DNA from: a virus
Lineage: Duplodnaviria > Caudoviricetes
Reading direction: 5' to 3' (one strand)
IMG/VR virus record: IMGVR_UViG_3300021387_003827
Location: 1-64,000 of that record
Length of the DNA: 64,000 bases
In this document: one piece after another, positions 1-64,000 of the stretch
How the letters are laid out: every line of letters starts with the position of its first letter
How positions within the stretch are numbered: position 1 is the stretch's first letter
Translations under genes and position numbers: made by a program
The notes under the pieces: model-generated
Databases searched by the model: none
Told to the model about the DNA's origin: nothing
The model's input: only the letters and a program-made list of their open reading frames with translations

Positions 1-17
1 CCCGGGTTCTTCGCGTT

Positions 18-215
18 AATGGAACGGAATTATCGAACGTAGTGAGATAATGGAGTGGAATAGCGAAGTGGCGCGGGAGCGGGAAGGCGGGGAAATCGTG
101 TAAAATATTTTTCTTTTATTATTATTTTTTCTATTTCTTTACTTTACTTGGGGACACTACGATTTCATTCCGCTACTTTCGCTTCGCTCAAGATACGCTC
201 CATTCAATCTCCGTC
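18..215. repeat. Imperfect inverted pair of hairpin-rich elements (AATGGARCG...GARCGWAGYGA...GYGGAAT)
   Basis: + copy aatggaacgg-aattatc-gaacgtagtga-gataat-ggagtggaat; - copy aatggagcg-tatctt-gagcgaagcga-aagtagcggaat; non-coding and GC-richer than flanks. Confidence 0.45.
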
Positions 216-245
216 TCCTTTGTCTGTTCTCTGTGCCTTATATAT

Positions 246-2270
246 ATGAAGAAAAATTACACAATGAGAAAAATTTATTTAATTATTCTATTATCTCTTG
301 GGTTTAGCCATAATTTATTTTCCCAAGTAGATACCCTTAGTGAAGCATCTGTTGTTTCATTTTACAGGAATAGTATAAATCCTGGGTCTCTTCTAAGATC
401 ACAACAACTCCGGGAAGAAAATTATGGACAAGAGCCTTCACACCTTTTCAGAAAATTGCCATCTATATTTTCTATGAGTGACAATGGTACTGAATTTGGT
501 TATGGCTACTTTAGAATACGTGGACTAGATCAAACAAGAATTAATGTTACCCTGGATGGAATGCCGTGGAATGAAGCTGAGGATTATGGTACCTATTTTG
601 CCAATTCTCCCGATCTAATGTCATCCCTTCACTCGATTAAAGTAGAAAGAGGATCTAGTTCTTCAAATAATGGTACTGCTTCTAGTGGTGGCAGTATAAA
701 CCTTGAATCTGTCGACCTTCTTAGAGATACCACATCCTTTGCTTATATCGGTGGTGGTAGCTTTAAGACAATGAAGACTTCAGTTATATATAATTCTGGT
801 CTTATCGGAAAGTCGGCATTTCATATCAAGGGAACACAGCAACAGACGGAAGGATTTAAAGATTATGGGTTTAATAATTCTCAAGCTCTTTCCGGAAAAT
901 ATGGATACTTCTTTTCTCCGGCTCATTCCATTGATATCCTAACCTTAAATGGAAGACACCGTAATGGACAAGGTTGGTTGGGGAATACTATGTCTGAACT
1001 AACCTCTAACCCAAGATCTAACGGCAATATAAAGTCAGAGGATGATGAGTGGTTTCAGAGTATAAATAAAATACAATATCGTGGTCAAGTTACTCCATAT
1101 CTCTTCCTTACTTCATCCATATACCTCCAATATCAAAAGGGTTGGTATAATATGGACCTAGATAATTATATGAAGAGAATGGTCACTGAAGATTGGGATA
1201 ATTCTTCTATACTCTATTCTTATGGCCTTAAACATTATCTCTATGGTGGAAATATTGCTTCACGGTGGGAAATAAAGAATTTTCATCTTCAAGCCGGATT
1301 TAATATATATCGGTATCAGAGGCAGCACTATATGGAAATGGGAAGAGGAAAGAATATACCGGTCGATGAGAATTATGATAACACCGGATATAAGAATGAC
1401 CTTAATGTATTTCTTTCTGGGATATATCGATGGAAGGGTCTGGAACTTGGTGGAAATATACAATATCGTTATGTAGATTTCACCTATAAAGATAACCTAC
1501 ATCCTGATATTATCTATAACGAAGATACACGGTGGAATTTTGTCAATTATGGTCTAGATATAAATTATTCTCTTCGGAAGGGTGGTAAATTCTATGTTCG
1601 TTTTGCCGCCGTATCAAGAGAGCCCACACGAACGGATATGTTTGGTGGAAATGAATTCTATCCCGGGGAAATCACATCCCCCACCCCTGAAAGATCTTAT
1701 GATATAGAAGCAGGTCATACTATATCAACTTCAAAGATAAAGGCGAATGTAAACCTTTATTACATGAGGTTTACCAATGAAAGAGTCTTAACGGGAGAGT
1801 ATGGTCTGAATGGATTACCTCTTCATGAAAGTGCGTCTAATTCTTTCAGGTCAGGTATAGAAGCCTCACTGAATTGGAACTTTATATCATCCTTCTATTA
1901 TGACCTTTCTGGATCTTGGAGTATAGGTAGGGTGAATTCTAAGACATTCCAGAATAAAAATCATATCCTTACCCCAAGTCTAATCTTACGAAATGAACTT
2001 GGTTGGAATTCTTCACGATTCACATTAGGTCTGGAGCAGATATATCGTTCTGAGATGTATATGGATCAAGAGAATGAGAATAAAATTCCTTGGTATCTCG
2101 TCTTCAATTTCCATGGATCTTTCAGATATCGAAACATGGAGGTTGGTCTTAGGATTGGAAATATCTTTAATAGGGTGAATTTCTATAATGCTGCTCTCGG
2201 TGCCAAAGATATCTTATGGTTTAGAGAAGCAGGAACTAATGCTTTTGTAGATTTTAAAATATATTTCTAA
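246..2270 (+). CDS. TonB-dependent outer-membrane receptor (Bacteroidetes vitamin-uptake type); start may be 264
   Basis: Signal peptide; plug motifs RIRGLDQTRINVTLDGMP and IKVERGSSSSNNGTASSGGSINL; beta-barrel pattern; terminal NIFN...DFKIYF with C-terminal Phe. Confidence 0.9.
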   Translation: MKKNYTMRKIYLIILLSLGFSHNLFSQVDTLSEASVVSFYRNSINPGSLLRSQQLREENYGQEPSHLFRKLPSIFSMSDNGTEFGYGYFRIRGLDQTRINVTLDGMPWNEAEDYGTYFANSPDLMSSLHSIKVERGSSSSNNGTASSGGSINLESVDLLRDTTSFAYIGGGSFKTMKTSVIYNSGLIGKSAFHIKGTQQQTEGFKDYGFNNSQALSGKYGYFFSPAHSIDILTLNGRHRNGQGWLGNTMSELTSNPRSNGNIKSEDDEWFQSINKIQYRGQVTPYLFLTSSIYLQYQKGWYNMDLDNYMKRMVTEDWDNSSILYSYGLKHYLYGGNIASRWEIKNFHLQAGFNIYRYQRQHYMEMGRGKNIPVDENYDNTGYKNDLNVFLSGIYRWKGLELGGNIQYRYVDFTYKDNLHPDIIYNEDTRWNFVNYGLDINYSLRKGGKFYVRFAAVSREPTRTDMFGGNEFYPGEITSPTPERSYDIEAGHTISTSKIKANVNLYYMRFTNERVLTGEYGLNGLPLHESASNSFRSGIEASLNWNFISSFYYDLSGSWSIGRVNSKTFQNKNHILTPSLILRNELGWNSSRFTLGLEQIYRSEMYMDQENENKIPWYLVFNFHGSFRYRNMEVGLRIGNIFNRVNFYNAALGAKDILWFREAGTNAFVDFKIYF

Positions 2271-2497
2271 TGGATAAGGAAGAATTATACCAACTTTATC
2301 TTGAACATTCTAAAGAAGCGGAATGGGAAAGATATGATTTCGTCGACCCTCCTTATTGTTGGAATGTATCTATGACTCTTGAAGTAGACGGATATCTTTT
2401 CACAGGGGATGGTGATGAAGTCTGTGGATATGAACCAGAATTACGAGAGCTTTATGTTAAGTCCTTGAGTTCTGATGAAACTATACGACTATTATGA
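2270..2497 (+). CDS. Hypothetical acidic protein
   Basis: Overlaps both neighbours (translational coupling). Confidence 0.6.
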   Translation: MDKEELYQLYLEHSKEAEWERYDFVDPPYCWNVSMTLEVDGYLFTGDGDEVCGYEPELRELYVKSLSSDETIRLL

Positions 2498-3594
2498 ATA
2501 AAATAGGAATTTGTTTTGGTGGATATTGTCCTCTTCATCAGGGGCATATGGATATTATTATGCAGGCCAAGAAGGAGAATGATATCTGTTATGTCATAGT
2601 GTGCGGATACGATAATGAGCCACGCGGTTGGGAAATTAATCTCAGTCTCCAGGAAAGATATACCCTGATTTATGATTTCTTTAGGGACGATGATATTATC
2701 CGAGTGAAGAGCATTAATGACACCTCTCTTGGAATTGATGAAAGTATGTCCGACCTTAATTGGAGGATTTGGACCAATGAAGTTAAAAGACTAATTATAG
2801 AAGATATTGGTGATGATAATAATAGGAAATATACTTTTTATGTAGCCGAACCATTTTATAAGGTCAGTATTGAGAAGAATTGTTCCTGGGTTGACGATAT
2901 TATACTTCTTGATAAAGTAAACCCAGTATCCGGTACTCAAGTCAGAAGAAATCCACTGAAATATTGGAATAAAATTACCTCTCCCTTTAAACCATATCTT
3001 TGTAAAAATATTCTCATCATCGGAACGGCTAGTGAAGGGAAATCAACTTTGGTTAAGGATATTGCCAAGTATTTTGATATTCCTTTTGCTTCTGAGTATG
3101 GTAGAGATTATATGAAGGCTGAAGGTATAACAGACAAAGATTTAAGATATAATGATTTTGATGCTTTTCTCTCCGGCCAGTTAGATTATTGTGACACTGA
3201 GAGGAGGAAGTCTAAGAATGGAATCTTTATCTCTGACACGGACAATACTGTAACCTTGATGTATGCTAAAGCGTATGCGGAAGACCCAGATATATCTTTA
3301 AGTGAGGAAGATTATAAATCACTATATTCATCGGCGAAAGAATATAATACCGGTTATGAATACAAGTGGGATCATATCTTTATCTTTCCACCATCGAAGG
3401 AATTTGTAGATGATGGGGTGCGATATATGAAACAAGCACCCATGGTAGAAAGAGAAAAGAATTTCAGTGTTCTTCAGAAACTTGTGGCAGAATTTTACCC
3501 AGATATAAATAAGACATATCTGAATGGAAGCTTCTTGGAGAATTTTAACATAGTAAAGAATTATATAAACAGCCTACTATATGACAAAGTTTAG
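2494..3594 (+). CDS. nadR: NadR-like bifunctional NMN adenylyltransferase / ribosylnicotinamide kinase (no HTH)
   Basis: FGGYCPLHQGH (HxGH) and VSGTQVR nucleotidyltransferase motifs; P-loop GTASEGKST, EYGR, DTD, DDGVR; adjacent to pnuC. Confidence 0.9.
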   Translation: MNKIGICFGGYCPLHQGHMDIIMQAKKENDICYVIVCGYDNEPRGWEINLSLQERYTLIYDFFRDDDIIRVKSINDTSLGIDESMSDLNWRIWTNEVKRLIIEDIGDDNNRKYTFYVAEPFYKVSIEKNCSWVDDIILLDKVNPVSGTQVRRNPLKYWNKITSPFKPYLCKNILIIGTASEGKSTLVKDIAKYFDIPFASEYGRDYMKAEGITDKDLRYNDFDAFLSGQLDYCDTERRKSKNGIFISDTDNTVTLMYAKAYAEDPDISLSEEDYKSLYSSAKEYNTGYEYKWDHIFIFPPSKEFVDDGVRYMKQAPMVEREKNFSVLQKLVAEFYPDINKTYLNGSFLENFNIVKNYINSLLYDKV

Positions 3595-4198
3595 TACTTG
3601 GTTTATAATATTTGGTGTTATTCTCCAGGTCCTATGCTACTTTATAACCGGAGATTCTTGGCTATCTTTGGTAAGTGGTATTCTTGGGGTAATTTCTGTT
3701 GTTTTGTGTAGTGATAGGAAATTCAGTTTCTATATATTTGGGTTTCTTCAACTCTTTACATATCTTATTCTAGTCTTTAAGAATCATCTATGGGGTGAAG
3801 TTGGAGAAAATATATTCTACCTTGTGACAATGGTTCTTGGATTATTCATATGGAGAGAGAATATGGAAGGAGGAGAAGTAAAATCTAAATCACTAAGTCC
3901 TTGGGTAAGATTTATACTTGGTGTATTTTCTGTGGTTGGGATTTATGGCTTATGGAGATATCTTGAAACTACGAATGATCCACAGCCACTCCTAGACTCT
4001 ATAACTACGGTTCCTGCATTTATAGCCCAAATCCTAATGATCTTATGTTTCAGAGAACAATGGATTTTCTGGTTGATTATAGATATCGGAAGTATAATTC
4101 TGTGGTATAATGCAGGAAGTTGGTGTATGGTGTTTCAGTATATCTTCTGGACATCTAATTGTGTATATGGATGGATAAGATGGAGGAAAACCTTATAA
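3581..4198 (+). CDS. pnuC: PnuC-family nicotinamide riboside transporter
   Basis: About 7 TM helices; DSITT...AQILM...REQWIFWLIID and YGWIRW motifs. Confidence 0.9.
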   Translation: MTKFSTWFIIFGVILQVLCYFITGDSWLSLVSGILGVISVVLCSDRKFSFYIFGFLQLFTYLILVFKNHLWGEVGENIFYLVTMVLGLFIWRENMEGGEVKSKSLSPWVRFILGVFSVVGIYGLWRYLETTNDPQPLLDSITTVPAFIAQILMILCFREQWIFWLIIDIGSIILWYNAGSWCMVFQYIFWTSNCVYGWIRWRKTL

Positions 4199-4977
4199 AT
4201 ATGAATTGTAATTTTTTAGTAAAGAATTGGAAATACGGCGGATTCTATCCCTGTGAAGTTATTAAGAAGTGGGATTCGAAAGTGATAAAGGTTAGACAAT
4301 ATATTATTAACCCTAAAGATGGAAGCACTATCGAAACCATTGAAACTGGAGATTTTATACCACATCTTCTGAATCCTGAGTATAAGAAAGGAGATATTAT
4401 CGATATGTTCTATCCTGGAGTTATGATATCAACAAATGGATATGAACTCATTGTAGATCAAGCTTTGCGAATACCAGGAGGATTTAAGATATATTATAAG
4501 TATATTCAGTGTGGTGAAGAAAAGCTGGAAGAGTTAAGAGAAAAGAATCCATCCTGGTGTTTTATAAATGATCTTGGATATCAGGTAAAGAAAATAATAC
4601 CGGGATATAATTTCATCTCTATCTCTGACGATGATGAGGTGGAGGTTCTTGATACAATGTCCTTAGAAAAGCTTAAGGAGAATAGACTTAAGTGGTATCT
4701 AGAGGATAATACAGACAGAGATACTATAATATATCTTGAGAAGCTTCTTGGATACCAGAGACAGGAGGATGGGCTTGGATGGATGGAATATTTCTTTATC
4801 AATGCTCCTGAGGGTATTGGACTAAAGAAAACTCATTGGGTAGATATGAGAGATGAGAAGAATCCGAAATATTCCTCCTGGGTTGAAGTGTCTGGGAAGA
4901 ATGTGACAATAAAAGAAGAGCACAGTATAGAAGAGATTATATCTGATGCTGTGGAGAAAAATAAAGAGGGAAATTAA
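4159..4977 (+). CDS. Hypothetical protein (start probably 4180 or 4201)
   Basis: Long ORF ending at a terminator. Confidence 0.65.
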   Translation: MCIWMDKMEENLINMNCNFLVKNWKYGGFYPCEVIKKWDSKVIKVRQYIINPKDGSTIETIETGDFIPHLLNPEYKKGDIIDMFYPGVMISTNGYELIVDQALRIPGGFKIYYKYIQCGEEKLEELREKNPSWCFINDLGYQVKKIIPGYNFISISDDDEVEVLDTMSLEKLKENRLKWYLEDNTDRDTIIYLEKLLGYQRQEDGLGWMEYFFINAPEGIGLKKTHWVDMRDEKNPKYSSWVEVSGKNVTIKEEHSIEEIISDAVEKNKEGN

Positions 4978-4995
4978 ATCCCTCTTTTATATTTT
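4957..4995. terminator. Bidirectional intrinsic terminator
   Basis: aaagaggga-aattaaa-tccctcttt with A/T tails, between convergent gene blocks. Confidence 0.75.
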
Positions 4996-5169
4996 CAAGA
5001 AAAAGAAAATGGGATGAATCCTCCCGACTGATCCCACCTTCTTTGCTGAGGAATAAACACCTCCTTTTTGACTAAAGACATAAATCGTAAATCTCAGCCT
5101 TTACGAAGTTGCCCGTGAATGTATGATCTTTAGTTTTTTATTTTTTTTCAAATAATGAGGTTTTATTAT

Positions 5170-5352
5170 TCATTTTCGGAGCCTTTGATCTTCTATCTCA
5201 TTCGGATGTTCTGAAAAATATTTATACTGTTCCCTCCTTCCAAAGTCCCCACGTTTTACACACTCTTCATATGTAATTACTGTAATATTATCTTCATCTA
5301 CCCACTCAACTTTTCCTGTCTTTGGATCTTCTAATTTCAATTTCTTACCCAT
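5170..5352 (-). CDS. Small protein, paralog of 10615..10821
   Basis: Shared MGKK...TGK...DE...G..GRxEQYKYFxEHPxExEDQxL; CCTTA motif just upstream. Confidence 0.75.
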   Translation of the reverse strand: MGKKLKLEDPKTGKVEWVDEDNITVITYEECVKRGDFGRREQYKYFSEHPNEIEDQRLRK

Positions 5353-5385
5353 ATCATATTTAAGGACTTAGTTCTTCAATAAGTG

Positions 5386-5892
5386 CTATTTCTTTAGTTT
5401 TCCAATCAAATGTCCGGCCACGGCACCAATTCCTAAACCGCTGGTAGCACCGAGAATAGCACCCCTTTTTAAATATTTCTTTCCGGTTGGGGTATCATCA
5501 GCAAGAAGAGACTCGTAATTACCAGACTTAAGCTTTTTGTTTTCTTCTCTAAGCTCTTTATTTTCTCTTGGTATGTCTCTCCATAGATCATCAGCCATTT
5601 CAACTTCAACTCTATCAAGATCATCCCAGGAAGATTCAGGCCCTCTTTCTTCTCTTTCTTTCTCGGCCCTTTCCTTGTAAACTGGATAGGCCTTCTTATT
5701 AGCTTTTATCTGCTTTTTATTCTCCTCTATTTTCTTTTTCGCGGCCTCTTTCTTTTCTTCATTGGTTGCTTTCTTTATCCCCGCCTTAGCACCAACAATA
5801 GTGCCTGCAACAAGACCGGCTGGAGCAGCAATAAGAGCACCCTTAATCATCTTAGAGGCCTTGGAGTAGTTTTTCTGTCTAAGTATAATCAT
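5386..5892 (-). CDS. Leader-tagged protein with two Gly-zipper hydrophobic segments
   Basis: Leader MIILRQKNYS (M4 of track ORF); GALIAAPAGLVAGTIVG and GAILGATSGLGIGAVAG. Confidence 0.8.
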   Translation of the reverse strand: MIILRQKNYSKASKMIKGALIAAPAGLVAGTIVGAKAGIKKATNEEKKEAAKKKIEENKKQIKANKKAYPVYKERAEKEREERGPESSWDDLDRVEVEMADDLWRDIPRENKELREENKKLKSGNYESLLADDTPTGKKYLKRGAILGATSGLGIGAVAGHLIGKLKK

Positions 5893-5903
5893 AAAATACA
5901 ATA

Positions 5904-5964
5904 CTACCCGGGAATTGATTAAAACTACCCCCCCCGGATAGAAATTTTAATGGGAAGGGGTAAG
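5904..5964 (-). ncRNA. Putative H-type pseudoknot, copy 1
   Basis: Sense strand S1 UUACCCC/GGGGUAG, S2 CUAUCCGGG/CCCGGGUAG; ends 11 nt before AUG. Confidence 0.7.
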
Positions 5965-5968
5965 CGCA

Positions 5969-6310
5969 TCATACTTTTACTCTTATTTCTAGTGCTCGTT
6001 TTGTTCTCTTATTCTCTAGACCAAAACACAGAGAATCATTTTCTAGATAAACGGCATATAACTCTAGGTCTTCTATTTTCCCTATCTTCGGATTATTGGA
6101 TACCTTTTCCTTGATCACTTCCTCTAAATTTCCTAGGGTCTCTTTTATGTTCTTCGACGTGTCCCTAGATATTCCCTTATTAAATACATAATATGTGCTA
6201 TCCCAGTTGGTTGTAATCTCCATTAGATCTGGGGCCTTTCTAGAATAATTGCATTTCTCTACTAGATCAAAAAAGTCGAGAATATTTAATTTCTTTTGAA
6301 AGATTATCAT
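5969..6310 (-). CDS. Hypothetical protein, degenerate leader MIIFQKK
   Basis: ATGA overlap with upstream gene. Confidence 0.7.
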   Translation of the reverse strand: MIIFQKKLNILDFFDLVEKCNYSRKAPDLMEITTNWDSTYYVFNKGISRDTSKNIKETLGNLEEVIKEKVSNNPKIGKIEDLELYAVYLENDSLCFGLENKRTKRALEIRVKV

Positions 6311-6795
6311 AGTCTATTTTGTATTAGTTTCTGGGAGTTTCGGAGATAGTTAATAACTTTATCATTCTCGTCATCCTCCCAGTATCTATTCTTTGTCCAA
6401 TCAATCTCATCATTCTTAAACTCTTTAAGAATTCCTTGCTTTACTTGCTGAAAAGATACTGGCTTTCCGTTTCGATTGTTGTCTATCCAGGTTTTCTTTT
6501 CAGTATCATAAGAAAAATCAATTCTGCCCTGTGGTGATTCTACAACTGGAATTATTTTTGTTTCTGGAGTTATCTCATCTTTTCTTAGTAGAGTATAGTA
6601 ACTCGCATATTCATCACCATCCCCGAGACCCGGATAGATCTTATCCAGCTCTTCCTCAAGCGATTTCAGCTTATTATACTCCTCTTTTGGAAGCCTAGAC
6701 TCTATTTCGTTAATTCTGGCCTGTTCTGTCTTCGTTTTATTAGATTTAAAAAGACCGGAGAGAAAGCTATATGTCTTCTGTCTCTTAATTATCAT
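6307..6795 (-). CDS. Leader-tagged protein, possibly SUKH/SMI1-KNR4-like
   Basis: MIIKRQKTYS; IESRLPKEEY...IIPV...G...SFQQ loosely resembles SUKH (family call weak). Confidence 0.6.
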   Translation of the reverse strand: MIIKRQKTYSFLSGLFKSNKTKTEQARINEIESRLPKEEYNKLKSLEEELDKIYPGLGDGDEYASYYTLLRKDEITPETKIIPVVESPQGRIDFSYDTEKKTWIDNNRNGKPVSFQQVKQGILKEFKNDEIDWTKNRYWEDDENDKVINYLRNSQKLIQNRL

Positions 6796-7586
6796 AGTAT
6801 TGTATTTATCTTATTATTAAACTCCTTGATCATCTCTATTTGCTTGTCGGATAAGGTATCATCAAGCTTTTTGAGATCAACCATCAGGGTTTTCTTGAGA
6901 GATTCAGAATAATCGGGGCTATCTACACCATATTTCCCTGTATTAGGACTATAACAAAGCCAACCATCATCCCCTGCTTCGTTATATGTGGCTAAACAAA
7001 GGGTACTAAATCCATCATCGTTCTCTATATTCCACCAATCTTCTGTAGTTTTTGAGTTAATAGGAATTGGGAAATATGTCTTAAACTCAGGAACTTCATA
7101 CACCTCATCTATTTTCTCTGAATCCATGCTAGAATACCAGAGCTCTATTTTCTTTGACCAGGTGTCCTTATAGAATTTGACATATTTCAAGAATTCGGCG
7201 GGAACAGGTATTTTCTTAGCTAGAGCTTGCCAAGAGGAGTAATTTAGATTCTTTGCAAGTGTCTCATCAAATCCTCTATTGTTTTCTATGGCTTTCTTTA
7301 TTCTCTTAGAGTTTTCCTTATCAACCTTCTCTCTTACCTTTGGATCGTGGTCATATTCCCACTTTGACTTTCCACTATCCCAACCAGACTTTGCTCCAGC
7401 TATGCCACCAATTAAAGCACCTGTCCCAGCAATGCCAGCAGCCAGTTTATATTTTCCAGAAAGTGCGGCTAGTTTCCAGCCAGGCATTACAGCAGCACCA
7501 ATACCTGCTCCATACCCAGCACCTTTAATTGCACCACCAAGAGAAGATGTGAATTTAGAATATGTCTTCTGTCTTAGTATTATCAT
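6792..7586 (-). CDS. Leader-tagged protein: Gly-zipper N-domain plus globular C-domain (possibly SUKH-like)
   Basis: MIILRQKTYS; GAGYGAGIGAA / GIAGTGALIGGIAG; IPVPAEFLKY...GDDGWLCY. Confidence 0.7.
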   Translation of the reverse strand: MIILRQKTYSKFTSSLGGAIKGAGYGAGIGAAVMPGWKLAALSGKYKLAAGIAGTGALIGGIAGAKSGWDSGKSKWEYDHDPKVREKVDKENSKRIKKAIENNRGFDETLAKNLNYSSWQALAKKIPVPAEFLKYVKFYKDTWSKKIELWYSSMDSEKIDEVYEVPEFKTYFPIPINSKTTEDWWNIENDDGFSTLCLATYNEAGDDGWLCYSPNTGKYGVDSPDYSESLKKTLMVDLKKLDDTLSDKQIEMIKEFNNKINTIL

Positions 7587-7730
7587 AGTTTATTGATTTT
7601 TTAATACGGCTTTTCCCAAGGACTGTCACTAAGTTTTGCAAGGTTTCTTTGCCCATTTTATCTAGTCTATCACCAAGTTTTTACCAACTTTGTAAGTTTT
7701 TAGTGACCCCTTCAAAAGAATATATTGTCT

Positions 7731-8234
7731 TTATAGTACCTTCTTCATTGCCGTCAGTCCTCCCCAATAGAAATCCTCGTCGGGCGAACTAATCTGACCA
7801 ACCTCTTTAAATCCAAGTTTTTCGTAGATATGTCTTGCATCTGGTGATATACCCGGTACTTCTAATGTTAGGGTTTTGTATCCTCTTTCTTTGGCAAACT
7901 TTATAACCCACTTTAGAACTTCCTGAGCAAATCCGTGACCTCTATATTTCTCATCAATTTCAATCCACATTACATTTAGTTCTTCTTTGGATATCTCAGT
8001 TAAATCCAGGGCGCCGATATTAGTTTTTCCTTCTAGTATATCATAGTCAGCTAAAGTTTCTAGTGTTCTTATGTTTTTAGAGCCAAATAATTTAGCCAGG
8101 ATTTTTGATATAAACGAGGCAATATGTCTAGTAAACCAGGAATCTTTGACTTTTTCTAGATGTATTCCGCGAAGGTCTATTTCTTCTGGTGCATCAGTTC
8201 TAAATGAATACACTCTTTGACGTTTAATTATCAT
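7731..8234 (-). CDS. Leader-tagged GNAT acetyltransferase
   Basis: MIIKRQRVYS; acetyl-CoA motif IDEKYRGHGFAQ and ARHIYEKLGF. Confidence 0.88.
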   Translation of the reverse strand: MIIKRQRVYSFRTDAPEEIDLRGIHLEKVKDSWFTRHIASFISKILAKLFGSKNIRTLETLADYDILEGKTNIGALDLTEISKEELNVMWIEIDEKYRGHGFAQEVLKWVIKFAKERGYKTLTLEVPGISPDARHIYEKLGFKEVGQISSPDEDFYWGGLTAMKKVL

Positions 8235-8755
8235 TTCTTCTTGGATTTTTTAATTCTTTCTTTAGTGTTAATCTCAGCCCCTAACCTGGCTGCCTTTCTT
8301 TTCTTAATTATCTTTGGGGCCTCTTTAGCTATAACACTAGTCGCACCAAGAACAGCAGCGCCCATAGCAATCTTCTTAGAGTTCTTTCCGAGGCTAGATT
8401 TTATGTTTTGTGGAATTTTTATATCAAGCCCATAGTTTTTAGCATTATTTTCTATAAAATCAGGGGACTTAGAGATAAGATATCCACCCACTCCAGCAAT
8501 AACTCCTCTTTTAGCGGCTTTTCCAACTGGTTTCCCAATATTATCAAGGGTTGCTTCTTTCCCTGCTGCCTTCTTCGCCGCTTTAATAATTTCTTCGTCA
8601 GACTTTCCTTCTTCTGCCGCTTTGTCTGCAGCCTCCTTTCCAACTCTAAAATATTTCTCAGCATCTACCTTACCGTTTCCATCTTGTATCCAGCCAATCC
8701 CTATTCTAGAATCTTTAAGTTTTTCAGAATACGTCTTTTGTATTAGTATTATCAT
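8231..8755 (-). CDS. Leader-tagged basic protein with two hydrophobic segments
   Basis: MIILIQKTYS; GVIAGVGGYLI, IAMGAAVLGATSVIA. Confidence 0.75.
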   Translation of the reverse strand: MIILIQKTYSEKLKDSRIGIGWIQDGNGKVDAEKYFRVGKEAADKAAEEGKSDEEIIKAAKKAAGKEATLDNIGKPVGKAAKRGVIAGVGGYLISKSPDFIENNAKNYGLDIKIPQNIKSSLGKNSKKIAMGAAVLGATSVIAKEAPKIIKKRKAARLGAEINTKERIKKSKKK

Positions 8756-9894
8756 TTCTTTCCTCTCCTTTTCTTTTTCTTTCCCAAGCCCATTTCTTCA
8801 TTAACAAAACGATTAATATCCTTCTGTTTAGGATGCTTAGACGTATCTTCGGGATGATATTTTTTATATAATTTTTCATTAATCATCCCTTCACCAACTT
8901 TAGCTGCAACCATCCCACCAGCCAATCCTGCACTGATTGCTGCATTGCGATTAGATATCTCTCTGTTTCCTTTAGTGAGTATTTCAGCAGCTCCATTACC
9001 AAGAGCATTGGCCAAAACTGCAGTAGAAGAAGCTCTGCTAATGTTTCGGGCTCTTTTCAGTTTTCTTTTATCTTTCTCAAGCTCCCTCTCTTTGTCGGTC
9101 ATCTTGCTTTCTTCCAGCTGCCTCTTTTTATATTTATAGGCTATATTCTTAGCAGCTTTTGATCCTAGAGTAGAAATCGCTGCTCCAGCTACATAACCAT
9201 TAAACGCTTTGCCATTTGATTTCCTAGCGGCTTTTAATAGTTTCTCTGACGCCCCGGCCTTTTTGAGAAGTTTTTGGCCGTAAATAGACGCAGCACCTTC
9301 TGACACTAAAACGGGAACGTATGTTCCGGCTGAGAGATATGGAGCAGCTTTACCTATTTTGGATTCTTCTTCTCCCCTCTCTTCTTTTTTGGCTTTATCA
9401 ATACCAGCCGCAATACTAGAAGATATTCCAGCAACTCCAGCTATATTTTGGTCTAAATATAGTTTATGAGCTATTTTTGGAACTAGGCCTGCTTTTTTGT
9501 CAGCGTGAAAGTGTGCATGCCCTAATTCATGTGCCAAAGTCGAGGCATCCTTATCTGCGACCCTAATAATCTTTTTCTTAAAATCATATGAATCATTTCT
9601 TTTCATGGTATTGGGCATGTGTTTTATCCTTGTCTTAGACTCTTTTCTCAGCTTATCAAAGACTTCTTCACTTTCTTCTTTTATGGCAGGATCTTTTCGT
9701 AGAAGTTTCTTTATTTTCTTTTTAACCCGGCTGTCTCCAGACTTCTCTTTTAATTTCTCTTGAAGTGGAGCAGCAGCGCCTTCTATAAAGTACGGTAATG
9801 TTCCTCCAATAGCTGCCGCCGTTAATACTCCATTTTCAACTTTAGAGCCTTTCTTTTCCTTTTTTGAAAAAGCTCTCTGTCTTAGTATTATCAT
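8752..9894 (-). CDS. Leader-tagged membrane zinc metallopeptidase (HExxH, Zn_peptidase_2-like)
   Basis: MIILRQRAFS; TLAHELGHAHFH with downstream VSEGAAS and GYVAG; several hydrophobic helices. Confidence 0.75.
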   Translation of the reverse strand: MIILRQRAFSKKEKKGSKVENGVLTAAAIGGTLPYFIEGAAAPLQEKLKEKSGDSRVKKKIKKLLRKDPAIKEESEEVFDKLRKESKTRIKHMPNTMKRNDSYDFKKKIIRVADKDASTLAHELGHAHFHADKKAGLVPKIAHKLYLDQNIAGVAGISSSIAAGIDKAKKEERGEEESKIGKAAPYLSAGTYVPVLVSEGAASIYGQKLLKKAGASEKLLKAARKSNGKAFNGYVAGAAISTLGSKAAKNIAYKYKKRQLEESKMTDKERELEKDKRKLKRARNISRASSTAVLANALGNGAAEILTKGNREISNRNAAISAGLAGGMVAAKVGEGMINEKLYKKYHPEDTSKHPKQKDINRFVNEEMGLGKKKKRRGKK

Positions 9895-19183: not shown

Positions 19184-19217
19184 ATCCCAGATAAGTACAT
19201 TCAAACTACACTGGGAT
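19184..19217 (-). other. Conserved-loop hairpin, copy 2
   Basis: AUCCCAG-UGUAGUUUGAAUGUACUUAU-CUGGGAU. Confidence 0.55.
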
Positions 19218-19225
19218 AATAGTTC

Positions 19226-19864
19226 TCAGCTTTTCTTTTTCTTACTGAGTTTCTTTTGACGCTTAGAATCAAGTTTATCCATATACTTTAATGCTTTCTC
19301 ACGATCTTTATATACTTCAATCCTCTCTTCATTTTGCTCTTTATCGTATGGAATAGGGTCCTTTAGGTAGTTTCCTTTCTTATCAACCCTCCAACCAATA
19401 GGGACATAGTCTTTTTCTTTCTTTCTCCTGTCTTTCTTAGAAGATTTCAGATAATCAATAACCTCTTTATCTCCCTTATTCCAGATTTCTTCCATGGTTC
19501 TGACATCCTTTCTCCTGGTTATGCCTTTTCCAATCTGGTTTCCAATAAAGGCGGAGCCGATAACTATTGCTCTTTTCGGATCTTTTCCCGACCCTACTCG
19601 CTTATTATTAATTACTTTGCCAGCAACATATCCAGTACCAAGACCAAGGAGACCGCTTTTGAATTGATTACGCCTAAATCTTTCTCTTCCAGCACTATCA
19701 GTATCATCAAACATTATTTGGGCTTGGGCTCTTTCCCTATCGGATGCTTTTTCTAAGAGTTTGTCACGTTCTTTATTGCGCTCCAGCTCCTCTTTCTTAT
19801 TTTTCTCCCACTCTTCATCTCCAGCTACTCCTGCGCGGAATTCTTTCTGTCTTAATATAATCAT
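19226..19864 (-). CDS. Leader-tagged basic protein with Gly-rich segments
   Basis: MIILRQKEFR; GLLGLGTGYVAG. Confidence 0.75.
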   Translation of the reverse strand: MIILRQKEFRAGVAGDEEWEKNKKEELERNKERDKLLEKASDRERAQAQIMFDDTDSAGRERFRRNQFKSGLLGLGTGYVAGKVINNKRVGSGKDPKRAIVIGSAFIGNQIGKGITRRKDVRTMEEIWNKGDKEVIDYLKSSKKDRRKKEKDYVPIGWRVDKKGNYLKDPIPYDKEQNEERIEVYKDREKALKYMDKLDSKRQKKLSKKKKS

Positions 19865-19877
19865 ATCTTTTTCTAAA

Positions 19878-19943
19878 AACTCTGGGGGAATCTTTAAACC
19901 TATTGCCCCCTCCCCAAAGTCTATATATTTTTTAAAGGGAGCA
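19878..19943 (-). ncRNA. Putative H-type pseudoknot, copy 3
   Basis: S1 UGCUCCCU/AGGGGGCA, S2 GACUUUGGGG/CCCCAGAGUU. Confidence 0.7.
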
Positions 19944-19950
19944 GAGTAAT

Positions 19951-20019
19951 CTATTCTTTATCTTTATTCTTTTTCTTCAGGGCCTTTACACCAGCCACAG
20001 CAGCACCAGTGGCAAGAGT
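19951..20019. repeat. 69-bp direct repeat (68/69) with 21186..21254
   Basis: Both encode TLATGAAVAGVKALKKKNKDKE*. Confidence 0.9.
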
Positions 20020-20487
20020 ACCACCAATTACCCAAGGAGCGGCTTTTTTAACGTTCTTTAGAATAGCCTGTTTTTTAGCATTTTTTCTAATAGCATCCTT
20101 TATTTCTTTATTAGAAATAGATCTTACTGATTCACCAAAAACATCTCCCTGCTGCATTCTTTGATTATTCATTCTAAGAAAGTCTCTATATGCACTAACT
20201 GGATCTTTTGTTGAGTGAAATTCTTGGGAGATTTTTCTACCACCACTACTTAATCCCTCATGAAACGAAATGTGCAGGCCATCCTTTCCAGCACAAATCT
20301 TGCCTCCAGATTTAGTAGTTTTGTATTTTCTTTTTCCAAGAATAAGATCTCTCCCTTCTTTAGTAATTTGGTTGGAGCGTTTGAATTCCCCATCTTGAAT
20401 ATGAAAATCTTTACCCATCGGTCCATCAAATCCGGTCTGGGAAGCATAAACTGAGGTAGCAAAGGTTTTCTGTCTTAGTAATATCAT
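19951..20487 (-). CDS. Leader-tagged tail-anchored protein
   Basis: MILLRQKTFA (M31 of track ORF); AAPWVIGGTLATGAAVAGVKALKKK. Confidence 0.8.
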   Translation of the reverse strand: MILLRQKTFATSVYASQTGFDGPMGKDFHIQDGEFKRSNQITKEGRDLILGKRKYKTTKSGGKICAGKDGLHISFHEGLSSGGRKISQEFHSTKDPVSAYRDFLRMNNQRMQQGDVFGESVRSISNKEIKDAIRKNAKKQAILKNVKKAAPWVIGGTLATGAAVAGVKALKKKNKDKE

Positions 20488-20491
20488 AATC

Positions 20492-21106
20492 TTACTTATT
20501 ATCCTTTTTATTAGCTTTCTTTTTCTTATAGGCTTTAATGCCTGCAGCTGTTGCACCAATAGTCGCAGTTCCACCAATTACCCAAGGAGCAGCCTTCTTT
20601 AGCTTCCTTGTGGCCTTCTTTAGTTTTCGTTGAACTTTTGTTCTTTTGATCTTTTCTTTATAATAATCATCTAGAGAATTTGAAAAATCGTGGCTATCTC
20701 TAAGTGGGCCAGTTTTCCAATCTTCTAGGGCAGCAGCTGCTTCTTCTCTTGATCTGAATCCGGCCCTGCTTCTGGACCTATTATCGCTATTTTCAAGCGC
20801 CGGCTTACTTCTTGCATTAACACTTCTCGCCAGTACCTCTTTTTCTTCTAGACTGATGTTCTTTTGTTCTCTTGGATCAATGGGAGTATATTTTCTTTTT
20901 GCTTGTCTATATCTACGTATAATACTATCCTGTTCTTCTTTTGGAAGATATTTATATTCAGAATTTTTAAGAAAGTCTTCTGGCTCTATTCCCAGTTTTT
21001 TAGCTTGCTCAAGTTCATAAAATTTCTTTCTTAGTTTCTTTCTGGCTCTTTCTTCCAATTTTTTCTCTCCGGCTTCAGAGTATAATCTTTCTCTTAGTAT
21101 AATCAT
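20492..21106 (-). CDS. Leader-tagged tail-anchored protein
   Basis: MIILRERLYSEAG; AAPWVIGGTATIGATAAGIKAYKKK. Confidence 0.8.
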   Translation of the reverse strand: MIILRERLYSEAGEKKLEERARKKLRKKFYELEQAKKLGIEPEDFLKNSEYKYLPKEEQDSIIRRYRQAKRKYTPIDPREQKNISLEEKEVLARSVNARSKPALENSDNRSRSRAGFRSREEAAAALEDWKTGPLRDSHDFSNSLDDYYKEKIKRTKVQRKLKKATRKLKKAAPWVIGGTATIGATAAGIKAYKKKKANKKDNK

Positions 21107-21116
21107 AAAATATCAT

Positions 21117-21182
21117 ATCTACCAGGAAAGTTGTTAAATTATCCTCCCCTCTGGTAGATTTTGTTTTACGGGGAGGAGCAAT
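21117..21182 (-). ncRNA. Putative H-type pseudoknot, copy 4
   Basis: S1 AUUG(C)UCCUCCCC/GGGGAGGAUAAU, S2 AUCUACCAG/CUGGUAGAU. Confidence 0.8.
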
Positions 21183-21185
21183 TAT

Positions 21186-21860
21186 CTATTCTTTATCTTT
21201 ATTCTTTTTCTTCAGGGCCTTTACACCAGCCACAGCAGCACCGGTGGCAAGAGTTCCAGCAGCAATATATGGAGCAGCTTTTTTAATGGCCTTCGCTCTT
21301 TCTAATTTTTTAATACGCGCAAGTCTCTCGGGTGCTTCTCTACTAATTTCCGCCCTCATCTGTCTCTTCGCTTTTTGGGCTTCCCATGCTTCAACTTTTC
21401 GGTCAAAATCTGATGCTGCTTTTTTACGCTCAGCTTCACGAATTTCAAAATTTTCTTTAATATTTCGTTGTAATTCTTCCCATTCCTTCTTTCTCTTATA
21501 GTCACTTAATGCCTCTGATCTAGAATTTTTAAAATCTTTTAAATTATCTGCCTTAATTTTTGCCTTTTCCTCAAGAATATCTTTTGGTCCACTCCATTGC
21601 TGTTCAAATCTAGCCAGACTCAGTTTTCCGTCTTCTTTTGTTGCAGCATCCTGGATTTTCTTCAGCTTTTCAGGATTAAACATAGTCCTGAGTTCCCGCA
21701 GACTATTGATGTGTTTTTCTTGTCCGATAATTTCAGAATTTTTTAAATTTTCGGCCTGCTGTTCTATCTGCCACTTCCTCTTGTTGGCTTTCTTCTTGGC
21801 TCTTTCTTCCAATTTCTTCTTCCCAGCTTCAGAGTATAATCTTTCTCTTAGTATAATCAT
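21186..21860 (-). CDS. Leader-tagged tail-anchored coiled-coil protein
   Basis: MIILRERLYSEAG; AAPYIAAGTLATGAAVAGVKALKKK. Confidence 0.8.
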   Translation of the reverse strand: MIILRERLYSEAGKKKLEERAKKKANKRKWQIEQQAENLKNSEIIGQEKHINSLRELRTMFNPEKLKKIQDAATKEDGKLSLARFEQQWSGPKDILEEKAKIKADNLKDFKNSRSEALSDYKRKKEWEELQRNIKENFEIREAERKKAASDFDRKVEAWEAQKAKRQMRAEISREAPERLARIKKLERAKAIKKAAPYIAAGTLATGAAVAGVKALKKKNKDKE

Positions 21861-21872
21861 ATCCAATTTTAT

Positions 21873-21939
21873 CTATGGAGGACTTGATTAAAGATATACC
21901 CCTCTCCCCCATAGTATTGATTTAATAGGGGATATATCT
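21873..21939 (-). ncRNA. Putative H-type pseudoknot, copy 5
   Basis: S1 AGAUAUA(U)CCCCU/AGGGGUAUAUCU, S2 CUAUGGGGG/CCUCCAUAG. Confidence 0.75.
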
Positions 21940-21978
21940 ATAAAAACATTAGAACTAATCGCTCTTTATCATATCAGA

Positions 21979-22449
21979 TTATGCTGCCTTATCCTTCTTT
22001 TTCTTTGCAGCATAACCAATCCCAGCTGCAGTACCAAGAACAACAGCACCGGTAGCAACAGGATGTTTCTTTACTATGTCTACTCCCTTCTTGCCAAGTT
22101 TCCAAGCCTTCTTTGCAGCATCATTAAAGGCAGCTCTTTTCTTGGCACCATCAAAAGCCTTCTCCACTTTATCTGGATTTATATTCTTTCTATCGATTGC
22201 TTTATGAACGAGTGACATATTTCCAGCCTCACGAGCAGAAGCAACAGAAGCTTTATCTGCAATCTGTAAAGTCTTCTTGGCAGCATTTAATTCTTCTGTG
22301 GTCATTGCTTCCTTAGCCAATTTCTCTGCTTCTTTGGCCTTATTGGCAGCCCGGTTAGCGTGCATTTCAGCATTCTGGGCTTTTCTTTCCATTTTTCTTC
22401 TCTGCTTTCTTTCACGTGCAGAAAATAATTCTTCTCTAAGTATAATCAT
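21979..22449 (-). CDS. Leader-tagged tail-anchored Ala/Lys-rich protein
   Basis: MIILREELFS; HPVATGAVVLGTAAGIGYAAKKKK. Confidence 0.8.
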   Translation of the reverse strand: MIILREELFSARERKQRRKMERKAQNAEMHANRAANKAKEAEKLAKEAMTTEELNAAKKTLQIADKASVASAREAGNMSLVHKAIDRKNINPDKVEKAFDGAKKRAAFNDAAKKAWKLGKKGVDIVKKHPVATGAVVLGTAAGIGYAAKKKKDKAA

Positions 22450-22715
22450 CGTAAAATTCTCCTTAGTTTCATTTCATTCCCTGTCTTCCGGAGTTCTGCC
22501 TGCTTTGCCCGAATATCTCTTTTTGATATATTCCCAATTATGTTTGAAGTAGCTTTCTCTAGACCGGAAGTAGTTTTGTCAATTTCCTTTATATCCTTCT
22601 GTATACCTTTATCTGATCTTCTCCTTACTTTCGCCCAATAAGAAGAAACCGGATCGAGGGAAGAATAGTCAGTACGTTTTGTAGAAGAATAAAGGTTTTG
22701 TCGTTTTAATATCAT
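22446..22715 (-). CDS. Leader-tagged small basic protein
   Basis: MILKRQNLYS; ATGA overlaps. Confidence 0.7.
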   Translation of the reverse strand: MILKRQNLYSSTKRTDYSSLDPVSSYWAKVRRRSDKGIQKDIKEIDKTTSGLEKATSNIIGNISKRDIRAKQAELRKTGNEMKLRRILR

Positions 22716-23077
22716 TTCTCTTTCTTTATTAATTTAAGTCCAAGAGTGAAATAGAAGACATCATCGCAGCAGTCATTCTCTGCTTTTATCATCCAAGCAT
22801 CAACTCCGCTTTCTTCGAGTCGTTTTATAAATTTACCAAGAATATTAAAGTAGTGGGACCATTTTCCAGGGCCATTCCATCCACCAGAGAGTTCAACCGT
22901 AAAAGTTCCATATTCATCGGTTTTAAATTCTAGTGCTCCTCCTAATGTTTGTAATTTACTCCCTAATACAGTTTTCCCACCGTCGGTTATAAACTCTGGC
23001 TCCTTTAATGTGTTCTCGAAGATTTCTTTTATTCTTTTTTCACCCTCCGGAGAGAATAGTTTCCTTCGTAGTTTCAT
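22712..23077 (-). CDS. Leader-tagged hypothetical protein
   Basis: MKLRRKLFS. Confidence 0.7.
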   Translation of the reverse strand: MKLRRKLFSPEGEKRIKEIFENTLKEPEFITDGGKTVLGSKLQTLGGALEFKTDEYGTFTVELSGGWNGPGKWSHYFNILGKFIKRLEESGVDAWMIKAENDCCDDVFYFTLGLKLIKKEK

Positions 23078-23158
23078 GGGTTTATTGAGTTTTGAGTTTA
23101 GGGCCCTAGGTATGGTTCTTAGGGCCCATCTTTCTCTTGTCGTCCTCTACTGTTTCTT

Positions 23159-23806
23159 TTACTCAGCTTTGCCTTCCCATTTATCTTTAAATTCCTGTGG
23201 AGTCATTTTCCCAAGAGCTACTTTAGAATAATCTGCACTAATTTCTCTATTTGTCTTATTTCTTGGGTCTTTTCCGTGCTTCTTCATCTCTTTTTCATGC
23301 ATTTTTCCTACTAAATGCCCGCCGAGATATCCAATACCAGCTCCAGCAGCAGCGCCGATAGCAGCATTCCTAGGATTTACCCTACCATAAGGATCGAAAG
23401 CATTAACAGAGGCACCCTGTAGTGCGCCGGCAGCAGTTAGGACTTTCTTTATAGTCTTTTTATCTCTATCTATCACTCTATTCTCAGCCTCTTCGTCTCC
23501 TTCATCAATGCTCTTAATAACATCTTCATTAGCATCTTTATCCATTCTAGCTCGAGCCATTATATACCGTCTATCATTCTTGTCAAGGCCGGCTTTCTTT
23601 ATAGACTTTTTAAGCTCTCTTCGCTCTTTTCTTGTTGTAGTTTTTTCTGAAAACTCTTTCTGTGCATAATCATAACCGTCCTCGATTCCACTGTAATAAA
23701 CTTCTTCCAGAATAGCATCGAGTTCTTCATCGCCAGTACTAAATAATTTCTGGCTCTCTTCGGTCTGAGAAAAACACTTCTCAGCGAAATCTTTTCCACT
23801 TATCAT
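23159..23806 (-). CDS. Protein with acidic pro-region carrying three KxFS sites, then a Gly-zipper domain
   Basis: EKCFS, QKLFS, QKEFS; AAIGAAAGAGIGYLGG. Confidence 0.75.
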   Translation of the reverse strand: MISGKDFAEKCFSQTEESQKLFSTGDEELDAILEEVYYSGIEDGYDYAQKEFSEKTTTRKERRELKKSIKKAGLDKNDRRYIMARARMDKDANEDVIKSIDEGDEEAENRVIDRDKKTIKKVLTAAGALQGASVNAFDPYGRVNPRNAAIGAAAGAGIGYLGGHLVGKMHEKEMKKHGKDPRNKTNREISADYSKVALGKMTPQEFKDKWEGKAE

Positions 23807-23822
23807 AATTATAAAACATTCA

Positions 23823-23895
23823 TCTACCAGAAAAAGTTATTAAATCACCATCCTTCCCCCCCCCCTGGTAGAATATTTTAATGGGAGAAGGCATG
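23823..23895 (-). ncRNA. Putative H-type pseudoknot, copy 6
   Basis: S1 CAU(G)CCUUCUCCC/GGGGGAAGGAUG, S2 UCUACCAG/CUGGUAGA; G10 tract at the junction. Confidence 0.75.
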
Positions 23896-23900
23896 AATCT

Positions 23901-24119
23901 TTATTTTATCTTCTGTATAAATTTATGAGGCTTATTTCCGGCCAGATTTTTATACAATGACATAAATCTCTTACCTTCTTTCTCTCCACCACGAGCTATA
24001 TGTTTTTCTAAAGCTAACTTGGCATCGGTAAGATTATGTTTTGGTATAGAGATTTTATATTTACCTATTCTGGCTATTTGAATTCCACTATAGGTCTTCT
24101 GTTTTCTCTTTAGTATCAT
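23901..24119 (-). CDS. Leader-tagged small basic protein
   Basis: MILKRKQKTYS. Confidence 0.7.
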   Translation of the reverse strand: MILKRKQKTYSGIQIARIGKYKISIPKHNLTDAKLALEKHIARGGEKEGKRFMSLYKNLAGNKPHKFIQKIK

Positions 24120-24169
24120 TTTCTTTCTTTATTTCCCTTCCACAAAGTCTTCTAGTTTCAGAAGCATTT

Positions 24170-24460
24170 TTAAAGCATGTTCTCTGTGTGGTCAAGACGC
24201 CATAGGTACTTTTCGGGTAATCCAGCGCGTTTTCCATGTTTTCTAGAAATTATTTGCTGACCGCGGCTATCATAGAAATTGGTTAGAGGCTTGATTTCTG
24301 GTTTATTAGATTTTCTAAACTTTCGCAATCTGTCAAATTCATCAAGTTTCTGACGAGTATTTCCTACTTTAATTTCTTTAGGAATTTGCGAAATTTCCCA
24401 CAGCCGTTTAGCTGCTTTATTAGCTTTATTTCCAAACTCTTTCTGTCGTAGTATTATCAT
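24170..24460 (-). CDS. Leader-tagged small basic protein
   Basis: MIILRQKEFG. Confidence 0.7.
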   Translation of the reverse strand: MIILRQKEFGNKANKAAKRLWEISQIPKEIKVGNTRQKLDEFDRLRKFRKSNKPEIKPLTNFYDSRGQQIISRKHGKRAGLPEKYLWRLDHTENML

Positions 24461-25227
24461 TTCTTTTTTCTCCTTTTCTTTAGATAAACGCCAGTTGCCA
24501 TCAGGCCTGTTCCTAAAACAATAGGAGCCGCACCTTTTGCAAATCTCTTAGGGTTTTTCTTAATATATTCCTTGACATCTTTTAGGGTTCTTTTCTTATA
24601 TCCCTTTCCTCCAACAATTTTAGAGGAGCTTATATCATGGTCAAAAATATGAGTACCCTTCCCAAGACTTTCAAATAATTCCTTACTTTCCAGTTCGTCT
24701 TTAAAAATTCCTGGTCGACGGTTATGATACTCTTTCCAGTTTTTCGCTCCAAGAAGCTCTGGATTTTCTATTCTTCTAGAGCCCTTAACATCTTTGTCAT
24801 AATCTAACTCTATTTTGAGAGTTTTGTTCTTTTTCGGAAACAGCAACTCTCTCATGTCATCAGCATTAGGGGTCCGTCTCCCTTCTTTGTACATGCTTCT
24901 CGCCGAACCAGTAGAATTAGCTCCTTGCCTACTTTTTGAGGTATAAACTAGGTTGTCTAAAGAGGGATCGTCTTTTAGATGGCTTAGAACAGTCCTTGTA
25001 AACGAATTAGGGTCATTTGCTTTAGATGCCTTTAATCCCTCATTTAGAATTGATTCTACATTTTCGACGGGAGTATTATGATATCTTACTACCTTTCCTG
25101 TCAGTCTACTTCTAACTTTTGGAGAAGCCAGAGAACCAGCAGTAACTACCCCACCACCGACAAGTGCTGCATCACCAATATCCTGATCATTATCCTCTTT
25201 CTTCTTAGAGTATAATTTTAGTTTCAT
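24457..25227 (-). CDS. Leader-tagged, membrane-anchored ADP-ribosyltransferase-like protein
   Basis: MKLKLYS; RYHNT...SILNEGL...LVYTS...LKIELD resembles the H-type ART/Tpt1 strand pattern; hydrophobic helices at both ends. Confidence 0.6.
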   Translation of the reverse strand: MKLKLYSKKKEDNDQDIGDAALVGGGVVTAGSLASPKVRSRLTGKVVRYHNTPVENVESILNEGLKASKANDPNSFTRTVLSHLKDDPSLDNLVYTSKSRQGANSTGSARSMYKEGRRTPNADDMRELLFPKKNKTLKIELDYDKDVKGSRRIENPELLGAKNWKEYHNRRPGIFKDELESKELFESLGKGTHIFDHDISSSKIVGGKGYKKRTLKDVKEYIKKNPKRFAKGAAPIVLGTGLMATGVYLKKRRKKK

Positions 25228-25256
25228 ATTTCAGTTTTTTTATATAAAATCTAACT

Positions 25257-25877
25257 CTACTTTATTATTAGGGAGTATGGAAGATTAAGAGTTTTACAAA
25301 TACCGATAATGTGTAGGTTTACTATTTTCTCTTTTCCTTCTTCGGATTTAAGAATTTCCAAGTCCTCCACATTATCCATAAAGAGATTTTCAGTCAAGAT
25401 TGCAGGACATTTTGTAAAGTATATAACATCAAAATTCGCCTGCCAATATCTCTCTCCTGGCACACATCTATTTCCTTTCAGTCCAAGTTCTTCAGCGGCC
25501 GTATATATATTTTGGGCTAAGGTGCGAGATTCCTGTGATGCGTTCTTAGCCACATACACGCAAAATCCTCTAGCACCTAACCATTTCCCCTCATTTCCGG
25601 CCGCATTTATATGGACTGAAATATAATAGCATTTTTTATCTGGGTTATTCTTTATTATCGTGTTTGCCCTTCTTATCCTCTCAGATCTTGGAATATCTTC
25701 ACGCTCTGGAACTATATTAATACACTCAATTCCTAATCCTTCAAAGGCCTTTATAATCCGGTCCACCATTTCTCTGGCCCATTCACCTTCGAAAAGAGAT
25801 TCATCCGGGCTTCTTTTTCCTTTGGTGTATTCTCTAGTACCATGGCCAGGATCAAACATTAGAATTATCTTTTCCAT
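25257..25877 (-). CDS. N-acetylmuramoyl-L-alanine amidase (Amidase_3), probable endolysin
   Basis: DPGHG, E, SVHINA, AILTENLFMDN zinc/catalytic motifs. Confidence 0.92.
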   Translation of the reverse strand: MEKIILMFDPGHGTREYTKGKRSPDESLFEGEWAREMVDRIIKAFEGLGIECINIVPEREDIPRSERIRRANTIIKNNPDKKCYYISVHINAAGNEGKWLGARGFCVYVAKNASQESRTLAQNIYTAAEELGLKGNRCVPGERYWQANFDVIYFTKCPAILTENLFMDNVEDLEILKSEEGKEKIVNLHIIGICKTLNLPYSLIIK

Positions 25878-26241
25878 ATTTCATTTCGTTTATATTTGGC
25901 CCAATCATCCTGGACCGATAAAATCCAGAAGACGTATATAGATTAATGGCTGGTATATTATCTTTTCTTACACTGAGATATCTACATCCAGAGTCTAGGG
26001 CACGAGATAATAATTCTTTCCCGTACCCTTGACCTCGATATTCCTTAGTAACTTCAAGGGATACAATATAATCTCCTTTCCATGCACAATAACCAATAAG
26101 ATCTTCTCCTTTAATAAACATAATGCCCTTAATGTCATTCCCCACCTTAGAGTGTTTGAGAAGATTCTCCGGGGATTTATACTTAAGGACATTTTCTTTT
26201 GTATATGGGAGTTCTTTATATCCCTTTCTTTTTAGTATCAT
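25852..26241 (-). CDS. GNAT acetyltransferase with degenerate leader
   Basis: MILKRKGY; VTKEYRGQGYGKELL, NIPAINLYTSSGF. Confidence 0.88.
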   Translation of the reverse strand: MILKRKGYKELPYTKENVLKYKSPENLLKHSKVGNDIKGIMFIKGEDLIGYCAWKGDYIVSLEVTKEYRGQGYGKELLSRALDSGCRYLSVRKDNIPAINLYTSSGFYRSRMIGPNINEMKYGKDNSNV

Positions 26242-26282
26242 CGTGAAATTTTATATGCTACTTACTTTCGGAAGTGCACCCT

Positions 26283-28475
26283 TTATAAATTTCCAAATAT
26301 TTCGTTAAATTCTTCTTCAGAGATTATATATGTAGAAGAACCAATCGTAAACTCACTATTTTCCAGGCCCGAAATAAAATCTCTCTGTTGGATTCCATAT
26401 TGCCACTCCCCCATAAAAGGAGCAGAGGGAGTAGAAGACTGAGGAGATATTATTCTTTGTGTACCGTATTCTGAATATTGGGTTATACAGGGAATGGCAT
26501 CTACAAGGTCATACTCTACGGGCGTTTCGAGTTCGTAGTATAGCATTACGCCGGACATTGCGGTTTTGAAGGATGCGGCATCGTTGTATGAAGAATCTAT
26601 TACGTCAACTCTACCGTTTGACTTGTTTCTGTAAATACATTTTTCGGTACGCTCGTCTTGTTCTTTTGTAACATACTTAGCACAGAGAAGATTATTGCTT
26701 GGCGCCTGAAAAATCGCACGGAATATTTTTCCCGCAGTACTATCATACGTATCCCACGTCAGCGTACCCATATCCACCTCGCCAATCCTCTTGATGTACT
26801 TCTTCCTCTCGATGTCAATTTCGTCGTAGACAGTGCCAGCTGACTTAAGGCCACCAGTGAAGGTAATGTCTCCGTGTGGTTCATACTGTCCGTTGAAGGA
26901 GGAAGAGATGTTGATGCAGATGTCGTTGTTGTATGGAATTTCGTAATTATAAGTATGGAAATTCATATAACAAGCCCCAGCCGGAACGGTAAAAGTTCTA
27001 TTATTTACCTCAGTAACTGAGCCTTGACCAATATAATTCATAGCACCATCGTAGTAATGCGGATAGATGTTTGCTGAACCTGTTTTGGCATAATACATTG
27101 CTCCAGCAACAACAGGAATAGGATTGAGGTTATACAACCTGCCGTAGTCGCTTACAAGCTCACCAGTATCATTATCCCATCTCTTGTTATAACCACATTT
27201 CTCATCCCATATATTTTGACTATTTACCTTGATTGCGTTTAGTCCCAAGTTCAGCGTCCTCTCCCAATACGGTTCATACGTGCCGTTTTTCGCAGGGTTG
27301 GAAAGGTTGATGCAGGGTTCATCTACAATGTTCTGATTTAATGTGTTGCTATTAATTCCAAGAATAATCCAATAGCAATTGGCAGGAGTTGTAAACTGGT
27401 TGTTTTTCTTGTATGCTCCAGATATAAATTGACCGTTTACATCATAATAACCAATATAGCCAACAGCTTGATTATTTGGTATCATTTTAATGAAGTAGTT
27501 CGTCCCTGGAACAACACGCATCGGGAATCCCAACCCATATCCAGCAACTTCTGTATTAAACTCAACCTTGCCGCCATTTACGCTATAATTGGAAATATTT
27601 TGTGGAATATAATAGTCCCCGTTGGCGTAACCAACAAAGTACTCGTTTTCGCTGAACGGATGCGGTCCGAGATGTGTCCAATCTTCTGATGGAGTATAAC
27701 TTGTTCTTGCGGTTCTACCATTCACATTCAGTTGATTAAACCCAACCGTCTCAATCTGCACCGCATCGTTGGAAATAAGCGTTCCAGCATTGTAGGCATA
27801 ATACGAATTAGGGTAAAGCGCTTCAAACTCATCTACCGTGGACGGCTCATTGCCAGCGCCAAACATCTGCGTTAGGTCAATTAGAATAGGGCGGAAAACA
27901 ATAGGGGTGGAAATAACCGTACCGGATAGAACAGTTATAGAAATATTATCAGTTGAAACTTCATCTGTATTGTCGTTGATCATAGCCCCACCTCCAATAT
28001 CAATCCTGCGCGTAGTTACGTTCCAGATATAATATCCACCAATGAAGTAGGTTGTACTTGAGCCACCAGGAGGGCAGCCGCGCAGCAGGAATTTATGTCC
28101 AAATCTAACTCTATTTGCGGTCAAACTATACACTGTTAGCCGAACATCCGCTTCAGCTGTACCGCTAACTGTATAACTTCCGTCCCTATTATCAACTATT
28201 GTGATTCCGCTTTTTACCCTGGAGCTATCGTTTGGATTAATCTTCACCAACTGATTCCACACTAGCGTCTTTCCCTTAATTTTCTCTAACCTTGCTCCTG
28301 TACCAATATTATCTTGTGGGCATTTTCTATATAACCATCCCTCTTCTGCCTCTCCCTCGATCTTTTTGAAATCATTGGCGGTTCCGGAGTTTAAGGATAC
28401 ATAGTCCCCATCTTTTTGTGCAAATTTATTTAAAAGCCATTCTTTCAGGCCCGTCATTATTTCTTGTATTGTCAT
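26283..28475 (-). CDS. Fibre / receptor-binding-like virion protein with duplicated beta-rich modules
   Basis: Repeats YYD...FTxPA.C.....CIN.S...NGxYEP; KIKGKTLVWNQL, DLTQMFGAGNEP, YELETP motifs typical of gut-phage fibre proteins. Confidence 0.6.
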   Translation of the reverse strand: MTIQEIMTGLKEWLLNKFAQKDGDYVSLNSGTANDFKKIEGEAEEGWLYRKCPQDNIGTGARLEKIKGKTLVWNQLVKINPNDSSRVKSGITIVDNRDGSYTVSGTAEADVRLTVYSLTANRVRFGHKFLLRGCPPGGSSTTYFIGGYYIWNVTTRRIDIGGGAMINDNTDEVSTDNISITVLSGTVISTPIVFRPILIDLTQMFGAGNEPSTVDEFEALYPNSYYAYNAGTLISNDAVQIETVGFNQLNVNGRTARTSYTPSEDWTHLGPHPFSENEYFVGYANGDYYIPQNISNYSVNGGKVEFNTEVAGYGLGFPMRVVPGTNYFIKMIPNNQAVGYIGYYDVNGQFISGAYKKNNQFTTPANCYWIILGINSNTLNQNIVDEPCINLSNPAKNGTYEPYWERTLNLGLNAIKVNSQNIWDEKCGYNKRWDNDTGELVSDYGRLYNLNPIPVVAGAMYYAKTGSANIYPHYYDGAMNYIGQGSVTEVNNRTFTVPAGACYMNFHTYNYEIPYNNDICINISSSFNGQYEPHGDITFTGGLKSAGTVYDEIDIERKKYIKRIGEVDMGTLTWDTYDSTAGKIFRAIFQAPSNNLLCAKYVTKEQDERTEKCIYRNKSNGRVDVIDSSYNDAASFKTAMSGVMLYYELETPVEYDLVDAIPCITQYSEYGTQRIISPQSSTPSAPFMGEWQYGIQQRDFISGLENSEFTIGSSTYIISEEEFNEIFGNL

Positions 28476-28478
28476 ATC

Positions 28479-29543
28479 TTAATCAAATATAGCATCAAAT
28501 TCCGCTTGGGTCATTAATGATGTACTCGAAGCCAGGGCTGTTGCAGTTATAGTTCCGTCTACATGAAGTTTTGTAGAAGGATTAGATACGCCTATTCCAA
28601 CTCCAGAGGTCCCGAAATATATCACCGTATTTATATTTGTAACTCCACTTAAAGGAGCATTACTTATCGTCCCCGGTTTTCCACCACTAAAGAATGTTTG
28701 TCCCCAGGCGGTATATGTTCCAGTATCTGAAAGTTTCGCTGCACTATTTGCCACCCCTGAAGTGAAATATCCTTGAAGTGTGGTAACAGAGGCAGCGGTA
28801 GCATATTCTGTTGAGGTATATGCATTACTTCCAAGACCTAAAGCTGTCTGAAGTGAAGCCTGAGTTATACTACCACCAAGACTCACCGTTTCACCAGATA
28901 TAGACACCGATGAATTAGTAAGTTGGTCATTCGTAACTTTCCCACTAATTTCACTGAAGGAATATCCAGGTTTTGCCGATTCTAGTGCCCAATCTGATAT
29001 CCCAAGCGTACTTTGTATATTAGACTTTGTAAAGGAGGCAGAATCAAAAGGGGTATATCCTAAAGCAGTTGTCACCATCCCCGAGGTTATCCCGGTTATA
29101 TATGAACTATTGTCTAAGACCCAAGTATTCTCTCCATTTTTCCTAAGTAATCCGCTTGTTTCACTAATACCCTCAATGGCTCTCAGGTCATCTGTTCCAC
29201 TTATCTCTGAAAGACTATATCCTGGTTTAGAAGCAGCCAGAGCCCAATCATATATACCTAAAGTATTTTTGATATTCTCTTGGGTAAACTGTGCGGCCTT
29301 AAAGTAGTCGGATAATTTTCTTACTTCCCCATCTTCGATATCATCCAAATTAAGGGTTATATCTCCAGAGAGCGGTTTTGTATTTATCTTCCTACTTCCG
29401 GGGACATAAGAGGTATCATCAAGACTACCATCGGCCTTTAGAAATTGATTTGAGGTTCCCGAGGGCTTAAATATTCTTCCACCAACAGATAAATCGCCCT
29501 CTATCGTACCGGAACCTGCTTTAAATTTTATCTTATCTATCAT
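28479..29543 (-). CDS. Fibre-like virion protein with internal repeat
   Basis: Two FTxxNIxxTLGIxDWALxxxKPGYSxSEISG units; QFLKADGS; VGIGVSNPSTKLHVDG; ALGYTP. Confidence 0.7.
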   Translation of the reverse strand: MIDKIKFKAGSGTIEGDLSVGGRIFKPSGTSNQFLKADGSLDDTSYVPGSRKINTKPLSGDITLNLDDIEDGEVRKLSDYFKAAQFTQENIKNTLGIYDWALAASKPGYSLSEISGTDDLRAIEGISETSGLLRKNGENTWVLDNSSYITGITSGMVTTALGYTPFDSASFTKSNIQSTLGISDWALESAKPGYSFSEISGKVTNDQLTNSSVSISGETVSLGGSITQASLQTALGLGSNAYTSTEYATAASVTTLQGYFTSGVANSAAKLSDTGTYTAWGQTFFSGGKPGTISNAPLSGVTNINTVIYFGTSGVGIGVSNPSTKLHVDGTITATALASSTSLMTQAEFDAIFD

Positions 29544-30349
29544 TATTTATTATCTTTTCTTTTCTTATTATAGTCGTAGATAGTTTTTCCACCAACCAGA
29601 GCCGCTGAACCAAGAGCTATAATTTTCTTTCCTTTCTTGGACTTGGCGAAATTTCCTACTTTCTTTCCTCCCTTGGCCAGTTTTTCAATCCTATCTATAA
29701 CTTCCTTATCCCTAGTGACAAGTTTCTTAGGACCTTCAGATTTATATATAGCCCTTCTTGTCACTCTATTAATCTTTTCCTCATCTAGTCCTTTCTCCAG
29801 GGCTTTTGCAGCACCAAGACCCATGAGAGCTCCAGCACCAATACCTGTTCCCCACACAGTCTTCTTCCTCTCCTCCGGCTGTTTTTCTGAAAATAACTTT
29901 CTTCTTTTCATATCTAATTTTGATTTTTCCCAAGGTTCTAATACCTCACTCCATGACCACTTATATATCTTAGCCACAGTCTGTCTTGGTCCGTAATGAT
30001 AGGTGGATTCTTCTTTCTTCCGACCAATCCTTATCTCACCAATTTTTTCTACTCTAAGATCCACCAGATACCAATGCTCCTTCCCATAGAGATTCATAAA
30101 ATATGGGACATCATGAATTTCTGGATCTATAAGATTATCTTTCCTTAAGTATTTCGGTTTATATACAGAAAATACCATACCTTCCAGATTTTCCCCAAGC
30201 CTCGAAGAAAGAGCATCACTTATATTATCATAAAGCTGTATTCTGGGAAGATCATTGTCTATAAATTTCCCTTTGGTCAAGAAATTATTAGGAATCTCGG
30301 GTGATATAAACTTATTCTCCAGATTTCCGTTCTCCGCTATTAGTATCAT
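29543..30349 (-). CDS. Two-part protein: N-domain (possibly ART-like) fused to an internal leader MKRRKLFS and a Gly-zipper tail-anchored unit
   Basis: Start at M33 of track ORF; PRIQLY...VYKP...DVP...EHW; internal MKRRKLFSE. Confidence 0.6.
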   Translation of the reverse strand: MILIAENGNLENKFISPEIPNNFLTKGKFIDNDLPRIQLYDNISDALSSRLGENLEGMVFSVYKPKYLRKDNLIDPEIHDVPYFMNLYGKEHWYLVDLRVEKIGEIRIGRKKEESTYHYGPRQTVAKIYKWSWSEVLEPWEKSKLDMKRRKLFSEKQPEERKKTVWGTGIGAGALMGLGAAKALEKGLDEEKINRVTRRAIYKSEGPKKLVTRDKEVIDRIEKLAKGGKKVGNFAKSKKGKKIIALGSAALVGGKTIYDYNKKRKDNK

Positions 30350-30920
30350 TTTTCTTATCCTCCAGGTAGGCTTTCTTTCGTAAGTTCTTCTTATAGTTGT
30401 CAAGAGCATAAGAACCGGCCATAATTCCAGCACCGATAATAGCACCTCTCTTTCCAGCCTTCTTTACTGTCTTCCCGAAAGCCTCGTTATATTTCGGATT
30501 TCTCAGAATAGCTTGGAATGCCTGAGGTGGGAGCCCTCTTTTTCGCAGTTCTTCGGCAGTCTTCTTTAAAATCTTTACGCCCTTAGTGCTTTTCCCGATA
30601 TTATAGCCGGCTACAGTTCCCAAACCAAGCCCAAGGATCTTTTTACCAGTCGGAATCTTCTCTGTGTCTGGTTCATCTACTTTATTCTTGCTCCTAAATT
30701 TCGTTGAATCTCGGTAGTCATGCTTTATCTTTGAAGAAGTATATCCACTAAAAGCACCAAGGGTTCCGCCAATAAGAGCACCTTTCTTTCCAGCTATCAT
30801 ATTTCCGGCGGTTCCATAAAGGAGTCCAGACAAAGCAGCTGATTCGGCATTATCAATCTTATCCGTCTTTTCCAGGGCTTCTCTTGTCTTCTTGCCCTTT
30901 GAAAATAATTTAATCTTCAT
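30312..30920 (-). CDS. Leader-tagged multi-Gly-zipper protein
   Basis: MKIKLFS; four Gly-rich hydrophobic segments. Confidence 0.78.
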   Translation of the reverse strand: MKIKLFSKGKKTREALEKTDKIDNAESAALSGLLYGTAGNMIAGKKGALIGGTLGAFSGYTSSKIKHDYRDSTKFRSKNKVDEPDTEKIPTGKKILGLGLGTVAGYNIGKSTKGVKILKKTAEELRKRGLPPQAFQAILRNPKYNEAFGKTVKKAGKRGAIIGAGIMAGSYALDNYKKNLRKKAYLEDKKNDTNSGERKSGE

Positions 30921-30922
30921 TT

Positions 30923-31420
30923 TTAAATAGTTTTAATCCAGTCTTTCCAAGAGGACATATTCTCCAACCATGCCCGTCTTCTATTCTTAATTTTATATCT
31001 CTTCCAGGATATTTTTGTATAACCCAAGTCCTCCTGATTTGCATATGCCTCCATTTCAAAAGGAATAGAATAATATGCACCATCTTTAGGAAGTCCAAGA
31101 CCACAAACATAATACCATAGATAGAGACCATAATAAATAAACCAGGACCCACATTTTTGAGCCTGCCTTAGATGTATTCCCTCGTGATTCCATGCATAAA
31201 TATTATATATTCTCACCCTAGAGATTAATTTCCCACACCACATCATAGCTCCATATCCTTTGAAGGGGAAGTGTTTTAGGATTACGTTCTCTAAGGGAGT
31301 TTCTTCTGGTGGAACCTTTGAGAAGAATAATTTACATAAATATAATAATTCCTTTATCATATGTCGACCTGAAATTAAAGGAAAGACTGGGGTTCTCGGG
31401 ATATGCATTATGATATCCAA
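30923..31420 (-). CDS. HExxH zincin-like protein (start may be internal MIKELL)
   Basis: WNHEGIHLRQ ... AYYSIPFEMEAY. Confidence 0.7.
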   Translation of the reverse strand: MDIIMHIPRTPVFPLISGRHMIKELLYLCKLFFSKVPPEETPLENVILKHFPFKGYGAMMWCGKLISRVRIYNIYAWNHEGIHLRQAQKCGSWFIYYGLYLWYYVCGLGLPKDGAYYSIPFEMEAYANQEDLGYTKISWKRYKIKNRRRAWLENMSSWKDWIKTI

Positions 31421-31475
31421 CCATAACTTCTCCTTGCAATAGAATTACCCAGTCCATCCGATATCTATACATAAA

Positions 31476-31523
31476 TAAGGAAAACTATTAAATTTCTTAA
31501 AAAAATTGGGTGTTTTTCGTTCA
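31476..31523 (-). repeat. Left arm of 48-bp inverted repeat / extended leftward promoter
   Basis: 44/48 identical to the reverse complement of 35419..35466; ends in CCTTA. Confidence 0.85.
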
Positions 31524-31527
31524 TTTT

Positions 31528-31540
31528 CCTTATAAATAGT
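31528..31540 (+). promoter_or_regulatory. Promoter-like CCTTATAAATAGT directly before ATG
   Basis: Member of the CCTTA family; contains TATAAATA, the T4 late consensus. Confidence 0.5.
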
Positions 31541-32416
31541 ATGATTTATTGCTTAATTAACGAGGGAATTATAAAAATCGTTAAAAATGCTAAAGAAACT
31601 GAAAATAATTATCTCCTATATTCAGTTTCTGCTCCTTTTGAGAGAGTTAAGAATGACCTACGATTTTGGAAAAGACTTGACCTCTCTGGAGATTGCTACA
31701 AGGATGATCCCGGCCTTCACGACTACTTTATAAATCATGGGTGGAATGATAAATACTCAGAACAACAGAAAGTGGAAACATATGAGAGGGATGCTATTAT
31801 AGATGATTTTCTCTCAGTCTGTGAATCCCTTTCTATATCCCTTCCCCCACAACCATTTCCGAGAGAGAAGATTATATATGAATGTGATATATATAATTTC
31901 CTCTATTCATGGGTCGGAGTTGAAACATGTAATCTCATCTTTGACTTCTATGAGCTTGGGAAGAGACAGCAAGACTTTATCCTAGAAATTCAGAAAATAA
32001 GTGGAAAAGAGAAACTTAATGATAGATTAGAGGAGGGTCTTATCGAGTTTGGAGAAGATCATAAAATATATCAATTCTTCCCAGAGTGGTTTAGATTTAA
32101 TCATAAGATTCTTGGGGACACTGGCTTAAAGAATAATAGGAATCTAAGGCCGGAATATAGAAATAAAGGGCGTCTAGACAGGTGGAAAAACTTTGATGAA
32201 GATGCCATGAGAATTATATCTAAGGAGGTATTTAAGAGATTTGAAGTTGGAAGAATATATACAGGAAAATATATCAAAACAGAAATGCAGAAGATATATG
32301 ACCTCCTTGAGATAGAAAAGATGGCAAAAATAAAAGATATCTTTGAATATTTCGATATATCAAAATTCAATCTTAGAGAATCAGAATATAGAATTGTAAC
32401 AAGAAAAACATTATGA
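31541..32416 (+). CDS. Hypothetical protein, possible C-terminal DNA-binding domain
   Basis: FEVGRIYTGKYIKTEMQKIY...DIFEYF; function is a guess. Confidence 0.65.
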   Translation: MIYCLINEGIIKIVKNAKETENNYLLYSVSAPFERVKNDLRFWKRLDLSGDCYKDDPGLHDYFINHGWNDKYSEQQKVETYERDAIIDDFLSVCESLSISLPPQPFPREKIIYECDIYNFLYSWVGVETCNLIFDFYELGKRQQDFILEIQKISGKEKLNDRLEEGLIEFGEDHKIYQFFPEWFRFNHKILGDTGLKNNRNLRPEYRNKGRLDRWKNFDEDAMRIISKEVFKRFEVGRIYTGKYIKTEMQKIYDLLEIEKMAKIKDIFEYFDISKFNLRESEYRIVTRKTL

Positions 32417-33480
32417 AAGAAGACAAAAATTTCTTGGGGGATCTCATTAATGCAATATCCCCGTCAGGTTATGAAAAACTTGGAACCGATGTATTTGATA
32501 AGTGGGTGGGAGAAACTACCCGGGCCAGACACATTCTCCGCGACAGAAACTATAACTCATTATGGTCTTTGGGGAACGGAGACATAAAAGTTCTTCTCAC
32601 CGCACATATAGATGAGATCTCAGGCATAGTCCAAAGCATTGACGAGTCTGGTTTAGTGTCGATTATAAATGTCGGTGGAATGGATAGAAAGGTAGTTTAT
32701 GGAAGTAGTGTATGTATTCTAAAGGATGATGACTCCTCTATAAACGGATACGTATGTCATAAACCAATCCATCTCCAGGAAAACGAAGAATATGAAAAAT
32801 CTGACAAATTCAAGGATCTGAAAATAGATCTTGGTTGTGAAAGTAGAGAGGAGGTTCTCGCTCTTGGTGTTCATCCTGGTCTCAAGGTGGTGAATAGAAG
32901 AGATTACGACATGGACTTTGGAAATAACAGACTTCGTGGAAATGCTCTTGACGATAAGAGTTGCTGCTATATTCTTGGTCAGGTTGGAAAGAAGTTGTCA
33001 TCCTTAGACCCAGAGCTTCCGATATTCAAGAAATATACATTCATCTTTGGTGTAGTTGGGTGCGAAGAAACTGGACTTGAGAATGCTAGAATAGTCGCTC
33101 AAAATATAAATCCTGACATATCTATAGATCTCGATGTTACCTTTGGAGGAAAGAGAGATGGTCTATGTCCCGAGGAAGATGGAGAGGCGGAACTTGGAAA
33201 AGGCTGTGTTATAATGTATGGCCCGGATAAGAATCCTTCAGTAACCAAGATTCTTCGGAGAGTGGCTGAAGAAAAGAAGATCCCATATCAAGAACAAGCT
33301 TCCCGGGCCGGAGGTACTAACACAGCATCCTTTAAGAATTTCTCTCTAAATTGTGCTTCTGCTCTTATTTCTATCCCCGACGCTAATATGCATCAGGTAA
33401 ATGAGATTGAAGACTGGAGAGATATAGATTCTGCCATTTCTCTACTCTATGAAACCCTTATATGTGGATACTTGGAGTAA
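32413..33480 (+). CDS. M42-family aminopeptidase
   Basis: PSGYE, AHIDE, ALDDK, EETG, DVT, GGT, MH metal-ligand motifs. Confidence 0.9.
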   Translation: MKEDKNFLGDLINAISPSGYEKLGTDVFDKWVGETTRARHILRDRNYNSLWSLGNGDIKVLLTAHIDEISGIVQSIDESGLVSIINVGGMDRKVVYGSSVCILKDDDSSINGYVCHKPIHLQENEEYEKSDKFKDLKIDLGCESREEVLALGVHPGLKVVNRRDYDMDFGNNRLRGNALDDKSCCYILGQVGKKLSSLDPELPIFKKYTFIFGVVGCEETGLENARIVAQNINPDISIDLDVTFGGKRDGLCPEEDGEAELGKGCVIMYGPDKNPSVTKILRRVAEEKKIPYQEQASRAGGTNTASFKNFSLNCASALISIPDANMHQVNEIEDWRDIDSAISLLYETLICGYLE

Positions 33481-33696
33481 ATGATAAGGGTTAGAATATA
33501 TAAATCACATCTTATCTGGAAAAGAAGAGGATGGTTTGGTAAGTGGAAAGATGTTAAAGTATATAAAGAGGGTTTAGATCCAGAATTATATATAGTCGAG
33601 AACACTAAAGAAATAGAAGAAAAGGTACGAAATATAATGACTTGGGAAGATCTTAATAGTTTCGTTGGACCAGAATATAATATCAAAAAGATATGA
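33481..33696 (+). CDS. Hypothetical protein
   Basis: Abuts and overlaps neighbours. Confidence 0.6.
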   Translation: MIRVRIYKSHLIWKRRGWFGKWKDVKVYKEGLDPELYIVENTKEIEEKVRNIMTWEDLNSFVGPEYNIKKI

Positions 33697-34268
33697 AGAA
33701 TTTTCAAATTACAGACAAAGAAACAGGAAAAGTATATTGGATTTCTAGAGCTATGGCAGTTGCTGGAGTCATTTATGCGAAAGATAACTCTGGAAACTTA
33801 CACTTCCTCGTTGAGAAGAGAGGACCAGGTTGCCCAGATTATGTTGGATATAATGCACTTTGTTGTGGCTACTTAGATTGGGATGAGACCTTGGAAGAGG
33901 CTATGATTCGTGAGGCTTGGGAAGAAATGGGATTGAAAATAGATCCCACCCGAGATTCTATAGTTCCATTCTTCATCCAAGATAATCCTAAAGATAACTC
34001 TAGACAAAACGTTACCGTCCGATTTATGATTGAAGTTCCCTATGATTATATCGTGGAGGGACTCAAGAATGGAAGTATTAACGGAGATACAAAATCTAGA
34101 GGAGGCGAAGAGGGCGAGATTGAAGAAATTAATCTTATCTCTTTGGATGATCTTAAAGAACATAAGTGGGCTTGGAATCACGATGAAGTAATTAGATCTG
34201 TATCTGACATTCTCAACGATAAAGGAGGCGAGAAAGTTTGGAAATTAAAAAAGAAAAGAGGGAATTAA
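33693..34268 (+). CDS. Nudix hydrolase
   Basis: Nudix box GYLDWDETLEEAMIREAWEEMGL; AWNH. Confidence 0.92.
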   Translation: MKNFQITDKETGKVYWISRAMAVAGVIYAKDNSGNLHFLVEKRGPGCPDYVGYNALCCGYLDWDETLEEAMIREAWEEMGLKIDPTRDSIVPFFIQDNPKDNSRQNVTVRFMIEVPYDYIVEGLKNGSINGDTKSRGGEEGEIEEINLISLDDLKEHKWAWNHDEVIRSVSDILNDKGGEKVWKLKKKRGN

Positions 34269-34285
34269 ACCCTCTTTTTATTTTA
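34254..34285. terminator. Bidirectional terminator
   Basis: aaaagaggg-aattaaa-ccctctttt between convergent genes; same loop as 4957..4995. Confidence 0.75.
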
Positions 34286-34642
34286 TATAATATCAATATC
34301 TTCCTGAAATACATAATCTACAAGATCTTCAACTGTCGAGAATAGGTGAGAAGGACTTACAGTGAACTCTTTTATACCATAAAGAATTTCACTATCTTTC
34401 TGAACAACTCTATATACTACAAGACTATTATAATCTCCAATCTCTTTTACAAATACTTTAATACATTTACAATCGACTATTGTAAAAAATGTTTTTCCTA
34501 GATACCTAGATTCTAATGTTTCTCGCTGATCCTTGAGCTTGAGAAATTTATTTACGAAATCAACATCTTTTTCACAATAGTCGCGGAAGTCCTTCTTATA
34601 GTCGTCCTCTAGTAGAGATTCTATCCATTCAAATTCATCCAT
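34283..34642 (-). CDS. Hypothetical protein
   Basis: Preceded by TCTTATAATTGAT motif. Confidence 0.65.
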   Translation of the reverse strand: MDEFEWIESLLEDDYKKDFRDYCEKDVDFVNKFLKLKDQRETLESRYLGKTFFTIVDCKCIKVFVKEIGDYNSLVVYRVVQKDSEILYGIKEFTVSPSHLFSTVEDLVDYVFQEDIDII

Positions 34643-34675
34643 ATCAATTATAAGATCTTCAACCCTTATTAATGT

Positions 34676-35026
34676 ATGAATGAGGAGCTTATAATAGATT
34701 CACTTTTACAAGTAGACTCTTTTGATAAAGCCGCATCCCTCTTAAGCAAAAAGTGGTACCCTCGATATAATAGATTGAAGAGAAAGCCAGAGAAAGACCT
34801 CTTCATGGCCACTTCCGTCACTGTGACATCTATTGGTATTGGTACTAGTACAGGCTGGCCTACGCCTATTAGAATAGAACTCGTAGTTCTTGGTTTCAAA
34901 ATTATTATAGTTCCTAAAGGTACCACAGTACGTACGAGTGGAGGAGATACTATAGTTACCTGGAATGAATTTAATCTGAAAGGAGCAGTAGATTATATTT
35001 ATGAATATTCTGGTAGAAAAAATTAA
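34676..35026 (+). CDS. Hypothetical protein
   Basis: Preceded by CCTTATTAATGT motif. Confidence 0.65.
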   Translation: MNEELIIDSLLQVDSFDKAASLLSKKWYPRYNRLKRKPEKDLFMATSVTVTSIGIGTSTGWPTPIRIELVVLGFKIIIVPKGTTVRTSGGDTIVTWNEFNLKGAVDYIYEYSGRKN

Positions 35027-35321
35027 GAAAATCGATAGACCGATTGACGTATCATTTTTCACTAATTCGGTAATGCCTATATTTGATGAAGCTCTATCCT
35101 TTTATCTTAGGGCTTCAGAATGTCCACGGATAAATCAAATGAAGAGATTTCCCAAAATGTATTATGGAATAGGTGTGTATCTTTTTGAAGAATGTATAGA
35201 GATCTCTGTATGGGATAATATGCATCTTATAGGAATAATTAAGGTATATCCCACCAAAGACCCTAAGCCTGATTCTCCAAAGTCTATATTCGAAGCCTTA
35301 GATATTATCTCAGATGGATAG
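35001..35321 (+). CDS. Hypothetical protein
   Basis: Overlaps upstream gene; followed by terminator. Confidence 0.6.
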   Translation: MNILVEKIKKIDRPIDVSFFTNSVMPIFDEALSFYLRASECPRINQMKRFPKMYYGIGVYLFEECIEISVWDNMHLIGIIKVYPTKDPKPDSPKSIFEALDIISDG

Positions 35322-35344
35322 TAAGTGGACCAGGATCTCAAACT

Positions 35345-35372
35345 AAAAGAAGGAATTTAAGCCTTCTTTTTT
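35345..35372 (+). terminator. Intrinsic terminator
   Basis: aaaagaagg-aatttaag-ccttctttttt. Confidence 0.7.
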
Positions 35373-35418
35373 AATTTTTTGGTTATTTTTGTCATTTTTT
35401 GCCATTTTTTAACGATTT

Positions 35419-35466
35419 TGAACGAAAAACACCCAATTTTAAAAGGAAATTTAATAGTTTTCCTTA
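35419..35466 (+). repeat. Right arm of 48-bp inverted repeat / extended rightward promoter of the portal-head-tail operon
   Basis: tgaacgaaaaacacccaatttt...aaatttaatagttttcctta. Confidence 0.85.
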
Positions 35467-35499
35467 ATATATGAAATAATACTTTAATTTTGATATAGT

Positions 35500-37203
35500 A
35501 TGAAAAGAAACGAGAACCTGATACAAAAAATCTTCGGAGCTACATCCGTCGGAAAAGGTGGAATGCCTCTTCGCTCCAATATATATGGAACAAGAGGATA
35601 TACCCCTATCGGACAGACTGGCTCTAGAATTTTTGATAATGAAAGAAACTCTCCGCTACTTGGAAACTATGCTGCCTCTAATACCTTAAGTGGATATTAC
35701 GAGAAGCTTAGTGAACTTAGGGGATATCAACTATTAGATATCTCAAAATTAGCGGTAAACTTCTTCTCTGACTATATCATAAACTTTCTTGCAGATGATT
35801 CAAACGGCTATCAGATTGCTTCTATCCTTAATGATGAGGGTGAAATAGATGAAGTCGTTTCCGAAAGAATTAATGATATTCTGTCCAAAGATATTCGTAT
35901 TTTTGACTATATCAAGGATCATATTCAAGATTATGTATTCTATGGAGACTATTATTCCATGCTTCTTGCCTCTAAAGACGATGAAGGACATACAAAGTTT
36001 AGAGTCGAAGAACTTTATGACCCAATTGCAGTAGTCGTTAAGAAAAAGAGGGGCAAAGATGGTGAGATGGATGAGGTGTTTCTAGCCAAAGGAGATGACG
36101 GTAGTGTATATGAGATTCCAAAAGAAGAAGTTATATACTTAGCCACCAATAATTTGAGATTAAAGAATGATATCTCGGGGAATTGGAAAGAAACCGCAAA
36201 ACCTAAATCTATAAAAGATCAGAAAAATCGCGAAAAAGTTCTCCTTAAAGAATCATTTTCTGCATCTGAACCACTATTTTACTCTCTAATCCTGAAAGTA
36301 AAGGAGCTCGTAGTAAAGGAGCTTCTTGTTTCTCTTATTAGTCTTAGAGATTTGTCTTCGGTTCAGATATTCCTTCTTCAATTTGATAAGTCCGTTCCCC
36401 TTGAAACTGCAGAAGAATTGTGTTCAAAGACTACAAAATTAGCTAATGCAACTAATGAAGTAGCCTCTTTCCTTACTTCTCAGTTTGATGTTGTGAGCTT
36501 TATTGAGAATACTTTGGTTCAGTCCGCTAAATTTGTTCCAGATTATAATTCGACAATTGGCGGAAAAAACGCTATGGTCCCTCTTGATAAGCTCTCTGAT
36601 AAGCTCTTAGACATTATGCAATCTATAGATACTTGTAGGAATAACGTCTTAGGGCCTCTTGGATTACCTTCTACCATTGTCGATTCTACGTCTGGCTCAA
36701 AGTGGCAAGTTCTCCAACAGTCTGAACGGGCTAATTCAAGAGTAGCATTCTTTATGGCTGGTATTAAGGACTCTGTCACTAGTCTTGTATGTAATATCTA
36801 TAAGATTATTTATGGAGAAGAATTAAATCCAAGTTGTGTAAAACTTCATATTGCAGAAAAAACGTCCGTCGAGTATAATAATCAAATTAACCAGTCTGAG
36901 TCTATAAATGGCCTCTTAAACGGTCTTACTCAGGTTATAAGTAATGCTCTCCAGACGTTAGAACAGGCTTCACCGCTGATTGATGCTAGGGCTTATCTTT
37001 CGTATATTCATAACTTACTTAAAGATATAGACCCCAACACCGAATCAATCATAACTAAGGATACAATGAATACTTATCTTAAGACCTTAGTCGCGAAGCT
37101 TAGAAATCAATATGAACAGCTAGGAATGAATCCAGAGGATATAATGTCTCTATTCCCAGATCCAGAGGAAGAAGAACAATCATCTAAACTAGAAAAATTA
37201 TGA
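35500..37203 (+). CDS. Portal protein (T4 gp20-like)
   Basis: First gene of head cluster; 567 aa, helical; YVFYGDYY and LGLPS motifs; QKIFG site near N-terminus. Confidence 0.7.
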   Translation: MKRNENLIQKIFGATSVGKGGMPLRSNIYGTRGYTPIGQTGSRIFDNERNSPLLGNYAASNTLSGYYEKLSELRGYQLLDISKLAVNFFSDYIINFLADDSNGYQIASILNDEGEIDEVVSERINDILSKDIRIFDYIKDHIQDYVFYGDYYSMLLASKDDEGHTKFRVEELYDPIAVVVKKKRGKDGEMDEVFLAKGDDGSVYEIPKEEVIYLATNNLRLKNDISGNWKETAKPKSIKDQKNREKVLLKESFSASEPLFYSLILKVKELVVKELLVSLISLRDLSSVQIFLLQFDKSVPLETAEELCSKTTKLANATNEVASFLTSQFDVVSFIENTLVQSAKFVPDYNSTIGGKNAMVPLDKLSDKLLDIMQSIDTCRNNVLGPLGLPSTIVDSTSGSKWQVLQQSERANSRVAFFMAGIKDSVTSLVCNIYKIIYGEELNPSCVKLHIAEKTSVEYNNQINQSESINGLLNGLTQVISNALQTLEQASPLIDARAYLSYIHNLLKDIDPNTESIITKDTMNTYLKTLVAKLRNQYEQLGMNPEDIMSLFPDPEEEEQSSKLEKL

Positions 37204-37499
37204 TTATACTAAGAGATAAATCATTCTCCGATAAGAAAGAAGATATCGGAAGAAAAGCCAGGAATACTGGTATTATAGCGGCTGGAACTGGTGCTGGGAT
37301 GTATGCACTTGGGAAACTTGGCGAGAAGGTAGGCAGAGGAAAAAGTAAGTATGCCGAAAGTCTAGCCAAGAAAGGACCTAAAGCTAAAACTGCCGGACTA
37401 ATTCTTGCTGGTTCTGGAGCTGTTCTTAGTGCCGCCGGTGAAATAAAACGTAGGAGAGATAAGAAAAAGAGCCATGATAATTCTAAGAAAGAAGACTAA
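37200..37499 (+). CDS. Leader-tagged Gly-zipper protein
   Basis: MIILRDKSFS. Confidence 0.78.
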   Translation: MIILRDKSFSDKKEDIGRKARNTGIIAAGTGAGMYALGKLGEKVGRGKSKYAESLAKKGPKAKTAGLILAGSGAVLSAAGEIKRRRDKKKSHDNSKKED

Positions 37500-37800
37500 G
37501 TCATTTTCTTTCGAGGAACAGGAGCAGATTACATCAAGGGAGCTTCAAATAGAGCAACTGAGGATGCAAAGGCAAATTCTGGAGACTCAAAAGCTCAAGG
37601 AAAAACTTAGGGCACAAGAGTCACAGCAGCGCTTAAAACAGCTCTCCCAGGCTCAAAAAGTTGAACAGAAGAGAGATATGGAGGAAGACAAAAATCAGAT
37701 TAAGGTCAGAAGGATCGAAGATGAAAATAATTCCCCCAAGAATGTAAGTCTCTATAAAACAAGATCTAAAGTAATCACTCCTATTCCGATGAGAGGATAA
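37474..37800 (+). CDS. Leader-tagged Gln-rich coiled-coil protein
   Basis: MIILRKKTKSFS. Confidence 0.75.
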   Translation: MIILRKKTKSFSFEEQEQITSRELQIEQLRMQRQILETQKLKEKLRAQESQQRLKQLSQAQKVEQKRDMEEDKNQIKVRRIEDENNSPKNVSLYKTRSKVITPIPMRG

Positions 37801-37804
37801 TATT

Positions 37805-37939
37805 ATGAATGAAGAATTAAAAGAAAAGACGTTCGTGGAAGGATGTGAGAATGCTCCTAGCGAACTTTCTGAAAAGACATATAATCCATTACATAGTAGC
37901 GATGAAGAACTTTTTACGAAAAATTTTCTCCTGGGTTAG
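37805..37939 (+). CDS. 44-aa acidic ORF not in the track (possible prohead core peptide)
   Basis: MNEELKEKTFVEGCENAPSELSEKTYNPLHSSDEELFTKNFLLG*; fills the gap between genes. Confidence 0.55.
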   Translation: MNEELKEKTFVEGCENAPSELSEKTYNPLHSSDEELFTKNFLLG

Positions 37940-38198
37940 AAGTCAGACATGGATTCCAGAGTGGTTAAGAGAGTCTAATCGAGAGAAGCACTTAGTTCTC
38001 GGAATTCCTTGTGGGTTCCTATCATTAATCTTTACCTTAGGCTGTGCATGTGGTCTTGAGACTAAAGACGTACAATATAATAATTGGGACTTTAAAGCTT
38101 GGGACTGGAAAGATTTTGGTGCTACAATGATTGGCGGCTTTATTGGCTTCCTCATTCGCTCTATTATCATACTTGTAATACTTTTAATCGTACATTAA
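37902..38198 (+). CDS. Small membrane protein (holin candidate)
   Basis: REKHL...E.KD...WDWKDFGATMIGG; 2-3 TM segments; start at M20 of track ORF. Confidence 0.6.
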   Translation: MKNFLRKIFSWVRSQTWIPEWLRESNREKHLVLGIPCGFLSLIFTLGCACGLETKDVQYNNWDFKAWDWKDFGATMIGGFIGFLIRSIIILVILLIVH

Positions 38199-38201
38199 TA
38201 T

Positions 38202-38873
38202 ATGGAAAGCAATCCCTTTGGCTCTGATGATTTAAGAAATAAAATCCTTGCCAAAGAAGGAAGGCTGGATATAGATAGTCAGAGTCAAGATAACGACGAT
38301 CTTATGGGGATTATATCTTCTGCCCCGGTTATTCCGAATAGCGCAAAGAATGTAATCCTGGACTCAAAAGCAATGGCCATAGCAAACCGGAAAGAAAAAG
38401 AAGGTGAAATTGCTGTGGCTATAACAGATATGCTTACGGACCTCAATGAACAGTATGACCTAGATTTGGATGGAATTAATATAAATAATTTCACACAAAC
38501 TCTAGCTAATGTCATTGATCCTAAGAAACGTGAGATACTTGAACTCTATGTCTCTGAAATAAGTAAATCTATAAAACCCGTCCTCTACTTGCATATTCTC
38601 CAAAGACTTATGTTAGTTATGGATAATGTTCTTAGTCCGGAAGTTCTGTTCTCAAATGAATTCTCAGCCCCTGACAAGGTTCTACTTCTTGAAAAGATTG
38701 TAGCTATGGCTGGAGAATTATCAGACGCCCTGGAAGAAATGAAAGTGGAGAATTCTGATGCCGTTCTTAAGAAGATAGCAGAAACAAAGAACGATGAGAA
38801 CTTAGAATCACCCGAGTCTAAGAAGATAATAGAGGAATTTATGTCAATGTTTAAAAAAGATAAAGGACTATGA
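38202..38873 (+). CDS. Hypothetical acidic helical protein
   Basis: Long ORF in head operon. Confidence 0.7.
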   Translation: MESNPFGSDDLRNKILAKEGRLDIDSQSQDNDDLMGIISSAPVIPNSAKNVILDSKAMAIANRKEKEGEIAVAITDMLTDLNEQYDLDLDGININNFTQTLANVIDPKKREILELYVSEISKSIKPVLYLHILQRLMLVMDNVLSPEVLFSNEFSAPDKVLLLEKIVAMAGELSDALEEMKVENSDAVLKKIAETKNDENLESPESKKIIEEFMSMFKKDKGL

Positions 38874-39283
38874 TTGTATATAGAAGTAAACTATTTACAG
38901 ATATAAACGAAGACATAGTAACGAGATATCTTGGTGTTCTGGGAGGTTTTATCTTTAAGGCCAAATCTTTACATTGGGCAGCCTCTGGAAAAGATATACA
39001 TGAATATCTTGATGATTTCTGGGAGATTATTTATAATTTCCAAGACACCGTAGCTGAGTGTTGGATGGGAATAAATGGCCAGCTTGGTCCGGATGATGTG
39101 ACCTTTGTTGCCGCCGAATCCCAAAACCCAAAGGATTTCATTAAAGAAGTTGAAGATAAGACCACTGATTTTTATGAACTTCTTCCACAAGATGACCCTC
39201 GATTTAAGGGACTTATCAGCGAAGTGGAGAATTTCATGCACGAGATAGAAAAATATAAGTATCTCTTTGGTCTTTGTATGTAA
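38870..39283 (+). CDS. Leader-tagged Dps/ferritin-like protein
   Basis: MIVYRSKLFT; KSLHW...IHEYLDDF...DTVAE ferroxidase-like pattern; KYKYL end. Confidence 0.75.
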   Translation: MIVYRSKLFTDINEDIVTRYLGVLGGFIFKAKSLHWAASGKDIHEYLDDFWEIIYNFQDTVAECWMGINGQLGPDDVTFVAAESQNPKDFIKEVEDKTTDFYELLPQDDPRFKGLISEVENFMHEIEKYKYLFGLCM

Positions 39284-39318
39284 AATAAAATAATGTCGGG
39301 AAACGTTATTTTTGGTAC

Positions 39319-39393
39319 AGTGCATTAGTTCAGCCAGGTTAGAATGCCACACTGTCACTGTGGATGTCACGGGTCCGAATCCCGTATGCACTG
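39319..39393 (+). tRNA. tRNA-Asp (GUC)
   Basis: Acceptor AGTGCAT/ATGCACT, D arm GTTC/GAAT, anticodon arm CCACA-CTGTCAC-TGTGG, T arm ACGGG-TCCGAAT-CCCGT, discriminator G; followed by CTA, not CCA. Confidence 0.9.
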
Positions 39394-39518
39394 CTAAGAG
39401 TGTATGTGGGAGGCCCCGATGCGCCCACCTGCACTATAAAAAAAAAGATTCTTCCCTCTATATAGGGGAGTTTATATAGAGGGATTTTCCCTGAAAGTAA
39501 TAATTCATTATACGAAAC

Positions 39519-40814
39519 ATGCGTTGTAAGGTAAAATTATTTAGCACCAATCCGACTGAATTAGCAGCGGATGGTAGTCATGTGCCTGCTTCGTCATTCC
39601 TTGAATATAGAAATAGTGATAATTACAAGAAGATGATTGCATCTAAGACTGGATGGGTTTCTGCCACTCATAGAGGTAGAGCTCTGTCTAATGCAACTAA
39701 TTCTGGACCAACTATCGCTAAATCTGTAGGCAGAAATGATATGAGCCTGCTTATGACTGAACATGGAGCTGAGCCTATATTTTATATTACGAGCTTAGAT
39801 CTAGAGAATGATGGGTGGGTATATGCATGGATAGAGTCCTTCCCACCCGAAAATATGGACGACAATGCTCTCCAAACTTATAAGAGATTAAAATATCTTA
39901 TAATGGCTGGGTGTCTTATCTCTACCAGTATGGTATGTCTTGCCTTCTGGTCTGAGGAACCCGGGTCAAAGAAGTCCATAGCTAAGAAGATTGTATCCAT
40001 TTCCGGACTTGATTTTACCACCGGTCCTTCTTGGGCTGATAGTGGTATTGTAGAATCCTATGATGATTCTGGAAATCTTATATCAAGCCTCAGTGAACAA
40101 CTTACCACGAAGAAATTTTCGGATATTCAACTAGATGATATCAAATTCGAGGAAGTAAAAGTTAAGATGTTCTCTGATGTTTCTGATATTCCTGGTGCCG
40201 CCGGTCTTCCTAAGTCTTCAAAGATTGATGGATCTTTCACTAGACTGGGAGCTAAGTCCTTCTCATACACTGGGACTTGTGGTGGTATCTGTGAGGTTGC
40301 AGAAGATGAGGAGGATAAAACATTCTCTGAACCAGAACAGAAGGAATTCACTCAGGCTCAAGTTAGAGAAAGACTTAGAGAGGCTAAAATGGGTGGTCCG
40401 AGAATGGAAATGAGACGTACAATTCTTTCCTATAAACAGCTTCTGAAACAAATGGGTGGAGTTGATAAGATGAATCCTGAGGATGTAAAAATTCTCAAAT
40501 CTCTCCTTACCTCCGATCTTCTCCGTATTGTGGGAAGTGTTTCAGATCAAATTGCAAGTGGAAAGAATATTAATACTCTCCTTGGTCTTAGCTCTTTAGG
40601 ATCTACGTTTAGGAAATATGGCCAAGCTCTTATGATGCCAATGAAACTCGGTATAAACGAGCTTAAGAGAAATGGATTTGTTACCAAAGCAAGATATCAG
40701 AAGCTTCAGGCTGCATATACTGATTTTGTTAATGCGGTAGTAGAAGATATTTTTGGTCCAAATCCTAGCCCAGTCATTAATGAAGACGAGAATCTAGAAG
40801 AAAATGAAGAATAA
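39519..40814 (+). CDS. Prohead maturation protease (T4 gp21-like fold) with C-terminal extension
   Basis: ATHR (His), ISTSM (Ser), GLDFTTGPSW (Asp; cf. DxVxxPS); lies upstream of scaffold and capsid genes. Confidence 0.7.
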   Translation: MRCKVKLFSTNPTELAADGSHVPASSFLEYRNSDNYKKMIASKTGWVSATHRGRALSNATNSGPTIAKSVGRNDMSLLMTEHGAEPIFYITSLDLENDGWVYAWIESFPPENMDDNALQTYKRLKYLIMAGCLISTSMVCLAFWSEEPGSKKSIAKKIVSISGLDFTTGPSWADSGIVESYDDSGNLISSLSEQLTTKKFSDIQLDDIKFEEVKVKMFSDVSDIPGAAGLPKSSKIDGSFTRLGAKSFSYTGTCGGICEVAEDEEDKTFSEPEQKEFTQAQVRERLREAKMGGPRMEMRRTILSYKQLLKQMGGVDKMNPEDVKILKSLLTSDLLRIVGSVSDQIASGKNINTLLGLSSLGSTFRKYGQALMMPMKLGINELKRNGFVTKARYQKLQAAYTDFVNAVVEDIFGPNPSPVINEDENLEENEE

Positions 40815-41448
40815 TATGGAAAAAAGAATTAAATTATTTTCTCGTCCTGAAGAAAGAAAGATTAAATTATTCTCGGCCGATAGTGAAGAGCTTGGATTTC
40901 AGAGGGTATTTTCTGAAACAACTGACCCTCTTGAACTTAAGCTCAAAGAATTTTCCGGCCGTGAGCTAGATCTTTCAGAGTATGAAAAGGAATTCAGCGA
41001 TTATGACCTTATCGAGAAAGGTTATGCTGAAAAATCTGAAAACTCTGTTAAAATTACATCTTCTGCATTCCCCATGTCTCGCCTATTCTCTACAATTACT
41101 ATAACTATTGCAGATGATTTAGGCCTAGATAAGGATATAGTTTGTGGAAAATGTAATAAAGAAGAGGTTATTTCCGGACTACATGAAAGACTAAGCCCAG
41201 CTGCTATCATGATTTTAAAACAGGCTCATGGTATTCCAGTTGAAGAAGATCAGAATACTTGGATAAAGGATTCTGGTATTGAGAAAGATATTGATTTTGA
41301 ATTTAAAGAGGATGACTCTAAACCCCTCCCCGAATTCAAAAGATTTCTTGAAGAAAGATATAACGACGCACCATCCGATATTCTTGATATCCTCAAAAAT
41401 AAAGGTATCATAAGAGTTGATGGCGAAGTGGTAAAAATTATAAAGTAA
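40804..41448 (+). CDS. Prohead core-like protein with six [K/R]xFS sites
   Basis: KLFS x2, RVFS, KEFS x2, RLFS. Confidence 0.65.
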   Translation: MKNNMEKRIKLFSRPEERKIKLFSADSEELGFQRVFSETTDPLELKLKEFSGRELDLSEYEKEFSDYDLIEKGYAEKSENSVKITSSAFPMSRLFSTITITIADDLGLDKDIVCGKCNKEEVISGLHERLSPAAIMILKQAHGIPVEEDQNTWIKDSGIEKDIDFEFKEDDSKPLPEFKRFLEERYNDAPSDILDILKNKGIIRVDGEVVKIIK

Positions 41449-41463
41449 ACTTATTATTAAATT

Positions 41464-43611
41464 ATGGTAACTAGACTTATGTCACGACTCTTCTCTGCCA
41501 CCGAGGAAAGAGATTCTGAACTTACCGAGCAGGTTGGTAATGATATCGAGGCCGCAAAGAAAAATGGTGTTGTCGATACTGAAGAGTTAAAGTTTGAAGA
41601 CAAAGGTGATGGCAAGGTTGCTATTACCGACAAAGAAAATGGCGAGGTGACTATGGCAGAGCTGAACCAGGAAGGTCAATATGAGCTTTATCCTGCCGAG
41701 CAGTCTGAGCAGATCGAGGGCTTTATCCACCCGGAAGGGGATGGTGTAACTCCTGGTGCTCAAGTTGGCGCTCCGGATGAGCATGCTGAAGACCACATGA
41801 CTGGTGAAGATGTTATAGCCCCCAATAAAGAAGATGGTGGCCTGAATCCTGAAGCTGGCCACGAAGCGAGAGTTGACGATTCTCAGAAGCCCGCAGAGGA
41901 TGTATGCCCTGAGTGTGGCAAAAACCCTTGTGAATGCGAGAAGGATGAGAAAGAGAAGGAATTTAGTGTTTCTACTGACAATGCTGCTGTTCTTCGTATC
42001 TTCTCCGATCAAGAATTCTGTGAGAGAATCTTCTCTGAGGTTATCGCTACCGAAGAAACCGCTAAGGTTGGTGATCTGAAGGTTGAAAAAGTTGCTGACG
42101 AGGACAATGCCGTTATCGTTACTTCTGAATCCACTGGTGATCAGGCTAAGGTTGTGGTTAATGAAGATGATCTTGATGTGTCTGAATTAGACAGTAAGGA
42201 ATTCTCTGATGATGAGGACGAAGATGATGAATGCAAGAATTGTCATGACGACGCTGCCTATGCTCTTAGAGTTGTTGGTGTTGACACTGACAATCACGTT
42301 CTTATCGACTCTCCTGTGTATGACGAACAGGCCGCTAATGACCTTGTAAATCGTCTTAATGAACTTGGCATTGAAGGTGTTCAGGTATTTGGAAGTGATG
42401 AAGAGGCTCGTGAATATGCTGCAGAACTTCTTAATAGTCTCGGCGTAGAGTCCGATGATGACATTGATGAGCCCGAAGAGGCTACATTCTCAGACACTGA
42501 CGAATATACCCTTTATACTACCCAGTTCTCTACTAACCAGACCTATACGAATGAAGCCCAAACTAAGTTCTTCTCCGAGAAAGAAAACATGACTGACTAT
42601 ATGGTTCGTCTGTTCTCTGAGGAAGCTAGTGAGGAAGCTATTGAGTCTGCTGTTGCCCAGGGTATTCCGATTGCCACTGAAAATGAAACCATCGTTCCTA
42701 TCGATGAAGCCACTGCTGTCATTGAAGATAAGGAGAATGGTGAATATACCTTAGCTGTTGTTAACGAAGATCACATTGAGGTTAATCCTATCGATGAGGA
42801 TTCTGCTAAAGGTATGATAGAGGAAAAGGATACTCCTAAGCCCGAAGTTGAGGAGGAAAAGGACTTCTCCGAAATGTATTGCAACGAAGCTCAGACTAAA
42901 TTCTTCTCCCTTGGTGAGCCTATGACCCAGTATATGGTTCGCCTGTTCTCTGATGTTTCCGATCAGGAGGATATTGAGAAGGCTATCGAGTCTGGTGATA
43001 AGGTTGAGACTGAGACCGAAATCATCACTCCTATCGATGAGAAGACCGTCGTGGTTGAAGATAAGGAGAATGGTGAATTTACTAAGGCAGTTCTTGATGA
43101 GGAAGACATTGACGTTAATCCTATTTCAGAGGCTGAGGCTGCTGAACTTCTCCCCGCAGAGAGCGACGTAAAAGTCGAAGTAGAGGAAGAGAAGAAAGAG
43201 GATTCTGACGACAAGCACGAGGAAGAGAAGAAAGAAGACGACGATGAAAAGAAGGAGGATGAGAAGAAATTCTCCGACCCTATGTCTAAGTTCTTCGCTG
43301 AGGTCTCTGGTGTTGCTGTAGATGCTCCTAAGACTGTTGAATTTATTGTGGATGAGAATGGTAATCCCGTTCGTCCGGTTGTAGCTGAGGCTGATTCTGA
43401 AGAAGCTACTCCCGTTGAGGCAATTGAAGATAAGGCCCTTGCTGCTGTTCAGTCCATTCAGGCTGCTGCCGCTGAAGCCCAAGCTCAAATCCTTAACGCA
43501 AAATCTGCTCCTGTAGAGAATCAAGAAGATCTCCAGGAAGCTACATTCTCTCAGAAAGAGAGTAATTCCAATGACATCGTTGTTTCTTGGATTAAAGGAA
43601 ACATGAGATAA
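41464..43611 (+). CDS. Acidic scaffold / prohead core protein
   Basis: Very Asp/Glu-rich; directly upstream of capsid gene; repeats DKENGE and NEAQTKFFS...YMVRLFS; 14 FS dipeptides. Confidence 0.8.
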   Translation: MVTRLMSRLFSATEERDSELTEQVGNDIEAAKKNGVVDTEELKFEDKGDGKVAITDKENGEVTMAELNQEGQYELYPAEQSEQIEGFIHPEGDGVTPGAQVGAPDEHAEDHMTGEDVIAPNKEDGGLNPEAGHEARVDDSQKPAEDVCPECGKNPCECEKDEKEKEFSVSTDNAAVLRIFSDQEFCERIFSEVIATEETAKVGDLKVEKVADEDNAVIVTSESTGDQAKVVVNEDDLDVSELDSKEFSDDEDEDDECKNCHDDAAYALRVVGVDTDNHVLIDSPVYDEQAANDLVNRLNELGIEGVQVFGSDEEAREYAAELLNSLGVESDDDIDEPEEATFSDTDEYTLYTTQFSTNQTYTNEAQTKFFSEKENMTDYMVRLFSEEASEEAIESAVAQGIPIATENETIVPIDEATAVIEDKENGEYTLAVVNEDHIEVNPIDEDSAKGMIEEKDTPKPEVEEEKDFSEMYCNEAQTKFFSLGEPMTQYMVRLFSDVSDQEDIEKAIESGDKVETETEIITPIDEKTVVVEDKENGEFTKAVLDEEDIDVNPISEAEAAELLPAESDVKVEVEEEKKEDSDDKHEEEKKEDDDEKKEDEKKFSDPMSKFFAEVSGVAVDAPKTVEFIVDENGNPVRPVVAEADSEEATPVEAIEDKALAAVQSIQAAAAEAQAQILNAKSAPVENQEDLQEATFSQKESNSNDIVVSWIKGNMR

Positions 43612-43636
43612 TTTAATAAAATATTTTATTATAGTA

Positions 43637-45082
43637 ATGAATAATTATAAGACTTATATGGAGCGTCCTGAAATGATGGAGGCTCTTATCAACAGCTCTG
43701 TTTCTGTTGATGATGCTAAAATTCGTTCTAACGAATATGCCAAGATGTTCTCTCGTAACGACGAGCTGAAAGACTTCTTCGGCCTTAGCAACTCTTCTAA
43801 TCTTCTGCAGAAGACCTTCTCTGGTTATGCAGAGACCCCTCTCATGAGCACTCAGTATTTCAATGCTTCTGTTGCTTCTTATGTTAGCTCCTTCGCTGGC
43901 TTTATGTCCATTGAAAGAGATTTCGATCAGCCTAACGGTCTGTTCTACTGGTTCGACGTTCTCGGTGTTACCGATATGCGTTCCGTTATTCCTAACCTCG
44001 GTCCGGATAACTACCAGGATATCAACACCATGGGTGGCTTCAAGTTCGATGTGAATGTTACCGCTTCTGCTTCCTTCTCTGCTCTTGTAGGTAGAAAGCT
44101 TATCCCTGGTACCGTTCGCGTGAAAGTGAAGACCGCTACTGACTCCTTCGAGCTTATCGATAACGGTCAGGGCGCTTTCATGGCTGTGTCTGGTAAGATC
44201 ACTGCTGGTACCCTGAATTATCTGGGTGGTCGTATCGAGTTCACCCTCGCTACTGCCCTCACCGGTGATGCCACCAAGGAATCCATCGTGATTGTTGGTA
44301 AGGAAGATGTTACTGGTACTCCTTCTAATACTAATGGTGCTTCTAATGCCCATGCTAACGATAAGAGATTCATTGCTAAGATGCAGCAGATTGGTCTCAG
44401 CACTGTTCCTGACATGCTGGTGGCTGAATACAATATCGCTGCTCTCGGTGCCATGAAGAAGGCCACTGGTTCTGATATGGCTACCTTCCTGTTCACCAAG
44501 CTGCGTGAGCTCTATACCAAGGCTATCAACTATAAGCTCGTTTCCACTCTTGAAGAGGGTTACGAAGGCGACGTTCTTGTCGATCTCGATCTGTCACAGA
44601 CCGCTATGACTGGTCAGTTCTATGACTATCAGTCCCGCATCAACCTCTTTGATGCTTATCTTGTGAACGTTGAAACCGCTCTGGCTTCTAAGGCTATCAA
44701 GGCTGTCTCCACCACTGCTTATGTGGCTGGTGTAAACGCTTGTAACCAGTTCACCAAGGGTCGTGGTATTGGTAAGTTCGAGAAGAACACCAAGATGACC
44801 TACATCAACGACCTCGCTGGTTGGTATGACGGCGTGCCCGTGCTCCGTTCCAACGATATCGCTGAGGAAAATGGTCATGGTGTATTCTATGCTATCCACA
44901 AGACCGCTGATGGTCAGATGGCTCCTCTTGCCCGTGGTATTTATATGCCTCTGACCGATACTCCTACCGTCGGTAACTACAACAACCCGACCCAGATGGC
45001 TTCTGGTATCTACTACCAGGAGGGTACCAAGTATCTTGCCCCTGAGCTCGTACAGAAGGTTGACTTCAAGCTCGGTCTCTAA
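43637..45082 (+). CDS. Major capsid protein (HK97 fold, T4 gp23-like)
   Basis: QPNGLFYW; FIAKMQQ...LVAEYNIAALGAMKKATGSD...LYTKAIN aligns by eye with the gp23 spine region; YMPL; strongest codon bias in the window; terminator follows. Confidence 0.88.
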   Translation: MNNYKTYMERPEMMEALINSSVSVDDAKIRSNEYAKMFSRNDELKDFFGLSNSSNLLQKTFSGYAETPLMSTQYFNASVASYVSSFAGFMSIERDFDQPNGLFYWFDVLGVTDMRSVIPNLGPDNYQDINTMGGFKFDVNVTASASFSALVGRKLIPGTVRVKVKTATDSFELIDNGQGAFMAVSGKITAGTLNYLGGRIEFTLATALTGDATKESIVIVGKEDVTGTPSNTNGASNAHANDKRFIAKMQQIGLSTVPDMLVAEYNIAALGAMKKATGSDMATFLFTKLRELYTKAINYKLVSTLEEGYEGDVLVDLDLSQTAMTGQFYDYQSRINLFDAYLVNVETALASKAIKAVSTTAYVAGVNACNQFTKGRGIGKFEKNTKMTYINDLAGWYDGVPVLRSNDIAEENGHGVFYAIHKTADGQMAPLARGIYMPLTDTPTVGNYNNPTQMASGIYYQEGTKYLAPELVQKVDFKLGL

Positions 45083-45129
45083 AATTCTTGGGAAATAACT
45101 TCCCCTTAAGATAGAAGAATTTAAATCTT

Positions 45130-45184
45130 TGGGAGAAGAATCTACTATTGTCTTTGACTTTGGTGGGTCCTTCTCCCATTTTTA
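45130..45184 (+). terminator. Terminator after capsid gene
   Basis: tgggagaag...cttctccca followed by T6. Confidence 0.75.
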
Positions 45185-45196
45185 TTATAATATCTC

Positions 45197-45505
45197 ATGA
45201 CTACCTATAAGATAAAAAGATTTGGAATAACTATAACTCCCGGGGCCAAAGAGGTAGAAGCTGTTCCAGAAATGGTAACTCCTGCTCCAGCTCCCAATCT
45301 CCCTGCCGTAACTTCTCAAGCCCTAACCGGAACAGTAAGTAAGCCAGGCGCAGGTACAAAACCGGGAATGTTCCAAAATTTAGCTAATAGATGGAATAAC
45401 TTACCTACCGCAGGAAAAGTTGGTCTTGGTGCTGCCGCCGTTCTCGGTACTGGACTTGCTGTTCATGGATTAATGAAGAAAAAGAAGAAAAATAATGACC
45501 AATGA
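45197..45505 (+). CDS. Leader-tagged tail-anchored Pro/Thr-rich protein
   Basis: MTTYKIKRFG; VGLGAAAVLGTGLAVHGLMKKKKK. Confidence 0.75.
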   Translation: MTTYKIKRFGITITPGAKEVEAVPEMVTPAPAPNLPAVTSQALTGTVSKPGAGTKPGMFQNLANRWNNLPTAGKVGLGAAAVLGTGLAVHGLMKKKKKNNDQ

Positions 45506-46574
45506 GATAATTTATAAAGGCTTAGAATTAAAGTCTCTTAAAGGATGTAAATATTTTAACGTAGTAGAGGGAACAACTACTTCTCTCGTTGAGGACACTA
45601 GGACATCAACATTGACCCTAACCTACATTCCAGGAAATACTTCTGAGTCTTTAGCAAATTTTCTCGGACTTAAGAGTTATGGGGACCCTAAAGAAATGAC
45701 CCCAACCGGAAAAGCGGTTAAATTCAAGGATGTTACTGTCTCACTTAATGGACTAGTCTTAAAGAAAATGACATATGATCCACACGTAATTCATATGGTT
45801 ATAGTACGAGACAGTGAATCAAGAGTTGTTCAGAACTATAATACTACAACATTAGTAATTTCTTCTGAAGACTATGAAAATGAGGATTTTATAAATTTCC
45901 TATTTTATTCAGGAAATCTTATATATCTCAAGGCAATAGGGAAAAAGCCTAAATGCTATAAGATAAGAAATTTTCCAAAAATCTTAGTCAAAGATAGTAA
46001 TCTGACGCTAGAATCAGACTCTAAGGTATCATATGTCCTTAGAAGATCTTATGATGATTATGTAATACGGGCGATTGACTATCAAAATCAATTTGTTCTT
46101 GAACTTAGAAGAATACTTGATGAATATGGGATAGAATTTGTGCGTTGGAATAAAGAGGAAACATTAACTAATACCTCTTATATATCATATCAATTTAATC
46201 AAACCCCAACGAGAATTCATCATCCCAACCGAGGAGAAGAAGATCGTGTAATGCAACATAGATTACCGGTGGACTTTACTCTTCGAACTCCAGATATGGT
46301 CATGTTTTTTGATTTCAAGAATAAATATAACAACGTCGACCTACTTACTAATTTTTGTGAATTTAGAACTTCCGATAGATATGGTGAAAGATGGACAGCT
46401 GCAGTAAAGTGGCAACAGATCACGGAAGATTTTAATCACAACTATCAACAAGACGATAATGCCAACTTTTCTTATCAATGTCAATTTAGGGCAGAACTAT
46501 ACTTTTATGAAGTATTAGATGAGAGATATAAATTCTTAGAAGAAATTCAATTAGAGTTGGATAATAGTTTATAA
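45495..46574 (+). CDS. Virion structural protein (neck / tail-terminator candidate)
   Basis: Position after capsid gene; beta-rich C-domain; no leader. Confidence 0.5.
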   Translation: MTNEIIYKGLELKSLKGCKYFNVVEGTTTSLVEDTRTSTLTLTYIPGNTSESLANFLGLKSYGDPKEMTPTGKAVKFKDVTVSLNGLVLKKMTYDPHVIHMVIVRDSESRVVQNYNTTTLVISSEDYENEDFINFLFYSGNLIYLKAIGKKPKCYKIRNFPKILVKDSNLTLESDSKVSYVLRRSYDDYVIRAIDYQNQFVLELRRILDEYGIEFVRWNKEETLTNTSYISYQFNQTPTRIHHPNRGEEDRVMQHRLPVDFTLRTPDMVMFFDFKNKYNNVDLLTNFCEFRTSDRYGERWTAAVKWQQITEDFNHNYQQDDNANFSYQCQFRAELYFYEVLDERYKFLEEIQLELDNSL

Positions 46575-46575
46575 T

Positions 46576-46953
46576 ATGATAGAATTTAAGAAGAAAAAAT
46601 CTCTCGAACAGGATCTTATGCCAGATGCCATAAAGATGTTGAGAGATAGAAAAGTTTCATTTAATATAATAACTCCTGAAGAGGCTGACAAAGTATCCAA
46701 AGTAAACTCGAAGGCAATGGTTCTTATGTATTGCAAAAAGACAGAGGATGGATACTATCAAATACAGGTCAAAGATAAGGAGTTTTACGCTTATACAAGA
46801 AAGCTATTAAAAGATATTTTCAGAATGCGGCTTGTAAATGAAGATAAAAAAGAAAGAACGTTTACTGCCGAATGTGATCATAAAGGTCTTCTTGATGATT
46901 ATCTGGAAATTCTTGGATTAAAGTATGATTTATCCTTAGTCAAAAATGATTGA
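46576..46953 (+). CDS. Hypothetical protein, degenerate MIEFK leader
   Basis: Operon context. Confidence 0.7.
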   Translation: MIEFKKKKSLEQDLMPDAIKMLRDRKVSFNIITPEEADKVSKVNSKAMVLMYCKKTEDGYYQIQVKDKEFYAYTRKLLKDIFRMRLVNEDKKERTFTAECDHKGLLDDYLEILGLKYDLSLVKND

Positions 46954-47518
46954 ATTTAAGGAAAAACGCTTCTCTGAGTATGATGCTATGAGAAGCCTAT
47001 ATGTAGAATTGATGAAGTATGGTGATAGAAATAAATATAAAGTCATAGATCAATCACAACTTATTCCAATCCTAAAAGGAAATAATGTTGTTATTGAAAG
47101 ATTTGTCATATCTACTTCATTTCTACATAAAGATAAGTATAGAATGTACCTTAAGATAGGTGCTAAAGCTAAGATGCCGGATGATGTTCGCTTACCACAA
47201 CATGTCTATGATAAGAAACTTCTTGATGCTCAGATTAATATAACTCCTGCAATAAATGGAGAGAAGAAAGAGGAGAAGAAGTTTGCCTTTATCCAGAAAG
47301 AATTCGGAAAGGGTGGCGGCGGAAAGCCAACTATAAGCGGAAATTTATCATTCGGTGGAAATATAACCTACGACGTTAAGGAGCTCCTAGGGGATGCTGT
47401 AAAGTATGATAAAGAGGGCAGATCTCTAGTCCTTGAATTTAACTCTATACAGGATGCTATACGAGCGCTTAATATCCTTCCGTTCGGTTTGAATTATAAC
47501 ATTTATCTTCTGAATTAA
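46946..47518 (+). CDS. Leader-tagged protein
   Basis: MIEFKEKRFS; internal KKFA and QKEFG. Confidence 0.75.
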   Translation: MIEFKEKRFSEYDAMRSLYVELMKYGDRNKYKVIDQSQLIPILKGNNVVIERFVISTSFLHKDKYRMYLKIGAKAKMPDDVRLPQHVYDKKLLDAQINITPAINGEKKEEKKFAFIQKEFGKGGGGKPTISGNLSFGGNITYDVKELLGDAVKYDKEGRSLVLEFNSIQDAIRALNILPFGLNYNIYLLN

Positions 47519-47519
47519 C

Positions 47520-47729
47520 ATGATACTTAAGAGATTTTCATCTACCAAGATTTTAAATACTAATGCTCCCGGATTTATCAGAGGTAGAAAATATGACACT
47601 GACATGGATAGACTTGGAAGATTGGAAACCTCTGGTCAATTATCCAATGGTTTAGGAGAATTAGAGAAAGAAAAACGGAAGATGAAAGATGAATTAAATA
47701 AAGGAAGCTTATGGCAACGTACAGATTAA
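47520..47729 (+). CDS. Leader-tagged small protein
   Basis: MILKRFS. Confidence 0.7.
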   Translation: MILKRFSSTKILNTNAPGFIRGRKYDTDMDRLGRLETSGQLSNGLGELEKEKRKMKDELNKGSLWQRTD

Positions 47730-48064
47730 AGAGAAAATATTTTGGTACAGTCGGCGAAATAGGAAATGCTGCAGCCAATATAGTTGGTGGTACCGTCAAT
47801 GCTGCCAAAAATACCGCCGGAGCTGTCCTTGAAGGAACCGGTGGAGCAGTAAAGACAGTTAGTGGTCTTGCTGAACCTGTAGGTGCAGTTGGAGGTGGTG
47901 CTCTCGGTGCTGGACTTGGCCTTATTGGTGGTCCAGTTGGATCTCTTATTGGCGGAACTATCGGGTCAATGGTAGGAGGCGGAGCTGGAAAACTTGTGAA
48001 GACTACAGGAAAGGCAGTTGGGGAAGGACTCCAGACCGCCGGACAAGGAATGCAAGGTTATTAA
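47711..48064 (+). CDS. Leader-tagged Gly-zipper protein
   Basis: MATYRLKRKYFG; GAVGGGALGAGLGLIGGPVGSLIGGTIG. Confidence 0.78.
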   Translation: MATYRLKRKYFGTVGEIGNAAANIVGGTVNAAKNTAGAVLEGTGGAVKTVSGLAEPVGAVGGGALGAGLGLIGGPVGSLIGGTIGSMVGGGAGKLVKTTGKAVGEGLQTAGQGMQGY

Positions 48065-48068
48065 AGCT

Positions 48069-49364
48069 ATGATAAAGTTTGTACAAAAAGAATATGTTCT
48101 TCCTGCTCTTGGCGCTATGGCTTCAAGATTTCTAGCAACTCAAGGCGGTCAGTTGGTTGCTTCTGGGGTTGCTTCAGCTGCACCAATGGCCGGAGTAAGT
48201 GGCATTCTTGGTGCACAAGCAAATAAAACCGCAAAAGAACAGGGTCAAGAGATGATGGAGATGCAAAAGAGACAGATGGCAGAACAAAGAAAGATGTTGC
48301 AAAAACAGCTTGAAATTCAACAGCAGGCCGTCAATAAGGGTGTGTCTCCAACAGCTGAAATTAAGACTTTTGCTATAAATCCACAGACTCTAAAGAATAT
48401 TAAGGGTGCCGTTAAAGGGATTATTGATGTATCTCACTCAAATGGAAGAAATCTGACCAAGTCTGTAGTTCACGGATTAACCATGGGTGCAGGTATGGCA
48501 GGAGCTGGATACATCGCTAATAAGGCCATTGAAAAAGACGCCAAGAAGTCTGGGATTATATCTGATACTCCTGAAAGTGAAGAATCTAAGAAAAAGAGAA
48601 AGTCCAACTTAATAAAAGGTGCTGCTATTCTTGGAACTACGGCAGCCGCTCTTTATGGTGCAAGGAAAGGAAAACTTGGTGGTACTCTTCAAAATATGGT
48701 TTCTAAAGAAAACGTTGGAAAGCTTGGAGAATATGCAAAAGAGTCCGCCAAAGATGTTTTCAGCCCGATAAAGAAAGATGCTAAAACAGGAAAGAAATCC
48801 CTTAATGGTTCTGCGGCATTTACCTATGGAGTTGGTGCTGTTATGCCTGTAGTCGAATATAAAGCAAAAAAGAAGCAGATAGAAGAACAGGCTGAGAAGA
48901 CCTATGCAATTCCAGCAGGACTTGGAAAAGCTGCCCTAAAGAGGGTTGGTGTAGCGGCTGCAAAATATAAAGACCCACTGATTAAAGGAACTAAGTCTAT
49001 CGGACAATCAATTGGTAGATTCATTAAGGCCCCGATTACTAAAACTATGGATGGAATTAGTAAGTTATCCGGTGCTGGAATTAAAGAATCTAAAAGTTTT
49101 CTTAATGATGTCAAAGCCAAAGGGGTAAAGGAAAATAATCCAATACTCGAGAAATTAGGTGGACTAGGAAAACACCTCGATACCAATGAGAAAGGTAGAT
49201 TAAGTCTTAAAGGAAAGGCTCTTCTTGGTGGTGCCACTGTTGTAGGAAGTACAGTAATGTTTAAACCCTGGGAAATGGGTGAAAAGGCAGTAAAGAAAAC
49301 TCTTGAGACCGCTGATAAGAATGCATATGCTTATGAAAAGTCTCAGGAACAAGAAGTAAAATAA
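48069..49364 (+). CDS. Putative polyprotein of amphipathic / Gly-zipper units
   Basis: Start MIKFVQKEYV (M18 of track ORF); internal EIKTFA and AEKTYA. Confidence 0.72.
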   Translation: MIKFVQKEYVLPALGAMASRFLATQGGQLVASGVASAAPMAGVSGILGAQANKTAKEQGQEMMEMQKRQMAEQRKMLQKQLEIQQQAVNKGVSPTAEIKTFAINPQTLKNIKGAVKGIIDVSHSNGRNLTKSVVHGLTMGAGMAGAGYIANKAIEKDAKKSGIISDTPESEESKKKRKSNLIKGAAILGTTAAALYGARKGKLGGTLQNMVSKENVGKLGEYAKESAKDVFSPIKKDAKTGKKSLNGSAAFTYGVGAVMPVVEYKAKKKQIEEQAEKTYAIPAGLGKAALKRVGVAAAKYKDPLIKGTKSIGQSIGRFIKAPITKTMDGISKLSGAGIKESKSFLNDVKAKGVKENNPILEKLGGLGKHLDTNEKGRLSLKGKALLGGATVVGSTVMFKPWEMGEKAVKKTLETADKNAYAYEKSQEQEVK

Positions 49365-49365
49365 T

Positions 49366-49788
49366 ATGGGAACTTTTAAGATAAAAAGAAAGTTTTTCTC
49401 TAAATATGACGAAACTGACAACCTGAAAAGAATGAAGGACTCCGACATTCTTGCTGAAAAGAAGAAAGAGTCTCCTTCTCTTATTCCTACTGCCAGAGCA
49501 GGTATTACTGGAGCTTTGGCTGGTGGTGCTGTTCTTGGAACTGCCGGGATGATAAAAGCAAAGAAAGCAGGTTCGTCCATATTAAAGGGAGGAAAGAAAG
49601 GAGCCATAGCTGGTGCCTTACTTGGAGCCGCTGCTCTCGGTGCTTCCGCACTTAAGAAACGCGAAAAAGAATCTGAGGATAATCATTTCTATAACAAGAG
49701 ATTAGAATATGCCCAGAAACAGGCGAAGAGGAGAGAGGCTAAGGACTGGAAAGAAAATATGACCCAAAGAGATGGGTATTCATATTAG
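49366..49788 (+). CDS. Leader-tagged Gly-zipper protein
   Basis: MGTFKIKRKFFS. Confidence 0.78.
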   Translation: MGTFKIKRKFFSKYDETDNLKRMKDSDILAEKKKESPSLIPTARAGITGALAGGAVLGTAGMIKAKKAGSSILKGGKKGAIAGALLGAAALGASALKKREKESEDNHFYNKRLEYAQKQAKRREAKDWKENMTQRDGYSY

Positions 49789-49794
49789 TAAACA

Positions 49795-50802
49795 ATGATG
49801 ATTACGTTTAGTGAAAAGAAATTTGGTAAGCTGGGGAAGGCTGCAAAAAAGGGCATTGAATCGATACAGAATGATCCAGCCAAACTAATTATACCTGCCC
49901 TAACTTCTACTCCAGGCGTTGCTTTAGGTCTAGCTAATTTGACGGTCAATAAAGATCGAAGAAAGAAAGATCGAGAGTTACGTCAAGCCCAGATTGAAGC
50001 TACAAATAAATTAGTTGAAGCACTGGAAAATGAAAATAGAGCTGAAGCCAAGAGCAGGGCTATTAAATTAAGAAGAGCCTATAAGAAACCTATAGCGGAT
50101 GACCAAGTTCCTGCTGCACTAGATCAAGTAAAAAATAAAGTATTGAAAGGAGAAGATATGATTTCTTTTAAGAAAAAAGACTTTAGTATTCTTTCTGATG
50201 CTGTTTCTGGAGCCGCTATTGGTGGTACCCTGGGAATGGGAGCTACACCAATTATACTCAAGAAGAAAGATAAGATCGTACTCGGGAAAAAGGGAACCAC
50301 TATAGATCTAGACGGTGTAGGAAAAGGAGCCGTAGGATTTGCCGCTGGAACCATAATTGGCGCTGCTCTTGGATTAGTTGTTGGCGGAATCAAAGAAACA
50401 GCTAAATTCATAAATAGAGCCAGGACTGTAGATAAGAGACTGATGCCAGGTATAATCGAGGATCTAAAGAAAGGTAATTTCAAAGAAGGAAAAGACTTCA
50501 CTAGAGATCCTAAGACTGCAAATGAGCTTAAAACAAGAGTTTGCGTTGTAGTTACGAAATATTCTGGCGATCTACGGATCCTCATTAATACAGTATCAGA
50601 TCAGAAATTATCACAGATAACTAAAGACTCTATTAAGAATATACCAAATTCTTCTGTGGTCAATGAAAAGGTCACAGATAGATATAATGATATTACAGTT
50701 TCTACTATTTCAGATTCTTCGGCAGATCCTGCATTAATCTCTGGAATAGCGGAAAGATTTATAAGAAACGGTTATCCAGTATATCTGGTTGAAGTTGGTT
50801 AA
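49795..50802 (+). CDS. Leader-tagged protein with a second internal leader
   Basis: MITFSEKKFG; internal MISFKKKDFS followed by Gly zippers. Confidence 0.75.
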   Translation: MMITFSEKKFGKLGKAAKKGIESIQNDPAKLIIPALTSTPGVALGLANLTVNKDRRKKDRELRQAQIEATNKLVEALENENRAEAKSRAIKLRRAYKKPIADDQVPAALDQVKNKVLKGEDMISFKKKDFSILSDAVSGAAIGGTLGMGATPIILKKKDKIVLGKKGTTIDLDGVGKGAVGFAAGTIIGAALGLVVGGIKETAKFINRARTVDKRLMPGIIEDLKKGNFKEGKDFTRDPKTANELKTRVCVVVTKYSGDLRILINTVSDQKLSQITKDSIKNIPNSSVVNEKVTDRYNDITVSTISDSSADPALISGIAERFIRNGYPVYLVEVG

Positions 50803-50824
50803 AATTTATTATAGTATATAGAAT

Positions 50825-52990
50825 ATGGCAGAATGGAATGAAACTCTTGAGCCGTATATAAAAGTTCAGGAAAGAATCAAATCCGCAACGCAAAATCCTA
50901 CTACAGGAGATGAGCTCATTATTGGTGTTGCTATAGTGTCGGATGCTGGTTCTGGAGATCCTACCCTTGTTCGCGGTCAGAAGGAGTTTGTAGAAAAATT
51001 TGCTTCTCAAGAAGAAATAACCAGCGAATATCTATCATCGCTGGATAAATTATATGGGGACGGTACTTTAAATATCGCCTCTACTATGTGGGCTAACGCC
51101 TATAGACTTGCTGGATCCAATACTCTTTTGGTTACCAGAGCCACTAAGTCTGATAGCTCATATTTCACCAAACCTCTGTCTCCTGATCAGACTGTTGGTG
51201 GAAAGACCTTTATTCTCAAGGATGGAGAATTACTAGTTAGAGTGACTGGTTCAGCCGGAACTGGTGGAATTAAGTTTGTTATTGATGTAAATGGAGACTC
51301 TGCAGAACATGCCGGAACTGGCTGGTGTATTAATATATCTGACGTAGGAGTCTTTGGTAACCGCGTTGAAGATGCCGGCCCAGTATATGATTATCTAGCT
51401 ACCGATCTCCCTTCACTCGTAGAACAGTTAAACGAGACTTCTAAATTCTTCTCTCCAGACTATAAGTTCTATACGGATCTGGATGGCAAGACAACTCAAG
51501 AATGGAATGGTGTGAATCCTCTTGAAGTGAAGACTGTTCTCTTTAATGAATTATATATTGCCGCCAATATTCTTGACAAATCTGACCCAAGAATGGAAGA
51601 CGGTATGTATAATATGGTAGTAGCTGACTCTGATTGGCAGCTTACAACCCCTATTACTGAAAATATGGTTATAGACCTCAATGCTCTTGCCTCTGTGGAT
51701 TTCCCTGAGTATTATGTTATTAATGCATATAATTCAGCTACAGATCTGAAGGTGAGAATCAGACGGTTTAATCATGACGCAGTATCCTCTGTTGATGTTC
51801 CTGCTTCCACAGACCTTACGTCAGTCACAGCCTCACAATCACGACTCATAAGTGATTCTTATCTTGGGTCTGTTTCTGAAGATAAAGATTTCTACGAGGT
51901 TGCAATTCTTGATAAGAGTCTGTCCTCGACGGTTCTCTATTTTAACATAGGAACAAAAACTGGAAGAGGTGATATAACTGTAGATGAGCTTCAGGAGAAT
52001 ATGAAGATGCTTAGCTTTGTTCTTCCTGATGATATGGGTGATCTTGGTCTTAATTATTATGGAGACACCAGAGAAGGAAAGACCGATAAGCAAGAGATTC
52101 TCGTAAATGCTAAGGTTAATACGGACAGCAGTAAGATTCTCAATGTTACAGTAGATGATCTTAAGAAAGCCCTAGATCTTATCACCGAAGATGAGGTTTA
52201 TGTTACTGAGGGTCTTTCCGATCTTGGCTGTACAGATCTTACCTTCCAGAACTACATTGCTAATATCGCTATCAATGAAAATTACTTTATTCCTAACTCC
52301 ACAGTCAATAGTACAAACTATATGACTATTGGAAGTTTTGCAAAGAAGATTAATCGTGATAGTGAAAAGCAATATATGTCTGCACCTTGGGACATAGATA
52401 CTGCAACTCTCGGATTCAAATTTTATGCTAGTCCTTCTGTTCTATACTGGGAGACCGTATCAAAGAATAGAAGAAACAATAATGAATTTGCTTCTGTACT
52501 AGGTGAAACTACTGGTGTTGTGGGTTATCAGAGACCAGTAACCGAATTTAATAAAAAGACAAGACAGCTTCTTCTTACCAGAAAAGTCAATACTGTACTT
52601 TGGGATAATTCAATCTCTAACTGGTGTATGAATGATTGCTATACTACTCAATCTACAAATACCGTTGAAAATGAAGATGGTAATGCTAGATTAGTAATTC
52701 ATATCAGCAAGAATATTCCAGTCATTCTTAAGCAGTTTATTGGTAAGAAAATCAACGAGAAATTATGTTCTGATGTTGAAGGAGCTATTGGACATTGGTT
52801 CAAGATGTATATCCTACCTCTTGGAACTACTGTAGAAGCCTTTAATGTAGTTTGTAATTTTGATGCTGCTCTTGCCAGACAAAATAAGATAAAAGTTGTT
52901 GTTCAAGTAAGACTCCCCCGTGCTCTTAAGTTCATCGATGTTTACAACGACATCTATGATACCGGCATGGAGTTTGAGGTTGTTGAATAA
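50825..52990 (+). CDS. Tail sheath protein
   Basis: EPYIKVQE, PTLVRGQKEFVEKF; C-domain APW...SPS...RQLLLTRKVN...RL...RALKFI. Confidence 0.85.
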   Translation: MAEWNETLEPYIKVQERIKSATQNPTTGDELIIGVAIVSDAGSGDPTLVRGQKEFVEKFASQEEITSEYLSSLDKLYGDGTLNIASTMWANAYRLAGSNTLLVTRATKSDSSYFTKPLSPDQTVGGKTFILKDGELLVRVTGSAGTGGIKFVIDVNGDSAEHAGTGWCINISDVGVFGNRVEDAGPVYDYLATDLPSLVEQLNETSKFFSPDYKFYTDLDGKTTQEWNGVNPLEVKTVLFNELYIAANILDKSDPRMEDGMYNMVVADSDWQLTTPITENMVIDLNALASVDFPEYYVINAYNSATDLKVRIRRFNHDAVSSVDVPASTDLTSVTASQSRLISDSYLGSVSEDKDFYEVAILDKSLSSTVLYFNIGTKTGRGDITVDELQENMKMLSFVLPDDMGDLGLNYYGDTREGKTDKQEILVNAKVNTDSSKILNVTVDDLKKALDLITEDEVYVTEGLSDLGCTDLTFQNYIANIAINENYFIPNSTVNSTNYMTIGSFAKKINRDSEKQYMSAPWDIDTATLGFKFYASPSVLYWETVSKNRRNNNEFASVLGETTGVVGYQRPVTEFNKKTRQLLLTRKVNTVLWDNSISNWCMNDCYTTQSTNTVENEDGNARLVIHISKNIPVILKQFIGKKINEKLCSDVEGAIGHWFKMYILPLGTTVEAFNVVCNFDAALARQNKIKVVVQVRLPRALKFIDVYNDIYDTGMEFEVVE

Positions 52991-53008
52991 TATCTCCATT
53001 GTTCAAAG

Positions 53009-53073
53009 GGAGTGTCTGATAAAAAAAAAATAAAAAGAAAAATACAATTCGCTCCTCTTTTATCAGACACTCC
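53009..53073. other. 16-bp perfect inverted repeat with A-rich loop after the sheath gene
   Basis: ggagtgtctgataaaa ... ttttatcagacactcc. Confidence 0.7.
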
Positions 53074-53089
53074 TAAATTTTAAAAGATT

Positions 53090-53824
53090 ATGCAAAAGAC
53101 CTTATTGAAAGATTTAAAAAAGAAGATATTTATAAGATCTTCTATGCTGGCGGTAAGCTCATTAGACGAAATATTTGGGCTTAATGATTATCTCTCACCA
53201 GATGAGGTCTTACTTGAAATAATAAAAAAGGCCTTAAGTGAGTTTGAGATATCTAACCCCCTCATTCTAGAGATGAAGGTATGTAAAGATCAAATGGGAA
53301 CCTGCTATGGAAGACAGGGATATTCAGAAATTAAGAGCAATTTTACACTTTACTTAGATTGCATGATATCTGAAGATCAAATTATTCTTGTTCCAACAGT
53401 TACCCCATACCTAAGACTTCTCAATAGTTATCCTGCTCCTGGGTCTTGGTATCCCGCTACAGACTATCAAGCACCATATCTTTTCACACAAGATATACCG
53501 TTTTATGGAGGTCAATTTTGGATAAGGGGAATTTGCTCCAGGCCGATTATTCCGGATTTTACACCGGATGGAAAGTTTAATGAGGCAAGTACAAAGAGCG
53601 CCATCTACTGGTTAAATATAGAAGAAGGAGCATTAGGAACTTATTTTATGGACCTCTGCATGGTTCATGTCTTAGATTATATCCGTCAACTCAAGGCATC
53701 TATTCAACTCCCCTCTATGTCTGTTGATGTGTTGGGAAATATAGATACAGCATATCAGGAGCTCAGAGCGAGGTGCGACCAATATCAATTACAATCTTCT
53801 TGGTACGGAGGACTACTAGTATGA
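53090..53824 (+). CDS. Neck / head-completion protein candidate
   Basis: Position and size; no leader. Confidence 0.45.
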   Translation: MQKTLLKDLKKKIFIRSSMLAVSSLDEIFGLNDYLSPDEVLLEIIKKALSEFEISNPLILEMKVCKDQMGTCYGRQGYSEIKSNFTLYLDCMISEDQIILVPTVTPYLRLLNSYPAPGSWYPATDYQAPYLFTQDIPFYGGQFWIRGICSRPIIPDFTPDGKFNEASTKSAIYWLNIEEGALGTYFMDLCMVHVLDYIRQLKASIQLPSMSVDVLGNIDTAYQELRARCDQYQLQSSWYGGLLV

Positions 53825-54354
53825 TTATATTACGACAGAAAAATTATTCTTCACCTCTTACTAAGGCTCTCTATAGAAAGGAGAAACTCGTATCTGGTTT
53901 AAAGAAAGGTGCTGCCGGACTAAGAACCAACCTCACTAGGGCTGTTTCAAAGTCTCCTCTTAGTCCAAAAGTTATAGCCGCACAGGAACTGGAAAGAAAG
54001 GTAGCAATTGACGGAAAGGCGGCAAAACGGAGAGCCATTCAATCCAAAAATAAGATAGAGGCAGCCAAGAATTATATAGGAACATCTACGCCGGGACAGA
54101 TTGCTTCTGATGTAGTTGGGGAAGTAATAAGACGACCAGTATTCGTTGGTGGTGCGGTCGGTGGATATGCTCCTTTGGCTTATGGAGTATATGTCCCTTT
54201 TACAACTCCGACAGCTTTAGCATTAGAAGAAGGCGCTAGAAAAATAGTTCCTGGGTATGCGAAAGTTACAGACTCCTTATCTAAAGCATATAATAAAAGC
54301 GGAAAGAGAGTGGTTTCGAACCTAGTAGATTCAGCAACTAAAGCTATTGTATGA
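53821..54354 (+). CDS. Leader-tagged basic protein
   Basis: MIILRQKNYS (M17 of track ORF), same leader as 5892. Confidence 0.78.
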   Translation: MIILRQKNYSSPLTKALYRKEKLVSGLKKGAAGLRTNLTRAVSKSPLSPKVIAAQELERKVAIDGKAAKRRAIQSKNKIEAAKNYIGTSTPGQIASDVVGEVIRRPVFVGGAVGGYAPLAYGVYVPFTTPTALALEEGARKIVPGYAKVTDSLSKAYNKSGKRVVSNLVDSATKAIV

Positions 54355-54962
54355 TAGAGTTTAAAGAAAAGATATTTTCCATAGAAAGTGGAAATTTTGA
54401 AGGAACTAAAAGAATTCCCAAGAAAGGAAAAGAAATTCTACATAAACTCCTATCTGGTGTCGATGCTGGGTCTGGTCTAAAGGGATTTCTCAGCAGTGGA
54501 GATGAAGTTTATAAATCTTCTAATTTCTGGGATAAGATTCAAGATTTTAATTCTTGGATTAAAGCTACTGCAGAAAACAGCCTCTTCAACTCCGGGAGAA
54601 AAAAGAAGTTTAACTCTTTTGATATAATTTCTGCATTAAGGGGAAAAATAGATATTAATAAAGACCCAAAAGACTATGTCGTATCAGCGTATAGTTTTGG
54701 CAATTCATTAATACTATTTATAAATAAGCCTAAGAAGAAAGAATTATCAAAATTAAATGACATATTAAGTAATTATTGTTTTGAACATAAGGATACAGAT
54801 TATGCGTCTGAAAGAGTTGACAAAAATACATACGTTGTTGATGTATATGTTCCGAAAGATGCCTCTATAGACTTAATTTCTGATATTATCGATGATGATT
54901 TCAAGGTAAACATAATTACTGGATCAAAATTTATAAGTAAAGGTCGACAAGTATATGATTGA
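54351..54962 (+). CDS. Leader-tagged protein, distant paralog of 54955..56184
   Basis: MIEFKEKIFSIESGNFEG vs MIEFIQKEFTLQEGHYTG; KELSKLNDILSNYC vs KDLEKVDNTLDYYC. Confidence 0.75.
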   Translation: MIEFKEKIFSIESGNFEGTKRIPKKGKEILHKLLSGVDAGSGLKGFLSSGDEVYKSSNFWDKIQDFNSWIKATAENSLFNSGRKKKFNSFDIISALRGKIDINKDPKDYVVSAYSFGNSLILFINKPKKKELSKLNDILSNYCFEHKDTDYASERVDKNTYVVDVYVPKDASIDLISDIIDDDFKVNIITGSKFISKGRQVYD

Positions 54963-56184
54963 ATTTATACAGAAGGAATTTACTCTGCAAGAGGGTCATT
55001 ATACTGGACCTAAGGATCAGGATAAATTACCCGGAGCTGTAGAAATTATAGGAAAAAGCGCGTTAGGTGGAGCTTTAGCGGGTTCTGCTGTCGGCGCAAT
55101 TCTAAAGGATACTACTGCCCTTGAAGGAGCAATTCAGGGTGGAAAATATGGAGCTCTTGCCGGCGTAATTCTTAAAGTATTTTTAAACTATCTTCATAAA
55201 CCAATGTCAAAAGTCAAGTTTCAGGAGGTAGATAGAAAGATACGTAAAGAATTTGGTATATATCGTGCTGCCGGAATTACTGTAGGAGACTCCATAAGTA
55301 ATAGAAAAGATGTTTCAGAGAAGTTTAGCTTCAATGATAGAAACGTTACGAACTATAAAATAACCATAACAGTACAAAATGATCAAGTGACTATGTATAC
55401 CTTTGGTCTTTCTGACAAAGATCTTGAAAAGGTAGATAATACCCTTGATTATTATTGTAAGAAATACTTTGGGATGAAATATAGCGCCTCTCTTTTATCT
55501 CAAAAAATGAATTCTTATGCCGTAACTATAGTCTTCACCAATTATCAAGTTATATCTAATTTCATTATGGAACTTTCCAATGAATTAGAGACGAAGATAA
55601 ATCTTATGGACAATGATGCTATAGTAGCTGGCAGACTTCAAGATGAAGAGGGAGAGGAGGATCAGAGAAATTTTAGTGTAGCCGAATTTGGAAAAAATGA
55701 TATTATAAAGATTCTTTCCGGCTCTGGGATATCTTTTATAAAGAATCTTACAAGAGGGAAAGGACTTGGGACGAGTATTTCCTGCGCTCTTCTTGAAATA
55801 TTATCAGGTTCGGCTAGAAAATTAACCAAAGATGAAATGGTTAAAGCAGGAATAAAGGCGCCTAGAGAAGCTTTCGGAAATAAGTATCTCTATGACACTC
55901 TTTTAAAACTTCATTATATTGACGGATTTAATTTCGTTTCTGGAGAAAAGAATTTCGACAATAATATGTCTATGATTGAAGGACTTTTTGTAGTAACTTC
56001 CTCCAAGAAAGATGATGTCTCTAAGATAGATAAATTATACTGGGGAAGTGGAAGAAATAAAATAAATAGGTCTAAGAATGGTGATGTTATTGTCTGGACA
56101 CATTCAATCCAAAGCCGAGTGGAATTCGAGTTCCTCTTAAAGAAATTAATGTCGTCTGGTATAAAATTTAATATATTTGAATAA
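54955..56184 (+). CDS. Leader-tagged protein with Gly zipper and internal RNFS site
   Basis: MIEFIQKEFT; EEGEEDQRNFS linker. Confidence 0.75.
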   Translation: MIEFIQKEFTLQEGHYTGPKDQDKLPGAVEIIGKSALGGALAGSAVGAILKDTTALEGAIQGGKYGALAGVILKVFLNYLHKPMSKVKFQEVDRKIRKEFGIYRAAGITVGDSISNRKDVSEKFSFNDRNVTNYKITITVQNDQVTMYTFGLSDKDLEKVDNTLDYYCKKYFGMKYSASLLSQKMNSYAVTIVFTNYQVISNFIMELSNELETKINLMDNDAIVAGRLQDEEGEEDQRNFSVAEFGKNDIIKILSGSGISFIKNLTRGKGLGTSISCALLEILSGSARKLTKDEMVKAGIKAPREAFGNKYLYDTLLKLHYIDGFNFVSGEKNFDNNMSMIEGLFVVTSSKKDDVSKIDKLYWGSGRNKINRSKNGDVIVWTHSIQSRVEFEFLLKKLMSSGIKFNIFE

Positions 56185-56185
56185 T

Positions 56186-56551
56186 ATGATAATCAAAAGA
56201 GAAAAAAATTTCTCTAAAATAGTATCTGATAAAATTTCTGCAAAACTAGATCGTGACGGTATTCTTGATTATGAGGTTTCTGATAAGATCTCAGATGATA
56301 GCATATCTATAAGTTCTGATCTTTCAAATGTAGAAGTGTTTATCCCAATTGATCTAGAATATTCTCAGTATCCGATAGATGATATTCTTAGAAAAGTGGC
56401 CCCTTATCTTAGGAGCACTACGAATCTAGAAAGAGACATCTATATTCTCAGGGTACAAGGAAAAATGACAGAGGATCAATATTATAAATTTGTCAAGGGT
56501 ATTATAAAATCTGAAGAATTCATAACTATCCTTGAGAAAGATTTTATTTGA
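56186..56551 (+). CDS. Leader-tagged protein
   Basis: MIIKREKNFS (M4 of track ORF). Confidence 0.72.
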   Translation: MIIKREKNFSKIVSDKISAKLDRDGILDYEVSDKISDDSISISSDLSNVEVFIPIDLEYSQYPIDDILRKVAPYLRSTTNLERDIYILRVQGKMTEDQYYKFVKGIIKSEEFITILEKDFI

Positions 56552-56565
56552 TATAATAGAGAATC

Positions 56566-57003
56566 ATGGCAAGCGAAGATATGGCCTCTAAAAGTTTGGA
56601 TAGGGCAAATAAGCTCTATTCAATAGGCATGAAGCAAATTAAATTACAGCTTAAGCTCCAAGGTACCGACTTCATTGTACTCCGCCCAAAGAATAATTCT
56701 AAGTGGAAACAAGTATTCGGAGGTACATATTCTTCCTCTAGTACTCTTGAAAACGATTACGAGCAATTCTCAACAAGACTAATCGTAAATCTTAATGAAT
56801 TTCGAGATGTATGGAATCGAAATAGAGATATAATAGAATCTTATAGTCCTGACGGATCTCTTGAGGTTGGAGATGAACTTCAATACACAAGGGACAAAAG
56901 GACATTTAGATTTAAGATCTCTATGAAGCAGGCCTATTCTGAGGTAGCAGATGTATTATATGTATATACGCTATCAAGTATAATTGAAACGCTAGATGAG
57001 TAA
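56566..57003 (+). CDS. Head-tail adaptor / stopper candidate
   Basis: LEVGDELQY...FRFKI beta pattern; position. Confidence 0.45.
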   Translation: MASEDMASKSLDRANKLYSIGMKQIKLQLKLQGTDFIVLRPKNNSKWKQVFGGTYSSSSTLENDYEQFSTRLIVNLNEFRDVWNRNRDIIESYSPDGSLEVGDELQYTRDKRTFRFKISMKQAYSEVADVLYVYTLSSIIETLDE

Positions 57004-59540
57004 TGGCTAAAAGCAGTAAAATTCCTGGTTATGAACAATTGACCAGACCAGAAGAAATATCTGCTCTATCTAAATATCTAAAAGCAAGAAGGGAGGACTT
57101 AGATTCCAAAACAGAGCTTGGTGAGGATAATTTAGAAGTCCCTGGAAGAAAGACCGGTAAAATTCCACATATTGACCGTCTTCCAGATAGCTACGAAAAT
57201 CTTAAGGTCTCTAAAGATACAAAACTTTCTAATACAAAGATCAACTTAGAGAACCAAGAGAATCTATCACTATCTAATGTCAGACTTAATGTTATGGACA
57301 ATGAGAAAGAAGGTATAGGAACTCTTGATTCTTCTAGAGTTGGTCTTCTTTCTTCATCTAAGAAAGACATTAACACTCTAGAAACGAAAGCTGAAAAATT
57401 AGAAAGTGATGGAAAGAGTGTAGAGCTAGGGAATAAAAGAGCGGAACTTGAAAATCCAGATAAAGATTTAAAACTATCGGGAAATAAAGAAGAATTACAT
57501 AATACAAAAAATAGTCTAGGATTATCGGGAAAGAGAGAAAAATTAATATCATCGAAAACTGGGAATCCGGAAGATCTATATGGTTCAGTACTAGGGGCTC
57601 CTGAAAATCAAAGTGGTGAGCCAGAAGAACTTTACGACTCTGTTCTTACTCCAGATATAGAACCAGAAGACAAAATAGAAGGCCTGGAAAACGATATTAT
57701 AAAACCAGACATAGAACCAGAGAAAGACTCAAGGCTTGAAGAGGGCAACTCAGAAAGAGTACCGGGGACTAAGAAGGAAGATATAGATAGTCTGGAATCA
57801 TCGAGATTAGATATAGAACCAGAAGACAAAATAGAAGACCTGGAAAACGATATTATAAAAGGACCTAGTGAATTAGATGTAGAACTAGAAGATTTCATAG
57901 ATATAATAAAAAATAGTGATAAAGACATATCACTTTATGATAAATTAATTAATCTTCTAGACTCTAATGGAAATGATATTAGTGAGTGGGAAGAAAAAAT
58001 AAAAGCACTTGTATCTACATATCTTAGCGATGATAATAAGATTTCTCCAGAAAAAGCTGCAGAATATGAGGCTAAACTAGAAAATACACTAAAGGTCTTA
58101 TCTATCGGTGGAAGTAATACCCTAAAAGACCTTCCAGATCCCAAAAATAGAGCATACCTTGAAGATATCTTTGGTCTTAGTAAATGGCTTGTTAAAAAAG
58201 GAAACTCAGAAAGAGTACCGGGGACTAAACTTCCGTCAGGTAGTAGTATAGTTAGTTATGGAAATGGAAATAATTATCTTCGATGGCTGGCTGAACAAAC
58301 TGCTACGGTTGGTGGTGTAACTAATCCTGTTTTTGGTGGAAAGACAAAAGAATTTCTAATCGAAGAAACTATAGCCGCACTTGTTATAGGTAGGGATAAA
58401 CTTGAGAGACTATCAAAAACAAATAGAGATAGACTTCCCGGAGACGACAACTGGGCCATCACATCTCTAGTACAAGGTGGAGTATCTGGCCTAATTGACT
58501 CTTCGCTAAATAAAGGAAAGCAAGTATTAAAGGACTTTGCTGGAAGAATATTAAAGAGTGGAGAGACTGGACCAAAACCGTCATATAATAGGCCAAAAGC
58601 GGGTCAAGTTGGTAAAAATAAAGAGTATTCCTTCTCTGGGGAAGATGAAAGTGGTACTATAATATTCAAAGATTCTTATGGATCCGGTGAGGGAATAAAA
58701 ACCACCCTCAAGGACCTTTGTGGATATTCTGGAGAGGTGGAATCTCTTGCCAAGGTTGTATCAGAATTAACCAAAGAAGGGTCTCTAATTACAACATGGA
58801 ATAAAGAAGACAGTCTAAAACTTACTTTGGATTCAAATTCTTTCTGGGAAGTTATTATTGAACCATATTGTGGAAAACTAAATGGTGGAATTTCTTATCT
58901 ACCGGCAATACAAGAGATAAATGCTATAAATAGTAAGACTCACGGCGTAAAGACGAGATACAATAAGTGGATACCATTTTCATCCTTTGAACTTTCCAAG
59001 TCTAAGGTAAATACAAAATCCGTTGGCTTATATGATGGAGAGATTGTATTCCCAGTATCTATGGAGTTTACAAATGAATTCAGATTAAATATAATTGACG
59101 ATCAGTATAAATCATGGAGAACATATTTCCAAAGATGTGCTGATGCTGCAATATATAATTCTGAACCTCATGGAAGTAATTATTATAGTTCTCCTGGGGA
59201 ATATATAACCGGAATAGATAAGACAAATATATTTCCTGCCTTCTATCAAAATATAACTTTTAGAATAAGAGTATATATAATGACTCCACAATTTTCTACA
59301 ATAAGAAAGTTTGATCTTTTATGTGTACTTCGAGATTTTATAGAAGAATTTAGTGGTGATATAGATGCTGGTGCTGGTGATCTTAGTGTTGCCTTTTCTA
59401 TAGTAGGTGAAAATCCGACAGACAGTGAAACACCGGGAATAAAGGTTCCGTTTGATACGACTAGATATCCCATACTCGCATCTGCCCTTAGTATTTTATC
59501 AAATGCTCCATCATTGACCGGCGGAGGAATAATAGGATAG
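57003..59540 (+). CDS. Baseplate / tube-initiator-like protein with long acidic repetitive N-region
   Basis: Tube-like C-domain FPVSMEFTNEFRLNIIDDQYKSWRTYF...DLSVAFSIVG; internal repeats. Confidence 0.55.
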   Translation: MAKSSKIPGYEQLTRPEEISALSKYLKARREDLDSKTELGEDNLEVPGRKTGKIPHIDRLPDSYENLKVSKDTKLSNTKINLENQENLSLSNVRLNVMDNEKEGIGTLDSSRVGLLSSSKKDINTLETKAEKLESDGKSVELGNKRAELENPDKDLKLSGNKEELHNTKNSLGLSGKREKLISSKTGNPEDLYGSVLGAPENQSGEPEELYDSVLTPDIEPEDKIEGLENDIIKPDIEPEKDSRLEEGNSERVPGTKKEDIDSLESSRLDIEPEDKIEDLENDIIKGPSELDVELEDFIDIIKNSDKDISLYDKLINLLDSNGNDISEWEEKIKALVSTYLSDDNKISPEKAAEYEAKLENTLKVLSIGGSNTLKDLPDPKNRAYLEDIFGLSKWLVKKGNSERVPGTKLPSGSSIVSYGNGNNYLRWLAEQTATVGGVTNPVFGGKTKEFLIEETIAALVIGRDKLERLSKTNRDRLPGDDNWAITSLVQGGVSGLIDSSLNKGKQVLKDFAGRILKSGETGPKPSYNRPKAGQVGKNKEYSFSGEDESGTIIFKDSYGSGEGIKTTLKDLCGYSGEVESLAKVVSELTKEGSLITTWNKEDSLKLTLDSNSFWEVIIEPYCGKLNGGISYLPAIQEINAINSKTHGVKTRYNKWIPFSSFELSKSKVNTKSVGLYDGEIVFPVSMEFTNEFRLNIIDDQYKSWRTYFQRCADAAIYNSEPHGSNYYSSPGEYITGIDKTNIFPAFYQNITFRIRVYIMTPQFSTIRKFDLLCVLRDFIEEFSGDIDAGAGDLSVAFSIVGENPTDSETPGIKVPFDTTRYPILASALSILSNAPSLTGGGIIG
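57653..57860 (+). repeat. 52-bp intragenic direct repeat (57653..57704 / 57809..57860, 1 mismatch)
   Basis: DIEPEDKIE(G/D)LENDIIK twice; GNSERVPGTK also duplicated. Confidence 0.85.
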
Positions 59541-59554
59541 GGAGGATATAAGCT

Positions 59555-60931
59555 ATGTACATGAAATTAGGAAATACAAGAATAAATTATACCACTAACC
59601 CTATTAATGACTTCTTAATCTTTGGAGGAATTGTAGACTCTGAAATAGGACCGGGAAAACCAAAATTAATCCGGACAGTTCAGGAGTTAGAATGTTACTT
59701 TGGGAAAGACTTTGATGAATATAACTTCTATTGTGAGCTTTTATCCTATAGCAATGTTTCACTTTATCTGGCAAGTACATCAGAGAGAAACAGAACATTT
59801 GAGACGATAGAAATAGATGGAGAGAGCTATGACAAAAGATCTGATATCTATCAAGCAACTAATTTTGCTGGGTTTAAATTCATTAATAAATCTGTCGGAT
59901 CAGTTGAAGAAGGTATATATGTAGTTGATTCAAAAATTGGTGTTAGAATTGAAGTTCTTGGCAATAATGTTTTTAGATTCACAATTACACGGTTTGGATA
60001 TGAAGAAGTTTTTGAGGGAAGTGTAGATAATATTCCTGGGAAGAATAGAATTGATTATATGATCTCTCAAAAATCTAATCTTATATCATGCGAACTTATA
60101 GATAAAACACAATTACCGGGGGAAGATGTTTCTAAAGATCTTTTTATAGATGGAAATGGTTTATACTTAATATCAATTTCTGAAGATGGAGAAGAAACAA
60201 GAGTATTTGGAATATCGGATAAAATAATCACTTCATCTTATGCAGCCCTCTTAGAAGAGATGTTTTCAGAAGATGAAGATAATATATATGTAGATTATCT
60301 ATTACTTCCTAGGTTAGGTAATATAGTTATAAATAAACTTATAAAAATAGCAAGTAATTTTAATTTTCAGGCTCTCATAGATGTTCCTGGAGATTATACT
60401 ACAACAGAAGACGGGGATAATCGACTTATATATTTCTACTCTTCCGGAAATCTACTCTATAATGGGTGGGCTAGACCTGGATACTATACCTTTCTTAGGG
60501 GTATTATAAATGGTATATTCTCTTGGTCTGGAAATGACATCTCTTATGTTCCACCAGAGGATACAGAAACACTAGAGAACAATCATATAAACTTTCTTAC
60601 TTCAAATAACTATAAATATTTCTTTAGGAAATACTTTAACATGGGAACTGGAACGACAATATGGAAAAGATTTGCTATAGGAAAAATTTATAGAGAACTG
60701 ATGAAGAATAAATGGAATTATCTTGGGAAAAAGGACACGGATGCTTTAACCGAAGATAATATCCGAACAATCTTAGATAGAATCGTTAGTTACTTCCCAA
60801 TCATTAGTTCAATAGATATAGAAGAACTAAACATAGATTCACGAAATAATAAGCTAAGCCTTACACTACGAACTGAGGTAGATGACTTGGCGGATAATGA
60901 TATAGAATTAGATATAACTATTAATTATTAA
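59555..60931 (+). CDS. Second, divergent sheath-like protein
   Basis: GKPKLIRTVQELECYFG, EVFEGS, ETLENNHINF resemble sheath motifs; precedes tube gene. Confidence 0.55.
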   Translation: MYMKLGNTRINYTTNPINDFLIFGGIVDSEIGPGKPKLIRTVQELECYFGKDFDEYNFYCELLSYSNVSLYLASTSERNRTFETIEIDGESYDKRSDIYQATNFAGFKFINKSVGSVEEGIYVVDSKIGVRIEVLGNNVFRFTITRFGYEEVFEGSVDNIPGKNRIDYMISQKSNLISCELIDKTQLPGEDVSKDLFIDGNGLYLISISEDGEETRVFGISDKIITSSYAALLEEMFSEDEDNIYVDYLLLPRLGNIVINKLIKIASNFNFQALIDVPGDYTTTEDGDNRLIYFYSSGNLLYNGWARPGYYTFLRGIINGIFSWSGNDISYVPPEDTETLENNHINFLTSNNYKYFFRKYFNMGTGTTIWKRFAIGKIYRELMKNKWNYLGKKDTDALTEDNIRTILDRIVSYFPIISSIDIEELNIDSRNNKLSLTLRTEVDDLADNDIELDITINY

Positions 60932-60935
60932 CTTT

Positions 60936-61523
60936 ATGGCAACAGTAACTGACCTTGTTCGTGGTAATAAGGGCCGTATGAGCTTTATTGATTACAACTC
61001 AACCTATAGAGACAATAACAAAGAGTTTCTTAGGGGTGATATGTGGGAATTTCAGTTTGTAAATCCACCTAGAATTGTATACTATCCTGGTGACGATATT
61101 GTAAATGCTAGACTAAATAGTGTACAAGTAGCTATTGATAACTCTGTGAATGGGTTTGAAAAGAGAATGAGGGGAAATTATGTCATTCGTCAGCAGACAG
61201 GACAGAATACCTCTGGTTCCTTATCCTTAGCTTTTATTGATAGAGAGGATCAAGCTATCTCTTATTGGATTGACGACTGGAGACAAAAAATTTCTGATCG
61301 TGATACAAAATATTCCTTCAGAAAGGACGATCTTGTATGCGACTGCAGAATGATTATAACCAATTCTTCAAGAATTGACGTAAGAACGCTTGATTTCTAT
61401 AATTGTGTTATTATGGACGGTACCCTAGATGAAAGTGGTGCTGACGTAGATGGTACTGATAGAGCAGACGTTCAGCTACAACTTGCTTTCGAACATTACG
61501 AGAGAAGTTGGGATAATCTTTAA
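60936..61523 (+). CDS. Tail tube protein (T4 gp19-like)
   Basis: FLRGDMWEFQF...GSLSLAFIDREDQAISYWIDDW...FYNC...VQLQLAFEHY. Confidence 0.75.
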   Translation: MATVTDLVRGNKGRMSFIDYNSTYRDNNKEFLRGDMWEFQFVNPPRIVYYPGDDIVNARLNSVQVAIDNSVNGFEKRMRGNYVIRQQTGQNTSGSLSLAFIDREDQAISYWIDDWRQKISDRDTKYSFRKDDLVCDCRMIITNSSRIDVRTLDFYNCVIMDGTLDESGADVDGTDRADVQLQLAFEHYERSWDNL

Positions 61524-61590
61524 TTTCTAACATAGAGGGGATTATGGAAAATATAATCCCAGATCCCCTCTCTCTTTAATTAAAAAAAAT

Positions 61591-62349
61591 ATGGAAATAT
61601 TAGCATCAACACTACCCTCCGGAGGATATGGCTACAGTTTCCCGTCTATCTCTATTCGCCCTATGACATTTCGCGAAATAGTAGAATACGTAGAAAATGT
61701 TCCCTCTGACCCACTGGAAAAATACTTATTTGATATACGGCTTCTTACCAGAGAGGACGAAAATATCATGGACTGCTATGTAATGGACCTGGACTTTCTG
61801 ATTTTCTTCAAGAAACTTATTACAGTATCCAAAGACATGGTATATACTATATCTACTAAATGTCCTAAATGTGGTAAAGAAATAAAAACACAAATTTCAC
61901 TATCAGAAGATATTCACTTTAAGCAAATAGATGAACAGGTTATGAATGGGGCCTATATTACTCTTGGAGGGCATAAATATGAAACCATTGTACCTACAGT
62001 CCGAGATTTCCTTAAAGTATTTGAAAAATATCTTAGATTCAGAAAAATAGAAGATTTGAAATTAATTAAGACTATTTCTCTGATTAAAGATTTTGAGAAA
62101 AATGGTAACCAGATAGAAAAAGATGTTCTGGGAGCCACACATGAAGATGTTACTCTCCTTCTTGCATTACGAGAGTTATACTTTGATAGACTTGAACCAA
62201 TCACTCTTTATTGCCCAGATTGTGATAAAGAATTAAATAATGAAGAAAGGAGGGGTATGGCAGTAAGTGTTGAGTCGCTTATTGTCGACTTCTTTCGAGA
62301 CCTCTGTAACAATTCCCCAATTGATGGAGATAAAATTCTTTTTAAATAA
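61591..62349 (+). CDS. Baseplate hub / tail assembly chaperone (T4 gp26-like)
   Basis: LPSGG, IRPMTFRE, CPKCG and CPDC, DFF; between tube and tape measure. Confidence 0.7.
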   Translation: MEILASTLPSGGYGYSFPSISIRPMTFREIVEYVENVPSDPLEKYLFDIRLLTREDENIMDCYVMDLDFLIFFKKLITVSKDMVYTISTKCPKCGKEIKTQISLSEDIHFKQIDEQVMNGAYITLGGHKYETIVPTVRDFLKVFEKYLRFRKIEDLKLIKTISLIKDFEKNGNQIEKDVLGATHEDVTLLLALRELYFDRLEPITLYCPDCDKELNNEERRGMAVSVESLIVDFFRDLCNNSPIDGDKILFK

Positions 62350-62596
62350 GTTCATAAAGATTAATAATATTGAAGATTATACTTTGGCTTCTATAGACGA
62401 AATGAGAGATACCTATGATCGATTCCTAGAGAAAACAGAAGGTGTTGATCCAGACTATCCATATCTTCGTTTAGGACAAGGAGAAAAAGGTAAAGTCTTA
62501 GGAACTAGAGGAACCAATATATACTCAGTCATTGGAGAGGGAGAAAGTAAAGAGGATGTATATGATAGAATAAGAAATAACCATGGCAGACAATAG
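62324..62596 (+). CDS. Small tail-assembly protein (gp51-like) or frameshift extension of upstream gene
   Basis: MEIKFFLNKF... in +1 frame overlapping the end of the 61591 gene. Confidence 0.55.
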   Translation: MEIKFFLNKFIKINNIEDYTLASIDEMRDTYDRFLEKTEGVDPDYPYLRLGQGEKGKVLGTRGTNIYSVIGEGESKEDVYDRIRNNHGRQ

Positions 62597-64000
62597 GAAA
62601 GGGGCTAATGATCTTGAGGAATATCAGCAGGCCCAAAATCAATTACTTGCTATACAGGCGGAACAGAGTAAGAATTTAGCTACCGCACGTGCTAATAATG
62701 AAGCAGATAGACAGCAAATTAATACTGTCGCTCAAGCAGGGATGGTGGCCGCTCAAGATGCCAATTTCAACCCTGCCACTAATAATATATTGGGTAGATA
62801 TGGACTCCAAAAACCAAGAACTGTATCTACCCAAGGAAGAAGTGTTCAAACCACTCCTCAAAATATAACAGTAAATAATTATTATAACAATACAACAAAC
62901 TATCCAATCCCAGGGCGAGAGTTAGCCTTTAGAAGCCCACAACAACAGAACAATCTAGCTTCGTTTAAATCGTGGATCTCTGGTGTATTCTCACGACAAA
63001 ATGAACAGGCTGCACTTAGAGAAAGAGAATACAACAAGAAAGAAAGGTCCCTTGCCAGAGATGCAAATCGGGTAATGAGGAAAATGGAAGAAGTTGGAAA
63101 AAGTGTTGGACGAGCTCTAGATCCAAGACGTGCAGCAGATAATCCAAAAAATCAAATAATGACGTTCCTCAAGCTCTTCGGTATTTATGAGATTGTTAAA
63201 AACTGGGATAAAATTCTAGATACTATAAATAAGATTGAAAATAGAATATCCTCCCTAATTGGATATGACGGAGAAAGGCTTGAGATCAGGAATGGAACCC
63301 TATATAAAGCCCTTGTCCATTATACCGGGGGAAAAGAAGGCGACACTCTTAGTAAATCTCTTAAAGGTTTACTTACCGATGAAAAAACTGGTATCTTCGG
63401 TCTAATAAAACAATACTTTAATGGACTTATAGAAGAGAGAAAAGCAGCCGTAAGTACTGTCGATAGACCTGAGATAGTGAGAAATAAAATGGGTCTACCT
63501 GATATAGGGGGAACTATAACCAACATCGCTAATTATCTTGGTGATATCTTAAATGCTCTGATCGGTGGTGCTTCGGGGGTTAAGAAAATAGCAGCCAAGA
63601 ATATTCAAAGATCAGCGGACGAAATATATGACACAGAAAGAGAGAAAGATAAATCCTCCTATGGCAGATATACTTCGGGAGCAAACTTCGCTGGAAAAGT
63701 GGATAGATCTTTAAAAGGGAATACAGATCTTGGTGATGCAAATGTTACTCTCCCGTATGGACTTGGAAGACAGACGTACCTAGATTCAAGAATTGACCTA
63801 GACTCTTCTGGAAACTTAAATTCTACACATGCCTCTTTAGCACAATCTGGAGCACTTGTAACTGCTCTTAATGATGCAAAGAAATCTGGAAATATTAAGA
63901 CCTCTGTGGTTCTCTCAGGATTTGATAGGCTTAAGACTTATGCCAAAACTCATAATGGAGCTGTGGTAGATGAAGAATTCTTAAAGAATTATTATGGGGG
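62583..64000 (+). CDS. Tape-measure-like protein, 5' part (runs off window)
   Basis: Open frame from ATG 62583 (MADNRKGANDLEEYQQAQNQ...), helical and Gln/Ala-rich; canonical position after chaperone genes. Confidence 0.65.
   Translation, partial: MADNRKGANDLEEYQQAQNQLLAIQAEQSKNLATARANNEADRQQINTVAQAGMVAAQDANFNPATNNILGRYGLQKPRTVSTQGRSVQTTPQNITVNNYYNNTTNYPIPGRELAFRSPQQQNNLASFKSWISGVFSRQNEQAALREREYNKKERSLARDANRVMRKMEEVGKSVGRALDPRRAADNPKNQIMTFLKLFGIYEIVKNWDKILDTINKIENRISSLIGYDGERLEIRNGTLYKALVHYTGGKEGDTLSKSLKGLLTDEKTGIFGLIKQYFNGLIEERKAAVSTVDRPEIVRNKMGLPDIGGTITNIANYLGDILNALIGGASGVKKIAAKNIQRSADEIYDTEREKDKSSYGRYTSGANFAGKVDRSLKGNTDLGDANVTLPYGLGRQTYLDSRIDLDSSGNLNSTHASLAQSGALVTALNDAKKSGNIKTSVVLSGFDRLKTYAKTHNGAVVDEEFLKNYYG

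Follow-up and report, generated by a model that had tools for sequence, protein, structure and literature searches.

The window analysed here (64,000 nucleotides) is the first part of the 182,986-bp genome of an uncultured phage (Duplodnaviria; Caudoviricetes; IMG/VR record IMGVR_UViG_3300021387_003827). At 5.4-56.6 kb, and only there within the 183 kb, lie genes on both strands whose products start with a common short leader, mainly MIILRQKx[F/Y]S and close variants; the plus strand also carries a head module and a tail sheath gene (Table 1).

Table 1. Leader-bearing and head genes. The arrow (↓) marks the candidate cut. Arm 1 and arm 2: parts 1 and 2 of the putative cargo arm, part 2 spanning 19226-25227 (-).
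Positions	Strand	Leader or product	Remarks
5386-5892	-	MIILRQKNY↓S	arm 1
6307-6795	-	MIIKRQKTY↓S	arm 1
6792-7586	-	MIILRQKTY↓S	arm 1
7731-8234	-	MIIKRQRVY↓S	GNAT acetyltransferase (Pfam PF00583, 2e-10)
8231-8755	-	MIILIQKTY↓S	arm 1
8752-9894	-	MIILRQRAF↓S	metalloprotease-like, HExxH at residue 122
9891-10421	-	MIILRQREF↓S	arm 1
10893-11450	-	MIIKRQKLF↓S	arm 1
11687-11935	-	MVIKRKIY↓S	small gene, short leader; true start is internal ATG at 11935
14514-15026	-	MIRRRNKSYR	partial leader, P1' Arg; 12 bits
15023-15523	-	MILLRNKSF↓S	26 bits
19226-19864	-	MIILRQKEF↓R	arm 2
19951-20487	-	MILLRQKTF↓A	arm 2
20492-21106, 21186-21860	-	MIILRERLY↓S	arm 2, paralogue pair
21979-22449	-	MIILREELF↓S	arm 2
22446-22715	-	MILKRQNLY↓S	arm 2
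22712-23077	-	MKLRRKLF↓S	arm 2
23159-23806	-	long leader, three sites: KCF↓S, KLF↓S, KEF↓S	Gly-zipper match
23901-24119	-	MILKRKQKTY↓S	arm 2
24170-24460	-	MIILRQKEF↓G	arm 2
24457-25227	-	MKLKLY↓S	arm 2
30312-30920	-	MKIKLF↓S	202 aa; body related to 6792-7586; weak Gly-zipper match
35500-37203	+	portal protein, T4 gp20-like	N-terminus MKRNENLIQKIF↓G; conserved QKxFG
37200-37499	+	MIILRDKSF↓S	small gene between portal and protease, gp67/68 position
37474-37800	+	MIILRKKTKSF↓S	gp67/68 position; orthologues keep leader, subtype changes
38870-39283	+	MIVYRSKLF↓T	DUF5856-like; gp67/68 position
39519-40814	+	prohead protease (putative), 431 aa	gp21/assemblin-fold domain 1-190, linker 197-277, helical C-terminal domain 280-412
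40804-41448	+	small acidic core protein, 214 aa	six tandem 11-14-residue units in N-terminal third
41464-43611	+	scaffold-like acidic protein, 715 aa	pI 4.1; gp22 position; 11 [KR]xFS sites
43637-45082	+	major capsid protein, gp23-like	KMF↓S (36-39), KTF↓S (59-62)
45197-45505	+	MTTYKIKRF↓G	capsid-sheath interval
45495-46574	+	untagged	capsid-sheath interval
46576-46953	+	MIEFKKKKSL	capsid-sheath interval; partial
46946-47518	+	MIEFKEKRF↓S	capsid-sheath interval
47520-47729	+	MILKRF↓S	capsid-sheath interval
47711-48064	+	MATYRLKRKYF↓G	capsid-sheath interval
48069-49364	+	MIKFVQKEYV	capsid-sheath interval; leader-like, bulky P1'
49366-49788	+	MGTFKIKRKFF↓S	capsid-sheath interval
49795-50802	+	MMITFSEKKF↓G	capsid-sheath interval
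50825-52990	+	tail sheath	PHROG 23, 2e-06; untagged reference (negative control)
53821-54354	+	MIILRQKNY↓S	downstream of sheath
54351-54962	+	MIEFKEKIF↓S	downstream of sheath
54955-56184	+	MIEFIQKEF↓T	downstream of sheath
56186-56551	+	MIIKREKNF↓S	downstream of sheath

Inventory of the leader

With a 10-column matrix derived from the leader we scanned the whole genome at all 2,702 candidate start codons, a check proposed in the initial annotation, and the shared leader was confirmed. There were 29 matches of at least 8 bits, 28 of them at 5,892-56,186; the sole match in the other 126 kb, at 123,627, is marginal (12 bits). The eight genes of arm 1 (5386-11450) have 9-residue leaders scoring 30-34 bits, and the four tagged genes past the sheath score 23-34 bits. 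The leader 9-mer without its Met gave 23 matches of at least 14 bits, each N-terminal and immediately after the Met, with none internal, against 0.25 expected from shuffled proteomes. A looser rule, M-x(1-9)-[KR]-x-[FY]-[STGA] in ORFs of at least 60 aa, was matched by 36 of 69 ORFs in 5-57 kb versus 6 of 128 in 64-183 kb, the latter being leader-dissimilar and chance-like. With shorter variants included (MKLRRKLFS, MKIKLFS, MILKRFS, MATYRLKRKYFG and others), the tally comes to 23 leaders of the strict form, about 11 variants and about 5 partial ones, so the figure of roughly 40 tagged genes given initially is fair. The true starts at 5892, 11935, 20487, 21860, 48069, 53821 and 56186 are internal to the longest ORF. 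The commonest propeptide length is 9 residues (94 of 230 leaders). Several leader-like starts (MIKFVQKEYV, MIILRQKEFR, MIRRRNKSYR), in which F/Y is followed by a charged or bulky residue, may resist cleavage.

The tagged proteins had been described as unrelated downstream of the leader, which is nearly right: without their first 12 residues, 42 of them fall into 35 BLASTP clusters, apart from a few small paralogue groups, the biggest with 4 members. Their median pI is 9.65, versus 5.3 for the rest of the genome. Because about 45% have an uncharged hydrophobic stretch, some could be located in a membrane instead of being capsid contents. As initially stated, the tag is missing from the TonB-receptor plug protein, the NadR-like protein, PnuC, the M42 peptidase, Nudix, the amidase, two HNH endonucleases and the sheath; no gene for terminase, tube or tape measure was recognised. 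Twelve tagged genes lie in the capsid-sheath interval or downstream of the sheath, the territory expected for neck and tail genes, and no function was recognised in any of them; if some are tail parts, a prohead-confined protease would be unable to process them. In relatives, the same-position counterparts of the four post-sheath genes also bear leaders. The leader system is common to relatives, some of them complete at 353-401 kb, and in a complete 353-kb relative the tagged genes occur at 251-294 kb only.

The motif in the head module

The head genes follow the T4 order of portal, gp21-fold protease, multi-site core protein and scaffold, and gp23-like capsid protein. In the AF2 model of the protease (pLDDT 76 overall, above 85 in the N-domain), the N-domain aligns by VIA-align with T4 gp21 (5jbl; Z 10.5, rmsd 2.6 over 134 aa) and with herpesvirus assemblins (Z 7-8). 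Neither Pfam Peptidase_S77 nor any PDB chain is matched at the sequence level, and the modelled fold is the sole link of this gene to gp21. D18, H51 and S137 are invariant across 38 homologues; judged by invariance and order along the chain, H51 and S137 are candidate counterparts of the catalytic residues of gp21. The disordered linker has 4-5 conserved KxFS/KxFT sites, which supply its only invariant residues (S201, K216, S219, K246 and S249) among the same homologues.

The adjacent protease, core and scaffold genes hold 5, 6 and 11 [KR]x[FY]S sites, versus 0.35, 0.22 and 0.19 expected, and for each of them 0 of 5000 shuffles had as many. Each tandem unit of the core protein ends in [KR]xFS (sites at residues 10, 21, 34, 48, 62 and 93), and orthologues of core protein and scaffold have 4-7 and 11-14 sites. 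Site density is 0.56 per 100 aa in the head module versus a genome background of 0.09, and the sheath has one site, which is chance level. The capsid protein was identified by an Atlas feature score of 0.98 to clusters with PF07068 Gp23, and tblastn weakly matched it to the 'putative major capsid protein' of a phage. T4 gp23 loses an N-terminal propeptide, as we propose for this protein, whose predicted propeptide comprises residues 1-61. Thirty distinct orthologues retain both sites, KMFS and QKTFS, and the strongly conserved sequence (GYAETPLLSTQYFNASV) starts immediately past the second. The portal protein (Atlas features 0.97; structure TM 0.61/0.47 to PF07230 Portal_T4 clusters) has orthologues that retain QK[IVM]FG or EKLFG.

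Conservation of the leader as a peptide

Selection acts on the peptide, as synonymous codon variation had initially indicated. Leader codons vary for Ile (ATA/ATT/ATC), Leu (CTA/CTT/TTA) and Arg (AGA/CGA/CGT/AGG), and Ser is encoded by TCT, TCC, TCA, AGC and AGT, i.e., by both TCN and AGY; the same-codon fraction is 0.48 versus 0.39 expected from genome codon usage. Upstream positions -30 to -1 hold just 0.0-0.6 bit each, with no general conservation across the 22 strict-leader genes. Homologues of the HExxH protein keep the leader in 27 of 32 cases, down to 30% identity (MIILRQKxFS at 30-45% identity). Among orthologues the leader subtype varies while the distance from site to mature sequence is constant, e.g., KRKNF↓TRWDDTD, RKLF↓TKYDDTD and AQKEF↓TRWDD in the 45197-50802 gene group. 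The information content at P9-P4 is 0.8-2.6 bit among 224 distinct N-terminal leaders versus at most 0.7 bit among 503 internal sites. The predicted structure of the 46946-47518 product shows the leader as coil, followed by a first helix from residue 11 onwards.

Proposed mechanism and alternatives

The [K/R]-x-[F/Y]-S core is most likely where the prohead protease cuts, since it recurs in three adjacent head genes, the first of gp21 fold, and at the capsid N-terminus. Because the leader ends in this apparent cleavage motif, the tagged proteins are most likely loaded into the head and trimmed. The mechanism that we favour, and consider probable as a whole, takes the leader as a 9-residue propeptide (M-I-I-L-R-Q-K-x-F/Y before Ser) of a design like that of the capsid targeting sequence (CTS) in T4. 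The N-terminal portion of this leader, with Met at P9, a hydrophobic residue at both P8 and P6, R/K at P5 and Q/R at P4, would address some 35-40 mostly unrelated, mostly basic proteins to the scaffold core of the assembling prohead, and the leader's last residues would be the removal site during maturation, when the phage's own gp21-fold serine protease would cut at [K/R]-x-[F/Y]↓[S/G/T/A]. In the same step the protease would cut its own linker, shred the core protein and the scaffold, and take about 61 residues off the capsid protein. After trimming, the cargo would remain inside the head alongside the DNA and would probably be ejected into the host; it would include the GNAT acetyltransferase, the HExxH protein and several proteins whose hydrophobic segments are rich in Gly/Ala.

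A T4-like head-loading label that is later clipped, as first suggested, is therefore supported: we infer targeting, and cleavage between F/Y and the small residue, from the T4-type head module, the motif match and the confinement of the tags, and the extra information at P9-P4 and the basic nature of the tagged proteins fit as well. The further suggestion that the phage could load any gene product is an overstatement.

Were the leader a mere cleavage-site propeptide without an addressing role, with entry via the mature parts and MIIL-RQ serving docking or folding, the core at internal sites that clearly need no addressing would be expected, and extended substrate recognition over P9-P4 could account for the extra conservation; in phage 80alpha, assembly depends on an N-terminal leader, but not because of targeting (PMC5744158). 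We nevertheless regard this as unlikely, because thirty-five unrelated bodies would each need a separate route into the core, cutting at internal sites presumably goes ahead in the absence of a P9-P4 signal, the motif is strictly N-terminal at a fixed distance from the Met, and the 10-residue CTS of T4 suffices for packaging (PMC9026906).

If another protease, of host or phage, cut the leaders in the manner of Prp, the tagged proteins need not be in the head, and tags among tail genes would be accounted for; Prp leaders are similarly short and N-terminal, with an aromatic P1 and a small P1' (PMC5744158). This is highly improbable given that no Peptidase_Prp match at E <=10 was obtained in the genome, that the sites are most concentrated in the linker of the gp21-fold protease and in the core and scaffold proteins next to it, a pattern that marks a prohead protease, and that tags and gp21-fold protease occur together in all relatives examined. 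The leader might instead be a nucleotide- or translation-level feature or the recognition peptide of a modifying enzyme (e.g., an AT-rich late-gene initiation region, a gene-shuffling recombination cassette or a radical-SAM tag). We find this scarcely credible: its AT-rich codons, the slightly high same-codon fraction, an upstream DNA element common to at least 6 tagged genes and one encoded radical-SAM protein speak for it, but the degenerate third codon positions, the TCN/AGY switching and the lack of general upstream conservation speak against it, the radical-SAM gene and the closest tagged gene are about 105 kb apart, and the occurrence of the motif within the scaffold and core proteins, the protease linker and the capsid propeptide would be left unexplained.

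Comparison with known systems

Herpesvirus assemblins share the protease fold. They cut Ala↓Ser, so that P1' is Ser, as here; their P1 is Ala and not aromatic, and they act on no substrates beyond the protease and scaffold precursors, with no cargo set. In Staphylococcus phage 80alpha, Prp cuts F↓A (candidate F/Y↓S here), removing short N-terminal leaders of capsid and scaffold proteins, and it also processes a tail protein of another phage (PMC5744158). Prp, known from ribosomal protein L27 and 80alpha, acts on short N-terminal leaders of non-homologous phage proteins after an aromatic residue, but it is a cysteine protease of the host, differs in fold and has only two or three known phage substrates (PMC5744158).

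Like the present phage as we read it, the giant phages phiKZ, 201phi2-1 and SPN3US have a large head that contains or ejects many proteins, a gp21-related protease (gp175 / gp245) that recognises a P3-x-P1 motif and cleaves off its own C-terminal part, and a processed portal, and SPN3US prefers Ser at P1' (PMC10052503, PMC5694885). Their motif, however, ends in Glu with a small P3 residue such as Ala (PMC10052503, PMC5694885), and their propeptides are mostly long (111-254 aa) and non-uniform, whereas one short uniform leader is found on most candidates here. In SPN3US, cleavage affects only 9 head proteins and leaves 42 intact (PMC10052503).

Close parallels in design exist with T4, where the CTS of IPI, IPII, IPIII and Alt is removed by the prohead protease gp21, targeting and processing determinants reside in different parts of the CTS, and the internal proteins are basic (PMC9026906). 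In both systems a short N-terminal propeptide (10-19 aa in T4; as proposed here, mostly 9) precedes carriers that are otherwise unrelated and for the most part basic, and it ends in the apparent motif of the head protease, which has a P3-x-P1 layout and is repeated in scaffold, core proteins and capsid-protein propeptide; both have a gp21-fold protease, gp23-like capsid and gp20-like portal in the same gene order. They differ in the motif, [K/R]-x-[F/Y]↓S here versus [L/I]-x-E↓ in T4, so that P1 is aromatic and not Glu, and in the protease, which here lacks a Peptidase_S77 match and has a long C-terminal helical domain behind a multi-site linker. For T4, nine cleaved proteins are listed in the published table of head proteins (PMC9026906), against some 35-40 candidate substrates here. 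Relative to T4, the proposed capsid targeting would be larger in extent and would follow another rule of cleavage.

N-terminal leaders around the head genes

All ORFs were translated, and a 10-column matrix built from the leaders was run over 2,702 candidate start codons genome-wide with a cut-off of 8 bits. This yielded 29 matches at or above the cut-off, 28 of which lie between 5,892 and 56,186, the sole outlier (12 bits) being at 123,627. A looser rule, M-x(1-9)-[KR]-x-[FY]-[STGA], was obeyed by 36 of the 69 ORFs in 5-57 kb versus 6 of the 128 in 64-183 kb, and these six bear no resemblance to the leader; the starts added by it include MKLRRKLFS, MKIKLFS, MILKRFS, MATYRLKRKYFG and similar ones. 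These counts uphold the claim of the initial annotation that about 40 genes start with a shared MIILRQKx[F/Y]S-type peptide, and the motif scan of the whole genome and of relatives found the leaders clustered at 5.4-56.6 kb and present in the relatives as well. Without its initiator Met, the leader 9-mer gave 23 matches of at least 14 bits, all directly behind the Met of a protein start, and none inside the proteins of the genome's proteome, with shuffled proteomes giving 0.25. When the first 12 residues were cut away, the bodies of 42 tagged proteins fell into 35 BLASTP clusters, the biggest with four members. Among the genes that could be identified, those for the TonB-plug, NadR-like, PnuC, M42, Nudix, amidase, two HNH endonuclease and sheath proteins lack the tag, as had been stated.

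The leader codons vary: Ile, Leu, Arg, Gln, Lys, Phe and Tyr are each encoded by several codons, and Ser by both TCN and AGY. Where two leaders agree in a residue, they also agree in its codon in 48% of cases versus 39% expected from genome usage, and each of the 30 bases upstream of the leader genes carries only 0.0-0.6 bit. Codon usage and flanks together thus argue, in agreement with the earlier proposal, that selection acts on the leader peptide. At least six tagged genes on the minus strand have a common upstream element of about 70 nt, consisting of a C-rich run, an A/T stretch, a G8-10 run and TTTAA..TTCCC..GTAGATA, and ending 10-15 nt 5' of the ATG (see the table below). Its role may be that of a late promoter, or it may form an RNA structure.

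Coordinates of the main genes and elements
Feature	Position	Strand	Remark
TonB-dependent receptor plug protein	246-2270		with signal peptide
NadR-like NMN adenylyltransferase/kinase	2494-3594
PnuC NMN transporter	3581-4198
GNAT acetyltransferase (tagged)	7731-8234	minus	PF00583, 2e-10
HExxH protein (tagged)	8752-9894	minus	weak metalloprotease matches; one homologue with PF04298
Two HNH/homing-endonuclease-like genes	12221-13765, 17512-19125	minus
Shared upstream element	5893-5965, 10422-10494, 19865-19937, 21107-21179, 21861-21933, 23807-23879	minus
Portal-like protein	35500-37203	plus	567 aa
gp21-fold protease	39519-40814	plus
Core protein	40804-41448	plus	214 aa
Scaffold	41464-43611	plus	715 aa
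Capsid protein	43637-45082	plus
Tail sheath	50825-52990	plus

Head module and neighbouring genes

Pfam and PHROG scans of about 70 proteins were nearly blank, with matches limited to the sheath, amidase, M42, Nudix, GNAT, HNH, PnuC, NadR-like and TonB plug proteins and weak Gly-zipper and M78 hits; among the large structural proteins, the family libraries recognise only the tail sheath. Downstream of it, 59555-60931 encodes a second protein with weak resemblance to a sheath (PHROG 23, E 0.005). The capsid protein and the portal have no direct matches in the Pfam scan and were assigned by feature and model comparisons, the former scoring 0.98 against Atlas clusters with PF07068 Gp23 and the latter resembling the T4 gp20 portal by both Atlas features (0.97, PF07230 clusters) and model (TM 0.61). 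Searching isolated phages by tblastn gave no matches for the portal and only weak ones for the capsid protein, and PDB sequence searches with the capsid protein and a 633-aa protein returned nothing useful. The head genes run in the order portal, small proteins, protease, core protein, scaffold and capsid protein, which is the order of T4 genes 20, 67, 68, 21, 22 and 23.

At the start of the window, the genes in 246-4198 look like an NAD-salvage and uptake set. Of the two HNH genes, one is directly adjacent to the gene of the 633-aa protein (15603-17504) and the other is about 1.8 kb off; the homologue of this gene in a relative's locus (L063, 1319-3184) is close to the head module and has no HNH gene alongside.

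A proposed cleavage motif within the head proteins

The end of the leader recurs inside head proteins. Outside the window, [KR]-x-[FY]-S occurs at 0.09 per 100 aa, the compositional expectation, but at 37-57 kb it reaches 0.56 per 100 aa. The protease contains 5 sites, the core protein 6 and the scaffold 11, and shuffles of these sequences contain 0.35, 0.22 and 0.19 sites, respectively, with 0 of 5,000 reaching the observed counts. The capsid protein has two sites within its first 62 residues, both retained in 30 distinct orthologues, whose sequence is variable, also in length, up to the second site and almost invariant right behind it (GYAETPLLSTQYFNASV). This is the pattern to be expected where a propeptide meets the mature protein. 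What is repeated is [K/R]-x-[F/Y]-S and not the [L/I]-x-E of T4. We infer a cut between F/Y and the small residue, because the P3-x-P1 spacing fits the motifs of gp21 and of giant-phage proteases. The residue behind F/Y in 230 leaders is Ser in 151, Gly in 33, Thr in 26 and Ala in 20, and such small residues, as expected at P1', support this placement. The gp245 protease of phage SPN3US likewise favours Ser at P1' (PMC10052503).

The candidate prohead protease

We collected 146 homologues of the protease, none with a name or a Pfam family, aligned 38 of them and folded the protein in silico. Residues 1-190 were modelled with confidence, and this N-terminal domain matches the T4 capsid assembly protease gp21 (5jbl) with Z 10.5 and an rmsd of 2.6 over 134 residues, herpesvirus assemblins ranking after it (Z 7-8); the Foldseek probability of the fold match is 0.96-0.99. 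By its predicted structure, this product of the head module is a prohead protease with the gp21/assemblin fold. Residues D18, H51 and S137 are invariant in the 38 homologues, and H51 and S137, the candidate catalytic His and Ser, stand in the expected order along the chain. The protein gave no Pfam or PHROG match, PF03420 (Peptidase_S77) found none at E of 10 or below in the whole genome, and PDB sequence searches with the protease and with the 38-sequence profile found none either; it is by predicted fold only that the protease is tied to gp21.

Residues 197-277 are disordered, and the sole invariant residues there belong to KxFS sites (S201, K216, S219, K246 and S249), followed by a helical domain at 280-412. 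The model thus describes a protease domain, a cleavable linker and a helical domain, the last of which could anchor the enzyme in the core. Self-cutting is known for both T4 gp21 and SPN3US gp245 (PMC9026906, PMC10052503). A complex prediction of protease residues 1-195, supplied with the alignment, and the first 40 residues of the tagged protein at 37200-37499 returned 'no answer' (score 0.02), which bears neither way on binding. In relatives with 81% capsid identity, such as locus L001 (3701-6596), the protease gene appears as two ORFs of 76 and 327 aa about 200 nt apart, with a 482-aa ORF just upstream, and this could reflect an intron, another insertion or a frameshift. Just upstream of the head module (32413-34268) lie genes for an M42 aminopeptidase (1.7e-56) and a Nudix hydrolase. 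The proposed system next to it would set free dozens of short propeptides, so the aminopeptidase may not lie there by chance.

Leaders compared with internal motif sites

One alternative is that the leader is a cleavage site only, without an addressing role, which we consider improbable. In a comparison of 224 N-terminal leaders and 503 internal sites, all distinct and drawn from this genome plus 16 relatives, the way of selecting sites itself fixes P3, P1 and P1'. At positions P9-P4, information amounts to 0.8-2.6 bit for the leaders (Met, Ile, a hydrophobic residue, R/K, Q/R) versus at most 0.7 bit for the internal sites. Propeptides are most often 9 residues long (94 of 230), lengths of 8 and 11 forming smaller groups. 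The 10-residue capsid targeting sequence (CTS) of T4, in which residues 4 and 7 serve targeting and 8 and 10 processing (PMC9026906), has the same layout of a separately constrained upstream part followed by a cut site. Homologues of the tagged HExxH protein are only 30-45% identical, yet 27 of 32 retain MIILRQKxFS. Orthologues of the 140-aa protein at 49366 hold the site at a constant distance from xWDDTDNLKRMKDSDILAE while the leader subtype changes, some having a 23-residue leader instead that still ends in QKEF|T (the bar marks the proposed cut).

The model of the conserved tagged protein at 46946-47518 shows no structure in the leader, its first helix beginning at residue 11. Further inside, this protein contains another leader-like motif (F-x-Q-K-E-F-G; KLFS in orthologues), situated where a disordered, low-complexity linker joins its two folded parts, and a cut there may yield two mature pieces. 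In a few leader-like starts, F/Y is followed by a bulky or charged residue, and these starts may be targeted yet uncut; a T4 CTS with Asp at position 10 is targeted and left uncut (PMC9026906). The product of 48069-49364, which may also be targeted but uncut, belongs to a conserved 431-aa family (27 orthologues) with a leader-like MIKF-x-QK-x-[FY] followed by V, F or L and then a hydrophobic Gly/Ala-rich segment.

As to the enzyme, a less probable alternative is that a Prp-like protease of the phage or its host cuts the leaders, for which there is a real parallel in phage 80alpha, where the cut is F|A (PMC5744158). However, a search of the phage genome gave no match to the Prp cysteine protease (PF04327), though the host may have such an enzyme, and the clusters of sites sit in the gp21-fold protease and its neighbours. 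Readings of the shared start as a DNA-level or translational signal or as the target of a modifying enzyme fail on the codon degeneracy of the leaders and on the internal sites, and the one radical-SAM gene of the genome is about 105 kb away. Signal peptides and lipoproteins were also rejected as an explanation, since there is no lipobox Cys, the internal sites are left unexplained, and hydrophobic stretches occur in only 19 of the 42 tagged proteins, often far from the N-terminus.

The tagged proteins as candidate cargo

The tagged proteins have a median pI of 9.65 versus 5.3 for the rest of the genome, and the T4 internal proteins are basic as well (PMC9026906). What is found, then, is a short shared N-terminal propeptide that ends in a protease motif and sits on unrelated small basic proteins. 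Most of them belong to no family in the Pfam and PHROG scans; the exceptions include the GNAT acetyltransferase and the HExxH protein, and a few have glycine-zipper segments. T4 Alt is a precedent for a packaged enzyme (PMC9026906). A peptide-pattern search of viral contigs found no relatives of the 380-aa HExxH protein, but a search with the protein itself gave 32 homologues. Its family (P0129-P0160) is built of the leader, a Lys-rich stretch, a Gly/Ala-rich hydrophobic segment and the HExxH domain, and the first three of these also occur in several other tagged proteins. Between the capsid and sheath genes, or directly behind the sheath gene, there are 12 tagged genes. The model of the protein encoded by one of them (46946-47518) has no clear fold match (Z at most 5 against 48,161 chains; 0 BFVD matches). 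If some of the 12 encode neck or tail parts, a head-only model needs revision.

Conservation in relatives

The studied record is one contig of 182,986 bp with 36% G+C, of which the window is the first 64 kb. Direct terminal repeats are annotated for it in IMG/VR at its 183 kb, yet CheckV puts its completeness at 49%, and two relatives' contigs of 353 and 401 kb (G001 and G004), whose capsid proteins are 71-75% identical to that of the record, carry terminal repeats and count as complete. Either members of the clade differ by a factor of two in genome size, or the repeats were called in error. Searching IMG/VR with the capsid protein gave 79 related loci at 62-81% identity, on contigs of up to 401 kb. 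In every relative examined, the scaffold contains 11-14 sites and the core protein 4-7, and 7-17 ORFs that lie at most 10 kb from the capsid gene bear a leader. The complete 353-kb relative was rebuilt from fetched pieces and analysed at the ORF level, and its leader-type starts are confined to 251-294 kb, the surroundings of its head and tail genes. Relatives contain just 0-2 copies of a strict degenerate DNA pattern for MIILRQKxFS, because they use other leader subtypes.

Proposed function and comparison with known systems

Taken together, we tentatively propose that in this clade of jumbo phages of the Bacteroidota type, a single address label of 9 residues brings several dozen rapidly evolving proteins into the capsid, which then delivers them together with the DNA as effectors of a first strike (an acetyltransferase, a zinc metalloprotease and glycine-zipper proteins that are possibly membrane-acting), the head protease having moved from Glu to Phe/Tyr at P1 together with all its substrates. 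If true, the label would be a portable packaging tag, and one short motif would suffice to read from the genome the capsid-carried, probably injected proteins of uncultured jumbo phages, giving about 35-40 candidate host-takeover or anti-defence effectors to test. The shift of a gp21-type protease from Glu to an aromatic P1, with dozens of substrates following, would be a clear case of enzyme-substrate coevolution, and the tag and protease could be used to package foreign proteins into phages of this clade, like the CTS for T4. Our literature search found no paper on such expanded leader sets in uncultured phages.

The principle is that of T4, so that a known mechanism is widened and no new one is revealed. 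Nine cleaved proteins are listed in the published T4 head protein table (PMC9026906), the same number as known for SPN3US (PMC10052503). The cut rule of T4 is aliphatic-x-Glu, whereas the one proposed here is basic-x-aromatic, with a uniform 9-residue leader and about 35-40 candidate substrates.

Follow-up and report, generated by a model that had tools for sequence, protein, structure and literature searches.

The RNase III sites of bacteriophage T7 lie between genes and are irregular hairpins with an internal loop, at which cleavage has been demonstrated. Bacteroidota and their phages translate without Shine-Dalgarno (SD) pairing, and to our knowledge it is poorly understood how ribosomes choose and rank the internal starts of long phage messages there. 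The leader of T4 gene 32 contains a small, single-copy pseudoknot 67 nt upstream of the AUG that is bound by one single-stranded-DNA-binding protein (PMC3014915). The timP pseudoknot of enterobacteria, also single-copy, forms between two stem-loops lying far apart in a toxin mRNA; the host uses SD pairing, and an antisense RNA targets the knot (PMC11228461). Folds of the rpsO (S15) type include or overlap the SD sequence and the AUG and serve repression or entrapment (PMC7038950, PMC9458429). Here we describe an H-type pseudoknot, 60-75 nt long, as an RNA element acting in cis that had not been catalogued before; gut jumbo phages carry it, and the 183-kb genome of one uncultured member has it at six sites. 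We found no paper describing it.

All six copies were located on the minus (sense) strand of the window, i.e. the whole 64,000-nt stretch of DNA analysed, where the original prediction had placed them. Each follows the strand order S1(5′)-loop-S2(5′)-S1(3′)-loop-S2(3′), the predicted A-loop-B-A′-loop-B′ arrangement of an H-type pseudoknot. Copy c1 (5904-5963) pairs 5957-5963 with 5925-5931 in S1 and 5933-5941 with 5904-5912 in S2, leaving loop 1 at 5942-5956 and loop 3 at 5913-5924; a run of eight G spans its junction, the stop codon of the preceding gene (5969-5971) lies 5 nt ahead of S1, and S2 ends 11 nt before the AUG. In c2 (10434-10499), S1 is formed by 10487-10499 and 10453-10465 and includes several G-U pairs, S2 by 10466-10474 and 10434-10442, with loops at 10475-10486 (loop 1) and 10443-10452 (loop 3). 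Copy c3 (19878-19943) consists of S1 (19936-19943 with 19904-19911), S2 (19912-19921 with 19878-19887), loop 1 (19922-19935) and loop 3 (19888-19903), and follows the preceding stop codon (19951-19953) by 7 nt. Copy c4 (21117-21177) has Watson-Crick pairs throughout, both in S1 (21170-21177 with 21142-21149) and in S2 (21151-21159 with 21117-21125); its loops 1 and 3 occupy 21160-21169 and 21126-21141. The 11-bp S1 of c5 (21873-21939) joins 21929-21939 to 21892-21902, S2 joins 21906-21914 to 21873-21881, and loops 1 and 3 cover 21915-21928 and 21882-21891. Finally, c6 (23823-23895) begins 5 nt after the preceding stop codon (23901-23903) and contains a run of ten G; its S1 pairs 23884-23891 with 23852-23859 and 23893-23895 with 23849-23851, its S2 23865-23872 with 23823-23830, and loops 1 and 3 are 23873-23882 and 23831-23848.

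Across the family, S1 (8-17 bp) combines a C/U-rich tract and a variable outer part, paired with a G run and its own variable outer part, whereas S2 (8-11 bp) is free in sequence; the S2 sequences quoted in the prediction were correct. As the spacer between the 5′ strand of S2 and the 3′ strand of S1 is nil or nearly nil, the two stems can stack into one rod of 20-27 bp. The stretches closed by S1 and by S2 are 20-30 nt long. The two A/U-rich loops, of about 10-16 nt each, run along the helix grooves and contain semi-conserved motifs, UUAAAA-like in loop 1 and UUUAA or UAA in loop 3. The predicted UUUAA opens the last loop, or lies close to its beginning, in each of the six copies of the window but is less constant in relatives, among which the loop motifs are only loosely conserved. 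The junction G run varies from 6 to 9 G among orthologues that are otherwise identical.

A covariance model (R2) trained without c4 returned the left-out copy as its top match (66.1 bits, E 5.9e-11) and found exactly six copies in the 183-kb genome, the others scoring 50 bits (c1, E 1.4e-7), 61.8 (c2), 58.4 (c3), 48.5 (c5) and 50.2 (c6). With a model made from c4 only, the other five copies were the best minus-strand matches within 64 kb. When the whole genome was scanned for pseudoknots under strict settings, eight matches fell on the minus strand, six of them the known copies, and one on the plus strand; the same scan of five shuffled genomes gave 2-6 matches, both strands summed. About 1.1 Mb of other phage records yielded zero matches to the model.

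Support for the fold is comparative, not thermodynamic. Folded singly as nested structures, the copies gave energies that did not improve on shuffled sequences (z −1.8 to +0.7). Both helices, in contrast to shuffled controls, retain pairing through sequence change, as the original prediction had held. S2 columns paired in 96.6% versus 56.7% in shuffles, with 83 double-change cells versus 23.9, and pairing fell to 24-47% when the partner columns were slid. S1, for which a model (R3) was seeded from c5, varies yet paired in 92.5% versus 68.3% in shuffles, and its covariation of 0.786 (versus 0.293) was reached by 0 of 500 shuffles. Moreover, cognate partners bound more strongly than non-cognate ones, at −11.1 versus −2.5 kcal/mol for S2 and −17.9 versus −14.6 kcal/mol for S1. 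The two covarying helices stand in the order of an H-type pseudoknot and overlap in no more than one or two G of the run at their junction, and from this compatibility we infer that they form at once.

The helices were stronger on the sense strand in 23 of 23 elements tested (−29.0 versus −20.9 kcal/mol, p 2e-7) and never weaker there, indicating that the element is RNA, as predicted. For instance, the S1 duplex of c2 reached −17.9 kcal/mol with its cognate partner versus −10.4 with non-cognate ones, and only −5.6 on the antisense strand.

The element recurs in 30 of 66 related jumbo-phage records, where the model found 27 distinct element sequences with about ten unrelated S2 sequences and copy numbers from 0 to 6. 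One protein family of 34-47% identity keeps the element in front, with entirely unrelated sequences in both stems. The complete genomes of two relatives (353 and 400 kb) gave zero matches, so the element is dispensable. Variable copy number could also be expected of a recombination or cassette boundary, or of a single-stranded DNA structure, that shuffles cargo genes, and the neighbourhood does look shuffled: the genes behind c4 and c5 have almost identical 5′ coding ends and different pseudoknots, and those upstream of c3 and c4 have 3′ ends in common. Such a DNA-level role is nevertheless very unlikely. The G-U pairs of the sense strand are A-C mismatches on the opposite strand, the copies diverge far more than the flanking coding ends, and stems that covary instead of being conserved offer little homology for recombination.

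The search of Rfam 15 returned zero matches at E ≤ 1 for 15 isolated copies from eight genomes, in line with the original statement that no family was recognised; the sole gathering-level match in the window was a tRNA-Asp. Phage and gut metagenomes are rich in small ribozymes and riboswitches with pseudoknots, which would suit a self-cleaving ribozyme or a ligand sensor with a pseudoknot core. We consider such a reading extremely unlikely, given the Rfam result and the lack of any invariant nucleotide block besides the G and C tracts. Neither pseudoknot riboswitches (preQ1, SAM-II/V, fluoride, guanidine-III) nor small ribozymes (pistol, twister, hatchet, HDV-like, hammerhead) fit: no Rfam family matched, and, G run and C/U tract aside, none of the columns was invariant among the 27 sequences, whereas ligand-binding or catalytic nucleotides should be. 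An HDV-like fold, moreover, needs a P3 hairpin that separates both 5′ strands from the 3′ strand of P1, which is absent here.

The element is set in a long co-directional late gene block in which few junctions lack stop/start codon overlap. There it occupies the untranslated gap, ends about 12 nt before the next AUG, and at every match has a same-strand ORF directly behind it. The S2-to-AUG gap is 6-19 nt with a median of 12 when relatives are included, and 10-16 nt in the six window copies, as originally described. The distance from the upstream stop ranges from about 0 to 115 nt among the copies. In eight or nine elements the stretch from the upstream stop to S2 measures 50-140 nt, and there the surplus DNA always lies upstream of the fold. 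The phage does not use SD sites: SD-like motifs precede 15 of 204 genes versus a background of 6.5%, and upstream regions are A/U-rich. Against a role in initiation, the tight AUG gap could be just the minimum that spares the ribosome in a compact genome.

Most copies begin a few nucleotides after the upstream stop (26-34 nt from stop to S2 in 14 of 23), a site typical of terminators. For an RNA that acts on the polymerase of the late block as pause, attenuator, terminator or antiterminator, the put RNAs of HK022, which are structured cis-acting antiterminators, offer a precedent. We regard a transcription-level signal as quite improbable here, since neither helix is followed by a consistent U tract, the S1 loop measures 20-25 nt and classical terminators are used elsewhere in the genome. 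As intrinsic (Rho-independent) terminators the copies were rejected: only c1 was flagged, the count in the region equalled that in shuffles, the loops are 20-30 nt long and the U tract is absent in most relatives. A promoter cassette was likewise rejected, as the CCTTAT-type motif found 10-28 nt before start codons precedes seven window genes, none of them element-bearing. Recoding by −1 frameshift or read-through was discarded as well. Read-through would add 7-36 codons before the next stop and, in four of five cases, would not lead into the reading frame of the following gene, shifted frames close within 1-20 codons save at c3, and the distance to the upstream stop is not fixed.

The same intercistronic, multi-copy placement could reflect mRNA processing or stability. 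The pseudoknot would then mark a boundary in polycistronic late RNA, with an endonuclease cutting the A/U-rich flank and the knot capping the upstream 3′ end or the downstream 5′ end against exonucleases, so that adjacent cargo messages would decay at unequal rates, as with the T7 RNase III sites. A stacked rod of 20-27 bp and the lack of a promoter-like motif in the elements themselves fit this idea. We still hold it to be somewhat unlikely, because the fold adjoins the AUG and not the upstream stop where spare DNA is given, a candidate cleavage site is without any indication, and the genome's ordinary hairpin-plus-U terminators could shield 3′ ends.

The downstream genes, all on the minus strand, are mostly of the tagged cargo type. 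The c1 gene (5386..5892) encodes a tagged cargo-type protein of 168 aa beginning MIILRQKNYS. The c2 gene (9891..10421; 176 aa, MIILRQREFS) is the first of four linked through overlapping stop/start codons. Those behind c3 (19226..19864; 212 aa, MIILRQKEF), c4 (20492..21106; 204 aa, MIILRERLYS) and c5 (21186..21860; 224 aa, MIILRERLYS) complete the five that bear out the predicted tagging with MIILRQ or MIILRE at their start. The c6 gene (23159..23806; 215 aa) departs from it, beginning MISGKDF; it contains a glycine-zipper segment as well as KCFS/KLFS motifs, and its cargo family is found behind the element in a relative too. There, in G001, four of five homologues lie directly behind an element copy and the paralogue without one has a 26-nt A-rich gap instead. 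Altogether, 21 of 23 downstream genes carry the N-terminal cargo tag. As the element precedes only 5 of about 26 tagged genes in the window, it is not part of the tag system itself. Adjacent tagged genes without it mostly overlap the previous gene; non-overlapping ones in the same block lie at 7586, 11450, 15523 and 23077. That some non-overlapping tagged genes and two relatives manage without the element counts against a role in initiation.

Common shape, free stem sequences and semi-conserved loop motifs are what shape-plus-loop recognition by an RNA-binding protein would look like, and gp32 of T4 nucleates on its own leader (PMC3014915). A phage or host protein repressing or timing cargo-gene translation in this manner is unlikely in our view. 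No protein emerged as a candidate binder, relatives preserve the loop motifs only loosely, and the downstream genes encode diverse small proteins, in which no nucleic-acid-binding domain was found, and not one autoregulated RNA- or DNA-binding protein. The specific T4 gene 32 type, in which one pseudoknot some 40-67 nt upstream is combined with a long A/U-rich operator covering the ribosome-binding site and the gene encodes its own binder, was rejected on the AUG gap of 6-19 nt, six copies per genome and diverse downstream genes.

We prefer a function linked to the start codon that follows, in view of the tight gap with spare DNA upstream, the absence of SD use and the absence of promoter or terminator features. 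The functional proposals of the original prediction (SD-independent enhancer or operator, RNase block) are reasonable hypotheses. Judged from sequence, the element is putatively a leader between cistrons that acts in cis to organise the de novo start of translation, a reading to which we assign a probability of roughly 40%. The host ribosomes in question would initiate without SD pairing. The fold may lock all upstream non-coding RNA in one self-contained, very stable structure and leave a short A/U-rich landing pad and the start codon single-stranded, with the rigid, loop-decorated helix sitting where the 30S platform and protein S1 would contact the mRNA. The predicted outcome is efficient de novo initiation, independent of translation of the upstream gene. 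Termination-reinitiation coupling requires overlaps or very short gaps (PMC10666635), and timP illustrates that a pseudoknot can be essential for initiation (PMC11228461).

A bolder version is improbable: the element might be a module on which prokaryotic ribosomes land internally in SD-less translation. Its pre-formed helical rod, in which S1 pairs an anti-SD-like C/U tract with an SD-like G tract, would dock where the SD:anti-SD helix otherwise meets the 30S platform, the length of the G run tuning cargo output. If so, changes in the G run would provide phage lineages with heritable, switch-like tuning of the amount of each capsid cargo protein.

Whichever role applies, this RNA module is free in sequence, conserved in shape, held at a fixed distance from the start codon and recurrent across a large clade of human-gut jumbo phages. 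It is a concrete, mutable object for asking how structure adjacent to the landing pad sets initiation or message stability, may help to show what sets the amounts of about 40 proteins loaded into the capsid, and could become a portable expression part for Bacteroidota.

With our study, a new family joins the short list of phage leader pseudoknots. Like the knot of the T4/T2 gene 32 leader, it belongs to the H type, lies in the leader of a phage mRNA and has stems predicted to stack coaxially, with A/U-rich unstructured RNA running into the start site and UUAA(A)-type motifs nearby (PMC3014915). In contrast to the T4 knot, it is larger (S1 8-17 bp, S2 8-11 bp), lies about 12 nt from the AUG, occurs in up to six copies per genome and precedes diverse cargo genes. 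With timP it shares a pseudoknot upstream of the ribosome-binding region, which is required for initiation in timP (PMC11228461), and has no sequence or architecture in common. The T7 RNase III sites are similarly multi-copy, conserved in structure and variable in sequence, intercistronic, just upstream of genes and about two helix turns long; the present element is a pseudoknot and not a hairpin, and its cleavage is only a candidate idea. The parallel to the rpsO pseudoknot and to S1-dependent entry on structured RNAs (PMC7038950, PMC9458429) is that a start-adjacent fold would meet the 30S platform and protein S1. Unlike rpsO-type folds, the element keeps clear of the start region, and its genome does not use SD sites.

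The original prediction placed six H-type pseudoknots on the sense (minus) strand just upstream of tagged genes, each in the order A-loop-B-A'-loop-B', and all six are present (5904-5964, 10434-10496, 19878-19943, 21117-21182, 21873-21939 and 23823-23895; c1 to c6). The 5' strand of the first helix (S1) is composed of a variable outer part and a C/U tract, and an A/U-rich loop of 10-15 nt separates it from the 5' strand of the second helix (S2). Directly adjacent follows the S1 3' strand, consisting of a G run and a variable outer part, and a second A/U-rich loop of 10-18 nt leads to the S2 3' strand. A strict pseudoknot scan of the whole genome yielded eight minus-strand matches including the six sites; its sole plus-strand match was c4, which contains Watson-Crick pairs exclusively, read backwards. 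Five shuffled genomes gave 2-6 matches, both strands summed. Covariance models were seeded from one self-aligned copy and the other copies were realigned by Infernal; MAFFT alignments, in which the stems were out of register, were not used for modelling. With an S2-only model built from c4 alone, the five remaining copies headed the minus-strand matches in the window. R2, a model trained on eight copies without c4, had c4 as its best match (66 bits, E 6e-11); its matches over all 183 kb numbered exactly six. All three G runs of at least seven nucleotides in the genome reside within elements on the sense strand.

Sequence comparison shows the element to be a genuine new RNA family, both of whose stems covary strongly. 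Standard pairs occupied 96.6% of the S2 cells compared with 56.7% after shuffling, both sides changed in eight of nine pairs, double-change cells numbered 83 versus 23.9 in the shuffled controls, and pairing fell to 24-47% when the partner was shifted by one to three columns; as the alignment was fitted to the structure, these figures are somewhat inflated, but the margin is still large. An alignment-free test gave a very marked difference for S2, with -11.1 kcal/mol for pairing to its own 3' strand and -2.5 kcal/mol to those of unrelated copies. S1, described at the outset as varying while retaining its pairing, did so in a separate model seeded from c5, from which five wrong-strand rows of alignment A10 had been excluded by script. 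It was paired in 92.5% of cases (68.3% shuffled) with a covariation score of 0.786 (0.293 shuffled) reached by none of 500 shuffles, and AU, UA, CG, GC, GU and UG all occurred among its outer six pairs. The alignment-free difference was modest here (-17.9 versus -14.6 kcal/mol), the core of C/U tract and G run being generic to every S1 and a specific outer extension being present in only about half of the copies.

The S1 5' C/U tracts often resemble the 3' tail of 16S rRNA (CCUCCUUU-like; window 5957-5963 and 21170-21177, and elements L069, L072, L078 and L080), and the S1 3' strands resemble SD sequences (GGAGG or plain G runs), which may be a mere by-product of pairing between a pyrimidine tract and a G run. 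The junction G run comprised 6, 7, 8 or 9 residues in the otherwise identical orthologues L197, L175, L082 and L203 from phages similar to the related record G002, and 12 versus 10 in the pair L180/L179. Either slipped-strand polymorphism or homopolymer assembly error accounts for this variation, which, if real, could tune the fold.

In none of the 23 elements tested were the helices less stable on the sense strand than on the antisense strand, the mean energies being -29.0 and -20.9 kcal/mol, respectively (Wilcoxon p 2e-7). Many sense-strand G-U pairs correspond to A-C mismatches on the other strand, which favours RNA as anticipated, and the greater sense-strand stability indicates an RNA made in gene direction; a role at the DNA level is among the less likely readings. 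Nested folding of single copies was no better than that of shuffled sequences (z -1.8 to +0.7), so the support is comparative and not energetic. The best and centroid nested structures alternated between hairpins of S1 and of S2, as expected for two compatible, non-nested helices of similar strength. We infer that both helices would form at once, because they occupy separate nucleotides and both covary, and because the loops have sufficient length to span the grooves.

The record (182,986 bp) is bounded by direct terminal repeats. Its first 64 kb, the window, code for a tail sheath, a neck or portal-like protein and a highly conserved capsid protein whose relatives derive from gut-metagenome phages with sizes up to ~400 kb. 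The six sites belong to one co-directional block of small genes, which extends around the terminase on the minus strand between ~30 kb and 5 kb; ~26 genes of the window encode proteins beginning with the tag MIILRQKxF/YS or close variants. The tagged proteins encoded at 7731-8234 and 8752-9894 include a GNAT acetyltransferase (Pfam E 2e-10) and one with a weak IrrE/M78 peptidase-like match below the cut-off. The terminase gene is flanked by two large paralogous ORFs rich in Cys-x-x-Cys repeats (12221-13765 and 17512-19080), which share the C-terminal motif W/F-I/V-EYNGEQHY and resemble inserted genes of the homing-endonuclease type. A Megablast search of GenBank phages with the region gave no match. 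With TerL as bait, one relative was obtained (IMGVR_UViG_3300031994_000435; terminase 78% identical over the N-terminal half); it carries tail-fibre genes upstream of the terminase and neither the element nor tagged cargo genes in that region, so gene order around the terminase is not conserved.

Every element is followed by an ORF on the same strand. The distance between the last S2 base and the AUG is 6-19 nt (median 12) of A/U-rich sequence with almost no C. As a rule, only a few nucleotides separate S1 from the end of the upstream ORF. In eight or nine cases the upstream stop and S2 are 50-140 nt apart, and this extra DNA is always located upstream of the fold, never between fold and AUG, which connects the element with the downstream start. 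Of 23 downstream proteins, 21 have the tag or a close variant at the N-terminus, and the element is linked to the start sites of capsid-cargo genes. Where the element is missing, most tagged genes share a few bases with the gene before them; the elements mark junctions at which coupling by overlap is not possible. The gene behind c6 has a different N-terminus and five homologues (31-47% identity) in the relative G001, a 95.8-kb fragment, and none in three large relatives. Four of the five lie directly behind element copies with wholly different stems and the fifth behind a plain A-rich gap of 26 nt; the element is therefore old and maintained in this gene family, though it can be lost.

The genes behind c4 (20492-21106) and c5 (21186-21860) are almost identical over their first 37 coding nucleotides, yet neither stem is the same in the adjoining pseudoknots. 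The final codons are common to the genes upstream of c3 and c4. Exchange or homogenisation is suggested for the gene ends but not for the elements. A different structured leader occurs in the same block: a perfect, G+C-rich hairpin of 8-10 bp at 23101-23127 (GGGCCCUA ... UAGGGCCC) occupies part of the 81-nt gap preceding the tagged gene at 23077, with 24 nt left between the hairpin and the AUG of that gene.

R2 was applied to 66 related phage records collected by a tag-coding DNA pattern and the capsid protein, and matched in 30 of them. The pattern scan itself returned 52 loci, mostly chance matches, and provided G001, which contains six R2 matches. Members of a ~360-kb group carried two matches or one. 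R2 found no match in ~1.1 Mb of other records or in two complete relatives of 353 and 400 kb (150 of 218 candidates scored in the latter). The 35 aligned matches reduce to 27 distinct sequences, among which S2 takes about ten unrelated forms; so far, the element is restricted to a single clade of gut jumbo phages.

An SD-like motif is found ahead of 15 of 204 genes, the background rate, and the 25 nt preceding start codons are rich in A/U and poor in G, consistent with a host, probably of the Bacteroidota, that initiates without SD pairing. A phage-encoded ribosomal protein S21, possibly linked to SD use, is absent from this genome. Ordinary hairpin-plus-U terminators exist elsewhere in the genome. 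A CCTTAT(A/T)-type motif, probably the phage's own promoter type, lies 10-28 nt before several starts (window 236, 10846, 12156, 31528, 33456, 34655 and 34664), often just after a terminator-like hairpin. Neither signal was found at the pseudoknot junctions, and the numbers returned by scans for sigma-70 promoters and terminators matched those from shuffled sequences, without any consistent signal at the elements. Upstream of the elements, general A-richness was seen and no conserved promoter motif. The fold was rejected as a terminator because a consistent U tract is missing, and transcription signals likewise belong to the less likely readings.

Our preferred reading, with a probability of roughly 0.4, is a cis-acting intercistronic leader that sets up de novo translation initiation at the following gene. 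By folding the untranslated gap into a single stable, self-contained unit, it would keep a short landing pad open and present a rigid helix, decorated with A/U-rich loops, at the place where the message contacts the 30S platform and protein S1. Loop 3 could pair with the start region in only two of six copies, which was taken as chance. A pseudoknot can be required for initiation, as in timP (PMC11228461). Two further reports describe recruitment of bacterial ribosomes by structured RNAs through protein S1 (PMC9458429) and failure of reinitiation coupling past very short gaps (PMC10666635). Much of the same evidence fits a boundary for mRNA processing or stability, a possible but more doubtful function.

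Rfam gave no match at gathering level or at E 1, in agreement with the initial remark that no known family was recognised, and we found no description of it in the literature. A recoding signal (read-through or frameshift) was rejected owing to the missing conserved extension frame and the variable distance to the stop, and a riboswitch or ribozyme of known class because invariant core nucleotides are lacking; riboswitch or ribozyme readings are again less likely. A protein operator would be compatible with much of the evidence cited for the leader but is improbable. The proposed analogy with the T4 gene 32 operator holds only loosely: a strict operator of this type was not borne out, as distance, copy number and downstream genes all differ. 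In kind, the element is a structured cis-acting mRNA leader, with a predicted function.

Follow-up and report, generated by a model that had tools for sequence, protein, structure and literature searches.

A gp21-fold protease and a conserved [KR]-x-[FY]-S motif point to prohead maturation with an aromatic P1 residue in uncultured T4-like gut phages

The T4 prohead protease gp21 cuts at [LI]-x-E↓ and processes gp22, gp67, gp68, gp23, gp24, IPI–III and Alt. To our knowledge, every gp21-type prohead protease examined to date (T4, phiKZ, 201phi2-1 and SPN3US) cuts after Glu. phiKZ gp175 and SPN3US gp245 are diverged gp21 homologues, detectable only by profile or fold, which recognize S/A/G-x-E and A-x-E and act on many head proteins, including the portal. 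They cut themselves just past the catalytic domain, and the propeptides of their substrates, mostly over 100 residues long, contain redundant clusters of sites (PMC9026906, PMC5694885). Proteases of the gp21 type use a His/Ser/Asp triad (PMC5694885). In contrast, the herpesvirus assemblin (pUL26, pUL26.5), which has a related fold, has Ser-His-His as its triad and (V/L)-x-A↓S as its cleavage site; its protease is linked by cleavable sites to a C-terminal assembly domain.

The phage analysed here is an uncultured 183-kb gut or rumen phage, of which the first 64,000 nucleotides form the window. Its head module follows the order of the T4 genes 20-67-68-21-22-23 (portal, small core genes, protease, scaffold and capsid; Table 1), and ORF 39519–40814 is placed between the portal and the scaffold and capsid genes, as are gp21-type proteases. 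The protease-core-scaffold-capsid order was kept in 74/74 related loci, which probably include the 360–400 kb "Jug" Bacteroides phages, an identity that we infer. The five head proteins gave zero matches to Pfam (E ≤ 0.1) and PHROGs (E ≤ 0.01), and family profiles of the protease, the capsid protein and the portal gave no match to PDB sequences. Tblastn searches with the portal, the protease and three of its distant homologues found no match among 50,697 GenBank phage records, and hence no cultured relative there that could supply a proteome.

Table 1. Features of the head module, in positions of the window
Feature	Coordinates	Strand	Observations
Putative T4-type portal, 567 aa	35500..37203	+	N-terminal site K10-I-F12↓G13, conserved; ESM Atlas lead
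Two small overlapping ORFs, 99 and 108 aa	37200..37800	+	Starts MIILRDKSFS and MIILRKKTKSFS; slot of T4 prohead core genes 67 and 68
Protease catalytic domain, aa 1–190	39519..40088	+	gp21/assemblin fold; triad H51, S137, D165
Protease post-domain region, aa 191–278	40089..40352	+	Five predicted self-cleavage sites
Protease C-terminal helical domain, aa 279–431	40353..40814	+	Helical bundle in model
214-aa core protein	40804..41448	+	Six [KR]xFS sites, residues 10–96
Acidic scaffold, 715 aa, net charge −139	41464..43611	+	12 predicted cuts
Capsid-protein propeptide, aa 1–61	43637..43819	+	Cuts predicted behind F38 and F61
Mature major capsid protein, gp23-like	43820..45082	+	Transitive homology; no internal motif

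The first-pass annotation had assigned a protease role to ORF 39519–40814, and structural comparison bears this out. The AF2 model of the catalytic domain (pLDDT mostly 80–94) had T4 gp21 (5JBL) as its best Foldseek match (probability 1.0, E 6e-3). VIA-align superimposed 132 residues on T4 gp21 (model residues 1–170; Z 9.0, rmsd 2.9) and gave Z 6.4 for herpesvirus pUL26N. The catalytic residues that had been proposed from the sequence, the second Ser of ISTS (S137) and the His of ATHR (H51), were paired together with D165 with gp21 S140, H85 and D168 by hhalign, in a weak alignment (probability 12%). All three residues are invariant in 28 homologues, and across distant homologues H51 and S137 are found in 39/39 and D165 in 38/39. 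Conversely, the protein matched neither Pfam Peptidase_S77 (PF03420) nor any PHROG, its family profile matched no PDB sequence, and the N-terminal 37 residues of gp21 are missing from it. Because the searches with sequence models gave no match, the ORF is, on the basis of its modelled structure, filed as a structural homologue of gp21 and not as a member of PF03420 as currently modelled. In this strong divergence from T4 gp21 it resembles phiKZ gp175 and SPN3US gp245.

The motif counts of the first-pass annotation were all reproduced. Among the 24 Phe residues of the scaffold, 14 are in FS dipeptides and 11 of these in [KR]xFS; there is also one KFFA, and the three FS sites without K/R read EATFS (twice) and TTQFS. 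The protease has KLFS at 6, KKFS at 198, KMFS at 216, KSFS at 246, KTFS at 267 and KEFT at 275, the capsid protein has KMFS at 36 and KTFS at 59, both in its first 62 residues, and the portal has KIFG at residue 10. With residue shuffles within each protein as the expectation, [KR]xFS was far in excess in the scaffold (11 observed vs 0.12 expected), ORF 40804–41448 (6 vs 0.15), the protease (5 vs 0.21) and the capsid protein (2 vs 0.15, P = 0.008), and the shuffles never produced more than three copies. When every pattern of the 3-of-4-residue type was scanned without bias across the candidate substrates, K.FS ranked first (16 vs 0.26) and R.FS second (7 vs 0.12). Neither the T4-type [LI]xE (20 vs 18.1) nor the phiKZ-type [SAG]xE (24 vs 32.4) was enriched in these proteins.

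The whole genome contains 65 [KR]xFS against 21.8 ± 4.2 expected. The N-termini of the genes at 5–60 kb have 13 motifs against 0.9 expected, the control genes at 60–183 kb have 11 vs 12.8 internally and 2 vs 0.9 at N-termini, and the non-structural genes (120 kb) showed no excess. This confinement to the structural module was counted in favour of a protease site. Within the motif, Ser is encoded by TCN (41) and AGY (11), Phe by TTC (31) and TTT (21), and the K/R positions by seven different codons, indicating that selection acts on the peptide and not on the codons. The scaffold contains an internal duplication (QTKFFS...YMVRLFS at residues 365–386 and 476–497) that accounts for two site pairs, so that about 9 of its 11 sites are independent. 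This duplication might suggest a by-product of repeats or composition, and the near-invariant +1 Ser, which follows a basic residue by three positions, might suggest a Ser modification site ([KR]-x-x-S, the consensus of basic-preferring kinases). Both readings are extremely unlikely. Composition is excluded by the shuffles, and duplication is insufficient for a motif that occurs in non-homologous proteins and at N-termini and is found in 74 loci as well as in distant clades. In those window proteins that were run against Pfam, a scan not aimed at kinases, no kinase turned up, and an invariant aromatic at −1 is, as far as we know, not typical of basic-preferring kinases.

The motif is instead distributed as cleavage sites are in T4 and phiKZ, as had been proposed: it lies in the scaffold, the core protein, the capsid N-terminus, the protease linker and the N-terminal tags, and this distribution is widely conserved. 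It was maintained in the 74 related loci, and in 13 loci K/R occupies −2 in 86% of the 256 FS dipeptides that occur in homologues of the protease, the core protein and the scaffold. Cleavage at the 12 scaffold sites would yield predicted fragments of 8–157 aa, small peptides as in T4, and the scaffold homologues have 7–14 sites each. For the core protein, whose homologues in 13 loci have 4–8 sites each, the predicted mature piece is residues 96–214. Sites also occur as tightly spaced pairs, 8–14 residues apart.

For the capsid protein, the predicted mature N-terminus is S62 (SGYAETPL...), after a propeptide of about 60 residues compared with 65 in T4. Across 13 relatives the two sites never change, whereas the intervening spacer differs in both length and sequence; residues 63–481 contain no motif site. 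The assignment as a gp23-like capsid protein held through transitive homology: hhalign matched the profile to the capsid protein of E. coli phage IME392 (probability 96%, E 2.5e-9), which itself scores above the Pfam Gp23 cut-off. Hhalign of the same profile against T4 gp23 gave no useful match, and an AF2 model from a 12-sequence alignment reached a pLDDT of 45.

The proposed portal role stands as gp20-like on an ESM Atlas lead only, in which the protein lies near gp20-like Portal_T4 clusters (feature score 0.97) with a structure match of TM 0.61 over 451 aligned residues; it had no Pfam, PHROG or PDB-sequence match, and hhalign against T4 gp20 gave nothing useful. At residues 10–14, [QE]K[ILM]F[GS] was kept in 10/10 relatives examined. 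The putative portal bears a site; portals are processed in phiKZ and SPN3US, whereas T4 gp20 is not processed (PMC5694885).

At 431 aa, with a helical domain at its C-terminus behind a long linker, the protease differs from gp21. Its predicted self-cleavage sites lie after F200, F218, F248, F269 and F277. All of 28 homologues keep K216-x-F218-S219 and K246-x-F248-S249, and all also have [KR]-E-F-[TS] immediately before the C-terminal domain. Three of the five sites are in segments with an AF2 pLDDT below 50, and the F218 site is in a stretch of 53–69; the F248 site is in a confidently modelled beta-strand, not in a loose linker. The placement of these sites past the catalytic domain fits the self-processing known for phiKZ gp175 and SPN3US gp245. 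Of the protease sites in the first-pass annotation, the N-terminal KLFS (residues 6–9) is doubtful as a cleavage site, since it is modelled within the first core beta-strand (pLDDT 87) and is replaced by KVLS or RCCS in many close relatives.

The C-terminal domain, modelled as a helical bundle with pLDDT 81–94, matched generic helical bundles only (Z about 5–6.5), and it is probably a core- or scaffold-binding module freed by cleavage. In other phages of the family it also occurs on a second protein, behind a different N-terminal domain and once more right after [KR]xFS, a similarity to the assemblin system (pUL26 and pUL26.5). Unlike in the herpesvirus system, a search of the present genome found no nested or separate copy of this domain. 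Among 31 protease homologues of 22–33% identity, the linkers after the protease domain are unalignable, yet K.FS was again the top pattern there (59 vs 3.7), [KR]x[FY]S reached 101 vs 11.6, and Glu-type motifs were likewise without enrichment. The genes neighbouring three of the distant protease homologues also bear the motif.

These boundary positions bear on whether the motif could be an uncleaved docking motif that joins the scaffold, core proteins, tagged cargo or inner shell, the protease cutting elsewhere, for example after Glu. Such a role would suit the multivalent arrays in the disordered acidic scaffold and the copies in structured strands, and the T4 capsid-targeting sequence does hold targeting information besides its cut site (PMC9026906). 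We nevertheless consider docking unlikely, given that the motif marks the capsid propeptide boundary, at a position comparable to the T4 gp23 cut at residue 65, and the boundary before the protease C-terminal domain, even in very distant homologues and with a different fusion partner. In addition, Glu-type motifs are not enriched, and the tight pairs resemble the redundant cut sites of phiKZ.

The same motif closes an N-terminal tag with the consensus M-I-I-L-R-Q-K-x-[FY]-S, as had been noted for the cargo leader. [KR]xF[SGAT] is found within the first 16 residues of 26 genes, of which 22 lie in the first 57 kb, and 39 genes of the window carry the tag when Tyr is allowed. The nine-residue tag, MIILRQKxF↓S, is predicted to be removed by the protease from about 30–40 structural-module proteins, far more than are tagged in T4. 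As in T4, the tag is short and N-terminal, is common to otherwise unrelated head-module proteins and ends in the protease motif, whereas the phiKZ and SPN3US propeptides are far longer. In the 10-residue T4 capsid-targeting sequence, the processing determinants are residues 8 and 10, which are P3 and P1 (PMC9026906). In the tag, K7 and F9 match this spacing, and by analogy with the T4 sequence the tag may be a head-targeting signal.

The tag also resembles the Firmicute L27 extension MLxx(D/N)LQ(F/L)F↓A, cleaved by Prp, a Cys-His host protease of Firmicutes and relatives (PMC9405229). The two agree in their nine-residue length and in Phe followed by a small residue, and the tags of one distant relative read MNKLNL[KR]SFSAKA, near the L27 extension. 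Host Prp likewise cuts two head proteins of S. aureus phage 80alpha, capsid and scaffold, at L27-like ...LNLQFF↓A ends, and a host protease might make the cuts here in the same way, the phage enzyme being otherwise employed. This is very unlikely, and the Prp hypothesis was rejected, as Peptidase_Prp (PF04327) is missing from the phage genome, from two near-complete relatives and from a Bacteroides thetaiotaomicron control genome, which may not be that of the host. The probable Jug-type relatives infect Bacteroides or Phocaeicola (PMC12880540). Furthermore, P3 is K/R (86–100%) and not Q, P1' is Ser, and the substrates of Prp have a single N-terminal site, whereas here there are dozens of internal ones and a phage-encoded Ser protease whose own linker bears conserved sites. 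Only tag length and P1 Phe agree.

A gp21-type fold with its conserved triad, a T4-like gene order and a motif whose enrichment, position and conservation resemble those of cleavage sites make it likely that the product of ORF 39519–40814 is a prohead maturation protease that cuts [KR]-x-[FY]↓S. Counting against this are the copies at 6–9 and 246–249 in confidently modelled beta-strands, the three scaffold FS sites that lack K/R, the missing Peptidase_S77 match and the weak hhalign pairing with gp21. The sequence patterns suggest cleavage of the motif between Phe and Ser, and F↓S is preferred to FS↓ by analogy with the P3-x-P1↓ arrangement of T4 and the A↓S of assemblin, which shares Ser at P1'. 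The Ser-His-Asp enzyme would act once the prohead is assembled, selecting a basic P3, an aromatic P1 and Ser (sometimes G, A or T) at P1'. It would reduce the scaffold and the core protein to small pieces, take the 61-residue propeptide off the capsid protein, trim the portal N-terminus, sever its own catalytic domain from the C-terminal helical domain, and clip the tags.

No relevant description of a Phe-specific prohead protease was found in the literature searched, and the specificity can to that extent be called new, as had been claimed. It is fairly likely that the T4-like phages of the gut include a large, abundant clade whose gp21-fold protease has switched from P1 Glu to an aromatic P1 with a basic P3 and Ser at P1', the same site closing a universal nine-residue packaging tag. 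This clade would include, probably, the Jug phages and also the lineages whose protease is only 22–33% identical. If so, an enzyme of the gp21 fold can acquire an entirely different specificity with the assembly logic left as it was. As the motif is present in the likely substrates and conserved, processed head proteins are probably readable from sequence, and with about 0.1–0.2 chance matches per protein it is long enough to predict with. A full list could then be drawn up of the proteins that these uncultured phages process and package, and possibly inject, including the mature capsid proteins and cargo of a phage group common in human and animal guts, and the tag could load foreign proteins into capsids. 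Since the N-terminal peptide of the major capsid protein is conserved, its prediction can be checked in existing metaproteomes.

A separate lead to the host came from the TonB-receptor gene at 246–2270, which pointed to a single contig of 41.6 kb, binned in a "Clostridia" MAG from goat ileum. This contig has 27–29% GC, and its genes include SbcC/Rad50-like, Mre11-like phosphoesterase, ligase, ClpX-like and radical-SAM ones. It has only the TonB-NadR block in common with the phage; it was rejected as host evidence and looks like another large phage that was misbinned.

None of the five main head proteins matched Pfam or PHROGs, so the roles given to them by the first-pass annotation needed testing. 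The virus record spans 182,986 bp with direct terminal repeats, the window being its initial 64 kb, and the order of the head module is that of T4 genes 20-67-68-21-22-23. Over its C-terminal 180 residues, the capsid protein aligns by hhalign (probability 96%) to its counterpart in E. coli phage IME392, a protein that scores above the Pfam Gp23 cut-off. The resemblance of the portal to T4-type portals, seen in the ESM Atlas only, is a lead.

For the protease, an AF2 model built on 28 homologues was confident at residues 1-190 and 293-420. The best Foldseek match of the N-terminal domain was T4 gp21 (5JBL; probability 1.0), with which VIA-align superimposed 132 residues (Z 9.0, rmsd 2.9 A), the runner-up being the herpesvirus protease pUL26N (Z 6.4). 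A His/Ser/Asp triad has been described for gp21 and SPN3US gp245 (PMC5694885), and a weak profile alignment (probability 12%) to T4 gp21 places H51 at His85 (LNHPPR), S137 at Ser140 (PGVSS), and D165 at Asp168. When homologues at 22-33% identity were included, H51 and S137 were each kept in 39/39 sequences and D165 in 38/39. The gp21 fold with its aligned triad, the link of the capsid protein to Gp23 via IME392, and the T4-like gene order thus support the head roles first assigned.

R54, D74, D18, S20, W144, and T167 are likewise invariant, or nearly so, even in homologues with as little as 22% identity. The Arg of the HPPR motif of T4 gp21 aligns with R54. A hydrophobic S1 pocket and an acidic S3 pocket would be expected in this protease, and D74 and D18 are candidate residues of the pocket reading the basic P3 residue.

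Features of the head module and of a related locus, with [KR]xFS counts observed and expected from residue shuffles within each protein
Feature	Coordinates	Strand	Observed	Expected
Putative portal, 567-aa ORF	35500-37203	+		
Five small ORFs	between 567-aa ORF 35500-37203 and 431-aa ORF 39519-40814	+		
Protease, 431-aa ORF	39519-40814	+	5	0.21
Core protein, 214-aa ORF	40804-41448	+	6	0.15
Scaffold, 715-aa ORF, very acidic, net charge -139	41464-43611	+	11	0.12
Capsid protein, 481-aa ORF	43637-45082	+	2	0.15
Protease-gene inserts, related locus L002	L002:10460-10678 and L002:11255-11419			

The first-pass annotation had read [KR]xFS as the apparent specificity of this protease, written throughout the head proteins, and every motif count that it gave was correct. 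Against the shuffles, in which the count never exceeded 3, the motif was far above composition expectation in the scaffold, the core protein, the protease, and the capsid protein. When all 3-of-4-residue patterns were scanned across the candidate substrates without presupposing the motif, K.FS ranked first and R.FS second. In the same proteins, the T4 motif [LI]xE was not enriched (20 versus 18.1 expected), and the phiKZ motif [SAG]xE fell below expectation (24 versus 32.4).

The genome-wide excess (65 versus 21.8 +/- 4.2 expected) was restricted to the structural module: genes at 60-183 kb held 11 sites versus 12.8 expected, with 2 versus 0.9 at their N-termini, while in genes at 5-60 kb the initial 20 residues held 13 versus 0.9. 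The predicted mature capsid protein, the C-terminal domain of the protease, and the portal body were free of sites. The motif Ser uses both TCN and AGY codons and the motif Phe both of its codons, indicating that the constraint acts on the peptide. That the motif marks a modification site, or is an artefact of repeats or composition, is not supported, and we give this reading next to no weight.

Within the protease, one of the sites originally listed is better not counted as a cut site. The N-terminal KLFS, the sole site in the catalytic domain, is doubtful, because the model places it in the first core strand and many close relatives have KVLS or RCCS instead. The site at 246-249 falls in a confidently modelled strand, where it may act as a docked substrate or just belong to the fold. 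The scaffold has an internal duplication: the QTKFFS...YMVRLFS pair is present at residues 365-386 and again at 476-497, in both cases ahead of a DKENGE[YF]T-type module. Another module of this kind is found around residue 55, and the protein resembles a series of small domains alternating with groups of predicted cut sites.

Homologues of the protease numbered 146 in metagenomes and occurred at 74 loci in IMG/VR, many on 360-400 kb contigs, all ordered protease, core protein, scaffold, and capsid protein. Across 13 diverse loci, [KR]xFS occurred 7-14 times in the scaffold, 4-8 times in the core protein, exactly twice in the capsid protein, and 2-5 times in the intact protease. When the 256 FS dipeptides in the protease, core-protein, and scaffold homologues of these loci were taken with no condition on position -2, K/R stood at -2 in 86% and E/D at +2 in 62%. 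In the capsid protein, EYAKMFS and LLQKTFSGYAETPL do not vary, whereas the spacer separating them differs in both sequence and length. The peptide from S62 (SGYAETPLL...) to the following Arg is likewise invariant among the relatives. Ten relatives keep [QE]K[ILM]F[GS] at the N-terminus of the portal, and 28 protease sequences share K216-x-F218-S219 and K246-x-F248-S249, with [KR]-E-F-[TS] immediately before the C-terminal domain in 28/28.

Searching 1.84 billion cluster representatives with a profile returned 238 family members. In 31 of them, at 22-33% identity, K.FS again topped the enriched patterns downstream of the catalytic domain (59 versus 3.7 expected), and [KR]x[FY]S occurred there 101 times versus 11.6, as against 6 versus 3.4 within the catalytic domain. 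The contigs of three distant members carry the motif in neighbouring genes and within N-terminal tags. Some clades have the C-terminal helical domain of the protease joined to a different, unrelated N-terminal domain of ~90 aa (proteins P0213 and P0218-P0235; L078:8622-9485; L079:2914-3786), with [KR]xFS exactly at the junction; at the related loci L078 and L079 this fusion gene directly follows the protease gene. A second protein bearing the C-terminal domain of the protease recalls the scaffold domain shared by herpesvirus pUL26 and pUL26.5.

Many ORFs of the structural module start M-I-I-L-R-Q-K-x-[F/Y]-S. [KR]xF[SGAT] was found within the first 16 residues of 26 genes, of which 22 lie within the first 57 kb, and, with Tyr also accepted, 39 genes of the window carry the tag. 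The layout is that of the T4 capsid-targeting sequence, which comprises 10 residues on unrelated internal proteins, with residues 8 and 10 as the determinants of gp21 processing (PMC9026906); in the present tag, K occupies position 7 and F position 9. An internal Met precedes a tag-like sequence in two ORFs, MKRRKLFS (29543-30445, - strand, residue 179) and MKNFLRKIFS (37845-38198, + strand, residue 20), suggesting either that taking the longest ORF misplaced the start or that two genes were run together. Tag positions may be of use in assigning the correct start codons of this genome.

The N-terminal extension of Firmicute L27 likewise has 9 residues and an F↓A end (PMC9405229), and the tags of one distant relative read MNKLNL[KR]SFSAKA; a host Prp-type protease was therefore worth testing as the enzyme making the cuts. 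However, Peptidase_Prp was not found in this genome, in two near-complete relatives, or in the B. thetaiotaomicron control genome, the P3 residue differs here, and Prp substrates carry single N-terminal sites, all of which makes a host enzyme highly improbable. At L080:2654-4097, beside a distant protease homologue, three consecutive small genes start MNNLRSFSAKA, MNMNKLNLRSFSAKA, and MNKLNLKSFSAKA, close to the L27 extension MLKLNLQFF↓ASKK cut by Prp; the two types of tag may have converged or may descend from a common origin.

Taken together, the sequence comparisons indicate that the phage protease itself probably cuts [KR]-x-[FY]↓S. The scissile bond is placed between Phe and Ser by analogy, T4 and phiKZ having a P3-x-P1↓ register and assemblin cutting at A↓S. 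Self-cleavage is predicted after F200, F218, F248, F269, and F277, leaving a catalytic fragment with F200 or F218 as its last residue and freeing the C-terminal protease domain from T278. The scaffold would be cut to fragments of 8-157 residues, and a 119-residue piece of the core protein would remain; the mature capsid protein would begin at S62, and cargo proteins at the Ser following the tag. The main alternative, that the motif is an uncleaved docking motif, appears unlikely, and a docking role is compatible with cleavage, since the T4 tag performs both. All characterised gp21-type enzymes cleave after Glu (PMC9026906), and literature searches found no paper on an aromatic-P1 prohead protease or such a tag. 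The proposed cleavage after an aromatic residue is well supported in silico and readily testable.

Among GenBank phages, no cultured relative was found. In several relatives (L002, L042, L052, and many of the 360-400 kb loci), inserts of ~165-220 nt split the protease gene, unsplit in the window, into two or three ORFs; the second L002 insert matched Rfam Intron_gpI weakly (28 bits, below the gathering score, E 9e-5). Small group I introns have been reported in Jug phages, for which Bacteroides or Phocaeicola hosts are predicted (PMC12880540). The 360-400 kb relatives fit these phages in size, T4-likeness, and intron-split protease; the paper describing the Jug phages makes no mention of a cleavage motif (PMC12880540).

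At the genome start, window positions 246-4198 hold a TonB-dependent receptor (Plug domain) gene and a NadR-like gene, with more downstream. This block has 67-73% DNA identity to one end of JAFRDD010000051.1, a 41.6 kb contig of 27-29% GC binned in a goat-ileum 'Clostridia' MAG. The remainder of that contig, with SbcC/Rad50-like, ligase, ClpX-like, and radical-SAM genes, resembles a different large phage.
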